Translations under genes and position numbers: made by a program
Source of the DNA: Bilabrum cf. latius
Taxonomy: Eukaryota
NCBI GenBank assembly: GCA_965178125.1
Contig: OZ237737.1
Location: 62,001 to 126,000 of the forward strand
Length of the DNA stretch: 64,000 bases
Direction: 5' to 3'
Notes under the pieces: generated by a model
Told to the model about the DNA's origin: nothing
Databases searched by the model: none
Seen by the model: only the letters and a program-made list of their open reading frames with translations
Shown: one piece after another, positions 1 to 64,000 of the stretch
Numbering within the stretch: the first letter of the stretch is position 1
How the letters are laid out: each line of letters starts with the position of its first letter

Positions 1-1520
1 TGCTGTCTCGAGCCGCGAACTCCCCTCGCACTGGTATGCTCCCGCCCGAGGTGGACCCGGCGCCGCCCGCTCCAGGAGCCCCGCCCGACCCCGCGGCTGC
101 GGCCGGTGGGTTCATCATCTGCTGGAATGCCGCCGCCGCCGCGCTGCCCTCTTGCGCCTGTCTCGCCGGGTCCTGCGACAGCACCAGCACGTGGCCCGCC
201 CGACCCCTGGCCTGGTCCGTGCCGACCGCGATGTCCCCGTTTGGCAGGCCAGCGATGGCCCACGGCACTCCCGGGAGTGCCACTGCCTGCAGCAGCTCCA
301 GATCCAGGGAAAATAGGCGCAAGCACCGGTCGTCCGACCCCACCGCGATCACCGCCCCGCCTGGAGCATCAGGGCGCGCGATGCAGGCCACCGCGAAGGT
401 GAACACCCCCTGCCCCGCGGCGGTGGCCTCTCGAGAGACCGCCACGCAGCCCTTGGCCGCCCCGTTCCTGGTCCACAGCCTCAGATTCCCGTCGTTGGAC
501 ACGGTGGCCAGGGCGGGTGGGCCCTTGGCCAGGCTCCCGTCGGGCCCCTTGGCCTCCTCCTCGGGCAGCTGGCTCGAAGGCAGGGCGCACACGGCACGCA
601 CAGCGAGGTCATGCTCCTCGCAGCACCGCTCCAGCACGAACCCAGCCAGCGCTGCCTCGGCCACTTTCTCCTTCCCGCTGTCCCCACCTGCCGCCCCCTC
701 TCCCCCTCCCCCCCCCCCTTGGAGCCCCTTGAGGGGGACCGGCTTCCACATGCGCAGGCACGCCCCGGCGTACCCTTGCCCTTGCTTGCGACCAGCCGCC
801 GCCGCCGCCACCCTTCCGTCCGCCAGCACCACGGCGGGCGTCCCATTGTCGCTGCCCTCGTGCCTGTGAAGCTTCTCCCCCGTCTCGAGGTCCACCACGC
901 TCCACGCGCCGTCCTGCCCGCCAGTCAGGAGCAGATCGCGGCCGGGGACGCCCCAGGCTCGCGCAGCGGATTCGGGCACCTGCTGCATGCTCATCACACC
1001 GGCGAGCATGTCCGTGTTCCGCGGGTGCACGACGATCTCGTGCTCAACCTTGAACTCGCCCGCGGGCGGACCATCACGGGGCTTGCCACTGGCAGCGCCG
1101 TCTCCCTCAGCGGCTGGTTTGGATGCACCGGCGGCTCCCAGCTCTGCTTTCGCGTCTTCCCACTTGTATATTCGCACGATTCCCCGAAGGTCCCCCGTCG
1201 CGATCCGGTTTTTGGTGAGGGGGCATACGGCGCGAACCATTGCCACGCTGCCGGGAACGGAGCCAACCATTTCAACCAAAGGCTACTCCTGCGAAGCAAC
1301 AGCCGCCCCCGCTGCCGAAGCTATTGCACCAGACGATGAGTGTTCTTGCGACTCCACAATTCTGGCTATATTGGCCATGGAATCGTCTCCACCCGAGATT
1401 AGGCCGCCACTTGGGAAAAGATCGCCTTTGCCTGGAGGAATGGACTGAAGCGCATGAACCTGCGGTGGTATTGGAACTCACATTTTGATTCTAAGCAGAT
1501 TGATCTAAACGAGAGGTCAT
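1..1520 (-). CDS. PLAA: PLAA/Doa1(Ufd3)-like WD40 protein, 5' part; runs off the left edge. Exons 1520-1482 and 1459-<1
   Basis: Manual translation (absent from the ORF track): MTSRLDQSA*NQN|VHALQSIPPGKGDLFPSGGLISGGDDSMANI...HDLAVRAVCALP...ATVSNDGNLRLWT...VGSDDRCLRLF...QAVALPGVPWAIAGLPNGDIAVGTD...VLSQDPARQA. This matches the PLAA/Doa1 WD40 region as I recall it. In-frame TAG at 1491-1493 and 1283-1285; 22-nt intron at 1460-1481. Confidence 0.75.
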
Positions 1521-1800
1521 CGATTTCGTCTACTACGCAGCAACTACACTTGCACACTCACGGCCTGCTCGTGTTCCGGCACGACAACAGAGGCAAACTT
1601 GAAGGCCAAAAACTCTTTGGTCTCTCCTTCTGCCCCTAACTTGAGCTTATCTACTGCATCACTAGATTCTGACATGAAAAGTCACGATCTGCTGGCTAGA
1701 ATGCGCGCCTTTTCGTGCTTTCGCCGACCTCAGCTTGTTGCATCCGGAGCCAGAATAATAACCACACCGACTGCATCCTTTTACAGGACGATTGACGATA

Positions 1801-3946
1801 ATGCGCCTGTTGATCCTGGCCGGATTTGCTTGCTTTGCGAATGCGCTGGCTCCAGGTTCCAAGCCTCACGTTGTAGTAATGCTAGTCGACGACTGGGGCT
1901 GGGCCAACGCCGGATGGCATCGCGAGGCTGGATTCAACGAGAGTGCCACTCCCCACATGGACGAATTGGTCAAGGAAGGGATCGAGTTGAATCATCACTA
2001 CGTTTTTAAGTTTTGTTCACCGAGTCGCTGTGCAACGCTCTCTGGCAGAAACCCTGTGAGAGATGCGATGGAGTCGCGGCGGAACTTGCGTCGCCCTAGT
2101 TGCCTGATAGCGCGTTCGAGAGCTGATCTATTTGGCAAGACCTATCGAATCTGCACTTAATTGGCTGCCGTTTGGTGACATCGGTCCATCTCCCGCAGGT
2201 CCATGTGAACACAAATAACATTGACCCGAGCTTTTGGAACCCCGCCGACCCTGTTAGCGGCTACGCTGGAATTCCGAGAAACATGAGCACTTTTGCGAAC
2301 AAGCTCCAAGAAGCAGGCTACGAAACGCATGCGTATGGCAAGGTGAGGTGCTTCTGACTGTGTAGGCCGTGCACACGAACACGCGCCTCTTCGAGAACCT
2401 GCAAACTCCAACCCCGCGATCCGAACCTATTTCACCCCCTCAACGCCCCTGACACGATGTCCCCGCAGTGGGACGTGGGGATGGCCACCCCGGAGCACGC
2501 CCCTCGCGGCCGGGGGTTCGACCAGTCTCTCATCTACTTTCACCACGCGGAGGACTGCTGGCTGCAGACCCAGGGCCAGTGCAGCAACACCCCCATGCAC
2601 GACTTTTGGCTCGAGCCAAAGGGGCAAGAGGGGCGCCCCGCGCATGCCCTCATCTCGCAGAACCAGCGCCAGTGCAAGGAACAGTCCCCTGAGGAGCCCT
2701 TTCCCGCCAACGAGACGGGATGCGTGTACACGGACGCTGCCCTCACCCAGCAGATCAGCCGGGCGGTGCTGGACAGGGACCGCAGCAAGCCCCTGCTCAT
2801 GTACTGGGCCAGCCGCATCGTGCACGGGTCCTTGCAGGTGCCGCAGGCGTACTTCGACCGCTGGGCCGGCATACCGGACGGGCCGAGGAGGACGTACACG
2901 GCCATGGTCAGCTACATCGACGAGGCCATCGGCAACGTGACGCGGCTGTTCAAGGAGCAGGGCATGTGGAACGACACCGTGTTCATCCTTTAGTCGGACA
3001 ATGGGGGCCCAGGGAATGCCAACAACTACCCGTGAGACAACCGATTCCATGCTTCGTGTTTGTTGCACCAATTGACTGCCCTCCCCACGCGAAGTGCCAC
3101 TCCCCTTGTGTCACCCCTTGTTCCTCCCGCAGCATGAGGGGAGGCAAGTTCAGTAACTGGCAGTGAGACCTCCAGTCAGTCTCGGCTGCCCCGATTTGAC
3201 CTATCTGAATCGTTGCGCGCCACTCTCGTGCATTGTTCATCTGTCCCAAGCTCGCACTCCCCGCCCCCACCGTCCACACCCCACCCACACCACGCAGGGG
3301 CGGCGTGAGAGTGAACGGCTTCGTGTCTGGCGGGGCACTGCCCCCCTCGGTGCGAGGCATCAAGACAGAGGCGCTCACCACCGCCTGGGACATCTACGGC
3401 ACCGTGTGCGACCTGGCAGGGGTTGACCCCACGGACCACCGCGCCAAGGCGGCGGGACTGCCCCCTGTGGACTCGGTCAGCTGGATGCCGCTGCTCTCGG
3501 GGGCCTCCAACGACACGGGTCGCAACCAGGTGGCTCTCGGGCACGGGTGCTACTTCTGCGGGGACTTCCACGACCTGACCACGAACGCCACGGTGGGCGG
3601 CATGGTCCGTCGCTTCGAGGACGGCAAGACGTGGAAGCTGCTCCTGGGGCAGGTGGACCAGTCGCACTGGGCCGGGCCATACACCCCCAACGGGACCGAT
3701 GTCCCCGACGATGTGGTGGACTGCGGGACGACTGGGTGCCTCTTCAATCTGGACGAGGACCCCGGGGAACACAGGGACCTCAGCAAGAAGGGCGAGCACG
3801 GGTCCGTGATCAAGCGGCTCGTTGATGACATCCGCACAGTGAACGGGACCGTCTTCAAGCCGGACCGCGGCAGCAAGTCGGACAAGGCCTGTCAGGCCGC
3901 CACGAGCGAGTACGGGGGCTTCTGGGGCCCCTTCGTGACGAGCTGA
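1801..3946 (+). CDS. Secreted arylsulfatase (ARSB-like, formylglycine-dependent). Exons 1801-2055, 2199-2342, 2469-3031, 3133-3162, 3298-3946
   Basis: Signal peptide, PHVVVMLVDDWGW, the CSPSR formylglycine motif, and GKWDVG, L*SDNGG and NYPMRGGKFSNWQGGVRV restored after splicing four GTGAG..GCAG introns. In-frame TAG at 2991; ends TGA. Confidence 0.92.
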
Positions 3947-3983
3947 GGATCAACTTGAATGCACGCCCGGTAGTCTACGGCAG

Positions 3984-4658
3984 TCACAGCATGCCATCCA
4001 GACGGTTGAGATCCTCGGCTGTGCACTGGTGCGGGGCCTCGTGAAAACATGTGATTCTCTCTTGTGGCAGTACCTTGAAGCTGGCGAAGTGCAAGCGAAT
4101 CTTGCTGTCAGGATACTCGCGGACCTCGCAGTCGGCCGCCTGCTCGTGCTGTGGGACGTAGTCGCCGCCTCCCTGCGCATCACCAGCCGACCCGCCTTCC
4201 GTACCCTTGGCAGCCACTTCAACCTATCGGATGAGCCGTTCTTCCATGTCTCTTGCACGGGCCCTAGCAGCCTTGTCCTCCTCGGTCTCGCCGAGCGAGA
4301 GCTCGTGCTCCTCAAACACTACATCTGCCACGCGCTCGGAACCGCCGGTTGCCAGGAACCGCTGCATCATTCCCGCCGTTAATTTATTACCCCTAAATTC
4401 ACCTACAACGTTGCTAGACGACTTTGCGACTTGCACCCACCCGAAGCCCGACAACGCGTCGGCCTCATCACGGACAGCCTCAATGAAGCTCACGCGGTCG
4501 GAACTTTTGCGCATAGAGCACTCGAAACGAAATCCAGTAAACCTATCTGTCATTTTCCAGCCTGGCATGATCCCTTCTTGGTCTGGTTGGGCAGCCCGTG
4601 TACCAACTCCCGTGAACAGCATTGCGAGCACACAGCACCACTGGCAGCGTAAATCCAT
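3984..4658 (-). CDS. Secreted acylphosphatase-like domain protein
   Basis: Signal peptide followed by GFRFE...FGWVQ...VVGEFRG, resembling the acylphosphatase fold. ORFs 4224-4658 and 3984-4217 join through TAG 4224-4226; ends TGA. Confidence 0.6.
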
Positions 4659-4815
4659 GTGCGCAACTTGAATGGGCTACGTCTGAGGAATAAATGCTGT
4701 ACCAATACACGTAAAACGGTTCGCAGTGCTGCGATACGTGTGGCCGGCAAGCACAGCCTTGTGCGTGCAGCGGTGCAGCGCAGTGCAACCGCGCCGACGG
4801 CGGCGCGCCGAGCTT

Positions 4816-6834
4816 TCAGTACTCGGTCAGCATGACGAGCTGCAGCGGATCCACCGTCACGTTGCACGGCACCGTAACCTCTCCCAAGCTTGTGTTGAAT
4901 GCCTCGGCAGAGAAGCCCCACGCTCGTAAGGTCCTTGGCTACCTATCGGCGAAGCTCAGCTCGGTCGTGAACGGCACCAGCCTATTCCGGTTCGTGAGTG
5001 CCACCCCCACCTTGCCCCCCGGGGTGACCCCGGCGTGCCAGGGCCCCCCTCGGCCCCCGCCTGGGGTCTCCCACGCCAGCACCCTCTGGTCCCTCCTCTC
5101 CGTGTCCTCGAGCACGTCCAGCCGCCAGCTGTCCCACGGGACCAGACGGGTGAAGGGTAGCATCGCGTTCGCGTTGAATGGATCCACCACGAACTCACCC
5201 TCCTGCAGCCCCTCGCACAGCGTGCCCGTGGCGTTGGGCCCCTTCCACAGGCTGAGTCCGTAACCCAGGCTCTCGATGTTCTGGCACGGCTTGGACGCGT
5301 GGATCCAGTAGAACGTCGGCGCGTTGGCAAACGTGAGCCAGTTCATCAGCATCTGCGCGGTGTTGATCGTAGAGAAGTTGCCATGTATCCCCCCCGGCTA
5401 GTATTCAAATTCGTTCTCAAAGACCGGCCGCCCCTGGCTCAGCTGCAGCAGCCCGCGCCCCTCGGCCCCGAACACCCGGTCCGATGACTGCCCCACAAAG
5501 TGCCACGTCCAGCCATCCACAAAGGGCAGGACCTCCGGGTCTAGCGCGATGGGCGATGCCCCCATCTGGCCCCTGGCGCTGTTGGCGTGTATGCGTGCCT
5601 GCGGGAAAGCCTTTTTGACCTTGGGCGCGACTGCCTTGAATGCGTCGTAGTACTGGCACTGCGAGTAGGAGCACGTCGAGTAAGTGGAGCCCAGGATCGG
5701 ATCACTCGATTGGCCCCTGGATTGTTCCCTGTCCATGCTCCTCCTCGCCTCCGTTCCCTGCTTGCATTGCGATGGATGCACGATGCTGGACTCGAAGTTG
5801 GGCTCGTTCTGCAGGCCCCACCACGACACGTTCAGGCCGTTCTGCCGGAGGTACTCTAGGTCCTAGACCACCGCATCCCCGAATACATCCAGGAAGGACT
5901 AGTTGAAGCCCGCCAGCGACCCCCCGATGTAGACCCCGTTGTTCTTCCAGGCCGGGGCGGGCGACCAGTACTCGACCTCGAAGCCCTCGAGCCCGCTGGC
6001 AGTCTGCATCTGCAGCAGCTCCTGCATCTGGGTCGGCCACCTCCCCACGACGTGCTCCCTGGAGGGGTCTAGTCCCCTCAGGAAGAGTCCCAGGGCCAGC
6101 CTGCACCACCTGAACCCCTTGGTGATCTGCTCGAAGAAACGGGCCTTCTCGGGGCCGGTCAGGTCGTGTGGGACTGAGGATGTGCTGTTGGGCAGTCCGC
6201 GGTTGTCGCTGCCGATCGAATCGGACTGGATCTCGTACCCAAACCCCTCGATGCGCTGCCTGCGGCCGGCAGCCGAGGCGTCCACCACGAAGCGGCCGCT
6301 CGAAGGAGGTATGTTGCCCCAGGCCAGGCACAGCGCGGAGTCGCTGGACGACGGACTTGCAGGGCGTATCGTGCTATCGGTTAGGTTCAGCTACCAATCC
6401 TGATGGCCTTTGGCGTAGAGTCCGCCGGTCTGGCAGCCCGACAACGTAGCTATCGCACCAACGTCAAGGCTGGTCACGGTGAGGCACTGCGAGCCGTCTC
6501 CGTACTTGAGCATGGTACCATCCCACGCCCAATGACCGAGAGATTTCTCCTTAGACCACGCGATCGAGTGCAGCACGACAGAATCAATGCCGGCTCCATC
6601 TTGAGCCAGACACACGGTGCCTGATGATTTGCCAACCACACCTTGAATGGAGCATTGGCTGTCCGAACCCGTTGTAAAATGCCCGCCCTATTGCAGCGAT
6701 GAGACAGATGGCCCAGGCAAGTGCGCACAGTCTGCTAGAAATGCCGGTTCCAGCGATGACGCGGCGGCCGTACTGCAGCTAACGGCTGCGAGGGCGGAGG
6801 CTGCGCACACTAGAGCGCTGCGGCTCCTCATCAT
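4816..6834 (-). CDS. Secreted GH30-like glycoside hydrolase with an N-terminal ricin-B-like lectin domain
   Basis: Signal peptide; ricin-like QCLTV...GC...HQDW*L; QRIEGFG, WSPAPAWKNN, WGLQNEP (acid/base Glu) and FENEFEY (nucleophile-like Glu). One frame through TAGs at 6688, 6391, 5899, 5863, 5398 and 4939; ends TGA at 4816-4818. Confidence 0.78.
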
Positions 6835-7040
6835 GAGAGTATAGTCTAATTTTAATCCGAATGTATCGGGTGCGAGCGATGCGAAACGCAGATGCACTGG
6901 TGAACGAATCTTTCTTTGAGCTTGCAACCGCCCGGAACCCGAGCCGTGGGTTCGCGCCCGTGCAGGCCTCGACGCGAGCCCAACTTCTGGCTCGTGCAAA
7001 ATTAAGCCACCAACGACCCTCCTAGACCTGTCATGCCCCC

Positions 7041-7985
7041 TCACTGCACGAACTTTGCCATGAACCGCCTGTGGAAATCGTTCCTCACAGTGTCGTTGAT
7101 GAACCGCTTGCCCGGGTGCGTCGCGGCGCCCCTCATCTGGTTGCGAAACACAACGTCCTCGTCCCAGCGAGGCTGCCGGCCCCCCGCCGATGAGGAGGGC
7201 GAGGAGGAGGAGGCAGCCTGCGATGATGATCCGGTCGTGGCGCCCGTGGCTGCTGCCCCTGCCCCCATCCCCGCGCCGAAGCTGCCGGCCAGCAGCGGGT
7301 TGCTCGACGCAGCCGCCATTTCCTCCTCTCTCGCCCTGCGCGCCTTGTCGGCTTCCTCCTGCAGCCGCTGCTTGGCTGCCTTCTCGGCCCGCAGCTTGGC
7401 TAGCTCCCGCCGGAGGGCCTCTTCGTCGTCGCTGTCGCTGTCAGATTCAGAGTCGTCGCTGTCGCTTTCATACCGCATAGCCTATCCATTGCCAGCCGCG
7501 GCCTTGGCTCTCGCTGGAGGCTACCGGAATTCCACGTCCGCGTCGTCGAATCGGCGAACGATGCCTAGCTCGGCGGGTGACAAAGACACGCTGGTACTGG
7601 CTGCCAGCGCTGATACCCTTTCCTTGCTGGGGGGCTCTCCCCTTACGAGCGCCCTAGTCCAAGGTGCTGCTCCAAAATCTCGCTCTGCTGCTGGTGCACT
7701 TGCCCTTGCTTGGCGTGATTGTCCCTCAAGCTTGCCTGGCTGTGGTAAGGAAGGCAGCATCGCTGCGGCACCCGAGCCTGCATGCGCCTCTCGCTATAAC
7801 AGCTGCTATTTCAACTCTTCTCGTGAAAGTCGAGAGGTGGTATCGGTGTCCGTGCGGACTTTCATCGTGAGCTGTCCGGGAGGCGCTCTTGAGCTCAAGA
7901 GTGGGCCACCAAACTGCCCTCTACCCTCGCTCAGTACTGAAGCAGACCCATTTCCACGCTTTGCTTTGTCTTGAGCAAGATGCAT
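7041..7985 (-). CDS. CWC15: Spliceosome-associated protein Cwc15/Cwf15
   Basis: C-terminal RWDEDVVFRNQ...RFINDTVRNDFHRRFM and DDEEALRRELAKLRAE. The N-terminal SSRAPPGQLTMKVR...REELK segment is recovered only by reading through TAGs at 7806, 7794, 7521 and 7482; ends TGA. Confidence 0.88.
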
Positions 7986-8177
7986 GCTGCTACGATCAAG
8001 ACTTATGCAGTGAATCGTCGCGAGGGCCGATTTTTCGGCGCCGCGCTGTTTAGCGGAACTAGTGAGACGTTGCCTGGGCTGAGGTGAGCAGCGAGCAAAG
8101 CTACCACATTAATTACTCAACATGCCCTGGCATTCAAATGCGAGGGCTGCCCGAGCTTGCGCACACACGCACGCAGA

Positions 8178-8229
<52 letters not shown>
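8178..8229. repeat. (AAGC)13 tetranucleotide microsatellite
   Basis: Perfect AAGC tandem array between the carrier stop and the Cwc15 start. A shorter array lies near 55555-55572. Confidence 0.95.
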
Positions 8230-8232
<3 letters not shown>

Positions 8233-8300
8233 GCCTTGGGTGCAAGGCACCGTCGCCAGCACCAGTAGCAGCAGGCAGTACAAGCACCTGAGAGTCCGAG

Positions 8301-9916
8301 TCACTTGACGGCCAGCTGCCCCTTAAACGCTTCATACGCGGAGTTCATGATGCCCCACCCGGCCGCAGACCGCCCGAAGTTCAGCGCAGCACCCCTGTAC
8401 AGCCCCCGGAGCCCCCTCCTCTGCACGAGGGCGCGGATGGCACCCGCGGGAGACAGGAAGGGGAGCGGGGCTCCTGCGCGGATAGGCACCTGCGCCTGCA
8501 CCCACGCCTTGGCAGTGGCCAGCGGGAGCAGGGCGGTAGAGATGCTAGCCCCGAGGAGCCCTCCCCCGGCGAAGTCGCAGGCCCAACCCGGCGCCCAAGG
8601 AGCCCCCTGCGCCACCGCGCCCCGGGCTCTGTCCCTCAGCCCGAAGAACAGCGCATTCGAGAGAACGTTCCTCGTGGCGATGATCTGCCACCCGCGGTAC
8701 AGCTCCAGACCCCCTTTGGACCGCAGCAGCCAGGCAGCCACGGCCAGGGTGCCCCCCCCGCGGGGAGGAACCACCCCGTGCCCCTGCCCGTGGTGGGGCC
8801 TACGCCACCCGCGCCCCACACCCCAGAGGGCAAGCCTGCCGGCCGGCGCATGATTCGCGGCCGTGCTGGACGTGCCTCGGTAGCTCCCAGCATGCATCGC
8901 AGCGCCAGCTCCAGCCCCTGTGCCAGTGCCTGCCGCCACCGAGCACACGTGGCTGGCTCGCGCCATCACTGGGGCTGCGGCCCACGGCCTCGTCCTAGTC
9001 CTGGCCCTGGCCCGACCCCTGCGGCCCTGCGAGCCGGAAAGGCCCTTTGAAGACATGCTGCTTCCTAGAGGAGGCATGGTCCCGGTGTTTGGCGCCGGGG
9101 CGGCCCTGGGCCCCCCCGCCGCCACCCCAAAGGTGCCCGATTTGGAAGCGAGGATGCTCTGGACCCGCTCGAAGGGAGCCAGGGTGCTCTCCAGGAGGCC
9201 GCTGCCCGTTGCAGCGAACAGCGCAACGGACGGAGATGTGCTTGCTAGTCCGGTTGCCTCGGATGCCCTTCGTCTCAGAGTTTCGTTGGCTCCAAACATG
9301 ACAGACACCTGCAAGGATCGCTGCATCAGGGGAGGTGAAACCCCCATCCAAAGCTCTCCAACGCCTTCCTTCGCCAACTGGGCCATCTGTCGTGATACTG
9401 TTGTGCCTTCTGCCTGCAAAATATAATAATAAAACAAAATGAAAGCTGATTTATGGGACAAAAGGTGCATGGCGGCATACCTGGGCTCGAAACATTCGGT
9501 GTAGCCAAGTGCAACTGCGGTGATCAACGGGCGATCTTGTGGCTTTCACCGGCCGCTAAAACTGCAATCACGGTCAAAATTCCAAGATAGTACAACATCT
9601 ACCATAAAATACTGATATGTCATAGTATGTGAGCCCTCTATCCACGATATGAGTCAAAATAAAATCTGGCGGCCTACCAACGTGACAGACGCGCTGTCTA
9701 CGTGGCACGTCGCACCCACGCCTGCACATAACTCACCTGAGCGCGAAATACAGTCTTGAAAGCTGGATATGTTAAAATTATATTCGTAGCACTCGCTAAG
9801 AATCCAGCAACACCCTCTGTGGAGGGAGCATAGTGCGCTGAAGATGCCAGCCGGCCGAATAGTGAGGTTGCTTGGTCGTGTTCATGCTTGCACACGCCAT
9901 TTCGGACGTGCGCCAT
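8301..9916 (-). CDS. Mitochondrial carrier, SLC25A51/52 (MCART1)-like. Exons 9916-9737 and 9413-8301
   Basis: YPAFKTVFRAQ|AEG, PPLMQRSLQVSVMFG, PFERVQSIL, YRG..I..RNVLSNALFFGLR, DFAGGGLLGA and LYRGAALNFGRSAAGWGIMNSAYE closely follow SLC25A51 as I recall it. Intron 9414-9736; ends TGA. Confidence 0.82.
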
Positions 9917-10159
9917 TGTTGCAACCAACTTTAAATACTATCGTAGCCACGATGCTGACTAGACTATAGGCTTGTATCTTCTGGTTCGTGTCAGAGTGGA
10001 CTGCCGAGACGCGTCTCCGATAAACGTTGCTGCAGTCCGAACTGCACCCAACCTCAACAGCTATACCAGACTCGGTAGCGAGCCATGAGGGGTACTTCGA
10101 AATGGCACACACAGGTCTAGTAGTTGTACAAGAGCGTGTGATACCAATTCCACCGTATG

Positions 10160-11581
10160 TTAGCTGCCAGATTCACCGCCACACACGATCTCCACATGTA
10201 CCCTGGGCGCCTCACACGGCAGCACGCTCACTGGGGCGGCCCGTCTCACCATGTCGGCCGCACTCATGCGCTGGAGCTCCACCACATCCACCCAGCCCGT
10301 AGGGAGCGCCCCAGATGCATCCGAACCATTGCGCAGCCCACACACAGCTGAGCCACCCAGGGGTATTCCCCAGAGACCCCTTGGCAAGTCACCCCCGCCG
10401 CGGGGATCGAGCACAGGGACCAGCACAGAGCACCTGTACGTCGCATCGATGGCCGCCCGCTGGCCCGGCCTCCACCCCCCCCTTAGTGGGGGGGCATCAC
10501 ACTCCGGGTCCACGAGTGCAAACGGCGTGCATGCCTCCAGGTCGAGCCGCACGCCCGCCACCAGCGCGATCGAGGGCGCATCGGCACATCCGCCCGGGCC
10601 AGCCGGCGGGCCGTCCTATCTGCCGCTGGATGCTGCTACAGATCGAGCCTTCGCTGGGGCCTCCTCCTACTCCTACTCCTCGGGCTCAGTCGATGACGCA
10701 ATCTCCGCCCCAGAGGCCGCGCCGCCCTCGTCCTCGTCCTCGCCCTCGTCCTCGTCCTCGTCCTCGCCCTCGTCCTCGTCCTCGCGCGGTGGCTGTGCCA
10801 GGCCGACGCCCAGGCACACCGACACGCGGACCGGGTGCCCCCCCGCCGCTGCTGGCACCAGCATCCAACCGCGGTCCCTCAGCACCTCCTGCTCACTCAG
10901 CCCCTGCACCGCATCCAGAGAGGCCCCTCCCGCCCTGGTGCGCCCGCAGCACGAGAGGGCCTCGAGTGCGGCAGACACGTCGGACCAGTGCACCGCGCTG
11001 GGGGCTGGGGCCTTGTCTGCAGGCGCGGCGGCTTCCTAGGGTATTTCGTGGCTGCATAGTGTAGATCGGATCTGGCAGGCAAGCAGGGCAACTAGCCCGC
11101 CGATCCTCGCCTCTGATCCGTTCAACACCGTGCCGTCCACTGCGAGGCTGTCTCTCTCGAAGTCCCGCTGCACCTGGTCGCAAGTCTCATCCACTTTGCC
11201 ACCGTACTAGCTCACTACGGATCGATCTATCGCGATGCCCCAAGGAATTCTTGGGCCGGTGACCCCGCCAGGCTCTGCTAGCCGCACCAATGTCTCTAGG
11301 CGTCCGCAGGCCCTGGCCGCAGCAAGGAGGCCTGTATCCGATGTAGCAGTTGCGGGCTCGCTGCCTGCCGTAAACGACACATTGTATCCACGAGTGACCC
11401 GGTCAGCATACGCTTGAAAGTCCTTTCGCGTGGGAGACTGCGCCATTGCCTGCCTCTCTCGCAGCTCACCAGCAATATCGTGTTGCTCCATTTTGTCAAC
11501 ATGAATAATCCCGCCCAGAAGTCTGCACAAAAGATGAATTGTCATTCTTGAATACGCATCGCTCCATTCATTCAAATCCAT
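10160..11581 (-). CDS. Hypothetical protein (~470 aa) with an acidic tract
   Basis: ORFs 11207-11581, 10673-10993 and 10160-10561 share one frame joined by TAGs at 11207, 11036, 10673, 10667 and 10616; ends TAA. No family recognised. Confidence 0.6.
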
Positions 11582-11700
11582 GTCCTGAACGCCTGCAGTG
11601 GCGGACTTGCAGTTGGTTACAATCAGAATGTGACGATTTGCTACCTTTTCCCAAGCAATTTAAACCGAGCACACATCGCTGAACTTACAAGTAAAAACCC

Positions 11701-14700
11701 ATGAATCATGGACAATCTCTCATCCGTCGCAGCCATTGTCTCCTCGGGTAGATGACCAATGGCTTGCTGCGAAGATGCTAGCAGCAGGCTAGCCGCCCCC
11801 GGAGCAAGCGCATGCGCCCTGAAAGTGTTGGGGAAGGGGGGAATCCAGTGGTTCGGGCTAGACTGAAAGGCCTCATCTTGACGGTAGCCTACGATGGCAC
11901 TCGGTACAGCGGGCTAGTTTTAAATGAAAACGTTGACAGTGAGGCACACGCTGCCACGACGGCCACCCACTGCTAGAATTCTGCAGCGGCAAGCACATAT
12001 AGCACGACCAAATCATGACCTCTACGGATCGCAGCTGTCAACGAAGTGGTCCTATCTGCCTGCCGCAAGGCCGGCCTGCTGCCGCGATCCCAAAGCGCCA
12101 AGACCGCGACGCATCGTGCCTACTACGCCAAGCAGACTTCTCGTACCGACAGGCTGGTGCATGCAATGCGAAACGTTATCATGATTCAGGCAAACTCGTT
12201 GCACGAAGAAGATGGGGGTACGTCGTTGCGGATGCGAGCTTTGGAGAGGAGGTTGCGCGAGCACTTGCCTCCGAGCGTGCAGCTGCTGTCCGCCATGCGC
12301 TCCCGCCCCAGCCTGTCCCCCTAGCGGGAGGCCGTGGAGCGCTCGTACGATTACTTCGTTCCGCTGGCCATGCTCATGCCGGACGCCCACAGGGCTGCCT
12401 CAGACCAGGCCGCCAGGATCGCGAGGGGGAGGGGCAGGGCAGGGTCACCAGACTCTAACCCGCAGTGGCCTGGGGCTGGCACCCAGCCAGGCACCGTCAT
12501 GCCTCCGCTGGGCAGCGGGCGCATTGGATATATCCCCACAGAGGAGGAAGCTGACGCAGTGAGGCGGTTTCAGCGCCTGCTGGGAGAGCTGGTCGGGGTG
12601 CAGGCCGTGCACAACTTCACCACGGGCAGGATCAGGGAGGCGGGCGTGACGTGCGAGGAGGAGCACGAGTAGGGGACGAAAGCCGCGGGAGGGGGGCTTG
12701 CAGGAAACGCTGCCGCCCCAAGTAGCTCACCCCCACCCGCGGCCATAGACGTAGACGTAGACCAGCCCGAGTACCCCGTTGTGCTGGACAAGGGCCATCC
12801 GCCCATTGCGGCGCTGGCGGATCGTGGTGACGGGGCACTGGCCATGCCGCTGGATGGGTTCCGCAAAGGGCGCCGCGCATGGAAGGTGGCAGCAGCAGTG
12901 CAGAGACGCATTGTGGAAGCAGCGGTGAGCGATCCGTTCTTGTTCCAAGTGGGTGGTGGCGGCGGGGATGCGGGCGCGGGGGCTGGCCTGGAGGCCCGAG
13001 CACCACAGGCGCCGGAGTGGAGGAACGAAGAGGACAGCCAGGGTGCCGGCAGGGGCGATGGCAGCGGCTAGGACCGTACCAGCGTGGGTCTGTTCAGCCC
13101 CGCCAGCGTGGTGCCCTCTGCCCCAGACACCGCCTCCCTCCCCCTGGTGAGGGTCTCGCTCACGGGGGCGGGCTTTTTGCTGCACCAGATCAGGCACACA
13201 ATCGGGCTGGCCCTGGCTGAGGTGCGTGGGGACAGCTACGAGGGCAGTTTTCTCGCTGCTCTGAGCCTGCCTCGGTTCCTGCCCCTGCCCCTAGGGGCCC
13301 CCACCACGCTGCTGCTCCGCTCGCCACATTTCGGGGCGGGCTCTCGGCTTGCCATCGACGAGGCGGGGCTGCACCCGGGGAGCGCCTCGGCGTCACCATC
13401 ATCACTATCGTCAGCAGTAGCAGCAGCAGCAGCAGGAAAAAACGGGAGGTCGCAACCAGGGGTGGACCCCGGCCTTGGCCCGGTGACTGCCTCGAGCAAC
13501 GGCAGGCAGCCAGGCGTGCTGGAGGCAGACGTGGCCGCGGGCACGTCGCTGTCCATGCCCAGGGCGCCAGAGCCGCCGGGAGAGGGAGCAGATGCGTGGG
13601 GCATGGAGGCGGGGAACAGTGGGGAGCGGGAGCTAGAGGGGCTGCCCGGCAAGGAAGCCTCCCGCCCCCGCAGGTGGGGTCCCGCCCCCCAGGCCCCCGG
13701 GCGGGGGGATCGCAGCGGAGAGATCCCCTGGGGCCAGCGGCAGCTGCTCCAGGACGGGGATCCGAGGGCATTTCGGCCCGTGGAGCAGGCCGTGCTGGTG
13801 GACAGGGAGAGCGAGGAGCTGGAACGAGCCTTCTTCGACGCCCAGCTTGTTCCCCGGCTTGTGTCTGCGACCAACTCGCTGCTGCTGTGGCCCCGCATGC
13901 AGCAGTTCTACAGGGCGCTTGCCTTGAGGCGGAGGGCCGTCGCAAGGGCCTTCGAGCTCAAGGAGGGGGTGCCCCTGATGCCGCACCGCCCAGTGAGACG
14001 CAGGGGCCGCCGGGAGGAGCTGGAGGCGGCTATCCTGGGCGCGCCCTACCTCCCCGCTGTACGGGCCCTGGACCAGGCATGCGGAGGGGGGCTCGGTGGA
14101 GGCGGTGTAGGGGGGGAGGGGGCCACAGCGGTGTTCGGCCGGGGCAGTCGCTCGCGGTAGAGGCACGATGCATCGCACGGCAGTGCGGCAAGGAGGAGCG
14201 CAATCGATCCTGCGAGCTCTCCAGCAGGTGCAGGTGCAGCGAGAGACGAAGGCCCCCCGCCGGCGCCCTGGCTATGGGTGCCTCGCGCCAGCTCCCCGGA
14301 CGGACGCGTGCCCGATTTGTACTCGCCCCTCTCGCGGGACGAGGACGAGGTGCTGAGAGCCACGGGGGCGGGCACGCTGTTCGCCGCCTGGCGCTCCAAG
14401 GCGCATGAGAACTGGGCTGGTGTGGCGGGCATGCTGGCTGCCCAGCCGCTTCGGGAGGAGGAGGTGGAGGCATTGAGACGGAGGGAGGCGCTCTGGTGGC
14501 GGGCCGAGAGGGGGCAGCTGGAGGCGGGCGAGCGGAGGCAGCTGGCCCGGCGGGTGTCCAATCTGCGGGCGGCCCTGGGGGAGGGATTCGTGCAGGGGGT
14601 GCTGCTTCCAGCAGCGGCTGGGGCCGCGCGAGAAGCGTTGGTAGCGAGCGACGGCGGTGCGCAGGGTGGCTCGAATGGCGCTATGGGTGCTCTGGAGAGC

Positions 14701-15507
14701 TTGGGCGAGGCATCCTGGGGGCCTGCCTTGGCCTTGCCGGATGCCTCCAGGAGGGAGCCGGAGTGGCAGTCCCTGGCGCGGATGAGCTGGGACAGGCCAC
14801 CAAGTGTGACGAGTGCGATGGGGCTCTAGGTAGAGGAGGAGGGTGAAGATGCATTCCGATGGGAGGAGGCAGACGGTCTCTCCTCTGCCTCGATCCCATC
14901 GGCGGGGGCCTGGGCAGAGGCTCGCCTGCATCCCGCTGCGGAAGCATCCACCTGCCTGCCTGCCTCGTTTGCGTAGGAACTCGCGGCGAGTGACCGGCCC
15001 TTCGCCATCCAAGGCGAGCAAGATGACAGAGATAGAGATAGGGCCAGGGGCAGCGACAGGTCGCCCCGGCTGCAGAGCGTCACCATGCTGGTGCGGGCAC
15101 TGCCCACCCGGCTCCCCCTTGCGCTGAGAGCCGCCTTTCCCTCCCATCGGCTTGAGGCCCGGGACCTGCAGCAGGGGGTCGCTCTCCGCATGCTACAGGG
15201 GGCGGTGCCTCTGCTGTGCAGCACGGAGACGGCCGTGCGGAGGGTGCAATGGGAGGGGCCCGAGCATGTGGCCGCTGCAGGGAGGTGGCTGTCCTTCGTG
15301 CTGGGGGCCGAGAAGGAGAGGCACAAGAGGGAGTCCAGGGCGGAGAGGAGCGCGGACATGGTCTAGAGGGCACAGCGGGCGGTGGACAAGAGGAGGGGTC
15401 GCGGCAGGGGCAGTAGATAGAAGGCAACGAGCGCGGGGAAGTAGACACGCGGGAGAGACGAAGAGGAGCAGGAGGATGCGGCAGAGGACGGGTTGGGGAG
15501 GCGGTGA
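11701..15507 (+). CDS. tRNA pseudouridine synthase, TruA/PUS1 family, with a long C-terminal extension. Exons 11701-11938 and 12035-15507
   Basis: VAYDGTRYSG, SRTDRLVHA (catalytic Asp), RSYDYFVP, VHNFT and GAGFLLHQIRHTIG. Eleven in-frame TAGs (11749, 11779, 12322, 12670, 13069, 14158, 14827, 14974, 15364, 15418, 15442); first TGA at 15505. Confidence 0.8.
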
Positions 15508-15610
15508 CAATGCTGGACCACGAGTAGACAATAGCATCATACATACAAGCATCTAGCAAATAACCCTCCCTCTACACCCCTTCACCGTTGCAGACCCAGG
15601 CGCCCGCCAA

Positions 15611-15694
15611 CCATGGTTTCACACTAGCACGAACTGCGCCTGGACCTCGACCCCATGGTTTCACACTTGCACGAACTGCGCCTGGACCTCGACC
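15611..15694. repeat. 42-bp direct tandem duplication with one mismatch
   Basis: ccatggtttcacact(a/t)gcacgaactgcgcctggacctcgacc at 15611-15652 and 15653-15694. Confidence 0.92.
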
Positions 15695-17486
15695 CCGGGC
15701 ACGTGCACGGCATCCGGGGACCTGCGCATGAGGTACTTGCATGCGGACGTGAGGCCCACGGGGGAGGAGGCCAGCAGGGAGGCGGCAGACTGGGCCGCTT
15801 GCCCGTTCTCCAGCCCCAGGGTGAGGTGCACCCGCGTGGTGTTGGCCCTGCCGGGTGCAGGCTATGGGCCCGCGATGAGCTGGCACGCGTCAAGCGGCGC
15901 GCCTGCGTACCTGGTCGTCTCCACGCAGATGCGGCCGGCGAAGCTCGCAAGCTCGGTGTTGTTCTTCGGCAGGTAGTCCGCCCGCGCGTTGAAGAAGTCA
16001 ACGGCCAGAATGACCTTTGCCTCGGGGTCGCTGGCCCCGCACCGCGCTGGAAACTGGAAGGCAGGCAGGCTGCTACCGAACCCGCACGACGAAGCGATCC
16101 TCTCCTTGTACAGGTCCGTGGGCGGGCGCACCTTTGTGATGAGGGGCTGCGAGGCGGCCTGGTAGAATGCGTCGAAGAGCACCTCATCGCTGCAGCACCC
16201 CATCTGAGACAGGTACTGCTGGATCACCGTGCCGCACTGGGGGGAACACGTGGGCTCGCTGCCGGAGAATACGTTCAACACGGTGGACCTGCCCCCCGCA
16301 TCGCTGGCGCAGAACTTGGTGATGTTCGCAGCGACGCCCCCGAACCCGGACACCAGCCCGCACAGCGAGGCATCGTCGCCAGCGTCCTTGAGTCCGCAGC
16401 CATACGTGGCTATGCCCACCGCCAGCGGGTCCGTGTCCGGGATGTCACCGAACAGCTATCGCGCGCACGGGGTGCACAGCCTGCGCACCGCGTCGGCAGC
16501 AGGCACGCCGGGCCCATCGTCGTCTGCGAACACGCTGCTCGCATTGCGGGCCAGCTGGGGCAGGCACAGCGACGAGGACGATGAAGCAGAGGTGCGCGCG
16601 CAGAAGGTCTCTGCTCCTCGAATGGACGGCTAGATGATGCGGAGGGGGTTGATACCGATATCGTCGTCCTCATAGGACGGCACGTTGTCGTCGTCGTACG
16701 CGTAGCCGTCGTCGTCGGTGCCCCACGGCAGCTGGCCGGGCAGCAGCGCGTCCATGAGACCGTACACGGCCTGCTGAGCATCGGATAGCTTGGTGACGCA
16801 CGACGACGCCGGGTCCATGAGCTTGGACCCGCACATGGCTTCGGTCGTGGTGGCGATGGCCTCACGGTGGGCAGGTCCGGTTTCGTTCAGCAGAGCCCCA
16901 ATCGCATTGACTTCGTCGTAGCAGTAACCACCGTCCTCAGCCTGTTGACATCCCACCGCTACAAATGAGATTCCCTGCAAAAGGTGCGCACACACTCCGC
17001 CCTCCTCCCCAGAAGCGCCCAGCGACTCAGCTATCGCAACCAGGTCAGCTGCGCACTTTGTTGGGCAAAGGATGCTCGGATGAATTCCTCCTTCCTTAAA
17101 ATAGGATTCGCATTCCTCGTTTACGCTAAGTAGCTGCTTGCAGCAGCCGGCACTTGGGTGCTGCAAGCAGAAACTGGCTGGATCTGCAGCAACAGTCCGC
17201 GCACTTTCCCGCAATATAGCGCTTGGAAGCGCCGGCATAGTCGTTGGTTCATCGCGATGTTCTCCCAAGCCCATCGAATTCATAATTCTAGAGGTCTGCG
17301 CTGACAAAGATTCGGTTTTTGCTGCCCTAGGGTACGGGTAGTACTGGATTGCAGGCTGCACGCAGGCAGTGTGAAGGGTTCAACGGCACTCACAAGCGCT
17401 CGAAGGGAGGACACTGTTTCCTCGAGCCGATGCATGGGGCTACCATGAGCCAAAGATGCAGCTAATACCAGAAGTACTGCCCGCAT
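15661..17486 (-). CDS. Secreted cysteine-rich hypothetical protein. Exons 17486-17394 and 17355-15661
   Basis: Signal peptide MRAVLLVLAASLAHG and many spaced Cys residues. A 38-nt GTGAG..GCAG intron (17356-17393) joins the frames; TAGs at 16630, 16456 and 15862; ends TGA. Confidence 0.7.
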
Positions 17487-17646
17487 GATCGGAAAGGCGG
17501 CGTGTTGTGGGCAGCGAGGGTGTCGTGGGCGCTAAAGGCGAGTCTGATCAGTGCATTGCAGTGGCCGCGAGTGACAAGCATGCTAGCTAAACTGGAAGAT
17601 AGTTTGAAACGTGCGCAGATCTAACATTAATACACTTGTGCCCAGC

Positions 17647-20600
17647 TCACGCCGCGTCGAGGTGCAGGAAGGAGAACATCCTCCTGGTGAGCTCCTCGTC
17701 CGCCTCCCGGTCGGGCAGGTGCAGCAGCAGCCGGGACCGCAGGCAGGCCACATCCCGGGGCACAGAGGCACCAGGGAGGCCCAGAGCCATGCTGGATTGC
17801 TGCAGCGCCAGCAACCGCCCCGCCCTGCGCCGCAGCGCAGTGAACGCGTCCCCCACGAGGCCCAGCAGCTGCGCCGTCCTCGGCCTCAGCCGGGGCCCGC
17901 TCCCGCTCCCCGCCACCCGGCCCGAGGGCTGTCCCAGCACCTGCAGGAGGTCGGCCGTCATGGCCCTGGAGGCGAAGCGCGCGGGAGGGGGCGTGTACTG
18001 CCCCATGGTGCCTCCGTCAGGAGACTCCCCCCCGTCCTCGTCCACGTGCAGCGCGGGGTCAGGCCCAGCCCCCCTGAACCCCAGTGAGGCCATGGACACG
18101 GTCCCAGAGGGAGACAGCAGCAGCTCGCTGGGCCTGCGCTCGCCCAGCGCCAGCACGTACGAGACCACCACGGCCCCGGCCAGGCACCGCATGAAGTTGC
18201 TCAGCACCTCTGCATAGGCGCTCTCCTGCGTGGCTGACCCAGACCCAGCCTCCTCGTCCTCCTCCTCGTCGCCATCCTCGTCCCACACGTCCACCTCGCC
18301 CTGCGCACCACCCCCCTTGCCTTTGCTTCTCCCTTTGCCTGCCCTTGCCCGGCCCCTCGCCCTGCCCCTGCTCTGCGCCAACCTAGCCTGCGACAGCCGG
18401 GCGAAGAGCTGTGCCATCAGCCACCGCTCCAGCCCATTGTTCCCGTACCCCGCCCCGGGACCGCTGCCACGCTCCCCCACGAGGCTGCCAGACGCCCCGC
18501 CCCGACCGACGGAGCCATCCACAGACGGATCCACGGAACCGGGGGCAGCCGCCCTGCCTCCCGCCGCCCCCTCACCTATGCCGCCCTACTCATCCTCGTC
18601 CTCCTCCTCGTCGTCATCCCGCACGCCCAGCACCTCCCTGACCGACCTCGCCTCCAGGGGAGCCAGCGTAAAGAGGGCAGATCGCCCGGGGCAGGCGGCT
18701 CCCTGCAGCTCGCCCTCGGGGCACCCTCGGCTCGAGGGATGTCCCAGCCGGGCCCCCAGCATGCCCCCACTCGCCGCCATGGCCATCGCTGCAGCGGGGC
18801 CCGCCAGCGCGTCATGTCTCCGCCCCGATGCCGCCGGCGAGGAACAGGAACTCCTCCACCCGTAGGCCAAGGCCCCGCTGAAGCTGGGCAGGGCAGCATC
18901 TCCCACCGGCAGCCCTGCCTCCCTCCAGCACTCCGCCATGCAGTTGGACAGCTGCGCGTGCAGCCGCCCCACCATGACCCGCGCGTCCGTCCCCGTCTCC
19001 ACGATGACGTCACAGCGGCCCCGCACGAACCGCAGCGGGCGAGGAACGTGCGTGGCCAACAGCACGGACCCGTCCGCCCTCCGGCCCCCCTTGCGCGTGG
19101 ACCTGCACAGCCCCGAGGGCCTCAGCCCCGCGCTCCTGGCCAGCCTGCCCTCCTCCTCAATCTGCTCCGAGTCGGGGTCATCCACCGCCTCGAAGGACAC
19201 GAGGCTCAGAGACACGCCCCTGGAGCTGGAGGCGTACACCACCCGGCTGTCCTCCAGCCGCGGCCTAGACACGCACAGGCCGGCGGACGGCAGCCCGATC
19301 GCAGGGAAGGCCCTCTTGTTCCTCAGCGGTTCGCACCCCGGTGTGGGCGCCTTGGGACCCAGTGTGAGACCGGCTCCCACGCGCACGCGCCCCTCCTGCG
19401 CCTCCTGGATCCTGGCCTCGTCATGGGGCAGCGGGTCTCCGGTAGCACCCAGGGGGGCGAGGGCGAGCTGCAGCCGCTCTCGCAGCTCGTCTGCGTCACC
19501 AGCTCCTTCCTCTTCGTCTTCCTCTTCGTCCTCATCATCCACGTCGTCGTCGTCGTCATCCTCCTCCACATCGCTGTCGACCTCGATCTCGTCGCTGTCC
19601 TCACTGAAGCGCTGCTTGCCCTTGCCCTTGCCCTTGCCCGTGCTCTCCTTCCCCCTCTCCCCTGCCTCCCCAGCCACCAGTCCCGCCGCGGCGCTGGCAG
19701 CTCGAAGCAGCGCAGTGGGTGAGCTGGCCTGCACGTCTGCTGCCAGGCTGTCGCCCACATCCTGGCTCGCGCTCGTCTCCCGCTGCCTGCGGGCCTCCTA
19801 GCGGCGCCGCGCACGCTCCGCCAAGCGGAACCAGGCCGCGGGCACCACGGGCGGGCACGGCAGCAGCGGCAGCCGCAGCGCGTACGGCAGCACGCATCCC
19901 GCCAGCCTCCTCCTCAGCCCCGGGGCCCTCTCCGACCTGGGCTCGCCCACGCTGGCAGCGCACGCCTCGGCCACCTGCGCCGCGCCGAAGCTCGCCACGC
20001 CCATCTCGGGGCCGAGCGAGGGCGGGGCCGCGTCCAGCACCGCCCGCATGAGCGCAGCGGCCCGTGGAGCCAGCCCAGGCGCGTGCAGCATCGGCCGGAG
20101 CGACCAAAGCAGCACTCTGCCCGCCCTGTGCGGGTCACCGGCCGCGAGCCTCGCCATCCACCGCACGAGGGGCCCGTCCCCATCGGCCTCGAAGGCGAGC
20201 AGACAGGCTGCAGACTGCAGCACCTCCAGCTGTGCGTCGTGGGAGCACTCGCCCAGGGACAGGGCCGCTGCGAACCTGGCCGCTGGGTCCGACACTGCGC
20301 CCCCCAGCAGCTGTAGGGCAACCGTCCTCGGCAGGGGGAAGTGCCTCCAAGCCAGCAGCCGCTATTCCCTGGCGAGAGCGGCGGCGGCCGCCGGGGAAGA
20401 AGAATCCCAGGCTACCGCCCCGGGGGCCGCTCGCAGCAGAAGCGGGAGTGCACCTGGGAATCGCTGCAGGGCCTGTCGCTCGGCCCACAGCAGCTTCCGC
20501 AGCACCGGAGTCAGCCGCCTGGGCCACCACGCGTCTGCCACCAGCGCGGGCTGCCGGCCGCTCGCCCCCGAGACAGACCCGATCCCCACACCGCCCCGGC

Positions 20601-23600
20601 CAGCCAGCAGGCCAATGCCTCCCGCTCCGCCCCCCTGGCTCCCGGCTCCCGCTCCCGCCCGCGCCATCACGCGGTGCACCAGCAGAGCGTCCAGCCTGGA
20701 GGCCATCCGCTGGGCCTCGCTCCTCTCCCGCGCCGCCACGTCGGCACCGTACAGGGGCCTACGCTCCAGCAGCAGGGTGGGTGACGAGCCCTGCTCTTCG
20801 TTGTCGGCCGCGCCAGCCCAGGCCAGGAGGCTGCTCGCGCCGGGGCCAGAGGGGGCCAATGCCGGGGGCGGGCCGCTCACCGGGTGCCGCAGCCCAGCGG
20901 CCCGCTGCAGCGAGGACCAGTCGCCTGCCGCGTGCGCTGCCGAGACTGAGACCACAGGCACCGCCGGTGGCAGCGGCACCACGGTGCGGCCCCCTCCCTC
21001 TGCGGCGCCCATCAGCGCGCCGGGCCTGCCCCTTGGGTGCAATGCACTGCCATGATCCTCCCCGCGCAGCAGGCACAGCTCCACCTCCAGCACACCGGCC
21101 CCGCCCCCGCCCGGTGGCCCGTCCTGCGCCACCCCGGCTGGCATTGGCACGGGCCAGCGGCCTCTGGCCAGAGGCAGCAGCTGCCTCCCGAGCACCAGCT
21201 CGCCCTCGCGTCCGAAGAGAGGTACCACCGCCCATGCCAGAGGCGTGTCCGCACCGTGCTCGTGCACCGCCACCGCCACGCGGGCCCCCAGCGGGGCCGC
21301 AGCGGCGGGCACCCGGAGAGGCACAGCCGAGTCCGCGTCCATCCCGCCCCACTGCGCCACGCACAGAGAGCCCGTGCTGCTGGCGTACACTGCGGGGGAG
21401 CCGTCGGACAGCCGGGGCTCCGCAGTCCCCAGCTGCCCCGTACACGACCCGCGCACCGCTCGAGCGGGGGGCGAGTAGCCGTCGGGCGCAATGACGTCAC
21501 TGCCCTGCACGACAGACGCCCTGACGTACACGTAGGCAGCCCTCGCAGGGTCTGTCGGGTTCCGTGGCGCAAAGGCGGATGCATCCTGCAGCGCCCCCGG
21601 CCCGTGCACGGAAGAGAAACCCCCCAGGCCCTGCGTCTGCCCCGGGGCCGCTGTGGCCGGCCTGGCCCCACCCCCCGCGGCGAGGGGCAGGTCGAGAGCG
21701 ACGGACCGGACCCGGAGGGCGAGCCTGCCCTGGAGGCGGTGCTGGGGGCGGCAGCAGGCGAGTCCTGCGAGCACGGGGCGGTGACCCGTCTGGCGCAAGG
21801 CCTGCGTGCTGCCTCCCGACTGGGGCTGCTCCTCTGGTTGCTCTTCTACCTCTCCCGCGGCCACTAGCTGCAGCAGTGACTGCGACAGGACAGCCCCCAC
21901 CTGCCGGGCCGCTACCAGCAGCATCTCCTCCTCCTCTGGAGAGAACTCACCGTCCTTGGAGGGTGACTCGGACCACCCCCGCCCGTTCACCACGAGCACA
22001 GCGCCGAGCACAGCGGCCGATTTGGTCCCCAGCTCGACGCCACCTGGCCCTCCCTCCCCCCGGAGGTCACCCGCCCCCGCGCCCCCATCGTCGGGGACAT
22101 CCTCGTGCGACCCAAGGGCATCAGCGAGGGCGTCGTCTGTGCCTGCGTCCGCCCGCGCGTGCAGGTGTGCGGGCAGCCGGACCCACACGGGCACAGCCGC
22201 CACGCACCCGCCAGACGTCACCTCTGGCCAGCAATCCTGCCCCGCCAGCCGAGCCGCCTGTTCTCTGCCCTCTCTGCTCATGCCCCAGTCCTCCCCTATG
22301 CTGTCCCAAGCGCCGTCCACATCGCCCTCACCACTGGAATTGGCACCTCCGCTCCCCTTGCCCTCGCCCTCGCCCTCGCCCTCGCCCTCGCCCTCGCCCT
22401 CGCCCTGCCCCTCCCGAGTCGACCGCTTGACACGCTGAAGCATCACTGCATCCCCGGTGGTCGCAACCTTCCGCACCACCCCGGAGAGCCGGTGCGCCAC
22501 TCCCCAGCCGAGTCCACCGGTGGACCCCAAGTCAGCCGCACCCTGCCCCTGCCCCTGCCGCACACCCGCCGCAGACCCCAGCCCCCTCGCCCGCGCCCAC
22601 CTTCCATCCCTCAGCCCAGGCTCCCCAGCGTCCTCGTCCTCCTCCACGGCCAGAACGGAGCCGGGGGCGCTGCAGGACCTGGCAGCGAGCACAGGCCCGC
22701 AGCTCACGCGCCTCACCGCCAGAGGGACATCGTCACTGTCATTGGAGGCAGCAGGACCCTGGGGCGCGTGCACCAGCCCAGTGCCCGGCCGAAACCGCCC
22801 CCTCATCTCCATCAGGGACACCGTTCTGCTGCCCATGTGCCGCCCCAGCGCCCGCACCAGCGGCACCAGAGACTCCAGAAGAGGCACGCCAGGTGGGGCC
22901 GCGGCAGGGGCTAGCGCCTCAAGCAAGGGGGCGTGTCTCCGGAGCCTCTCCCCCGCAGCGCCCTCCAGCCCGCCCGTGCCCGTGCCAGTCCCAGCTGCCG
23001 CACCAGTAGCGCCAGCGCTGGCACCTCCCGCGCTTCCTCCCGATTTCCCCTTGTCTTTCTCCTGCGCCCGCACTGCGTCAAGAGCCGCTCCGGAACTGGC
23101 GGCATACCTCAACCCCGCCACGTGCTGCACGTGTTCCCTGAGGCCAGCCGCCGCAGGGGACGTCTGCAGCCTGGTGCGAAGCGCAGGTCTCTGCGGAGAC
23201 CAGTCGCTGGCCAGCAGGGCGGCGAGGTCCCTGTCCTCCCACGCATTCAGAAGGGCGCCTTCGCTCATGAGCAGCCGCCGGAGCAGGCGGTGGCCCAGCA
23301 GCAGAGCGTGCAGAGGCAGAGTGCCGCGGGCCCCCTGCAGTCTGGCCCCTGCAGCATGCGCGACTTCGGGCCACCCCTTGCCGCCGTGTCCCTCCAGCAC
23401 CCCCATGCCCACCGCACTCGCCACACCTCCCTTCTCCTCCGCCTCGGCCCGCGCCTCGTCCCGCATGCCGCCCTGCGCCACCCACCCGGCCGGGTCCCTG
23501 TGCCCCGGCGCGCTCCTCCACAGCAGCCCGTCCTGCCCGAACGCGTCCCCGGCACGCAACCGGATGCCCGCACGCAGCTCGTCGAGAGCCGCTTCAGCAG

Positions 23601-25656
23601 TGCCCTCGTCCTCGTCCTTCCCTGCCTGTACCCGGTCTGCGGCTGCACGCAGGTGCTACAGGGCACCCCCAGCCCCAGACCTGACGAGCAGCTCCCCGCA
23701 CGCCCGGGCAGCCGAGTCACCGGGGCGGGCGTGGCCCGAGAGCACCACGCACAGCCCGCTGGCCGCGCTGGCGCCGGTCCCGTCTCCCACCGCAGTGCCT
23801 TGCACCCTTCTCTTGTCCAGCGTCTCGCCGTGCATCACCAGAGCCCGCCTCCCACGGTGCGCCAGCTCCCTCAGCACCGGCAGCGGCAGGAAACCAAGCA
23901 GAGGCACGCGGGCCAGCACTGCGGCGATCCATCCAGGGTCCTCCAGAGGACGCGCCATGGGGGCCCGGAACAGCCTCGCGCCCCTGAGCGCCAGCGCTGC
24001 CTCCGGGTGCGTCCTCCTGTTCCTGGCCGCTTCCTGCTGGCGGACCCTCTCCAGGCGGGCGGCCGTCTCGTCCTGCAGCCTGTGCGCCGCCTCCAGGTCG
24101 CTCTTGAGCAGCGCTGCCCTGCGGCGCACCGTCTCGAGCTCTGCCTGCAGGGACTCCCTGTCGCTGGCCGCCGCTCGCCGGGTCACCTGCAGCTCGGCGA
24201 TCAGGTCCGCGGTGGTCTCGAGGCTGTACACGGGCAGCGGCTACTGGGGGGACAGGTCCTCGCGCTGCCCCCGTCGCGATTCGTCACCATCTCGCCCATC
24301 GGGAGCACCCATGTCAGCCCGTGGGTCGGGTCTCCTGCCCCTGGAAGCAGGCACCGGCACGCTGCTGCCCTCCCCGGCAGTGCCCAGCACCGGGCTGTCC
24401 GGAGCGGAGGAACCCAGGCTGGCCGGCCTGCTGCTGCTGCTGTTCTTGCTGCTGCCCGAGCGCGCGGTGGGGCGGGGGAGAGGTTCAGCTCCGGTCATGG
24501 AGCTTCCACCATGCGATGCACCCTGGGCTAGGGGCTGGAACCGAGCGTTCACCACGCTGTGCGACCCTCGCGGCAGCCCACCCGGCCCCAGTGGCATGTG
24601 AATCCTGGGGGTGGGGCGCGGGGACTGGCCCTAGCTCTGAGGAACATCAGCCTTGGAGTGCGACTCAATGGATGCTGCTACTGCTGCTGCTGCTGCTGCT
24701 GCTGACGGGGCAGGGTCGGCTGCCCTCTTGGTTGGCCTGGGGCCTCCCCTCAGCCTGCGGGGAGGGGTGGTCTCGCCGCCTGCCGTGTGCCCGCCACCCA
24801 GAGACGGACCCGCCTGCTCCTGCATCTGCACGGCGAGGTGTGACGAGTGCATCTGCGGTGACCCCAGCACGCTGGCACCGGGGCTCCAAGTGTGGCCACC
24901 CCCTCTGGGGACAGCACCCCCCACGCCCAGAGCCATGCCCCCGGGGATGGGTGACATGGGCGGTGCAGGGCCCACCCCCATCCCAGCGCCAGCACCCGAA
25001 CTCGCCCCTGCTTCAGCCGTCCCTGGCGCGAGGGTGGCGCCCCCTCCCGCCGTGGAGCTGGCCCAATGGAAGGACGCACCGCCACCAACGGTGGCGCCGG
25101 CGGGCTGGGCAGCGGCAGCGGCAGCCTCCCCCTGGGGGACACCCAGAGCCTGGTAGTATGCAGCGATCGCCGCGCGCATCTGGTCCGGAGACATGGCGAC
25201 CGGAGTGCCAGGCAGAGCCTCGGCCGGCTCGCCACGCGAGGAGCGGCCCCGAGAGCGGGATCTTCCGCGGCTCCTGCTTCTATGCTTGCGTTCACGGCGT
25301 CTGTGTCTGTCCGTATCGCCTCTACCTTTCCGACGACGACGCCTAGAGGATGCACGAGAGTGATCGTTCGATCGCTGGTCTTTCGACTCGCTCGGCCTGT
25401 CATCCCAACGATCTCCGGATGCATCCTACCCTTTAGCTGAAACTTGCATTAATCCATCGCCTGAAAGTCTTTGCTGCTCATGACTAGGCTCAGCTGGACG
25501 CGAGTAGTTGCCCAATTGTGACTCGTCGTAGCCAGCCCCTGCTCTTCCGCCAAGCGACCCTTGGCCCACGGCTCCGCCCTACAGGGGGCGAACAGGCGCC
25601 CGCGTGCCTCTTGAATTAATGCCAGACTAAAGCTCTTCTCTGCGAGAGCTGCTCAT
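17647..25656 (-). CDS. Large (~2,670 aa) PI3K-like protein with cNMP-binding-like, GAF-like, C2, helical and degenerate kinase domains
   Basis: One frame through nine TAGs (25627, 25579, 25426, 24631, 24241, 23656, 20362, 19798, 18586). C2-like AWAVVPLFG..GELVLG, helical KLLWAERQAL..PGALPLLL and kinase-like FMRCLAGAVVVSYVLALGERR. Start uncertain (25656 or 25722); ends TGA. Confidence 0.7.
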
Positions 25657-26036
25657 CGGGCCAAATCGGCCGATACGTAAAGTCCAACACTCGCCGCCAA
25701 TGGCGTCGCGGGCGAATTTCATGTGACGAGTGGTGTCGGTCAACGGTTATGCGGAACATCGGAGTGGCTCACGCGGCGCCTTTGGAAACGAAGTGAGCTC
25801 CTGTGCATTGATTGGCGCGTGTTCTATTTTGCAGAATACGACTTGAACGATGTACGCATCGCCTGGAAGGCGACGAATGTGAGCCAGCCTGCCAGTGGGA
25901 AGTCCTGACCTCGATCATGCCATTGCGAAGCGGCACATCGCCTCTGTTCGTGCTTTGGTTGTCCTTGTCTCGCAGTAGATCAGGAACTCGACCAAAATCT
26001 CCCAGGCGACATAGTCTGGATTCCAGGGCGTAGGCA

Positions 26037-28340
26037 ATGCTTGAAAGTATCGCAAAAGATATTGATGCAATGCAAGATTCAGACGACGACGACAACGGAA
26101 GCAACGACGGCCTCCTCCGCCTAGACGATTACTCGCACATGAAGCGCAGAAAAAGCAGGGCGGTATTGAGTTTATCAAAGAGCCCCCCGGTCAATAGCCG
26201 CCCGGCTGTAAGTTCGAACGACAGTCCGCAGCGAAGTCTAGGCGGCAAGGGAATGGGTGATGAGTCGGAGCAACTCCCCGCGCGCGACAGCGCCGATACA
26301 GACGGTAGCCAAAGCAATCTATCGCTTCCTAGCTCACAAGTGCAATAGGATAGTCAACATCATGCGCAAGAGGTTCGACCAAGATCCCGCTCTCGGAGAC
26401 TGAGCGCCTCCAGCAGCGCCAGCGCGTCGAGTGGCGCGACCAGGACTGCCGGCGACGCTATCGATGGGAGGTGCGACTGCTCAACAGCGGGGTGCTACGA
26501 GCTCTTACTTGGAAGCGAGTTCTAGGACCTGCCTATTCGGGAGCAGCTGTGGGTGCTGTTCGACGAGCCCTCCTCGAACCGGCTCGCCTACGCCATCTCA
26601 GTGTTCATCATGGGCCTCATCGTGCTGTCCGTGGTGACCTTCATCCTGGAGAGCTTGCCGCAGTTCTATGCGAAAGGTGGACACTTCGTATTCGACGTCA
26701 TCGAGATCGTGTGCATCGCGGTGTTCACTCTCGAGTTTGCCATCCGGCTGGGCACCTGCCCGCGGCTCGCCGATTTCGTCCGCGGCCCGCTCAACATCGT
26801 GGACCTGGTGGCGATCGTGCCGTTCTACGTGGAGCTTCTGGCGGGCTCTTCGAGCGTGGGGTCGAGCGCAGTCCTGCGGGTTGTTCGTCTGGTGCGTGTG
26901 TTTCGCGTGTTCAAGCTCACGAGATACCTATCGTGGGTGAGGACCTTCACCAACGCCATGGCCAAGTCGGCGCAACCGCTGGGCATGCTGCTGTTCGTCA
27001 TGCTCATAGGGGTGATTGTGTTTTCCTCGGCCATCTACTACGCCGAGAGGGGCACCCTGGATCTCGCCTCGGGCCGCATGCTCCGCAAGGATGGGCGGCC
27101 CTCCCCGTACAGCAGCATCGTGCAGTCCTCGTGGTGGGCCATCATCACCATGACCACCGTGGGGTACGGGGACGATGTGCCCGTCACCACTGCGGGCAAG
27201 CTCATCGCGGCGGTGACGAGCCTGACGGGCGTGCTGGTGCTGGCCATCCCCATTACGGTCATCTCGACTAACTTCAGCGAGGAGTACAACAAGCTGAGGA
27301 AGCAGAAGCAGAGGGTCAGAGCGCGCATCACCATGCTCCGCAACCAATTCAAGCAGCAGCGAAGCGGTCTGGACGCGATCTGGGACGAGCTGGAGGAGAT
27401 GGTGCGCCGCAACAACGCAGAGCTCAAGAAAGAGACCGAGGACCTGTTCGACACAGCGGCCATGGAGCTCAGGGAGGAGCTCAAGGCAATCACCCAGCTG
27501 GCCTTCAGGCAGAGGAAGAAGAAGCTGGTGGAGCGGGCGAACAGGGAGGTGAGGGCGAGGATGCGGGGGGGCGCCAATGATGGGGCCCCCAGCAGTGGCG
27601 GGCAGGTCGATGGTAGCATTGGTGCCTTTGGCGTGCAGGTGGGAAGCAGCCTGATCGATGCCGCAGGTGGGTTGGGCGCTTCCATTGGGGCAGCTGAGAG
27701 CAAGGGGAGTGAGGGAGGGCGTGATGTGGGCCAGGACCGGGACCAGGACCAGGACCTGAAACAGGACCTGGACCTGAAAGAGGAGGTCTTGCCTGCAGGT
27801 CCCGTCAGAACCGTGAGGCGCGGGGGACGTGCAGGTGACGGCGCGATTGGGAGCTCTGCAAGTAAAGGGGCGAGGAGGATGGGCGTGGCAGGCATCGGGC
27901 AGGCCTCGAAGCTTGCTGCGCTCGAGGCGGCTGGGGCAGCGGATGATGCGACACCCAAGGGGTCACAGTCCAGCGGCACTGGCCAGAGCGTGCTTGATTC
28001 AGAAAAACCGCATCGTAGCCGAGACACCGGTCCGTCGGACACCGATAGCAGGCCCGAAGGCCCAGCGTTTGTCGAAGCAAGCAAGCAGGGGCATGAGCAT
28101 GGGCGGACTGGCGGCGGCAATGCACCCACAGCGGCGAGCTCGGCGGAAGCCTCCTGCGAATCTCCGCAGCAGGCTCATTCTGCAGTTGCGTGCAAAGACA
28201 TGGGCACGGACGGAGGTGGGGGGGCAGGGGGCGTGACCGTGCTGGCTTCAAGCCGGCCCGCCGCGGTTCGGCCGCCGCCCGACTCCGCAAAGGAGAGAGG
28301 GGCTCGAGCGGAGCAGGGAGACCCAAAAGGGGAAAGTTGA
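26037..28340 (+). CDS. Voltage-gated potassium channel (Kv-type, 6 TM)
   Basis: LWVLFDEPSS, S4 LRVVRLVRVFRVFKLTRY, pore WWAIITMTTVGYGD and S6 LAIPITVI. N-terminus extends through TAGs at 26523 and 26346; the start could be further upstream (e.g. 25917); ends TGA. Confidence 0.9.
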
Positions 28341-28486
28341 GTGGGTCATGTTCTAGAAATATGGCCGCTAGGTGTTGTCTCGGACTGCATAGTGTGACAC
28401 GTGTGAGGCAACTGCCGCAGCAAACCCGGAATCGGCGACCTAAATCCACCGACGTGGCGCCCACACTGATTCCTTTTGAACCCCCC

Positions 28487-31387
28487 ATGAACACACCGCT
28501 CCTTAGCGAGCTGTCCGGCGATGACGTTGAAGATATCCTCCCTGTTCCGTCTTCGATCTAGTATGGTTTTGCAGAGCTTGCCGCTGTGTAGGCAGCTTGT
28601 GTAATCGCGGTTTCACTGCTGTGGTACCACGGGGATGCTGACGCCGTCGAAAAAGCATTTTAGGGTTTGTCCGCAACTGTTGAATCTTTTGATGGTGACC
28701 TGTGGCTAGTTTTCATGCTAGGTTCGTGCTTGTACACTATTGCGATCCTGTGGGCGTGGCTCGGGACAGTTCTCGAGCACAGCCAATGGGCGCTGCTTGT
28801 AGCGCTTGGCTCTAGCGGTACGGTAGGGATGTATAGCATAGCTAAGATTATACTGCGGGCATCTTTGTTGATCGATGACAAGTGGCTCTGGAGCACTCCG
28901 TGCGTTACGATAGCTTGCTCGACATACCTTGGGGTGCGTGGCTGGTTCATTCTTGAGGCCAAACAAGGACACGACGAAGACCGCGATTATCTTCGTCGGA
29001 AGAGAGAATCGGGGACGGAGAGCACCAAAAGTGCCGTCGAAGGTATGGATGACCGGGAGCGACGTCGGAAGAAGCGGCGCGCAGCTCTCCGACAGCGGGC
29101 CGATTCACTGGATGGCGAAGCGGACGAGGACAGGGATGCCAGGCTGCTCAAGCGAATCAGGAAGGCAAAAGGAGAGGACGAGTAGGGCAGCGAGTCCGAT
29201 GGCGAGGAAGATCGCGACACCGGTAGCAAGCCAGGGGCCGATGGCAAGTTGAAGCCGCGCCCCTCGACGCTCTCTCGCCTGCTCGGGACCATGCTGCCTG
29301 ACTGGTGGATCATTGCAATGGGATTCGTCTGTCTCGTGCTGGCCGCGGGGGCCAACGTCCTGGTTCCGCACTACACCGGCGCCGCGGTGGACGCGGTTGC
29401 GATCCGCAAGGACGAGAAAGCCTTCGTGCGGTCCGTGCTGCTGCTGTTGGGCATGGGGGTGGTGCAGGCCGTTTTCGGGGGCCTGCGCGGGGGCCTGCTG
29501 TCCTGGTCCATCGCCCGCTTCAGACGGAGGGTCAGGGACCGAATGCTGAGGGCAGTGCTGCGGCAGGAACTGGGGTACTTTGAATCCACCATGACGGGTG
29601 ACATCATGAGCAGGCTGTGCGTGGACACCAACAAGATGGGAGACCAGATCTCGCTCAACCTCAACGTGTTTCTGCGGTCCCTCGTGTCCTTTGCCGGCGT
29701 GCTGGGCTTCATGTTCTCCATCAACTGGCAGCTGACCGTGGTGACGTTCATCGTCCTGCCCCCCACCCTCGTCATGGCAAAGGTGTACGGCGGCTACCTC
29801 CACACGCTGTACAAGAAATCGCAGCGCGCCTTGGCGGACTGCAACTCCACCGCGGAGGAAGCCATCGCGCACATCGCCACGGTCAGGGTATTCGCGGCGG
29901 AGCGGGTGGAGATCGCGCGGTACCGTGGCGATCTGGACGAGTTCGTGGGGTACCAGGTGCAGGTGGCTGTGACGTACTGCTTCTATGTGATCTTCACCAC
30001 TGCCCTCCCTGTGGCCGTGACCTGCTGCATCCTGTACGTGGGAGGGGTGTCGGTGTACCACGGCCGCATGGGCGGCGGCTCGCTGGTGAGTTTCTTGCTC
30101 TACCAGCAGCAGCTGAGCTCCTCTTTCCAGTCGCTCGGTGACGTGTTCTCCGGTCTGTTCCAGGCCACCGGGGCTGCAGAGAAGGTCTTCGACATCATCG
30201 ACAGGCAGCCCACCATCGATGAGCCTGGCAAGCTGACCGACGCTGACGTGCTGGGGGCTGCAGGGGGGCCGGGGGACGAGGGGCTGGAGCCGGAGGAGGA
30301 GGACTTCGTGAAGCTGGGCATCCGGGCACCGAGGGATGGAGCCGGAGGCGGGCAGGCACCATAGGCTGCCGTTTCGCTGAATGGGGACATACCCACGCCC
30401 AGCTTGTCGGTGGGTGGTGGAAATGGCAACGGGGCCGGGGCCGGGCAAGCGGGTGGGCTGACCGTGGGTCTGGGTGCTCCCCGGCTGCCGCTCGCCGATG
30501 GCCCGACGTCCTCGGGGGCGAGTGCACTGGGCGTGCCGGCCCTGTCGTCCTACCGCGGGTGCGTGGAGCTGCGAGACGTCTGGTTCCGGTACCCGACCAG
30601 GCCGGAGCACCCCGTGCTGAAGGGGGTCAGTCTGCGGGCCGACCCGGGGCAGGTGGTGGCGCTGGTGGGTCCATCGGGGGGCGGCAAGTCCAGCATCGTG
30701 AAGCTGATCGAGCGGCTGTACGAGCCGGAGAGGGGCGAGGTGCTTCTGGACGGGCGGCCACTCAAAGAGCTGCCCTACCTGCACAGGGCCCGCGCCATCT
30801 CGGTGGTGGCCCAGGAGCCCTGTCTCTTCGCGCGGTCCATATTCGAGAACATCGTGTACGGGCTGGAGGCGGAGGTCAGGGACGGGAAGGTGACCCGCGC
30901 TGACGTGGAGCGGGCCGCGCGGCAGGCGAACGCGCACGATTTCATCGCTGCGTTCCCCGACGGGTACGAGACCTACCTGGGCGAGAGGGGCGTGGCGGTG
31001 AGCGGGGGACAGAAACAGAGGATCGCCATTGCCCGTGCACTGGTGAGGCAGCCCATGGTGTACCTGCTGGACGAGAGCACGAGCGCCCTGGATGCAGAGA
31101 ACGAGAGGGTGGTGCAGGCGGCGCTGGACGAGCTCATGCAGGCGGGTCGCGCGACTGTGATTGTGGTGGCGCATAGGCTATCCACGGTGCAGAATGCGGA
31201 CAAGATCGTGGTGATTGATCAGGGGGAGGTGAAGGAGCAGGGCAAGCACGACGAGCTGCTCGCCCTGCGAGGGCTGTATGCGAGCCTGGTGCGCAGGCAG
31301 ATGGGACCGGACGAGGGGGGCCTGGCGACGGCAGCTGCTGGAGGCCGCCCGTCGCAGAGCGAGGCCAAGGCGTCCGAGTCTAGTTGA
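28487..31387 (+). CDS. ABCB half transporter (TAP/TAPL ABCB9-like) with an extra N-terminal TM domain
   Basis: TM domain, Walker A GPSGGGKS, signature VSGGQKQR, Walker [12 protein letters not shown] and AHRLST. TAGs at 28559, 28589, 28661, 29183 and 30362; ends TGA. Confidence 0.9.
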
Positions 31388-31520
31388 TGCGTTATGTTGC
31401 CACATGCTTCCGTTCGATCGTGCCACAGTGCGTGCGCTCCGAGCGGTTCCGGTTAGGGTGAGGGGTAGCCACAGGCGTCAAATTTGCGCCGCAGCTAGTC
31501 GGCGTGCGATCCAGGCTCGC

Positions 31521-33818
31521 ATGAAAGTTCCATTATCGTATGTTGCGTTGGCCCGGGGCTGCAGGGCTGCTCTGTCACCCCTGCCGACGGAGGGGTTCCG
31601 CCCATCTCGTCCACGTCACTCGGCATTTCTAGCAGCAGTGCGTGCAGCGTGCAAGAATAAGCACTTTAGCCCACCCGTTATTCATAGATATTTAAGTGTT
31701 GCTTCGACGGTGCCTAGAGCTGGCTCGGACGCGGACCCAAGCCCAAGCTAGAGGCAAGCCAGCGACCAGGGAAGCGCCGGCAACGGCACGCCTTGGGCAA
31801 AACTGCTAGGTCTCATCGCCGCAGGAGTCATCGGACTCAAGTTTGCAGCTGCGTGTTACCCGTTGTACTATGGCGACGTTCCAGAGCACACGAGCTCGTC
31901 TGACGTCCATCCCCCGGCCGTCGCGAGGAGGAGCTTGTTAGCGGCGAAACGGGCACTCCTCGGCTTTGCATCAGACGATTCGCCAGATAGTGCGCCAGAC
32001 AGCTTAAGGGCAGTGCGACGCGCGGTTTAGTACACTGCTTCCGTTCTTGGAGAGGCGGCCGACGCCGTGGGTGACGACCCGGACCCCAGCGCCAGTGCCG
32101 CGGTGGCCGCGCCCAACCGACAGGAGGAGGAACAGGACGCGATGTGGATGTTGCGGGAGAGCGCGCCTCCTCTCGTGTGGTCCCTGCTGGAAGCCAGCGA
32201 CCGTGTGATGCGCGACGTGGCCGCCGCTGCTGCCATCATCCTGGACTACTGGAGCCTTCGAGACCGCAGTCCGGAGGGGTGGTCCGGCGCCCATCAGCGG
32301 TCCGCCGAGCGGCTGCTGCGGCTGTGCCAGTGCAACATGGGCGTGTACATCAAATTGGGCCAGCACGTGGCCCAGCTGGACTATCTGCTCCCCGAGGAGT
32401 ACACGCGCACCCTCGCGCCCATGACCAGGCGAGCCCCCGTGTCACCCCTGCAGGACGTCCGGGAGACCATCCGCAAGGACCTGGGGGCATATCCCGAGGA
32501 ACTGTTCCAGAGCTTCGAGGAGAGGCCCATCGCATCCGCGTCCCTGGCTCAGGTGCACCGGGCTGTGCTGAAGGACGGCAGACAGGTGGCGGTCAAGGTG
32601 CAGCACGCGGGGCTGAGGGAGAGGAGCGTGGTGGACGTCATGACCATCGACCTGCTCGTGGGGGTGGTCAGGCGTGTGTTCCCCCAGTTCGAGTACTCGT
32701 GGCTGGTGGACGAGGTGAAGCGCAACCTGCCCAGGGAGCTGGATTTCCGCCTCGAGGCCCGCAACATCGAGGCGTTCAGGCGAAGGTTCGAGGGGTCGGC
32801 CCAGGTGGCGGCCCCGGTGGTGGTGCACGAGCACACGGCGAGGCGGGTGCTGACCATGAGCTTCGAGCCGGGGGTGTACGTGGACGACCTGCAGGCCCTG
32901 CAGCGGCAGGACCTGGACGTGAAGGCGGTGGCGGACGGGGTGTTCCGGGTGTTCAACGAGCAGATCTTCGTGCACGGAGAGGTGCACTGCGACCCGCACG
33001 GGGGCAACGTCCTCGTGAGGCCTTACAGGGGGCCGGGGGCATACCAGCGGGCGTTCATGGACGGCCGCGCCCGGGTGGGAGACTCCGATCTGCCCCCCGT
33101 GGTGAGGAACAGCAGCGGGAAGGTGGTGCCCGAGCTGGTTGTGCTGGACCACGGGCTGTACAGGAGGTACGACGATGACTTCAGGCTGACGTATGCAGAG
33201 CTGTGGAGGTCCTTGATCTTCTCGGACGAGCAGGGCATCAAGAAGCACGCGCAGGCCCTGCATGCAGGGGAGCTGTACCCGCTCTTCGCGGCCATGCTCA
33301 CCACCAAGCAGTGGGACGAGGTGCTGGATCCATCCATGGATTCGCTGCTGGTGGACTCCAGCCAGGAGGGCAAGAAGAAGACTGCCACCAACGCGAGAGA
33401 GTACATGGACGGCATCAACCACCTGCTCAAGACCATCCCCCGTGACCTGCTGCTGCTCCTCAAGACCAACGACAACCTCCGGGCCCTAGATGCATCGCTG
33501 GGGCACCCTTCCAATCCGTACATGATCACGGCGCAGGTGTGTGTCAAGGGCGCGCACGATGCCCGGCGCCGCAAGTCCAAGACCTGGGGCACGTGGTGGG
33601 CGGCCACGCACGACGAGTGGGTCGTGTGGGCGGGGCTGCAGGCCTTCGAGTGGCAGCGGTGGTGGAAGGGCGGGCGGGTGAGCGAGGAGGATAGAAGAGC
33701 GAGTGCAGAGGAGGGCAAGAAGCGGAGCTAGAAGGCGGAGGAGGAGTACAGGGAGTGGGAGAGGAGGCAGAGGGAACAGGAGAGCGACGGGCTGGAGCAG
33801 GAGGGAGGCAGGAGATAA
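31521..33818 (+). CDS. ABC1/UbiB atypical kinase, ADCK1-like
   Basis: YIKLGQ, ASASLAQVHRA, VAVKVQH, ELDF, HCDPHGGN and LDHGLY, with an Arg-rich presequence-like N-terminus (start 31521 or 31404). TAGs at 31749, 32028 and 33729; ends TAA at 33816. Confidence 0.88.
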
Positions 33819-34007
33819 TGGATAATGCAGCGCGGCAGCTCCCGGTGCATGAACAGATTATTTTGGAGTTGGCGAGCAGAAAGATCGTGCATTGACGTTG
33901 TTGTCATCAGCGAGCCGTCCACGCAACCTCGGACGGCCGGGCTCGTCATCACGACGCCACGCACCACGACAACTAAGAACACTTTGTATTGCTGTTGAGT
34001 GCGAACC

Positions 34008-37000
34008 ATGCTCCAGCAGCTTGCCGTGGTTGCCGCATTGGCAACATCTAGTGCTAATGCAGCATAGTTGAGCGATGCAACCTGCTCCGTGTCCCAGAGA
34101 GTGGATTGCTACCCGATGGACACGTACAGAGGTGGGCTCACCAAGGACCTCTGCCTCGCTCATGGCTGCTGCTTTGATGATTCGCAGCCGGACGGCTAGG
34201 ACTGGTGCTTCTACCCCAGTATTTCGGCGCCTGATCAAGCACAGTGCTCCGCTGTATCGGTTGCGAGCCGCCTTGATTGCCATCCGAGCGACAACGCGTC
34301 GCAAGAGAACTGCGAAGCGCGAGGGTGCTGCTGGGAAGCCGCAAGCGACTCATCGAATGGGATCCCGTATTGCTTTTCCCCTCACGTGGACGGCTATGCG
34401 ATGGAATCGGGTCTGACGCCGACCTCGAGCGGAGCACAGGCAACGCTGTCCAAGATTGCCGGCGAGCGCACCCCGTTCCTCAATGACGTCGGCACGCTCA
34501 AACTCGATGTTTGGGAGGAAACGGATACTCGGCTTCGAGTTCGTATCACAGACCCGGCAAACAAGCGGTTTGAGCCGCCGATCCCGCTCGGGCCCGCAAA
34601 GGCTCCGACCAGCAAGCCGTCCTCCCCTGCATACGCGTACTCGGCCACCTCCTCCCCGTTCGGGCTGGCCGTATCGAGGCCTGGCGCTGATGCAGCCGGC
34701 GCGGCTCCTCTATTGAACACGACCCCTGTGGCAGGCTCCAGCTCCTTCGGTGGCCTCTCCTTCGACAACCAGATGATCGAGGTCTCCACGGTGCTGCCCC
34801 AGCGAGCCGCCCTCTTCGGCCTCGGGGAACACGTGGCCCCCTTGCGGCTCTCGCAGGAGAGCAGCTCCACCCCGGGGGCGGGTCAGGTGTACACCATCCA
34901 GGCCAGGGACAGGGGCACGCCCGACCACTCCGAGACAGGGAACACGAACCTTTACGGGCAGCACCCCTTCCTGCTGGTGGTGGACGAGGACACCATGCAG
35001 GCACACGGGATCTTCTTCTACACCGCGGCGGCCATGGACGTGATCCTGCAGCCGGGGGCGGCCACGTTCCGCACGATCGGCGGCATCGTGGACCTCTTCG
35101 TGCTGGCTGGGCCCACCCCCATGGACGTGGTGAGCCAGTACTACAACCTCGTGGGCTCGCCCGCCATGGTGCCCTACTGGGGCCTGGGCTTCCACCTGTG
35201 CAGGTGGGGGTACGACGGGATCGACCGCATGAAGAACGTGACGCTATCCATGCAGCTGGCCGGCCTGCCCCAGGAGACGCAGTGGAACGACATCGACTAC
35301 ATGGACAGGCACCTGGACTTCTCCCTGGATCCAGCCAAGTACGACCCCGAGGAGGTGCACGCCTGGCTGCAGGAATGGAAGGCCACCGGGCACAGGTACA
35401 TCCAGATCGTGGACCCCGGCATCAGCGCCACGCAGACCCCCGGGTCATACCCCGCCTACGACGAGCTCATCAAGGCCGGCTGCTACCTCAAGCAGCCCAA
35501 CGGGAGCGCCACCATCGGAGTCGTGTGGCCCGGCCCCTGCCTGTTCCCCGACTTCCTGGACCCTGCAGCCGAGGCCTACTGGGAGCAGCAGTGGCGCACC
35601 TACTACAGCACGTACAACTTTACGCTGGACGGCGTGTGGATGGACATGAACGAGGTGGCGCTCATCCAGGAGCAGCCGCACGAGGACGAGGACACTTCGA
35701 TCGAAAGGGGGTCGGGCAGCAACTCGGCCGGTGCAGGCGTGTCGGTGCCCGCTGCGATGCGACGCGATGCACAGCAGGCTGACGAGGCTGGCGCTCTGCT
35801 GCGTGGGTCATCCGCTTCCTCCTCGGGGGGGCTGCGGCAGGTGGTGAACGGGACCGGCTTCGACCCGCAGAACCCGCCCTTTCTGCCGGGTCGGCTGGGG
35901 GGTGCCACGTGGATCGACCAGAAGACGCTGCACTTTGACACGCACGGCTATGCCGGCCTCGAGTACGACGCGCACGGGCTGTACGGCTACAGCGAGATGG
36001 TGGTGACTCGCAAGGTGCACGCGGCCATCGACCCCGTGCGCAAGGTGTTCATCTCAAGGAGCACATTCCCCGGAGCGGGAGCGGTAGGGGGCCACTGGCT
36101 GGGGGACAACACCGCCACGTGGCACGACTTGGAGATGAGCATCCAGGGGACGCTCCTCTTCAACCTGCTGGGGGTGCCCCTGGTGGGATCCGATACGTGC
36201 GGCTTCAACAACCCGACCAACGCTGAGCTGTGCACCCGCTGGATGCAAGCGGCTGCCGTCACTCAGGGCTTTTACCGCAACCACAACAGCATCAACATGC
36301 CGAACCAGGCCCCTTACGTCTTCGGGGAACCCTACACGAGCACCATCAGGAGGGCCATGCTGCTGCGGCAGAGTCTGCTGCCCTACCTGTACACCCTCTT
36401 CCACATGGCCTCCGAGTCCAACCTGCCCGTCAGCAGGGCCCTCTTCCTCGAGTTCCCCGCGGACCCGCAGGCCCTAGACGTGGGCCTCGCGGTGATGCTG
36501 GGCCCCGCCCTCCTCGCCGCGCCCGCCACGCAGAAGGGCGCGGCGCAGGCCAGCGCGTACCTCCCGCAGGCCGACTGGCTCTGGCTCGAAACTGGACAGG
36601 TGGTGGCGGTGGCGTCGGATCCCGCCGCTGTGCACGACCTCCCCACACCCTTGGACGCGTCCAAGCTGCCCGGTAACGAGTCCGGCGTGCCTCTGCTCAT
36701 GCGCGGGGGCCACATCGTCGTGCGGCAGGAGCCCGCCATGACCACGGTCGAGTCCAGGAGGCTGCCCTTTGGGATCGATGTCGCGCCTGTCTCTGCCTCT
36801 GGGGCTGCCGCTGTGGAGGGTTCCGCTGCTGCACAGGCTGGTGACGCAGCGGGCTCGTTGTTCCTCGATGACGGCGAGAAGCTGGACGCCGTGGGGCAGG
36901 GCCACTACACGGAGGTGTCGCTCTCGCACCAGGCTGGGACGAAGGGTGCGGCCGCCAGCGGGACCATGAAGCTGAGCAGGGGGCACAGCGGTTACTAGGC

Positions 37001-37211
37001 GGCGGGGTCTGCTGTGCTCGGGCAGGTGAGGGTGCTCCTGGGGGCCGTGATGGGCGCTGGCGGGAGCTGTGGCTCGCCACAGATGCAGGTGAACGGCAAG
37101 CAGGCCGACTCTGTGTCTTTCGACGCGCAGCACATGGTGCTGGAGGGCTCTTTGGTGAGCGCAGCGGTGTCGCTGACTGCTTCGGACAGCGTGGTGGAGT
37201 GGTCTTGCTGA
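34008..37211 (+). CDS. GH31 alpha-glucosidase (lysosomal GAA-like) with a signal peptide and two trefoil (P-type) domains
   Basis: MLQQLAVVAALATSSANAA*; trefoils RVDC..LCLAHGCCFD..WCFYP and RLDC..NCEARGCCWE..PYCF; WNDIDYM, WMDMNE, GHWLGDN and FYRNHN. TAGs at 34065, 34197 and 36996; ends TGA. Confidence 0.93.
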
Positions 37212-37723
37212 AGTTGCAGCGCACTGCAGCTACCGCTCTCGCCTTACGATTGACTCTTGGCTGCCTAGGGGCAGCTAGGCCGATGCTTTGCGTCCGCTTT
37301 GTGGGTGTCATTTAAGCAGATTACGCTCACTTGGATGCAATTATAGTCTACTTGCAATTTATTTTCTCAATCAGCTGCAGCGACCGCTGTAGCGACCGGA
37401 AATTGTGTTCTGTAACGAGTCATTCTCGCGGAACCTCGAATCTGGTATACTGAGATGGTAACCGGCGCACATATCCGCATTGCTCTCGTAACTTGGAGCT
37501 TGACAGGTTACCTATTGAGCCAGACCGTCTTGCTTGTGCCCTATTCTTGCCATATCGCTGGCGATTCCAGCCATGAGTGAGCCGCATTCTATGCTTGTCA
37601 GCGCCGGATCGATGCCGTCGCGGTCGATGCTGTTGAGCCTCCCAAAGCCTAGGTTGCCCCCAATTTGGTATTTTTCTTCAATGAACTATTAAATGAGTAT
37701 TCATAAAAGCAATTATTTCTGCA

Positions 37724-40700
37724 ATGGATGCGCGTGGTTCCCTCTTTCCCGCAGACGAGGATGCATCGGTTTGGAACACTGTCGATCCCGACCGCCACAG
37801 CGACCTTAAGGGCACGAATCCGGGTCCCACCTCCGCATATACAAACCTAAAGATGATTGTAATCCAAGGTATGACGCAATGGTACGATAGAACTGCCAAA
37901 CGGCCAGTCCAGGCTGCGCGCGGCGCCCCGGCCACCATCACTCGCGCCCATCCGTCGTTGGCATCGCCGGCCGGGACTGCCAAGGGCGGCCCCAGAACAT
38001 CTACCGAAGCAGCAGTGTGTGGAACCAGCATCTCAACCTTCTTCCGGGGCGGCCTGACCCGGCGCTCCATGGGCCCACACCGCGACAGAGGCGGCCGGCT
38101 GTCACCCCACGGCGTCGCATCGGTGCTGGCGGCAAAGCCAGCCCGACCAAGCCTTATTGTCGGGTTCCTGGGCGTCTTGGGACTCGCTGTGGGGGTTTAT
38201 GCCTCGAACCCCCCTCCCGAGATCTTTCCTACCGACTACTTCATTTCTCCTTCGACAGATGTAGAAATTCGCCTTCCTACGACCGAGGTAGATGCCGATG
38301 TCACCTTCGGATACGGGGCGGGCAGCAGTTTGCCGGAGGCAGATTAGCCTTACGATGGGCCAATCAAGATATCACTTGTTGGCCCAGTCGTCGTCGTCGC
38401 TCGCTCGCGCTACAACGGTACGCTTTCGGTAGTTGCAAGTAGGCGGTACTTCGTTCAGAGTGAGAAATCCCCTGCAATAGCTTGCGAACCCGTCAGCATT
38501 ACAACATGGGGTACTTGCAATATTGTACTATGATTAGCACCGCTTTCCCCTTGCTACGCACTCTCTGGTAAATTTTCGTGATCATTTTGCCTACTTCGCA
38601 GCAGCAGACCTCTCCGCGACTCAGTCATCGCAAGCTGGTGCCGGCGTGTGCGTGGCACCAAGTCTGTTGCATGGAACCGAAAATCCTTTCGTTCCGTCCT
38701 CGGCCTCGGATGTGGAACGTGAGCTTGCCGCGTCCTTCCTTCCGACCAGGGAGGGAACCTTCGCAGTCACCATCAGGGCATCCGACGGCTGCACCACCTT
38801 CGAGGACACGATCCGGGTAGACGTGCGCTGTACTAATAATCCTGTCGCCCAGGCCGGCCCGGACGTGCAGTCGGTCTTCAACACCACCAGTGGGCAGTTC
38901 GAGCCCGTCGAGCTGAACCCCTCGGGCACCCAGACCCTGGGCAGCCCGGAAGACGTCTCCGATTCCGAGTCCATCGAGGCGGCCCAGTCCTCTGCCCTCC
39001 TCCGGGGCGGGGCCCCCGTCAGGTACACGTGGACCGTGCTCTCCTCCCCGACCGAGTCCAGCATCGCCGTGGGCCCCCAGTCCGCCGCTCACAGGAGGGA
39101 CGTGGCCGCCCCGACCGTGGACCCCAGCAGCGGCGCGGGGCTGGTCGTTCCTGACGCCGCACCGCTGGGCACGATGAATTTCCGGCCGGACACTCCCGGC
39201 GAGTACGTCCTTTAGCTGGAGGCGAAGAGGGGCGACTGCCCTGCCTCCACGGACGTCGTGACTGTGACTGCGCTGTGCCGGGGCCAGGGCCAAGGTCTGG
39301 GCGAGGCGATGGTGGCAGACGCAGGCCCTGACGTACTCATAGGCAGCTTTGACGACGAGAGCAACGGATACGACGGTGGGCCGGGACCCTTTCCCCAGGT
39401 GACTCTCAGCGCAAGGGGGTCGAGATTCGCCGCGAACCTGACCGACTTTCTGTGGGAAATCATCGATGCGCCCGAGGCCTCCGCCGTGCGGACGGGGCGC
39501 TGGCAGGCAGAGACGATCGATGGAACCTCCCCTGCCAGGCGTGCCCGACTGCACCTCTCTCTCGCGGCTCAAGGGGGGTCGGCAGGCGTCGCGATGGCCT
39601 ACTCCCCGGAGACCACGTTCCAGCCGGATGCGGAGGGCGAGTACACGATCAGGCTGGCAATGATGGACGGATGCAACGTTGCTTCCGACACGGTACAGAT
39701 CACTGCTGCGTGTTCAAGGACCCTCAGACCCGTTGCCAGGGCAATTCCGCTCCGTGGTGGAGTCACGGTGCCGCGTGCAGACCTGCCTCCAGCTGCAAGC
39801 GCCGTTGGGGGCAGACTCGCCGGAGGGGCACAGGCTGCCGACGCCCTGGAGCGGGAGGGACTCGGAGCCGGAGGTGACGTCATTCTGTTCCTTGGTAATG
39901 CCCTCGCGCATTTTGCCCCGATGGCGCTCAGGAAGCAGGCAGTGCGGACCCGGGCGACCTCTAGAGCAAGGGCAGTCACGGGGGTCAGCATGTCCGAGCC
40001 CATGCCTCCGCAGTCAGACGCAGCGGCAGGGGCCACGTTCAACTCGTCCTCGTCGTGGTCAGCACCCGCTGTCGTCGTGCTCAACGGCTCTATGTCGGAC
40101 CTAGGTCCCGCTAAAGCGGGCGCATAGTCACCTGCGGCTGGGCACAGGTGGCGGCTGGAGTCCAGACCTTCAGGATACGGGAATGTCTCTGCCGCGAGAA
40201 CGGCGGGTACCACATTTGGTCCTTCCCTGGCACAGGACGCAGTCATGGGTCTGCACCCTTGCCCGGGTGACGCCCTCAGTGACGCGTGCAGGCAGTCGCA
40301 GGCAGGCATCCTCCAGGCCTCCTCTCTGGGAGCTGGGCTGCTGCTGCCCGATGCCGTGGGCGACTACGTTGCTGCCCTGCAGACCTGGGACAACTGCACG
40401 GCAAGAGCGGATCGCGTGACGGTTCGCGTGCGCTGCAATGCTCCTCCCGTTGCGATCAGCGGAGGGGACCGAGTCGTGGAGCGCGGGCTGGGCAACAAGC
40501 TGCCCGAGGTGCCTCTGAACGGGAGCGGGTCGTACGATGCCGACGACGACTATCTGCTGTTTGCATGGGAGGTAGTGGAGGTACCCATCGGAGCGCTAGT
40601 GGGGAAGGAATTGTCAGCCGAACCCTCCAACGCTGAGCTGACGGGCGCGTTCCTGGCAGGAGCCACCAACTCGAGTCACGCAGTCCTGAAGCCAAGCTCC

Positions 40701-43700
40701 AGCGGTATCTTCAGGCTGCGGCTCACAGTGAGCGATTTTTGCTCCTCCTCGACCAGCGAATTCGCAGTGCTGCTGCGATGCAACGCTCCTCCTCGCGCAG
40801 CCGCAGCCCAGGCAGTGCACTCGATCATGTTCAGCGAGTCCTACCGCTTCGTGGGAGCGGCGCCGGGCACCGAGCCAACAGAGCCGGACAACCGGTTCGC
40901 GCCCGTTGTGCTGGACGGCAGCTACTCGTATGATCCCGACGGCCTGAACGACATCGTGAGCTACGACTGGAAGCTCGTCCAAGAAGAGCAGCCCCAATTG
41001 GGCACATCGGTGACCTACGGGAACGGCCAGCCCGACGCACCGGTGCACATCACGGCCATCGACGGAGCGCCCGGCGCGGTGCTGTTCACGGTGCCCGCGG
41101 CAGAAATCAACGCAGACGGGGACGCATCTCAGGGAAGACCGCTGTCCACTGTGTACACGTACCGGCTCACAGTGAGCGATGGCTGCAGCGCGTCCAGCAC
41201 AGAGGTCGAGGTCGAGGCCCAGTGTCCTACATCTCCTGGCTCCAATGCGAGCATATCGCCCGCACTCGTCACATGGAACGAGCGAGTCGGGTCTCGATTC
41301 TCGACTGCAAGTACAGTGGGCGCTGGCATGGCTGACCCCGACGGCGAGCTCGAGGTGGTGCTGTGTTCCCAGAGCTCGGCGGACAACATCACGAGGGACT
41401 GCGCGCCCCAGTTTAGCCTCAGTGGGGAAGTTCTGTTCCTTAACGACTCGGCTGATTTCGACGCGGAATGGAGATCCACGTCTGCACCGCCAGGATCACC
41501 GATGTCGGCGCTCATAGTGGGCGGGGACAACGACGCTGGGATATACAACTCGTCACTGACTGCCACGTCGCTGGAGGTGCCGATTACTGGCCTAGACTTT
41601 GAGAACCCATTTGATTTCTCCTCGCTGGGCGTGACTTTGCAGGGGCAGTACGAGACTCGGTATCTCGTGTCTACCGGGTGCGTGGCTTCCAGCGATCCGG
41701 CGGTGGCTGTGCTGCAGTGCAACGATCCACCGCTGGCCGACGCAGGCTCCGCCATCACGGTGGAACTAAACGACACTAGCAACCTTCCCCTCGTCACACT
41801 GGATGGCAGTCGGTCACATGCGTCCGCAGATCGGGACGACGGCGAGGCGCAGAGGGACGCGCCGACGTTTCGATTCGAGTGGACCGTCGAGCACACCTCC
41901 CCGGCTGGTGACTCCAGTGCGAACGAGGAGGACGTCATCGGGACGGACGACCCCGTGCAGAACGTCACCGGGCACGAAACGGAGGACGGCATCCACGAGG
42001 CCTTCGTGACTTCCACCAAGTACACGGGTCAGCTGGGAGGCATCCAAGGTGCAGATACCAAGTGCCAAGAGAGGGCACTCGCCGCGCGGCTCCCGTTCCA
42101 CGACGAATTTGTGGCCGTGCTGTGCGATAACGGAGGACACGGGTCCGGCTGGTCCAGAGGTTCTATCACTTCCCGCCCCGTGTACTCAACAGGTCACGTT
42201 CGTGGCGCGTACAGGGTGCAGGCCGCTGTGGGACGGGACCACAAGGTGGCTTGTGGGCGTGAGTGCGCGGCGCGGTGGCAAAGCGAAGAGATGAACGGCG
42301 CTATTACGTACGATGAGTACGGGAGGCTACTGTCCGGGGCCGATCGAGGCACAGTGTTTGGTGGTTGCGACTTGGACGGCTAGGTCCTGGAAGACGTCGG
42401 GGCTGGACAGCTGTGTCTGACGTGGACAAGCGACAGCAGCGATCGCACCACTCGCCTTGGAGACGTGTTGCAGACCGGCGAGCAGCGCTATTCCGCTGGG
42501 ACTGCCAGCTGCGATGAAGAACAGCGTCTCTTGTGCGTGAGGGAGCAGGCACATACGCTCAGTGAACTCGGATACGGAATAGGACCTTTCCAGACGCTCA
42601 CGCCCCAGTTCCAACCGCGCAAGCTCGGCACGTACACGGCAGAGCTGAAGGTGTCTGACGGTTGCCAGCTGTCCACAACCAGCGTGGAGGTCACGGTGAA
42701 ATGCCCGGAGCCTCCACTCGTGTCAGCTGGCGATGACATCATCAGCTACTGGTCACGACCCAACAAGACCCACAGCGGGTTCAGACCTGTGAACTTTTCG
42801 GCCAACATCCCGATGGATGGCATGGGGATCCCTCACGATGCGGAATGGACGCAATCCACAGAGTCTTTCTTCTCACCGCCAAGCACAGATACGGAGTACA
42901 TCTCCGAGTTTGACGTCCCGCAAGCCCTCGTGGACCAGGGCTTTGCGAGCTCAACAACACAGAACATCACCTTTATGTTCGAGCAAGACGTGATCGGCAC
43001 TTCGTAGCCCACCATGCAGAACGAAGCCACTTCAGCTCTACTCGTCACACCAAAGGTGCTCGGAAGCATTGGGTATGCCTACGCCATTTCAGACGGGTGC
43101 AGCATTACTCGGGACCTGGCCGAGGTGCATGCGGAATGCAACACGCCGCCGCTGCTGCGCACAGGCTCGGGCGGGCGGGCCACCGAGAGCGTCTGGAACG
43201 GGACTCACTTCGAGCCCGTGGCAATATCGTCAACGGCTGCAGACGTTGAGGACGACTACCTGACGATCGAGTACACGCTGGGCACCGGCGCTTTCCAGCG
43301 ACCCAGTTCACCGGCCAGCAACATCGAGAGCGATGTGCTGCAGGACGACGACACAGAGCTCGCCTCCCGTGGGAACGGGTCTGCCGTCCTCGCGCCCAAG
43401 AGCGTGGGGTCCTGGAGCTTCAACGTGGGTGCCTCCGATGGATGCACCTCGGTGCTGGCCGACATCCGGATCGACGTGGTATGCTCAGGAACACCTGAAG
43501 CAAGAGCAGCTCAGGACCCCGTGGCTGCACTGGTGCGGGAGCAGGAGCTGGACCTGTCCGATTCGACGGCAATTGTGTCCTCTATCTGGACCGGGTTCAA
43601 CGCAAGTCGAGCCGTCGCAGCCAGTACCGCGGGATAGCTTTTAGTCGGCGGAACCGTGCCAGCGCAGGACTCTAGATTCGCAGATCTCGTCGGCTCACCC

Positions 43701-46700
43701 GGGGTGTACAAAGTGGACCTGGATCCTGGCAATGACCAGGAATTCTCAGCTGGTACCAACACGGCAGGACGCGGCGACTTTTCGTACGCTCTCCTAGAAT
43801 TGAGAAATAGCACGGACCCAGAGAACGAGGCCTTGCAGCTGAAGTGGTCATTGATCGACTATGAGCCGGCACTCGCTGTGGCAGCCATGCGAGGCCCAGG
43901 CTCGACGCCTGGTCGGGCTGATGGGTCCACAATGCCCTCCTTGATTGCATCTTGGTTACAGGACGCGAGTGAAACCGATGCGTACATCTATTCGTTTGCA
44001 AACGGATCCACGGATGGATTCGGAGATGTCATCGCGCGTGGGTTTCACCCGAGCGAGCCCACAGCTGACCCAGCTACTGGCCTGCACCGCAGGGACGACG
44101 GCAGTTTCTTCGTGGCCCAAGTCTTGCCGCCTGCAGTGGCTGCTGCTGCCGGCTTCGACGACCAAGCTCTTCCCGGCTGGGATCCCGAGAACCTCATCCA
44201 CGGTTCCTCTACGGAACCGCTCAGCGGGGACGGATACACGGTGGCCCTCGGCTTCGACGCTCCCAGGGCACTCGTGGCGGGCGCTCGGCTGGGAGCCTGG
44301 CTGTTTGAGGGGAGGGCCAGCGACGGTTGCTCGTTCGACACGGTCTAGGCTGCGGTCATTTCCGCCTGCTCGCAGCCTCCTCTGTCGAGAGCGAGGGTGT
44401 CATGTGCCGTGCTGGCCGATGATGGGAACGTGACGACTAGCTCAGTAGTGGACGCGGTGGAGCTTGCCGGATGGGAGGCCGAGAATGAGGATCAAGCGCT
44501 TCAGCTGCAGTTCCGAGATTCCTGCGGCGGATCAACTCCAGAGAATTCGAACGGAACTTTGCCCGCCTTTGTGTTGAATGGTCTAGAAGGCACCGACGCA
44601 GAGGGTGACGTGCTACGATTCCAATGGGACTTTTTGTCCTTCGCGGCCCCCGACGCTTCCTTCGTACCGACAAGGGCGCTCGGGCTAGACCCCGCGGTGC
44701 TGCCTGACCCGAGCAAGGCAAAGGCGCAGGATAGCGACGTGCTCGACGTGCTAGTCCTGCCTCCCGTGGATCCGCCAATGGGGAACGCGAGCGAGCCGTC
44801 GATAGGTGAGGCTCTCGAGCAGCTGGTTCAGGCTATCCAATTCAAGGATGGCGAAGATGATATCGATGCCGGGCAGGGCCATCCCGTGACTGGGGCTGCT
44901 TCCGAAATCTTGGTCTCCTTTGCTGGTCTGGCGGAGAGAAGTCTGCCCCCGATGGCCGATCCTCGCGCAGGTGGTGACTCCCCGCGGCAGCTGGTGCGCC
45001 CCCAGCACGTTGGCACGTACTTGTTTGGCCTCACCACGGATGACGGGTGCTCGGCCAGCTATGACCGGATTGCAGTGCAGGTGTCTTGCAGCGCACCTCC
45101 AGCGATCAATTTTCTGGGTGCCAATACGGAGACTGGGCACGGGTTTGGCCCACTGGCCCTGCCTGTTCTAGACCTGGTATGGTAGGGGCCCGCGGTGCGA
45201 TTCGGGAGTGGTGCCATCGTTGCAAATGTGACTAGCCGTCGCGCCAACTCCACGGTGCTACGGTGGCGCGCTTCCAACGGGCGTGTGTTTGCAGGAGCCG
45301 GCACTGAGCTCGACGAGGAGAGCGATGGGTCGTTCAGGCAGCCCCTGATTGCCAACGGGGACGTATCAGTTCCATCGTCTTCCGCTGCTAGGCTGCGGAA
45401 AGATGCTAACGGGTCGTATGTGCTGTTGCCCGTACTTGGCAACGTTTCCAGTCTCTAGGGCGGCGTGCCCTCTCGAAGAGGTCACGGTACCGTGGCCGGG
45501 TTCACCCCATTCACGTCTGGCAGTCGGATGGTGGAGCTGACTGCCACCGACGGATGCTCCGTGATTCGTGAGCCAATCGTTGTCAGGAGCACGTGCTTGG
45601 CAAAACCAGTCGTTAGTTTGACTCTGAGAAGTGACGCGACGGGCTAGGCAATCACTGGAGATCCGGTGTCTGTGAGCTGGAATGGGACGGCGTTTGGGCG
45701 TCTGCTTGTCGATGCACGAGTGTCGATCAACGACGGTGGTCTAGGAGTCGCCCCGTACAATGCAACTTCGTTCAAGGGCCGTGGTGAGTTCACCATTGAG
45801 ACAGTTACGGCATCTGGAAGCGGACAAGCGCCATTGAAAGCATCCGTCGGCGAGTTGGTCAGCGAGGATGACACCATCCTGACAGACACCATGAAGGTCA
45901 CGCCGCGGGCCGGTGGGATGTTCCGGGTTGTCTATGTCACCGATGACGGATGCAGGTATGGCAGCGACGATGCGGTGTTCATGGTCACCTGCAACGCCAA
46001 GCCGGAGGCAAGCACGGTGTAGCAAACATACAGCAGCACGTGGGATGGCGATGACTTCCCCTCCGTCCGGCTCAACGCAACGACCAGTTCCGATGCAGAT
46101 CAAGACCATCTGGATCTCACCTGGGAACTCTAGTCCGTGCAGCTGGTGTCAGAGAGTTCCTTTGATCTCTCACCTTTCCCCGCTGCAGGCTCACCGGAAC
46201 TGGAGCTCAACGACTACAGCTATCGATTCGAGGTAATGGGCGACAGCGGCACCACGCTGGCCGAGTCCTCCACCTTTGCGAATGGAGGCACGTCCGGGAT
46301 GGCTTCGCTCACGCCAAAGTATCTCGGGACATGGGAGGCTACCGCAACTGCCAGCGACAGGTGCTCGGACGACTCAACGACCGTGCAGGTGCGGGCCTCG
46401 TGCCCTCGAGCGGCGACTCTGCGTCTCGAGTCGCGAATGCTCTTGTCCCACTGGAACGACTCCTCGCGATCATTTGGTCCCGTTGTGCTGAACGCCACGA
46501 GGACTGCTGGGCTCCTTGGCAATCTGTCTGGTCTATCCCTCGGAATAGAGTATTCGGACTTTGTGGGCCCACTGGAGAGCGCAGCAGTCGCCGCTAACGT
46601 CCGCATGCCGCCAAATCCGCTCCCCGCTGTCGTACCAGAGAATGACCCGGCTGCAATAGACCCAGGGCTAGAGTCCCCATCACAGAACACCTCCAGCGGA

Positions 46701-49700
46701 TTCCTGCTTGAATACGTCCCCACTCTGCTGGGCGAGAGCTACCTGCTGGTGTCGGTGACTGATGGCTGCACCGTCGTCGAAACCAACGTGACAGTCCGCG
46801 CCATGGCAGGCCTCCCACCGGTTCCACGGGCTGCAAACATGTCTGCTTTAGAATCAGAGAACAACGGTCACTAGTATGTTGGGCATGCCCCGAATGCCGA
46901 CGGTCTGGACGATGACGATAACATCGACGTACTAGTTACGCCATGGCGAACCAATGCAGGGGGCAACGGCCTCCCTCTCAGTGGCCAGCACGCTTTTGAA
47001 ACGGTTAAACTCGGTTCGAATAGTCGCGTTGATCCAGACACGTCGTTCGCTGACATTGATCTTCAATGGACCTTCCTGCGGCAGGCAGCAGGGCCGCTGG
47101 CAAGACCTGGAGCTGTCGCATCGGCCCGCTCTCGGGCTGCACTGGATGCTGCCGAGTCGTTGGCAGCAACCGGAGCAGTCACGCAAGCGTCGAGCAGCCA
47201 TGTTTACTCAACCGATGCCGTGCTGCTAGGCGAACTCGGCCACAGACAGGCAGCACTATCCCCTGATTTGCTATCAATGTCAGCTGGTGCTGCCTTTGAC
47301 GACACCCTCGAGGTTGGTGTCCTCTCAGATTCGGGTATACTGTTTCAGTTCGCAGACCACAACGTCCCAGCTGACGATGAAGACGTAGCTAGCAGCACTG
47401 CACTGGCTCCAAAAGCTCCGGCCACGGGAGAAAAGCGACCTATCTTCACCACCGAGCGGCTCGGCATCTCAATGGTTCGGGTGAATGCAACTGACGGCAT
47501 TGGATACGGGTGGGATGCCGCCGCAGTCGCCGCTATGTGCAACGATGCGCCGGTGCTGAACTTCACGAAACTCCTCACTAGCAGCGACCTTGTGTCTGTG
47601 GTGGACACCTCGACATCGATCATTCCACGCCTTAACTTTACGGTGGAAGCTCTTGACTTCGACACGGACTTCCTGAGTCTGCAGTGGACTCGGGCACTCC
47701 ACGAACCCGAGGGCCTCTACAGCGGCCCTGGGGCGGATGACATCACGCAGATCGGAGGGGATGAGCCGGCGACTGCCCTCTAGCTGCTGCCGCTCAGCTC
47801 TGATGCAAGCAGAGGGGAGGTGTAGCTCGTGGCTGCAGGTACCGAGGGCCAGGCTTCAACAATATCATCGTCTGCTGCCGTCGCTCCCACCAAGCTGGGA
47901 AAATGGACTCTGGAGTTTACAGTCTCAGACGGCTGCACGAACGTGTCAGCGAATGTCACTGCTCGCGTGATCTGCCCTGCAGCCAGCAGTCCCCTCCCTC
48001 CCATGCCGGCAAGCCGAGTCTACACCAAGTACGTGGGTGACTTCCTGCGCGGGGGGCGAGGCATCCATCGTGAGGTGGCGCTTGCATTCCCCATCAATGT
48101 GACCTATGACGAGTTCGGTATTCCCAGCGTCTCAGATGTCCCGGCCTTGCTGTCTTGGACCCTCAAGAGCCGGGAGTGCCCCGAGTCGACCGTTGGATTC
48201 GAGAGCAGTCCGGGACCTTCCGATGGTGCCAAGCCGTTTGGCGTTGATCTGACCAGCAGGCACACCACGTCTGGCGGCCAGTGCCTGCTAAACAGACCGT
48301 CTGCGGTTGGTCGCCTGTCCAGTGCGCTCAACTCTACGCTTAAGATGCCTGGAGTTGGTAGGTACACCGTGGTGCAGAGCGCTTGGGACGGATGCAGGGC
48401 TATAGACAGAGAGGTCACGTTTGAGGTGCGATGCAACCCTACCCCCGTTCCTGCGGTCAACGTAGTGCTTTCGGATCAGGATGGATCTCTATAGACACCG
48501 TAGGTGCAGAACGTCCGTAACGCCCAGTCATCCTCTGTGATTGAAATGGTGGACGACGGGTCCGAGGACGGAGTCGCCACCTATAGCATCACTGTGGCTG
48601 CATCGCAACGGGCTGGCGCAGTAATCATGCCGGAGATCACCATCAACGCGTCCATGTCGTTTGATGCCGCTGATCCGAAGAACGAAACGCAGGTGAGCCT
48701 TGGTCTTGACAGCGACGACTACTCGTACATCCAGCCACTGCGCTACATTTGGCAGGTCGTTGAGCACCCTTCGACTGCACGGGGTGGTTCGTTGGCCCTG
48801 CAGCACCCCAACGCCACGACCAATAGCCTGTTTGCGGCGGAGGTTGCATCTGCTGCCGAAACATACGGGGTCGCTGGGGCGGGTGGCGCAGGGGCCGCAC
48901 TTGAGCTGCTCCGCAGGCTGGGAGGCGGGCCAGAGGCACATCGCGCCGCGGGGCGCATCAACCCCGACGCCGTGACGATGTTCCGACCGGATGCGTACGG
49001 CATGTACAAGATCCGTCTGACCGTCCACGACGGCTGCTCCGAGGCCTCTCTAGACGTCGAGGTGGAAGTCAAGTGTCCGCCAGCCCCGACGGTTTCCGTG
49101 CAGGAATCGACCATCACTGTGACCATGGATTAGGCTAGGACGGGCGCACAGGCAGCGAGAGCAGCCCATGCTGCAGCGGAACGGGCAATTGGGCTGGGAC
49201 AGAGCCGGGACACTGCAATTCGGCAAGCCATTGACCAGCTTCGTTCGGCCGTGATGGCCAGCACCGTGTCGCTACGGGCATCCGCCTCGGTCTCAGGATC
49301 CCTCGCTTCGGATGCACTGGCAGGCAGCAGGCTGTTCTACCAGTGGCAGGTGGTCGATGCGCCTATTTTGGCAGCTACATCCGCACACCTTGCTGATATC
49401 GTGCTTGCAGCGGATCCTGACGCCCCGCCGCCCTCTGCGGCTGACGTGGCAGATGTTGCCAGACACGGGGTGGCCGTCGGCAATCGCTCAAGCAGCACGG
49501 CATTCTTTCTGCCCGTTGTTCCTGGTACGTACCGCTTCCGCGTCTTTGCCTCCTCGGCACCGGGCTAGGACCTGTCTATTCCTATCTCACAGCTGGCCCC
49601 TTCCTAGGCCAGCGTCCAGTGTCCTGCAGGGAGCGCCGAAGTGCAGGTGGTTGCGAGCTGTGGACCACCGCCACAGGCCGTTGCCGGGGCGCGACCCATG

Positions 49701-52700
49701 CGAGTATCTGAGTCTGGCCACCCTGCGTCTATGATTGGTGCCCCCTAGGTTGCGCATGGTGACAGCGCCTCGCGCGCAGTGGAGGTCTCGCACGGATCTG
49801 CAGGGTTCGTTTCACGGTGGGGCAAGTACCCTGGCCTGCTGGGATCCACAGACCCAAGCAGGCTGCTCCCGAGCGAGCGGCGGCATGAGCTTGAGGCAGT
49901 CATGACACCTTTTGAGGCGATTGTTTCGCCTGTCGCGTCGAGGTTCGCTCCAGTGGTGCTGACCCCCAATGGCACCATCGACTCAGAGCTTGCAGCGGTG
50001 GGGGCGGGGGCAGCTGGTCTGTACTACCGATGGAGAGTGACCGCCGCCCCGACTGGATCAAGATTGCTTGCTGACCCATCCGCACTCGTTGCTCTTCCTC
50101 TGCACCAGGACACAGCCGCTGGATCGGCGATTGTTCAGCCAGACATGCAAGGTGCCTATGAATTCACGCTGACCGCATCGGACGCACCAGATGCGGCGGA
50201 CGGCAGAGCCAGCTGCGGTGCCTCGACTGCGACCGTCCGCGTGATCGCAACCTGCAATGCGGGGCCGGTCGCTCGCGTTGTGCAGTCTGTTGTGACGGTG
50301 CCAATGTCTGTAGACTCATTGCTGGGCGTGCGTTCGTTCGACGGTGCGGGCGGCGAGGTGTTGAGCGGGGCGGTGGGCGACTCGCCGGATGGCGCTGGCT
50401 TCCAGGGGACAGGCGCGGGGCTTTCGTCTACAGATGTGGCGTCTGGGGGTGGGTCGTCGTCCTCCGGGGCCTCCCTGGGGCAGGCTACGGCAGACGTGGC
50501 GTCCTAGTTTGGTCGACCTGCTGCTGACGGGGCGGCGCTGTCGACCGCCGTGCCCATTAAGGCTTCGAGGGAGCTCAGAGGGGCCGCAGCTCGGCCCGTC
50601 CTGGCTCAAGTGTCTGCCGACACAGACGACCTTGCGTCATCGAAGGGCGGCATTACCGGTCCAGTTGCCATTCTGAATGCCTCTGCCACTCTGGACACGA
50701 GCGCTACACCTTGGGGCAGGGACGCGCTGTCTTTCACGTGGCAGCTGGTCAGCTCGCCTGCAGGCTCGCAGCGGATTTCCATTGGAGACGCATTCAACCC
50801 TGTGGCCGTTTTCATCCCAGATGTCATTGGCACGTACACCTTCCGCGTGACCGTCTCAGATGGGTGCTCCAACTCGTCTGCGACACTGTCGGTGGAGGCT
50901 GTGTGCGCGGAGCTGCCATCCATTGATGCAGGCGACAACCAAGAGATCATGTGGACAACAGCAGACACCGTTGAGTTAGATGGGCCCGATGGTTCGCCTG
51001 GCACCGTATTGATGGAAGGTCTGCTCAGTGATGACGGCGGGCTTCCCCCGGTGGACAGCAGGAGGGACTATGGCGTTGTGGTTGCTCTGCAGGGCAATGC
51101 GACAGCACCTGGGCAGCACCCTTCCACCGATACTGCTCTTGAGAATGTTGCAGTCCGATGGGAATTCATTAGCGTGCCATACACCGAGAACGGAGACGAC
51201 CCGGTCCCTGCAAGCGTTGGAAGCGACACGAACGCAACTGGGGGTACATTCAGTCGGAGCGCAGGCTCCATGGGCGTCCCTGCCATCCACAACGCGACCA
51301 CGCTGGAGCCATGGTTTGTTGCGCGAAGGACAGGGACCTACAGCATCGCCATGATCGCCACGGACGGGTGCTCCACCGCTCGCGATGTGGTGCACGTACA
51401 CGTACTGTGCGCGGCTCCAGCGACCAACCCAGTCTCGGCTAGCGCTGGGTTGCGCTCCCGCATTGCAGCTGCAACGGGACGGACCGCTGGGGCCTCACCG
51501 GCGCCCACTCCGCCAGTTGAGCTCGAGTCAGCGACTGTGCCTGTTGGTGCGTGGGTAGACCTCGCTGGTGCCTTCGACTTTGCCACGTACTTGGGATCCC
51601 AGAGCCAATCCGCTACCCTGCCTGCCCCATACGGCAACGGGCCGTACACCAACGATTCTGCAGCTAGGAGCGCGCCGACACCTCCGAAGCTGCCGCAGCT
51701 TGCGTTCGAGTGGACGATCACGGAGGAGGCCCCCACGCTGGACACTGGAGGGTCGTACCTCGTGCCCATCACCCGGCGCTATGTGCTCAGCCAGGTGCGT
51801 CTAGTCAACGCAGCCGGTGGCACGCTAAGCCCTGAGGCAGAGGAAACCGCCCGGATCGGCAGTCTGCAGTGGACAGTGACCTCTATGCCTGCTGGTGGCT
51901 CCATTCAGATTGAGGACCCAAATGTGCTGCGCCCCGCGGTGACTGCAACGTTTGCCGGCGAGTACGAACTGAAGGTGGAGGCGTTTGTGGGCTGCACTAG
52001 GCGCTCTGGCACGGCTCGACTGATGGTGCAGTGCTCTTCGAAGCCGAGGGCTGACGCGGGCAATGATGTGCGGGTGGTGCTGGGTCAGACCGCCGTTCTC
52101 AACGGAACTGCGTCAACGGATGAGGAGTCTCTCGACGGCCTGCAGTACTCGTGGAGATTGCTCTCAGTCCCTGCTGTGCAGAAACCTGGCGATGGTGCTG
52201 CAGGCCCGGGGGCCGTGTCCAGGGTGGGACACGCCGCCTCTAGTCAGTTGCCTTCCGAGTCGGCCGTGAGCACGAACAGCATTGGCAATCGGGGCACTAG
52301 CACGGCAACTCTGGTCCCAGACGGACTTGGCACATATGAGTTGCAGGTATCAGTCGACGACGGTTGCTCTGTGGATACCGACACGGTGCGGGTCACGGCG
52401 GTTTGCGCCGATGGGCCCGTACTGGAGACGGGTGCGGTGCGGGGCATCCTCACTGAGGCAGTCGAAGAGAGCTTCTAGGAGCTGGAGGAGGGATCGAACC
52501 AGCTGGTGCAGACCCGCGTGCCCAGCGGTCCGCTGCTGCTGGCAGCCGGCGCGAGCACCGGACAGAACGGTGTGGACCCAGAGGACGGGCTGCCTGACCC
52601 GAGCCCTGGTCCATCTGCTGGCACCGTGTCCACTGCAGCTGGCTAGGCGCTAGAAGTCTCGTTTGGCGTCGCAAATGCAGCCGAAGTCAGCAGCCATCCT

Positions 52701-55337
52701 CACGGTTCACCTCGCGTGTGGCGGTGGCGATGGACGCAGGTGCCAGCGAATTCTCGGCTGGTACAGGATGCGGGCGCACCTGGCGTGGACCAGGCCACTC
52801 CTGCAAACAGGCTGGACGGGTCGTTGGCGCCCATGAACGAGCCTGCTCTTGGCTCTGAAACGGCTGCACTGGGCTCAGAGGGAGTGTTCTCCGAGTCCAT
52901 GACTGCCACAGCCGTGCTGGATGTGGCGGGCGTGTACGTGGCAAGGGTGTCTGCGTCCGACGGCTGCTACGTGAGCGAGGCAGACGCAGTGGTGGTGGTA
53001 GGCGCACAGATGCCAATGCTGTTTGCAGGGACAAACTACCATTTCTCGCTCGCGGGAGGGCTCGGTTACATTCTCTGGAAGACCAAGTACCTCGACCTGC
53101 GGGGGCAGATCGTCGGCACACCGGCCCAGGCTAGGAGCCTCGACGACTTCGGGCTGTCAGTGCAGTGGACCGTGGAGTCCCAGCCGGTCGGCATTGAGCC
53201 CGCCCCACTGGCTGAACTGTTCCCGAATGGCGCCGATGTGCTGTCACCGCGGTTCTTCCCGCTCGCAGCAGGCACCTACGTCCTGAAGATCACAACCACC
53301 GAATCGCCGCAGCTCACTGGGGGCTCTGGTTCAGCGCCGCAGGCTGCGGTTCGGTCTGAGACGGTTCGTGTGTTTGTCGCCTGCGGGCAGTCCCCGCAGG
53401 TCGTAATTGCTGCCGATGACGACGACGGGAGGGTGAGTGCTGGGTCCGTGTCTGCTCCACTGACCTCTGGATTTGGCGACGACGATTTCGATGAGGCAGA
53501 GAGGGGCACGGGGCTTACCTCGGGCGTGTGGGCTCTCGGCGGGACCGTGGGTCTGGATGCCGCCTCGGGAACCACGGACCCTGACTCGCCACCAGCCGCG
53601 CTCTCTTACACCTGGCGGCTCGTTGACAACCCAAGCTTGCCGCGCGTGCGGAGGCCTGGCACCGCCGCCATGGGCTTCTCTCGCGCCGCTGTGCTGCAGC
53701 CGGCACAGCCCACGCAATTGGATTCAAGCAGCGCACTGCAGACTGGTCCATCTCGTGGGCTGGCTAACATGGTGCCGGACGGCATTGGCACCTACGAGGC
53801 CAGGGTCACCGTGTCGGACGGCTGCAGTCAGCCGTCCCAGGGCTCCTTCCGAGTCGAGGTTGTGTGTCCCGCGGGACCGTCTGCGGCGGCAACTGCGGTG
53901 GAGCCGATCCTGCTGCAGCCCGGGGCGGACAGCATGCCCGAGTCTGTGACTTTGCAGGGAATCGCGTCTCTCGGAGTGGCTGACGAGTCTGAAGCGCCCT
54001 CGCAGTTCAGGCGCATCTCCTCTGCGTGGTCTGTTGTGAAAGTCCCGCCGGGTGCGCCCACCCCCGCCCCTCTCCCGGGAGCACCGCCGACCATCGCACG
54101 GGGGTCCCAATCGACCGTGTTCTTTGCGCCGGGGTCAAGCGCGGTGTTTTCTCCCGATCGTGTCGGAACGTACGTGTTCCGGTTCCACGTAACCGACGGG
54201 TGTTCAGTGGCGGAAGATGACTTGATCGTGACGATTGCATACACGGATACGTGCAGCAGCAGCGGGAGCGGCAGCGGGGGCGGGAGCGGCAGCGGGGGCG
54301 GCGGCGGCGGTGGTGGCGGTGGGCAATGCCCGCCTCAGGTGGTGGTTGTGCGAGACAGCAGCGTGGCAGTGGTGGAATTTGACACTCTGCTGGAGGGCAT
54401 GGACTCGGCTGCCTTCTCCTCCTCGCAGGCCCTGCAGCTGGCCTTCAGGGAAATCGTCGCATCGATCGCGGGTGAGGGCCTTCCCGAGGGAGAGCGGTCC
54501 TCCATGTCGGCGAGCAACGTTACCATCGACTCGATCGGTCCTGGATCGCAGGCGGGAGGCGGCGCTCGACGCCTGCAGGCAGACTAGGGCACCGCAGTGC
54601 AGTACTCCGTGGCCCTGGAGGGCACTGCTGCGGATTCTGAAGTTACCGAGACGGTGGCTGGCGCCGTGGAGGCCGGCACGGCGTCTGGGAGCCTGGCAGC
54701 GCGGATCAACGCGGATGCTAGCTTCGTGCAGGCGGGCGTGACGACCACTGGTGCGTCGCTGCAGTCGGCGCCCAAGACCGCAGTGGTCCGAAATGTGGTC
54801 ACCACGACTGAGACTAGCCAAGGCGGTGAGAGCGACGGGTGGACCGACGGTGAGTTTTGGGCCGCGGCTTCCATCTGCATCATTTTGGGTTGCGTGCTGG
54901 TCGCAGGAGTGGCGTTTGTCGTGGTCTCGCGTTGCAGGCAAGACGGCACTAAGGAGGGAGCGGGAGAGGGAGCGATGGGGCACGGCCCGGGGTGGGGCGG
55001 GTCAACCGGTGGGCCTGAGCCTCTCCCCATCGCCAGCACCAGTGGCAGGCATGCACGGGGGCAGTAGGGGACAGGTCCTGACAGCGACAGTGACGCGAAG
55101 AGCAGGCTCACCTTCGAGTCTCCCATTGGGGTGGGGGCTCGATTGAGGCAGCTGGGGAGTGGTGCTTCCTCGCCGTCGACGCAGCAGACGGCGACGCAGC
55201 GGCACGCTCAGCTGCAGTCGAGCATGAGAGGTGCCAGCCGGCAACAAGGGGGCCAAAGCGAGCAGCAGCTCAATCCTCTGCAGCGCGCCAGGTCTGGGGC
55301 TGCCACTGGCAGTGGATTCTCTGGCTAGGTTGCGTGA
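37724..55337 (+). CDS. Giant (~5,800 aa) single-pass surface protein: Fn3-associated-like domain, ~28-30 PKD/KIAA0319-like Ig repeats, an endostatin/DUF1554-like domain and a C-terminal TM. Exons 37724-38459 and 38602-55337
   Basis: A 16.7-kb exon holds 26 of the gene's 27 in-frame TAGs and no TAA or TGA until 55335. Recurring W...GxYxxxxxxxDGC...VxVxC..PxA units; TM FWAAASICIILGCVLVAGVAFVVV near 54855-54930. Start uncertain (37724 or 38069). Confidence 0.8.
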
Positions 55338-55814
55338 TGCCGCGGCGCGGAGCCTGTCCTGCGCTAATTGAACATTAAAAACTTGCTACTTGCTGCTACT
55401 TGGACGTGTTTACCATGCCAATCCCTCATGTGTGATTCAAATTACACGCAATGCAGGCTAAGAAGTCTAGAGTCTACTGGTCAGTGGTCACCACAGAGTC
55501 ACCACATCACCAGAATGCCTAGATCTGCTTCAACCGGAAGAATATATCTCACACAGCAAGCAAGCAAGCAAGAAAATCTTGCTTCTCGAGCAATCATTAT
55601 ACTCGGAATGACCCAAACCCTAATACCTCCCTGTCCCACCAGACCTGTGTCCCACGACCTGCTCCGGCGCCGCGCGCCCGAGAGCGGAGCACAGCTGTCG
55701 CGGAACCCCCCACGAAAAGAAGGAGCATGCAGTATCCGCCATACGTCTTTCTAAGTCGCGTAGTAATCCACTGAAAAAATGCCAGTCATCAGTACTAGTC
55801 AAAGGTGTATACAT

Positions 55815-58800
55815 ATGCTTGCAGCAACTCTCGTAAGCACAATTCTGGTTCTGGTGCTCGATACACGCGCCGATGATTGGTGCTCGATGCACTCTATCAA
55901 GATGCAGAAAGGTATAGCCGCCACACCCGGTTAGTATCCAGTATGTGCCATAGATGCAATTACCAGCGAGGCTGTTTGTATGAGACTGGGGCAGAAAGGA
56001 CTAGCCTATGACGTCGCGCTGCCAGATGAGACTGGGTACGTAGCCATCGCCCTCGGATAGCGAACTGATGCTTGTTTAATTCGCGGGGACTCTCTACAGA
56101 TGGAATGCTATGGCACAACTCCGCCCTCTTCTCCATATTATGGATACATGGTGCCTCCGAGCAGCGTGTCTGGTTGGCTCTCGGTTTCGATGGGCAAAGA
56201 CTACTCGTGTGGAATTGCTGCGAGCGATCGATCCATGCACTGCTTCGGTGATGCTGACGACATCGTGCTAGATACAGATGGTACCGTATCAGCGTGGTCG
56301 TCAGTGTCCCAACGCGACGAGAGCTACGTGACCGGCATAGCCGCATCGCCGGCGGGCTCGTTTCATGCCTGGGCTAGCGATACCTTCAAGTTGCAACAGA
56401 TGCAATCCAGCGAGTTCTACAATGCAATGCAAAGAGTTCAGCGGTGGCAAATAGTCGAGTAGGCTACGGGAATCGGGTGCGGCATTGATGCCGCCAACGG
56501 CTCGCTACACTGTTGGGAACCAAACAATCCGGACGCAGGTAGACTGCTCCGCTGGGAGCAACTCCCGACAAATGTCTCCGGCTGGAGAGACCTGTCGGTT
56601 GCAAGCAGCGTGCTGTGTGCGATAAGCGCGGACGATGGTGCGATGTACTGTACAGGGCGGGTTCTCCCAACCATGCAGAGGGGGGAGCCGTTCATGCCTG
56701 GAACATCCTTTGCAGCTGTCACCATATCAATTGGGAGTTCAACAAGTTGGTGCGGCATCGAGGAGTTAACCGAAGTCGTTCGGTGCTATCGCGCTACCTC
56801 TGAGGGCATTGAACAAGAAACGGTCCTTCCGGGTTTCAGAGCCATACCATACCCGGTGCACTGCATGCCGCCAGCGTTCGACCCCAGCAGTGTCAGGGCA
56901 GATAGCAACGCAACGTACCTCAGTCTGGTGAATGCCACCGATCTTGTTCTTTGGGAGAGGCCGAGTGGATCTGTGCTTGAGGGTTGGACCGACCTGCGCC
57001 GAGTGGATCTGCCGAGCTCCTTGCAGTCTCTGTCGAGCGGCGCGTTCATGGGAGCCCCCAAGCTGGGAGCTATCGACCTGTCGAGGTGCTCGCGTTTGCA
57101 CACACTGCCAAGGCATGCGCTCGGCACGACCGCCAACACGCTCAACCTAACGCTCTTGCCCCACGGTCTGTCGACCATAGAGAGCGAGGCATTCCTGTCT
57201 CCCAACGGGTCGGCCAGCACCGACCTTCGTCCATTCGACTTCCCTCCCAACCTGACTACCATCGAGGAAGGGTCTTTCCGCGGGCTGTGGGAGGCTACGG
57301 TTTTCAACCTTTCGCACACCAGGATACAGGTGCTGCCAACTGGGGCATTCGACGGGCTGTCGTCGGTGAAGACCTTGTCCTTGCCGGATTCCGTGCACAC
57401 GATCGAAGCAGGTGCGTTCAGATAGCTGGGGCAGCTCTCTGTCCTGGACCTGTCAAGCACCAGGGTGGCACGACTCGTCTCCGGTGCGCTCGAAGGGCTT
57501 GCTGCACTAACAGCGATAAAGCTGCCAGCCACTTTGGTATCGATTGAGAAGGATGCGTTTGGGTCCATGCCCCTGGTAACTCGACTAGACCTGCGCGAGA
57601 CGCAGGTGTCCGAGCTGCCCACAGGTGCCCTTGCCGGGCTATCTGGGCTGACTGTGATGCACCTGCCGGTAGGCATTCAGCTTATTCGGTCGCGTTCTCT
57701 TCCGCGCGCGCCAAATATTCGCCAACTTAGGCTAAACCAGACACAGTTGCACGAGCTAGAGCCTAACGCGCTCCACGGATTGGACCAGCTTGTCTCCATC
57801 GACCTTCCTGCCAGTCTGACAACCATACACAGAGCGGCATTCAACGGGACACCGGAGCTCGTATCTCTTGACTTATAGCACATCAACATTACTCGCCTTC
57901 GCGCCGGGGCCTTGACTGGCCTGAACAAGCTTGCGACTCTGTTGGTACCACCGGGCCTGTCCACCATCCAGAGAGGCTCGCTACCCGAGGACAACCGAGC
58001 CCTCACTCAGCTCAACCTCAGCATGACACAGGTCGCGGTACTGGAGGAACGCGTCCTTGAGGGCCTCAAGGAGCTCAGCATACTTGACCTGCCCATGGGT
58101 CTACAGGTTTTGGAGCCCCGCGTGTTCCCCGACCATTCGATGATTGCAAGACTGGACCTGACAAGGACCAACGTGGGCGTGCTGCAGACTGATGCGCTGC
58201 GAGGACTGACGCGTTTGGAGCAAATCAAGCTGGCACCACGCCTCAGTCGCATATAGCCACGGGCGTTTCCGAATGCGTCCGGCCTGTCAGCTCTGGATCT
58301 AAGCCAGACCAACCTGTCAGTCCTGCAAGCCAGTGCTCTCCAAGGCCTAGATTCGCTTGCGCAGGTGGACTTGCCTGCCTCGCTAAACACCATCCAAGCC
58401 AACGCATTCCACATGCCGTCCAACTCAATTACTTCGCTGGATCTCTCATCGACCGCTATCACAGAGCTCGGCAGCGGGGCGCTGGACGGGCTGTCAGGCA
58501 TGACGAGCCTGACGATGCCCTCCTCGCTCAGGCACCTGCGACGAGGAGCACTGAGAGGATGCACCGATGGCGGTTTCATTGCTCTGGACTTGTCCGGTAC
58601 CCAGCTGCAGACCCTTGAAGAAGGATCGACGGTCGGGGCGCAGCATTTGGAAACCATTCTGGTGCCACCGTCGCTGCACGAGATCCAAGCAGGTGCGTTG
58701 GCAGGGTCACCGAGTCTGTAGACAATCAGTGGACTCCAGGATTCTGGGCTGGAGGTGCTCGTCACGGATGCACTGGCCGGTCTGCATAGCTTGCAGCAGC

Positions 58801-61800
58801 TGAGCTACCCAGCATCACTACAAACCATCGAAGCAGGCGCCTTCCCGATGCCGTCTGCCTTGGAGACCGTCGATCTGTCCGGCACGAACGTGAGCGTGCT
58901 GCAGACGGACGCTCTCCGTGGCTTGGATGGCCTCACGGGTATGGACGTTCCCCGGGTACTTCAGGAGATCGAGCCACGGGCGTTTCCGAATGCGTCCGGC
59001 CTGTCAGCTCTGGATCTCAGCCAGACCAACCTGTCAGTCCTGCAAGCCAGTGCTCTCCAAGGCCTAGATTCGCTTGCGCAAGTGGACTTGCCTGCCTCGC
59101 TGAACACCATCCAAGCCAACGCATTCCACATGCCGTCCAACTCAATTACTTCGCTAGATCTCTCATCGACCGCTATCACAGAGCTCGGCAGCGGGGCGCT
59201 GGACGGGCTGTCAGGCATGACGAGCCTGACGATGCCCTCCTCGCTCAGGCACCTGCGACGAGGAGCACTGAGAGGATGCACCGATGGCGGTTTCATTGCT
59301 CTGGACTTGTCCGGTACCCAGCTGCAGACCCTTGAAGAAGGATCGACGGTCGGGGCGCAGCATTTGGAAACCATTCTGCTGCCACCGTCGCTGCACGAGA
59401 TCCAAGCAGGTGCGTTGGCAGGGTCACCGAGTCTGTAGACAATCAGTGGACTCCAGGATTCTGGGCTGGAGGTGCTCGTCACGGATGCACTGGCCGGTCT
59501 GCACAACCTGCAACAGCTGAGCTACCCAGCATCACTACAAACCATCGAAGCAGGCGCCTTCCCGATGCCGTCTGCCTTGGAGACCGTCGATCTGTCCGGC
59601 ACGAACGTGAGCGTGCTGCAGACAGACGCTCTCCGTGGCTTGGATGGCCTCACGGACATGGACGTTCCTCGGGTACTTCAGGAGATCGAGCCACGGGCGT
59701 TTCCGAATGCGTCCGGCCTGTCAGCTCTGGATCTCAGCCATACATACATCCGGGATCTCTCAGCAGGCTCGCTGCATGGGCTATCTGGCCTTGGTCTTGG
59801 AGAAGTCATCCCACAGTGCAGTGGATGCCTTAAGCTACCAATGACGCTTGAGCGGATCCATGCCGAGTCATTTCCGAGGCAAGCCACGGGTGTCACGGAG
59901 CTCGACCTGTCCCTTACCAAGGTGACCGAGCTTGTGCAGGGTGCCCTTGACGGGCTCAAGAGCCTTACTGACCTCTCGCTGCCCACCGAGCTATCCCACC
60001 TGCGAGGTGGCGCCCTTCGCGACTGCAGGCGCTTGAATCCCCTCAACTTGTCCCATACGAGGATATAGGAGCTCGAGCCGCGTGCCATGCAGGGGCAGAA
60101 CGTCAAGACGTGCACCTACCCAAAGGGGCTTATTTCCATCGCTCCTGGTGCGTTCATCGGCGCAGTCTCGTAGGATTCCGTGTCTCTTGCATTTACTAGC
60201 TTAAAGCGACTACAGGCAGGCGCGTTTGATGGATTGCGGGGCATCAAGAAGCTGGACCTGCCGGCCAGTCTCAACTCCATAGAGAGGGGCGCCTTCCGCG
60301 GTATGGACCAGCTCTACTCGGAGGAAGCACCAGCAGGAGTAGCGAGATGGTCGCACTTAGGAGTAAAAGCGCTCGTGACGGGGGCACTGGAGGGTCTTGA
60401 TGGGATGCGCACGTTACGGCTGCCGACTGTGCTGGAGACGATTGAGACGAATGCATTCGCGAATGCGACGAGCATTGAGTCCGTGGACCTCGAAAAGACT
60501 CAGATCGAGGTGCTGGCGAAAGGTGCGCTGCGTGGACTGGACTCTGTGTCCTCGATTCAGGTCCCTGACACCCTGCGTGTCATTGATGGGGGCAGTTTGG
60601 AAGGGTTAAGTAAAATTGCAAGCCTCGACATGTCCTCTACGGGCGTTCAAGTGCTAGCTGAGGGAGCGCTTGACGGGCTTGGTGCTCTCGAGACGCTCAC
60701 ATTTCCGATGGGGCTGCGAGAGATCCAGGGCGGGGCATTCCGGCAGGCAAAGAGAGTGCAAACGGTTGACCTCCGAAACACTCGGCTAGAGATTCTCCGA
60801 AGCGGGGCTCTTGACGGGGCGAGCGCCGTGGCCACTTTGAATCTTCCGGGCACGCTGCGAGAGGTGGAGGGCGGCTGCTTCGGGACTGGCCTCGTCTAGA
60901 CGGTAGACTTGCTGGAGACGTAGATATCAACCTTGCCCACGGGGGCATTCGAAGGGGTGCAAGAGCTCACCAGCGTCACGGTTCCGAGGCGTCTAACCTC
61001 TATTGAGCCTGATGCGTTTCGCGGCTGCGAACAGGTCACATAGCTGGACCTTCGCCCGGCCTCTCGGCTGGAATCTCTCGAACCAGGCGCACTGCGCGGA
61101 TTGACCGGTCTGATATCGCTCCAGGTACCACCTTCACTGGCCCACATCCAACCTGGGTCGCTTCCTGCAGCACCCGGCGTGCGATCTATAGACCTACGGG
61201 ACACAAATGTCACGTAGCTTCGGCAAGGTGCTCTGCAGGGCCTGACCGGATTGACCGACAGCGGTCCTGGTGCACCCCCGTCACTGGGCCTCCCGCGTGT
61301 CCTGGCATCATTGGACGCAGGGGCGCTGGGGCACATGCCGAAGCTGGAACTGCTGGATTTGTCGACCACCAGGCTCCAATCGCTTCAAACGGGCGGGCTT
61401 GCAGGTATCCCATCTGTAGCAGAGGTTAGGGTTCCGGATGGGATAAATACAATCGAGGCTGGAGCTTTTGAGGGCTGCGATGGCCTGGAAGACTTGAACC
61501 TGCATTCGACAGCAGTGAGCACTCTGGTTACCGGGGCGTTTGACGGACTGGCAAGCAGTGCTCGGCGAGTGGTGTTGCCGGATGCGCTCGACACAATAGA
61601 GGCAGGCGCATTCAGGCATCTGCATCGGCAGGAGCGCATGGACTTGTCGAGCACGCGTGTGGAGCGTCTGGTCAAAGGTGCCTTGCTTGGGCTGAAGAAC
61701 AGCACCGAGCTCTTGCTTCCTGCTAGTCTTGCGACTATAGAGGCAGGTGCACTCAACGACAGCGGGCGCACAGAGACCCTAGACCTCTCCGAGACTCAGG

Positions 61801-64000
61801 TGACATCGCTGGCACCCGGATCGTTGGGGGGTGCTGTTGTCGGGCTTAACGGCAGAGGTAAACTATTGCTGCCATCTGCTGTGACACGTTTGTAGTCAGG
61901 TGTGTTTGAGACGTTCTAGCCTGACGACTACTTCGAGATTGAAGCCCCCGGTTTGGAGGAGCTCGAGCTTGGCTGCTTTGAAGGAATGGTCACAACTTCC
62001 TCGTTCTCTCTCCGACTGGAAACACCGGTCCTGGGCTCCATCCCTGCCCGTGTCTTTGCCGCTCTGGGCGGCATGCGAGACCTATCGATACGGGCTGCTG
62101 CAGGCGCATCCTTCGGCCGCCTAGACCAGCCGTGCAGCGCGTTTGAAGGACTATCGGGCCTGCGAGAGCTCGGCGTCGATGCACCAGGGGCCGCTAACGT
62201 GTTCGGCGCACAGCAACGCCTGACTGAAGACGGCTTCAAAAGCTGCTCCTTTGGCCCCACGCTACGCCAGCTTGCCTTGAACGGCCTTGATCTTTCCCGA
62301 TCCATCTGGAGCCGCGGGACATTTGCAGCGCTGCCCAGCCTGCACCGCCTGGCCGTGACTGGCTCCTCTGGACAGCGATCCTTCTCCATTGGCGGCGATG
62401 TCCTCACGCCACTTTCACTGCTCGAAGAGCTTGACGTTTCGCGGAGCGGGCTGTAGATGCTGCCGGTACTCACTCGCTCAGCGGGTGGCGTGCTTCGGTC
62501 CATCAACGTGCAGGGCAACCCGCTAGACGTCGTGGTGGACAACCCATTCGCCAACATGTTTCAGCTCATGGACGTGCTCACAGATCCTGGTAAGCAGTGC
62601 AACCAAGGAACTGTTAAGCAGCCAGTGACTGTTCTGAACGGGGACGACCCTGCCATGTGCGTCATGTGTCCGGCAGGCCATTACTGCGCGGATGGCATTG
62701 TCCGCACCGAGTGCCCGCTGGGGAGCTTCAACCCGACTCGCATGGCTCCCAACGCGACTGCATGTCAAGATTGCCCTGTTGGCAGCGTGACTACATTTAC
62801 AGCGGCCGTGTCCAGCGACCAGTGTGTGGCAGTGCCGCTCAGGTGCAACCCGGGCACTGCCGGCCAGGACTGTGAACCATGCGGACCTGGCACGTACTCG
62901 CTAGGAGGAGACATTAAGGAATGCCTGGTGTGCCAAGCAGGGACAGTGTCACAGCGAGAGTACCTGTCGCTCGGATGCGACGAGTGTCCTCAGGGCACGT
63001 ATGGATCCAGGGCGAGGCAAGCTCTGGTCAGCAGCTGCATGCAGTGCGGAGATGGGCTTCGGTCGGACAGCGGGGCCACAGCGTGCTCTGGGTGCCCAGC
63101 GGGACAGCTCCTCGACTCCAGCTCGGGGCAATGTATCTTGCAGGCTGACGAGCCCAGGTGTGGAGCGGATGGCATGGCCTGTCTGCCAGGCGTGCCAGAG
63201 CCGGTCGTGGCCCCAGCCGTCGTGCGCTAGCTCGTAGCGGAGCTGCCGCTGCCCTCGTTCGTGCAGGCGGGGTTCGATTCAAGCAGCTCTAACGCCCTCT
63301 TTGGTGGATTTGAGGAGCCTGTCCCCGCTGACGCAGCGGTGGGCCCGCAGGGCGACGAGTCGCTTGCTCGAATTCTGAGACGCGCATCAGAGCGGATGGA
63401 CTATCAAGACAGCGCAGCAGCTCGAGAGGCTGGCTACGGTACACCAGTAGAGCAACCGAGCCATCCAATGCGCATTGGACGGGACTCTCAGCCGTCAATT
63501 TCCTCTAGTAGGAGGCAGTTGCAGGACAACGGCGAGTCTGGCGGCGATATAGATGCCGGCAAGGACGAGAAGAGCGATACGGCTGCTGCTGAGCAGATAG
63601 CCTGGGTTGTGAGCACTTGTTTCATTGGAGCTCTGGCGCTGATTCTACTGATACCACCTGCCCGTGCCCCGATGCACAGCTTCCTCAAGCTGATCGATTC
63701 GATGTCAATGGACCATTCCCCAGAGCAATTTGCAGCCATGAGGAGAATTAGCACGCCCACGGGTGGGTGGTTTACTGTGGCTGCCATCCTTGTGGCCTTG
63801 GCTTCGTCGGCTAACCTGGTTCTGTAGTATGCGTACAGCAACAGTATCAGCAACGCGGGACTGCAAGTTGCTGCCACCGGTGTAGAGGGAGCCGACAGGG
63901 CGGCAGCAGCACGCTCCAGCATGGTGCTGGACCTGGTGCTGCAGCCGGCATCGTTCGTGAGGTGTGATGATAGCGTTTCGCTGCAAGTGTCTTCTGGGAG
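55815..64000 (+). CDS. Large membrane protein with signal peptide, RCC1/BLIP-like repeats, a long BspA-type LRR array, Cys-rich (GCC2/TNFR-like) repeats and TM segments; 3' partial
   Basis: MLAATLVSTILVLVLDTRA; CGI...HCFG repeats; LPxSLxTIExGAF and LDLSxTxxxxL units; CPAGHYC, CPLGSFN and CPQGTYG; TMs near 63600 and 63770. Nineteen in-frame TAGs; open at the window end. Confidence 0.82.
58257..59739 (+). repeat. Near-identical 717-bp (239-codon) tandem duplication within the LRR gene: two full copies and the start of a third
   Basis: ccacgggcgtttccgaatgcg recurs at 58257, 58974 and 59691, and the copies differ by only scattered substitutions. Confidence 0.93.

Follow-up and report, generated by a model that had tools for sequence, protein, structure and literature searches.

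When termination codons acquire a new meaning, UAA and UAG almost always change together. The pair is read as glutamine (UAR = Gln, NCBI table 6) in many ciliates, some Ulvophyceae, the hexamitids, Streblomastix and Amoeboaphelidium (PMC11687900). Reassignment of UAG alone has been described in few lineages, namely Iotanema, the rhizarian exLh, Scotinosphaera and some ciliates (PMC5304391, PMC8271138, PMC11687900). According to these accounts, Iotanema spirale (Fornicata) reads UAG as glutamine and keeps UAA and UGA as stops, and exLh reads UAG as leucine (PMC5304391); Scotinosphaera (Ulvophyceae) reads UAG as serine and stops at UAA (PMC8271138); and Protocruzia tuzeti and the phyllopharyngeans have UAG-only codes with glutamine or leucine (PMC11687900). 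An earlier note on the present DNA had named the fornicate, a rhizarian and some ciliates as the known cases; these stand, and Scotinosphaera (UAG = Ser; PMC8271138) and several ciliates (PMC11687900) have to be added to the list.

In this study, a window of 64,000 nucleotides, by which the whole stretch of DNA analysed is meant, was found to use UAG as a sense codon and UAA and UGA still as terminators, as in NCBI table 15. The window is very likely nuclear DNA of a GC-rich, intron-poor eukaryote in which UAG is sense, with glutamine its likeliest meaning, and UAA and UGA are the sole terminators. The code variant is real and of a known type, and the lineage that carries it is probably unreported. 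The UAG-only reading, already put forward in the earlier note, was borne out by frame statistics, by Pfam domains that run across TAGs and by spliced contigs that keep them. Fifteen gene models, built with ATG starts and RNA-supported introns, held 102 in-frame TAGs and no in-frame TAA or TGA; at least one TAG occurred in 14 of the 15, the mitochondrial-carrier gene being the exception with none. The previous count of 101 TAGs in 15 of 16 genes came close for the TAGs and was revised for the genes, of which 15 were found, not 16. When 14 frames bounded by TAA or TGA alone were considered, 101 TAGs and again no TAA or TGA lay in frame; shifted by +1, these stretches contained 124 TAG, 38 TAA and 324 TGA, and shifted by +2, 96, 42 and 311, respectively. 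Off frame, TAA and TGA together occurred at about 1.8 per 100 codons, a rate at which 5,713 codons in a row with neither would not arise by chance. With standard stops, the window had 40 frames of at least 300 codons, the longest of 1,097 codons; with TAG as sense it had 57, the longest of 5,759, 2,744 and 2,699 codons. In addition, the chosen frames had a GC3 above GC2, Pfam domains flanked TAGs on both sides in a single frame, and UAG made up about 0.56% of codons, like an ordinary rare codon (if it is read as glutamine, it accounts for about 13% of the codons for that residue). In-frame UAG in genuine expressed genes, with UAA and UGA as terminators, is the pattern of table 15.

The 13 complete genes in the window ended at TGA (11) or TAA (2), and TAG ended none of these 13, a small sample; the absence of TAG ends had been noted before, with a tally of 12 TGA and two TAA that was corrected here. 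A dual UAG, sense within genes but also the terminator of some of them, has precedents in Condylostoma and the karyorelict ciliates. In the present case it is unlikely: 13 gene ends only are in view and, in the giant PKD gene, a TAG precedes the terminal TGA by two codons, but TAG closes no complete gene among the 13, and since dedicated UGA and UAA stops persist, context-dependent termination would be needless. Moreover, it is highly improbable that UAA and UAG both encode glutamine and that UAA is merely rare through GC richness. Table 6 is the commonest nuclear variant (PMC5304391) and a GC3 bias would reduce TAA usage; however, from the CAA:CAG ratio of 126:544, about 23 in-frame TAAs would be expected if TAA had been co-reassigned, and none was seen (P ~1e-10), which argues that TAA was not. 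No long frame gained length when TAA was taken as sense (42 frames of at least 300 codons, the longest unchanged at 1,097). Furthermore, both TAA gene ends are followed by sequence that is non-coding-like or overlaps the next gene: the 179 in-frame codons past the TAA of the gene at 10160..11581 have a GC3 of 0.46 and overlap the first exon of the next gene, and the 59 codons past the TAA of the ADCK1 gene have a GC1 of 0.37. In-frame TAA beside TAG, which is the mark of table 6 and which the earlier note had raised against its own proposal, occurred nowhere in the window. The reading of UAG alone as sense is retained.

Contigs of two studies other than that of the best-matching DNA run, X5 and X6, skip seven GT..AG introns and for this reason are taken to come from spliced RNA; intron skipping is the sole ground for this origin, the labels being 'RNA? 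(probably DNA)' for X5 and 'RNA?' for X6. The introns measure 98-323 nt and have the ends GTGAG..CAG, and the GC content of the window is 63%. In the listed pieces over positions 1-20000, X5 covers 14 TAGs and X6 seven, with no other letter at any of them. Over the same positions, contigs of four runs from four studies have no non-TAG letter at any TAG, and the sole listed base difference, at position 11785 in X6, falls outside the TAGs. Small shares (0.06-0.12) occur in runs X9-X16, and no run with this sequence is on record as RNA. That the TAGs go untranslated, being assembly errors, pseudogene codons or triplets edited or spliced out, is barely credible: nothing was found in its favour, and against it stand the uniform letters of four runs from four studies over 1-20000, the retention of TAGs in spliced contigs, the 102 TAGs compared with no TAA or TGA in frame, and TAG sites common to relatives. 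The earlier note had also pointed to CAG in the reads and to mRNA editing or splicing as ways in which the TAGs could prove illusory; neither CAG nor another letter was met at TAG sites in contigs of four runs over 1-20000, and no TAG was removed by either process.

The genes in this part of the window illustrate these observations. A WD40 gene (2..1692, minus strand; exons 1560-1692 and 2-1457) runs off the window and has one in-frame TAG, with its first base at 1285, which X5 and X6 cover with no other letter; its intron (1458-1559) is skipped by both. It matches WD40 in Pfam and DOA1 in the PDB at E 9.6e-5, so that the former PLAA label, beyond the WD40 matches, is weak and the gene is called PLAA/Doa1-like with reserve. 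The sulfatase gene (1801..3946, plus strand; 547 codons, TGA end) has five exons (1786-2055, 2199-2340, 2467-3031, 3133-3162 and 3298-3946) and matches Sulfatase and Sulfatase_C in Pfam; its four GT..AG introns are all skipped in X5 and X6, and splicing yields a single open frame that encodes a signal peptide. Its single TAG (2991-2993) does lie inside the sulfatase motif, VFIL-TAG-SDNGG, as had been claimed. A GH30-like O-glycosyl hydrolase (4816..6834, minus strand; 673 codons, TGA end), with 281 homologs at E up to 0.001, has six TAGs (6690, 6393, 5901, 5865, 5400 and 4941), all covered by the X5 piece 3298-6849 with no other letter. The splicing factor Cwc15 (7041..7985, minus strand; 315 codons, TGA end), with four TAGs (7808, 7796, 7523 and 7484), keeps its earlier label, as it matches Cwf_Cwc_15 in Pfam at E 2.5e-40 and the CWC15 chains of spliceosomes in the PDB. 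The mitochondrial carrier gene (8301..9916, minus strand; exons 9736-9916 and 8301-9412, TGA end) matches Mito_carr in Pfam, and both X5 and X6 contigs lack its 323-nt intron.

Four further genes starting in this part have no family assignment. The gene at 10160..11581 (minus strand) is an open frame with codon bias, of 474 codons with five TAGs and a TAA end. The open frame at 12166..15507 (plus strand; 1,114 codons, nine TAGs, TGA end) may be the gene that had been called PUS1-like, a label that found no support, no match having been obtained in Pfam (E up to 5) or among PDB sequences; the X5 piece 12417-14086 covers two of its TAGs, unchanged. A cysteine-rich gene (15661..17283, minus strand; 541 codons, three TAGs, TGA end) has an intron upstream (17296-17393), and all three TAGs lie, with no other letter, within a spliced X5 contig that joins 15667-17295 to 17394; the X6 pieces agree. 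Finally, a large gene (17647..25722, minus strand) has 2,692 codons, nine TAGs and a TGA end, and two of its TAGs are covered by the X5 piece 17614-20000.

The remainder of the window, all on the plus strand, is occupied by genes with recognisable domains. A voltage-gated-type ion channel (25917..28340; 808 codons, three TAGs, TGA end) matches Ion_trans in Pfam at E 3e-43. The adjacent ABC half-transporter (28361..31387; 1,009 codons, TGA end) has five TAGs (28559, 28589, 28661, 29183 and 30362), and the last of these sits, as the earlier note had it, in the linker between the transmembrane and nucleotide-binding domains, with ABC_membrane and ABC_tran matched on either side of it in one frame. 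An ADCK1-type ABC1 kinase (31521..33818; 766 codons, three TAGs, TAA end; Pfam ABC1, E 1.5e-75) is followed by a GH31 alpha-glucosidase with trefoil domains assigned by Pfam (34008..37211; 1,068 codons, three TAGs, TGA end), whose PDB matches are acid alpha-glucosidase and maltase-glucoamylase. A giant PKD-repeat surface protein (38199..55337) is encoded without an intron in 5,713 codons with 31 TAGs and a TGA end; it matches K319L-like_PKD and PKD in Pfam and has about 30 internal repeats, and its first five TAGs fall within an uncertain N-terminal part. The last gene (55779..63998), which runs off the window after 2,740 codons and 19 TAGs, encodes a giant leucine-rich-repeat protein (Pfam LRR_8 and LRR_5) of which 36 internal repeat units were aligned.

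Two relatives of the organism, whose proteins are 90-98% and about 70% identical, also have in-frame TAG, which indicates that the trait belongs to a clade. In the database, protein P0121 (ADCK1, 98% identical) ends exactly before the window TAG at 33729. Three PKD-protein fragments of relatives (P0241-P0243) span five window TAG sites; P0243 stops exactly before such a site, and P0242 starts just after one. Gene calling with the standard code breaks genes at each TAG, as in these truncated proteins P0121 and P0241-P0243, and the public proteome is fragmented for that reason. The ABC transporter is represented in relatives by P0268, L001 and L002, and L002, from metagenome contigs of the relative at about 70%, has two in-frame TAGs of its own. 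At residue 919 of the half-transporter, the window has CAG and the relative at about 70% has TAG.

Judged from sequence comparison, UAG most likely specifies glutamine, and glutamate is the next candidate. The decisive column lies in the gene of a relative, and its use assumes that TAG has the same meaning in both organisms: the second TAG of L002 falls in the 'VQxAL' column of the NBD, where Q is found in 266 and E in 3 of 280 aligned domains (149 proteins) and the window has CAG. In the column of the first L002 TAG, where the window codon is GAC, the 128 residues include E 46, A 16, D 13, K 12, S 10 and Q 9. No TAG of the window itself falls on a hyperconserved or invariant column. At site 479 of the GH30-like protein, Q occurs 53 times and L 52 times among 120 homologs, with E absent from the 116 scored, and Q is present in 10 of the 12 closest. 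At the eight TAG sites of the window that relatives span, they have Q, N, Q, E, G, Q, E and M, with Q at three of the eight, and the BLOSUM62 conditional likelihood over these sites places Q over E by 2.5 nats. Moreover, background-corrected log-odds over 14 homolog and repeat columns favour Q over E by 7.6 nats and over S by 18.6 nats. When raw emissions of entropy-weighted HMMs are added up over 15 weak columns, glutamate is ahead of glutamine by 5.0 nats, and it takes the correction for amino-acid background to bring glutamine to the front.

Precedents for glutamate are UAG in the ciliate PL0344 and UAR in Blastocrithidia and the peritrichs. A sense UAG read as glutamate in place of glutamine would agree with the raw HMM sum, with E at two of the eight relative-spanned sites, with two LRR repeat columns (E 16 vs Q 7 of 33), with E as the commonest residue (46/128) in the relative's first TAG column, and with GAG being one base from TAG. 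It is nonetheless improbable in view of the relative's second column (3/280 for E), of GH30 site 479 (no E among 116 homologs), and of the lead of Q in both the corrected log-odds and the pairwise likelihood, and glutamine is kept as the preferred assignment. The LRR and PKD internal repeat profiles gave weak polar columns only; the PDB alignments were uninformative, as S. pombe has E and R opposite the TAGs of Cwc15, and the GH31 TAG sites lie outside the aligned parts of the PDB matches. Serine was rejected, as none of the eight relative residues is S and serine lies 18.6 nats below Q; in one LRR column, 18 of 29 residues are S. Leucine was rejected as well, since GH30 site 479 alone allows it and L is outside the eight best residues overall.

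We infer that a tRNA-Gln with anticodon CUA would decode UAG, that eRF1 may have lost efficient recognition of UAG, and that new TAG codons would have arisen mainly from CAG via C-to-T change. Such a tRNA would read UAG and not UAA because of the cytidine at position 34. ARAGORN detected no tRNA gene in the 64,000-nt window, Rfam gave no match, and an eRF1 gene is not among the window genes.

In a gene tree of ADCK1, one gene, the query fell outside Viridiplantae (clade support 100/99) and in a clade with Cafeteria; besides Cafeteria, the only name near this clade is Symbiodinium sp. KB8, the label of two records, and the best GH30 and ABC matches gave no informative name. A link to green algae (Scotinosphaera/Ulvophyceae) was considered, the best named ADCK1 matches being chlorophytes, and was rejected on the tree. 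No ciliate was present among the named best matches in the homolog searches with GH30 and ADCK1, and the non-ciliate character given to the DNA in the earlier note agrees with the GT..AG introns of 98-323 nt, the GC content and the single ADCK1 tree. Full-text searches of the literature turned up no stramenopile or GC-rich non-ciliate lineage with a UAG-only code beyond the known cases, and supplementary code tables might list more. We tentatively propose, as a reading that could well fail, an independent and unreported origin of UAG-only reassignment to glutamine in a deep-branching lineage, neither ciliate nor green and possibly a heterotrophic stramenopile near the bicosoecids, with at least three members at about 70-98% identity and 55-63% GC. 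If independent, this origin would be one more case from which to judge how frequently, and by which route, UAG is released from termination. Useful features of the system are conventional introns in GC-rich nuclear DNA, long genes without introns and trait-sharing relatives at two distances, and a clade would allow changes in tRNA(CUA) and eRF1 to be dated and compared. With the genome and transcript data that are in the public domain, the uncoupling of UAG from UAA would, if the proposal is true, be directly testable through tRNA(CUA) and eRF1, and sequences of the organism can sit unrecognised within the data sets of other organisms.

Ciliate macronuclear genomes are generally AT-rich and have very short introns, whereas the window has 63% GC and introns of 98-323 nt. 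The likeness to ciliates lies in the decoupling of UAG from UAA and in the glutamine outcome reported for several ciliate lines (PMC11687900). With exLh, the window shares a UAG-only change in an uncultured protist first met as a contaminant in the data of other organisms (PMC5304391); in contrast, leucine fits one window column only (GH30 site 479, L 52/116). Scotinosphaera is likewise a non-ciliate with a UAG-only change, but serine is rejected in the window and ADCK1 falls outside Viridiplantae. The lineages with table 6 share glutamine at UAG and differ in that UAA is a stop in the window. Fornicate-type anaerobes are not known to have ordinary mitochondria. Iotanema, as a fornicate, belongs to an anaerobic group (PMC9161772), and it has the same code table, with UAG alone reassigned to glutamine, and the same proposed tRNA with a CUA anticodon (PMC5304391). 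The window, for its part, carries a mitochondrial carrier gene and an ADCK1 kinase gene, has 63% GC and groups with Cafeteria in the ADCK1 tree, and the origins of the code change in the two appear to be independent.

Read with the standard stops, the window has no open frame longer than 1,097 codons, and treating TAG as a sense codon gave open frames of 5,759, 2,744 and 2,699 codons; treating TAA as sense lengthened no frame. The 14 frames delimited by TAA or TGA contained 101 in-frame TAG, 0 TAA and 0 TGA, and the same stretches held 124 TAG, 38 TAA and 324 TGA in the +1 frames and 96 TAG, 42 TAA and 311 TGA in the +2 frames. This pattern, in which TAG is equally frequent in and out of frame while TAA and TGA are wholly absent in frame, marks a reassigned stop codon and not pseudogenes. 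Moreover, 102 TAG were counted in 15 gene models built from ATG starts and RNA-supported introns; 14 of the 15 models carried at least one, and the 13 complete genes ended in TGA (11) or TAA (2). Two sites singled out in the earlier note were found as it had described them, namely VFIL-TAG-SDNGG in the sulfatase (2991) and a TAG between the membrane and ATPase domains of the ABC transporter (30362). In the gene for the giant PKD protein, a TAG stands two codons ahead of the TGA stop (55326-55337). In the leucine-rich repeat (LRR) gene, a segment of about 239 residues occurs twice in tandem, almost unchanged, at residues 843-1081 and 1082-1320 (58293-59726, + strand); both copies contain the TAG (58719 and 59436), which makes the duplication younger than this TAG.

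The stretch 28000-37500 was present in runs of several studies with differing organism labels, and the contigs of four sequencing runs (X1, X5, X6 and X7) were compared with the window over 1-20000. Seven GT..AG introns (98-323 nt, each on the strand of its gene) are absent from contigs of X5 and X6, whereas contigs of X1 and X7 do not skip them, which shows that X5 and X6 contain spliced transcripts, although the run labels say only 'RNA?' for both, with 'probably DNA' added for X5. The listed X5 pieces cover 14 TAG and the X6 pieces 7 TAG in 1-20000, with no other letter at any of them. Intron-crossing contigs among those covering TAG joined 15667-17295 to 17394 and 728-1457 to 1560, and the lengths of the sulfatase contigs (977 and 1,001 nt) imply that they include the TAG-bearing exon 2467-3031. 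The differences listed over the 20 kb in the four runs were one base (T for C at 11785 in an X6 contig) and two one-base indels (after 707 in X1 and at 8915 in X6), none of them at a TAG; the extra C after 707 had a depth of 14.3 of 30.5, and the differences at 707 and 11785 are minor strain or assembly differences. Thus, UAG is neither edited nor spliced away in the X5 and X6 contigs over 1-20000, an outcome in favor of the earlier claim. One X5 contig (3298-6849) extends from the final sulfatase exon (+ strand) across the entire GH30 gene (- strand); at their 3' ends these convergent transcripts overlap or lie directly next to each other. In every run, acidic low-complexity repeats within the coding sequence of a 2,692-codon gene (18244-18620 and 19508-19567) drew numerous false joints and loose ends of other contigs.

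The TAG codons of the window mostly occupy poorly conserved positions. Among 120 aligned GH30 homologs, site 479 was Q in 53 and L in 52, with Q in 10 of the 12 closest homologs; Q was commonest at site 324 (33), site 312 was P in 68, A in 21 and Q in 10, and site 632 was mixed. The residues of a close relative at five window TAG sites were Q, N, Q, E and G, and those of P0268, an ABC transporter protein of a more distant relative, were Q (CAA), E (GAG) and M at three. In addition, L002, a metagenome contig of the distant relative, has an in-frame TAG at the 'VQxAL' column that follows Walker B, where Q occurs in 266 of 280 aligned domains (149 proteins) and the window has CAG; its other TAG falls at a variable position (E 46, A 16, D 13, K 12, S 10 and Q 9 of 128) at which the window codon is GAC. 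Glutamate was kept as a live rival to glutamine because the raw emissions of entropy-weighted profiles, summed over 15 columns, favored E over Q by 5.0 nats, a lead attributed to E being commoner in weak columns. However, Q exceeded E by 2.5 nats when the eight residues of the relatives were scored by BLOSUM62 conditional likelihood, and exceeded E by 7.6 nats and S by 18.6 nats in background-corrected log-odds over 14 columns, in which L fell outside the best eight residues.

If TAA shared the meaning of TAG, about 23 in-frame TAA would be expected and none was seen (P ~1e-10), a count that is partly circular since the frames were chosen as TAA-free, but TAA as sense extends no long frame; CAA and CAG stood at 126:544 in 17,902 codons. 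Downstream of the two TAA-ended genes the sequence has non-coding composition, and in one case the first exon of the next gene follows. Decoding UAG with UAA still terminating calls for a decoder pairing with UAG alone, which points to a putative tRNA with anticodon CUA, as argued in PMC5304391, and to an eRF1 that would compete poorly at UAG.

The 64 kb (63% GC) carry eukaryotic genes for Cwc15, a mitochondrial carrier, an ADCK1-type ABC1 kinase, an ABC half-transporter, a Kv-type channel, a GH31 alpha-glucosidase with trefoil domains, a sulfatase, a GH30-like hydrolase and a WD40 (PLAA/Doa1-like) protein, together with two giant surface proteins, one made of PKD repeats and the other of LRR; for four window genes a family match was not found. 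The WD40 gene stands, with weak support for its earlier label PLAA, and the label 'PUS1-like' found no support. The nearest named homologs of the GH30-like hydrolase (4816-6834, - strand) are bacterial (Dactylosporangium, Streptomyces and Acidobacteria), and a few eukaryote records (Stephanoeca and Picozoa) match too; a transfer of this family from one domain of life to another is possible.

Database proteins of the close relative match at 98% identity for ADCK1 and 89-93% for the PKD giant, and its gene calls under the standard code begin or end at window TAG sites, so it shares the trait. The more distant relative shows 67-71% identity in the ABC transporter; two in-frame TAG of its own occur in L002, and the GC content of its metagenome contigs L001 and L002 is only 55-56% versus 63% in the window, so the trait is not tied to very high GC. 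The best named ADCK1 matches are green algae, an affinity rejected by the single-gene IQ-TREE tree (39 rows), which placed the window sequence and its 98% relative within an 11-row clade (support 100/99) outside the Viridiplantae clade (100/99). The 90% cluster of one member of this clade includes proteins of Cafeteria roenbergensis and C. burkhardae, suggesting an organism near the bicosoecid stramenopiles; this is a lead and not a placement, because one gene was used, the query branch is long (0.87) and brown-algal sequences lie elsewhere in the tree. The genes for a mitochondrial carrier and ADCK1 speak against a fornicate, and introns of 98-323 nt with 63% GC speak against a ciliate. Two ADCK1 records under the name Symbiodinium sp. 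KB8 (P0253 and P0428) belong to 90% clusters, the first kind shared with Cafeteria proteins and the second with sequences from the clade of the query; the KB8 assembly probably includes contaminating heterotrophs.

No report of a UAG-only code in a stramenopile or another GC-rich non-ciliate lineage was found in full-text searches of the main text of open-access papers. The code itself is known, the case appears new at the level of a clade, and a prior description is possible. According to PMC5304391, PMC11687900 and PMC8271138, UAG is already glutamine in Iotanema and some ciliates, the same code as proposed here, and UAG alone is reassigned, as in the window, but to another amino acid, in the rhizarian exLh (Leu) and in Scotinosphaera (Ser).

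Follow-up and report, generated by a model that had tools for sequence, protein, structure and literature searches.

Nuclear codes in which UAG alone has been reassigned from termination to glutamine are known, according to the accessible part of one account, from the fornicate Iotanema spirale and from the ciliates Protocruzia tuzeti, Hartmannula sinica and Trochilia petrani; such a code probably arises through a tRNA(CUA) unable to read UAA (PMC11687900). Codes that split the meanings of UAG and UAA are described there as rare, and as bearing on the co-evolution of release factors and suppressor tRNAs (PMC11687900). The joint reassignment of both UAR codons to glutamine (NCBI table 6) is listed in the same partial text for many ciliates, ulvophycean green algae, Hexamita, Streblomastix and Amoeboaphelidium (PMC11687900). 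Among viruses, crAss-like and other gut phages read TAG as glutamine, a usage called 'genetic code 15' in the available excerpts (PMC9523058, PMC10879173).

The window, by which we mean the whole 64-kb stretch of DNA analyzed here, comes from the nuclear genome of a GC-rich marine eukaryote with closely packed genes. Judged from its sequence, TAG very probably encodes glutamine in this GC-rich nuclear DNA, with TAA and TGA as stops, i.e. a code of the NCBI table 15 type. This type is a rare variant, previously found only in a few unrelated protists. The genome has a GC content of ~62%, the window is densely packed with genes, and its introns of 98-323 nt, its giant genes on long contigs, its mitochondrial carrier and its ADCK kinase would be unusual for ciliates or for an anaerobic fornicate. 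The described nuclear codes of the table 15 type share with the window that UAG is glutamine, UAA a stop, and UAG present in most genes (PMC11687900, accessible text). In phyllopharyngeans, by contrast, UAA is given by this source as the main stop, UGA as the rarest, and GC content as 27-54% (PMC11687900), whereas in the window UGA is the main stop (eight of nine gene ends, and all three in the syntenic relative L001) at ~62% GC. Table 6 codes resemble the window in that a stop of the UAR pair has been reassigned to glutamine, but in the window TAA stays out of frame. With the gut phages the window shares the same codon and the same new meaning; those, however, are phage genomes with suppressor tRNAs late in infection, as far as the excerpts describe them, while the window is nuclear DNA from a eukaryote and contains spliceosomal introns.

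UAG has thus very probably been reassigned to glutamine, and genes still end mainly in UGA and also in UAA. In the mechanism that we propose, decoding would be carried out by a tRNA-Gln(CUA), which differs from tRNA-Gln(CUG) by a single change in the anticodon, and eRF1 would be blind to UAG but still recognize UAA and UGA. Scans for tRNA genes gave none, either in the window or in the six loci related to it (L001-L009), an Rfam scan of the window gave no match, and the eRF1 gene is absent from the 64-kb window.

TAG-containing genes and their transcripts

Ten open reading frames (ORFs) of the window, comprising 16,712 codons, contain 82 in-frame TAG and neither TAA nor TGA, although the two zero counts are partly circular because those codons delimited the ORFs. 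If in-frame TAA had tracked the ratio of CAA to CAG (120:510), ~19 would be expected. When TAG is read through, the longest ORF grows from 1,097 to 5,759 amino acids; reading through TAA in addition merged no more domain-bearing ORFs in the window. Among nine gene ends, eight are TGA, one is TAA and none is TAG; together with three TGA ends in L001, these indicate that UAA and UGA are still terminators, in a small sample and by a partly circular test. A code with UAR as glutamine (table 6) was considered and rejected, given no in-frame TAA against 82 TAG and a kinase gene that ends in TAA. TAG is found in nearly every gene, makes up ~11-12% of the glutamine codons, and is used like a minor glutamine codon. 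Pfam domains are spread along the TAG-containing ORFs; UAG occurs in many genes, also within conserved domains. Most window TAGs stand away from the cores of these domains.

The most informative gene for decoding is a GH30-like glycosidase gene (4816..7044, reverse strand) with six in-frame TAG, one of them in the motif NEFEY*PG. On the forward strand, an ABCB half-transporter gene (28190..31387) has five in-frame TAG and ends in TGA, and its CAG at 31115 corresponds to a TAG in L001. It is followed by an ABC1/ADCK-type kinase gene (31278..33818) with three in-frame TAG, the sole gene ending in TAA, and by the gene of a GH31 alpha-glucosidase that carries two trefoil domains (33999..37211); this gene also has three and ends in TGA. 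An ORF for a giant PKD-repeat protein (38157..55337, forward strand) includes 31 TAG, the first five of which, lying within 127 codons, may be non-coding; none of the 31 was scored, because the repeats are too irregular to align (the spacing of their DGC motif ranges from 115 to 610 residues). The arylsulfatase-B-like gene (1786..3943, forward strand) consists of five exons, one of only 30 nt, separated by GT..AG introns at 2056-2198, ~2341-2466, 3032-3132 and 3163-3297; its single in-frame TAG at 2991 (FIL*SDNGG) lies opposite S, L or M in homologs of solved structure, and opposite S in ARSB. Finally, a gene for the splicing factor Cwc15 (7044..8108, reverse strand) has four in-frame TAG, all in the charged middle part of the protein, which aligns poorly; there the sites correspond to E and R in S. 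pombe and to R and E in human.

Contigs from two studies (X5 and X6) are without seven canonical introns, which a run of flat depth (X1) retains. From the spliced contigs and the uneven depth we infer that X5 and X6 are RNA-derived; the runs are not recorded as RNA. With zero mismatches, the spliced contigs cover one TAG of the WD40 gene, six (X5) or three (X6) of the GH30 gene and three of the Cys-rich gene. They carry at least ten TAGs unchanged, and the sole listed base difference in 20 kb is at position 11785; RNA editing is therefore unlikely.

Residues opposite TAG in orthologs and homologs

L001 is a relative from a metagenome, which shares the gene order ABCB-ABC1-GH31 with the window at a protein identity of 62-70%. 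Its ORFs contain 21 TAG, all three end in TGA, and, judged from these ORFs, the trait is common to this related organism. The TAGs of L001 stand at other positions than those of the window and are placed freely in the cores of catalytic domains. Two public fragments of the L001 kinase end or start at L001 TAGs.

For the ortholog test we required that at least 8 of the 20 residues flanking a site be identical (n = 19; n = 13 at the strictest cut-off). The partners of TAG at the 19 well-aligned sites are Q (9), E (4), A (2), and D, K, R and S (one each). Log-likelihoods, calculated with a substitution table from the same window/L001 alignments, are -34.3 for Q, -50.5 for E, -53.5 for K, -60.0 for S and -72.5 for R; at the strictest cut-off, Q reaches -23.3 and E -32.3. 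In the opposite direction, L001 has TAG at 7 of 85 glutamine sites of the window, 3 of 101 glutamate sites, 1 of 48 lysine sites, and none of the 1,011 sites of 13 other residues. One column is particularly clear: a TAG of L001 stands at position x of the ABC-transporter motif SALD...E..V[x]..L, where both halves of ABCB1 have Q and the window has CAG; in 120 homologs this position is Q in 239 of the 243 copies of the motif (98%) and never E. The summed log-odds of four GH30 TAG columns also favor Q (+5.66) over D (-0.48), E (-1.05), R (-1.54) and L (-7.47). At NEFEY*PG, 9 of the 12 closest homologs have Q, while the wider family has L in 60 and Q in 45. The TAG columns of the ABC1 gene are variable and undecided among 148 distant homologs.

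An ambiguous TAG, mostly glutamine but also other residues inserted by near-cognate tRNAs, or terminating in some contexts, is quite improbable. The non-glutamine partners, glutamate above all, are indeed somewhat over-represented (glutamate, with 4 of the 19 partners, exceeds the ~6% rate of Q-to-E change in the same alignments), window TAGs tend to avoid conserved-domain cores, and no suppressor tRNA was found in the window or the six related loci. Against this, TAG ends none of the nine window genes and none of the three L001 genes, full-length protein from genes with 19 to 31 TAG requires near-complete read-through, and in L001 the catalytic cores harbor TAG freely.

Glutamate has precedents, as UAG is glutamate in the ciliate PL0344, and UAR is glutamate in peritrichs and Blastocrithidia. 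Here it ranks second in the ortholog test with its 4 of 19 partners, and the sequence-only reading, which had named it as runner-up, judged this fairly; moreover, the window TAG at 34197 lies opposite GAA of L001 in a well-conserved trefoil context, and a few repeat columns discussed below are rich in E. Nevertheless, we regard glutamate as highly improbable: it falls 9-17 log-likelihood units below glutamine in the ortholog test, it is missing from the ABC-motif column (Q in 239 of 243), and it scores -1.05 against +5.66 in the GH30 columns. In addition, true glutamate sites are 72-75% conserved between the window and L001, so ~14 of the 19 partners would be expected to be glutamate, and only 4 are.

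Lysine, arginine, serine, leucine, tyrosine or tryptophan is a scarcely plausible meaning. For some of these there are single points in favor, i.e. arginine comes second in the repeat columns (3.09), leucine is the commonest residue at GH30 position X549, one repeat TAG (60171) stands in an L/V/I column, and ARSB has serine at the sulfatase site. The ortholog log-likelihoods of K (-53.5), S (-60.0) and R (-72.5) lie far from that of Q (-34.3), however; L, Y and W are absent among the 19 TAG partners, TAG stands at none of the 1,011 sites of 13 other residue types, and L (-7.47) and R (-1.54) score poorly in GH30. Other organisms are known to read UAG as leucine (the rhizarian exLh, phyllopharyngean MAGs) or as serine (Scotinosphaera). 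Both meanings were tried and rejected for the window, with no leucine and one serine among the 19 partners, S at -60.0 against Q at -34.3, and L at -7.47 in GH30. Pseudogenes, assembly errors or U-to-C editing to CAG, any of which would mean that TAG itself is never translated, are barely conceivable explanations: TAG and CAG are a single transition apart and X5 and X6 are not recorded as RNA, but at least ten TAGs appear with zero mismatches in their spliced contigs, the frames stay open for thousands of codons with domains throughout, and the separate relative L001 has TAGs of its own elsewhere.

Paralogous repeats of the giant surface-protein gene

The gene of a giant surface protein (55779..63998, forward strand) is open at the 3' end of the window; its 2740 codons include 19 in-frame TAG but neither TAA nor TGA. 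In its product, ~34 BspA-type leucine-rich-repeat (LRR) super-units, each 48 residues long, are combined with a signal peptide, a Cys-rich region of the ephrin-receptor-like type and a transmembrane segment (domain matches: LRR_8, 1e-138; LRR_5, 7e-123; Ephrin_rec_like, 1.5e-07). A scan of viral contigs with the N-terminus of this protein found no relative. A recent tandem duplication covers 58255..59740 (58255-59023 versus 58972-59740; offset 717 nt, ~769 nt, 13 mismatches). It was detected by other means than TRF, which found no tandem array because the repeat period is above its limit.

The sequence-only reading had derived glutamine from LRR paralogs with CAG or CAA in one copy and TAG in the other. 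All 11 codons that it quoted are exact, together with their peptide contexts, and lie in the frame of ORF 55779-63998: CAG at 57327 (LSHTRIQVL) and 57603 (LRETQVSELPTGA), CAA at 60759 (RVQTVDL), and TAG at 60066, 60921 (LLET*ISTLPTGA), 60897, 61041, 58719, 59436, 58254 and 61215. Four qualifications apply to the pairs. The region 57310-61220 holds 11 in-frame TAG, of which eight were cited; the remaining three stand in a G-rich column (57423..57425, residue 549, GAFR*LGQL; G7 D4 N3 Q2 H2), an S-rich one (57876..57878, residue 700, LDL*HINIT; S15 R4) and a hydrophobic one (60171..60173, residue 1465, GAVS*DSVSL; L10 V6 I5). The TAGs in SL*TIS at 58719..58721 (residue 981, SPSL*TISG) and 59436..59438 (residue 1220) are both real, but count as one event rather than two, because they are the two copies of one codon inside the duplication with its 717-bp offset. 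Likewise, the comparison of SLQTIE with SL*TIS involves real codons in only distantly related paralogs, since SLQTIE belongs to a B unit of the 48-residue super-repeat and SL*TIS to the start of an A unit.

The columns of the other cited TAGs are mixed: S5 T5 E5 Q4 at 60066..60068 (residue 1430, LSHTRI*EL), E6 T5 S3 at 60897..60899 (residue 1707, GLV*TVDL), R8 Q6 N5 at 60921..60923 (residue 1715, LLET*ISTL), and S6 A4 T4 R3 Q2 at 61041..61043 (residue 1755, EQVT*LDL). The two counter-examples of the earlier reading, which pointed to glutamate, are genuine E-rich columns. At 58254..58256 (residue 826, SRI*PRAF), on the 5' edge of the duplication and with GAG in the other copy, the column is E13 Q5 R3 and is shared by the TAG at 61893; at 61215..61217 (residue 1813, TNVT*LRQGAL) it is V8 E5 T4 R4 and lacks Q. 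The quoted pairs were hand-picked. Gln appears in 9 of the 10 scored TAG columns and Glu in 7; given that Gln makes up 4.2% of the LRR residues and that a column has ~25 units, we estimate that a Gln paralog is expected by chance in most columns.

Aligning the LRR units and tabulating the TAG columns, as that reading had suggested, places Q first, but weakly: the summed log-odds over 10 columns are 4.67 for Q, 3.09 for R and 1.64 for E, so that R trails by 1.6 nats and E by 3.0, with the TAGs at residues 981/1220, 2047 and 2226 left out as lying outside the anchored columns. When real residues were masked for calibration, true Gln was called Gln in only 198 of 500 cases and true Glu was called Gln in 38 of 500, so that a win of Q is ~5 times likelier under glutamine than under glutamate; such a low rate of false calls also speaks against glutamate. 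By itself the LRR-paralog argument is weak. Glutamine is nonetheless the best-supported meaning of TAG, chiefly through the L001 orthologs, the ABC-transporter column and the GH30 columns.

Lineage of the window and its relative

It is possible, and we suggest it tentatively, that the window and L001 represent an unrecognized, deep-branching group of marine eukaryotes, rich in GC and comprising two species or more, in which UAG was reassigned to glutamine independently of the known cases and UGA is the main stop. If true, no such code would have been found before in a genome that is both GC-rich and not of a ciliate, and 'codon capture' (the loss of TAG under AT pressure) could not account for the change; a UGA-ending genome of 62% GC with UAG as glutamine would pit codon-capture against ambiguous-intermediate models. 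In the literature that we searched, largely without subscription journals and supplements, neither a GC-rich, non-ciliate eukaryote with UAG as glutamine nor a code change in choanoflagellates is reported. Gene callers that use the standard code truncate such genes at each TAG; hence, proteomes and phylogenomic placement would be wrong unless table 15 is used.

Searches for GH31 and ABCB homologs were swamped by two-domain vertebrate and plant proteins and gave no taxonomic signal (the ABCB set was kept for the count of the Q motif), and an atlas search with the ABC1 domain returned generic ABC1 clusters only. In a quick ABC1 tree of 57 rows (matches P0243-P0299 of 150, minus P0247 and the one match above 1,000 amino acids), the window and L001 both fall into a clade of environmental sequences with an SH-aLRT support of 98. 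The best named matches are scattered over choanoflagellates, Picozoa, green and red algae, a frog, and a record labeled 'Symbiodinium sp. KB8'.

UAG is a sense codon and UGA and UAA end genes

Within the window, UAG is a sense codon that behaves as Gln, and genes end in UGA or UAA. Under the standard code, the ORFs are fragmented and the longest comprises 1,097 aa; when TAG is read through, ORFs of 5,759 and 2,887 aa appear. Freeing TAA leaves the ORF set nearly unaltered. Freeing TGA increases the total (51,830 aa in ORFs of at least 300 aa), yet the longest of these ORFs reaches only 1,506 aa; we regard the extra length as noise, since of the three stop triplets TGA is the most frequent where GC content is high, and here it is 58-74% (2-kb windows). 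Ten ORFs with 16,712 codons contain 82 in-frame TAG and no TAA or TGA, a zero count that is partly circular because TAA and TGA delimit the ORFs. This circularity is answered in part by reading TAA through as well, which joined no domain-bearing ORFs. Eight of these genes terminate in TGA and one in TAA.

Domain matches mark the ten TAG-read ORFs as clearly eukaryotic. They encode a GH30-like glycosidase, Cwc15, a voltage-gated channel, an ABCB half-transporter, an ABC1/ADCK kinase, a trefoil-GH31 glucosidase, a PKD-repeat giant protein and an LRR protein (55779-63998; LRR_8 1e-138, LRR_5 7e-123), together with a mitochondrial carrier and a PI3/PI4-kinase-like giant protein. The mitochondrial carrier (8301-9527) has no TAG in 408 codons; a 323-nt intron (9413-9735) lies near its 5' end, hence the listed ORF falls short of the whole gene. 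The 2,698-codon ORF of a PI3/PI4-kinase-like giant protein (17647-25743, 72-74% GC) matches the kinase family only weakly, close to its C-terminal end, at E 0.0031, which does not reach the Pfam cut-off. Ala/Gly/acidic low-complexity runs are abundant in it, and its repeats of acidic residues (18.2-18.6 and 19.5 kb) attract numerous contig pieces of other origin. In the PKD ORF, codons 1-127 (38157-38540) hold 5 TAGs, a share of 3.9% versus about 0.5% in the rest; they probably belong to a UTR or an intron, with the real start further on, and these TAGs may be non-coding.

The gene order shows a strand-switch point at 25743-25812. Between 4.8 and 25.7 kb every recognised gene lies on the minus strand, the sulfatase further left being the exception; between 25.8 and 64 kb every one lies on the plus strand. 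Same-strand gene runs are long and their spacers very short (e.g. 55337 to 55779).

Spliced contigs across TAG codons

Contigs from four sequencing runs were placed on positions 1-20000; no run with this stretch is on record as RNA. Contigs of the runs X5 and X6, which belong to two studies, skip seven introns of 98-323 nt, four of them GT..AG on the plus strand and three CT..AC on the minus strand. The run X1 keeps the introns, with flat depth and contigs of up to 212 kb. When the sulfatase exons are joined at the X5/X6 junctions, a single ORF of 559 aa results; it carries a signal peptide and contains a TAG in frame. Because of the skipped introns and this joined ORF, we consider that the X5 and X6 contigs derive from RNA. 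TAGs are covered without mismatch in the WD40 gene (one), in GH30 (six in X5, three in X6) and in the Cys-rich gene (three), and only one base difference is listed over the 20 kb. The unchanged TAGs in spliced contigs speak against pseudogenisation, misassembly or U-to-C editing; low-level editing may persist, since contigs drop rare variants.

The arylsulfatase-B-like gene has a 30-nt micro-exon (3133-3162), backed by spliced contigs of two runs. The 5' intron ends are GTGAG in five of the seven introns directly and in the other two after cut offsets (+1, +2). CAG or GCAG stands at the 3' end of six introns after offsets, the end of the 2341-2466 intron being outside this count.

Residues at TAG positions

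That TAG encodes Gln in the window is very probable, and support comes mostly from outside the LRR repeats on which the sequence-only reading had built this assignment, namely from a relative's contig, an ABC motif and the GH30 columns. When metagenomes were scanned with the ABC1 kinase as query, they yielded a 7.7-kb contig (L001) that is syntenic with the window over the ABCB 3' end, ABC1 and GH31, with 70-82% nucleotide identity (blastn blocks) and 62-70% protein identity. Its ORFs contain 21 TAG of their own, and TGA terminates three out of three. At the 19 TAG sites with at least 8/20 flanking identities, the residues opposite TAG in the comparison of the window with this contig are Q9 E4 A2 D1 K1 R1 S1. 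Under the substitution table derived from these alignments, TAG has a log-likelihood of -34.3 as Q, -50.5 as E and -53.5 as K; the strictest cut-off (13 sites) yields -23.3 for Q and -32.3 for E. Conversely, 7 of the 85 Gln residues of the window are TAG in L001, compared with 3/101 for Glu, 1/48 for Lys, less than 1% for R, D, S and A, and 0/1,011 for the remaining 13 residues. One TAG of L001 lies within the ABC motif SALD...E..V[x]..L, where the window has CAG; this position is Q in both ABCB1 halves and in 239/243 motif instances (120 homologues).

Two public library proteins (P0242 and P0247) are 100% identical to parts of the ABC1 kinase of L001 (1772-3787 of that contig). One stops immediately ahead of a TAG, and the second begins about 14 residues past a TAG; this kinase gene was evidently cut at its TAGs by standard-code gene calling.

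Four TAG columns of GH30 have enough occupancy and favour Q (+5.66) over D (-0.48) and E (-1.05); the remaining two of six sites, occupied in 7 and 58 of 120 rows, were left out. In NEFEY*PG, Q is found in 9 of the 12 closest homologues, versus L60 and Q45 in the wider family. No help for decoding comes from the ABC1 TAG columns of 148 distant homologues, the Cwc15 TAGs, or the sulfatase TAG, which faces S, L or M in homologues of solved structure.

For the LRR gene, the sequence-only reading had quoted eleven codons with their peptide contexts, all of which proved exact and in one frame; it drew on eight of the 11 in-frame TAGs in 57310..61220. Two of them (58719 and 59436) are each other's copy in a recent, near-perfect tandem duplication spanning 58255-59740 (717-bp offset, about 769 nt, 13 mismatches). 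This duplication suggests that LRR units recently underwent unequal crossing-over or gene conversion. The TAG at 58254 lies exactly at the 5' edge of the duplication, and its counterpart in the other copy is GAG. An iterated HMM aligned 36 super-units of 48 residues; removal of the second copy and of units shorter than 31 residues left 28 units and ten TAG columns. Over these columns Q ranks first (summed log-odds 4.67), followed by R (3.09) and E (1.64). Two TAGs share an E13/Q5 column, one column is without Q and one is hydrophobic. For calibration, ten real residues of known type were masked in 500 trials per type: true Gln was called Gln in 198/500 and Arg in 183/500, and Gln was wrongly called for true Glu in 38/500, Arg in 26/500 and Lys in 66/500. 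By these rates, the LRR columns favour Gln over Glu only about 5-fold. Both the direction of the sequence-only reading and its caution in naming Glu as runner-up were right.

Lineage and known UAG-to-Gln codes

The code itself is already known (table 15 type, with UAG read as Gln). The intron sizes and aerobic-mitochondrion genes of the window fit poorly with the known UAG-to-Gln lineages Iotanema, Protocruzia, Hartmannula and Trochilia. Its GC content and UGA-dominated termination do not match these lineages as described in PMC11687900. By analogy with known codes of this kind (PMC11687900), UAG, though not UAA, would be read by a tRNA-Gln(CUA), and recognition of UAG by eRF1 would have been lost. 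tRNA scans found no tRNA genes in the window or in six related loci, and an eRF1 gene is absent from the window. If the lineage is truly separate, it would be a further, independent UAG-to-Gln member, unusual in GC content and stop usage; within an incomplete coverage of the literature we found no report of such a case, and since the organism's sequencing runs date from 2025, it may already have been described elsewhere.

For GH30, the best named matches come from acanthoecid choanoflagellates and a picozoan (41-46% identity). For ABC1 they show no focus and include choanoflagellates, green and red algae, Rhodelphis, a frog and a 'Symbiodinium sp. KB8' record; a quick single-gene ABC1 tree (57 of 150 hits) places the window and L001 inside a clade of environmental sequences. 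The DNA may stem from an organism that accompanies or contaminates several cultures. For 31278-37211, shares of 0.66-1.00 of the sampled words occur in runs under four different organism labels from four studies, and smaller shares in protist, algae and marine metagenomes.
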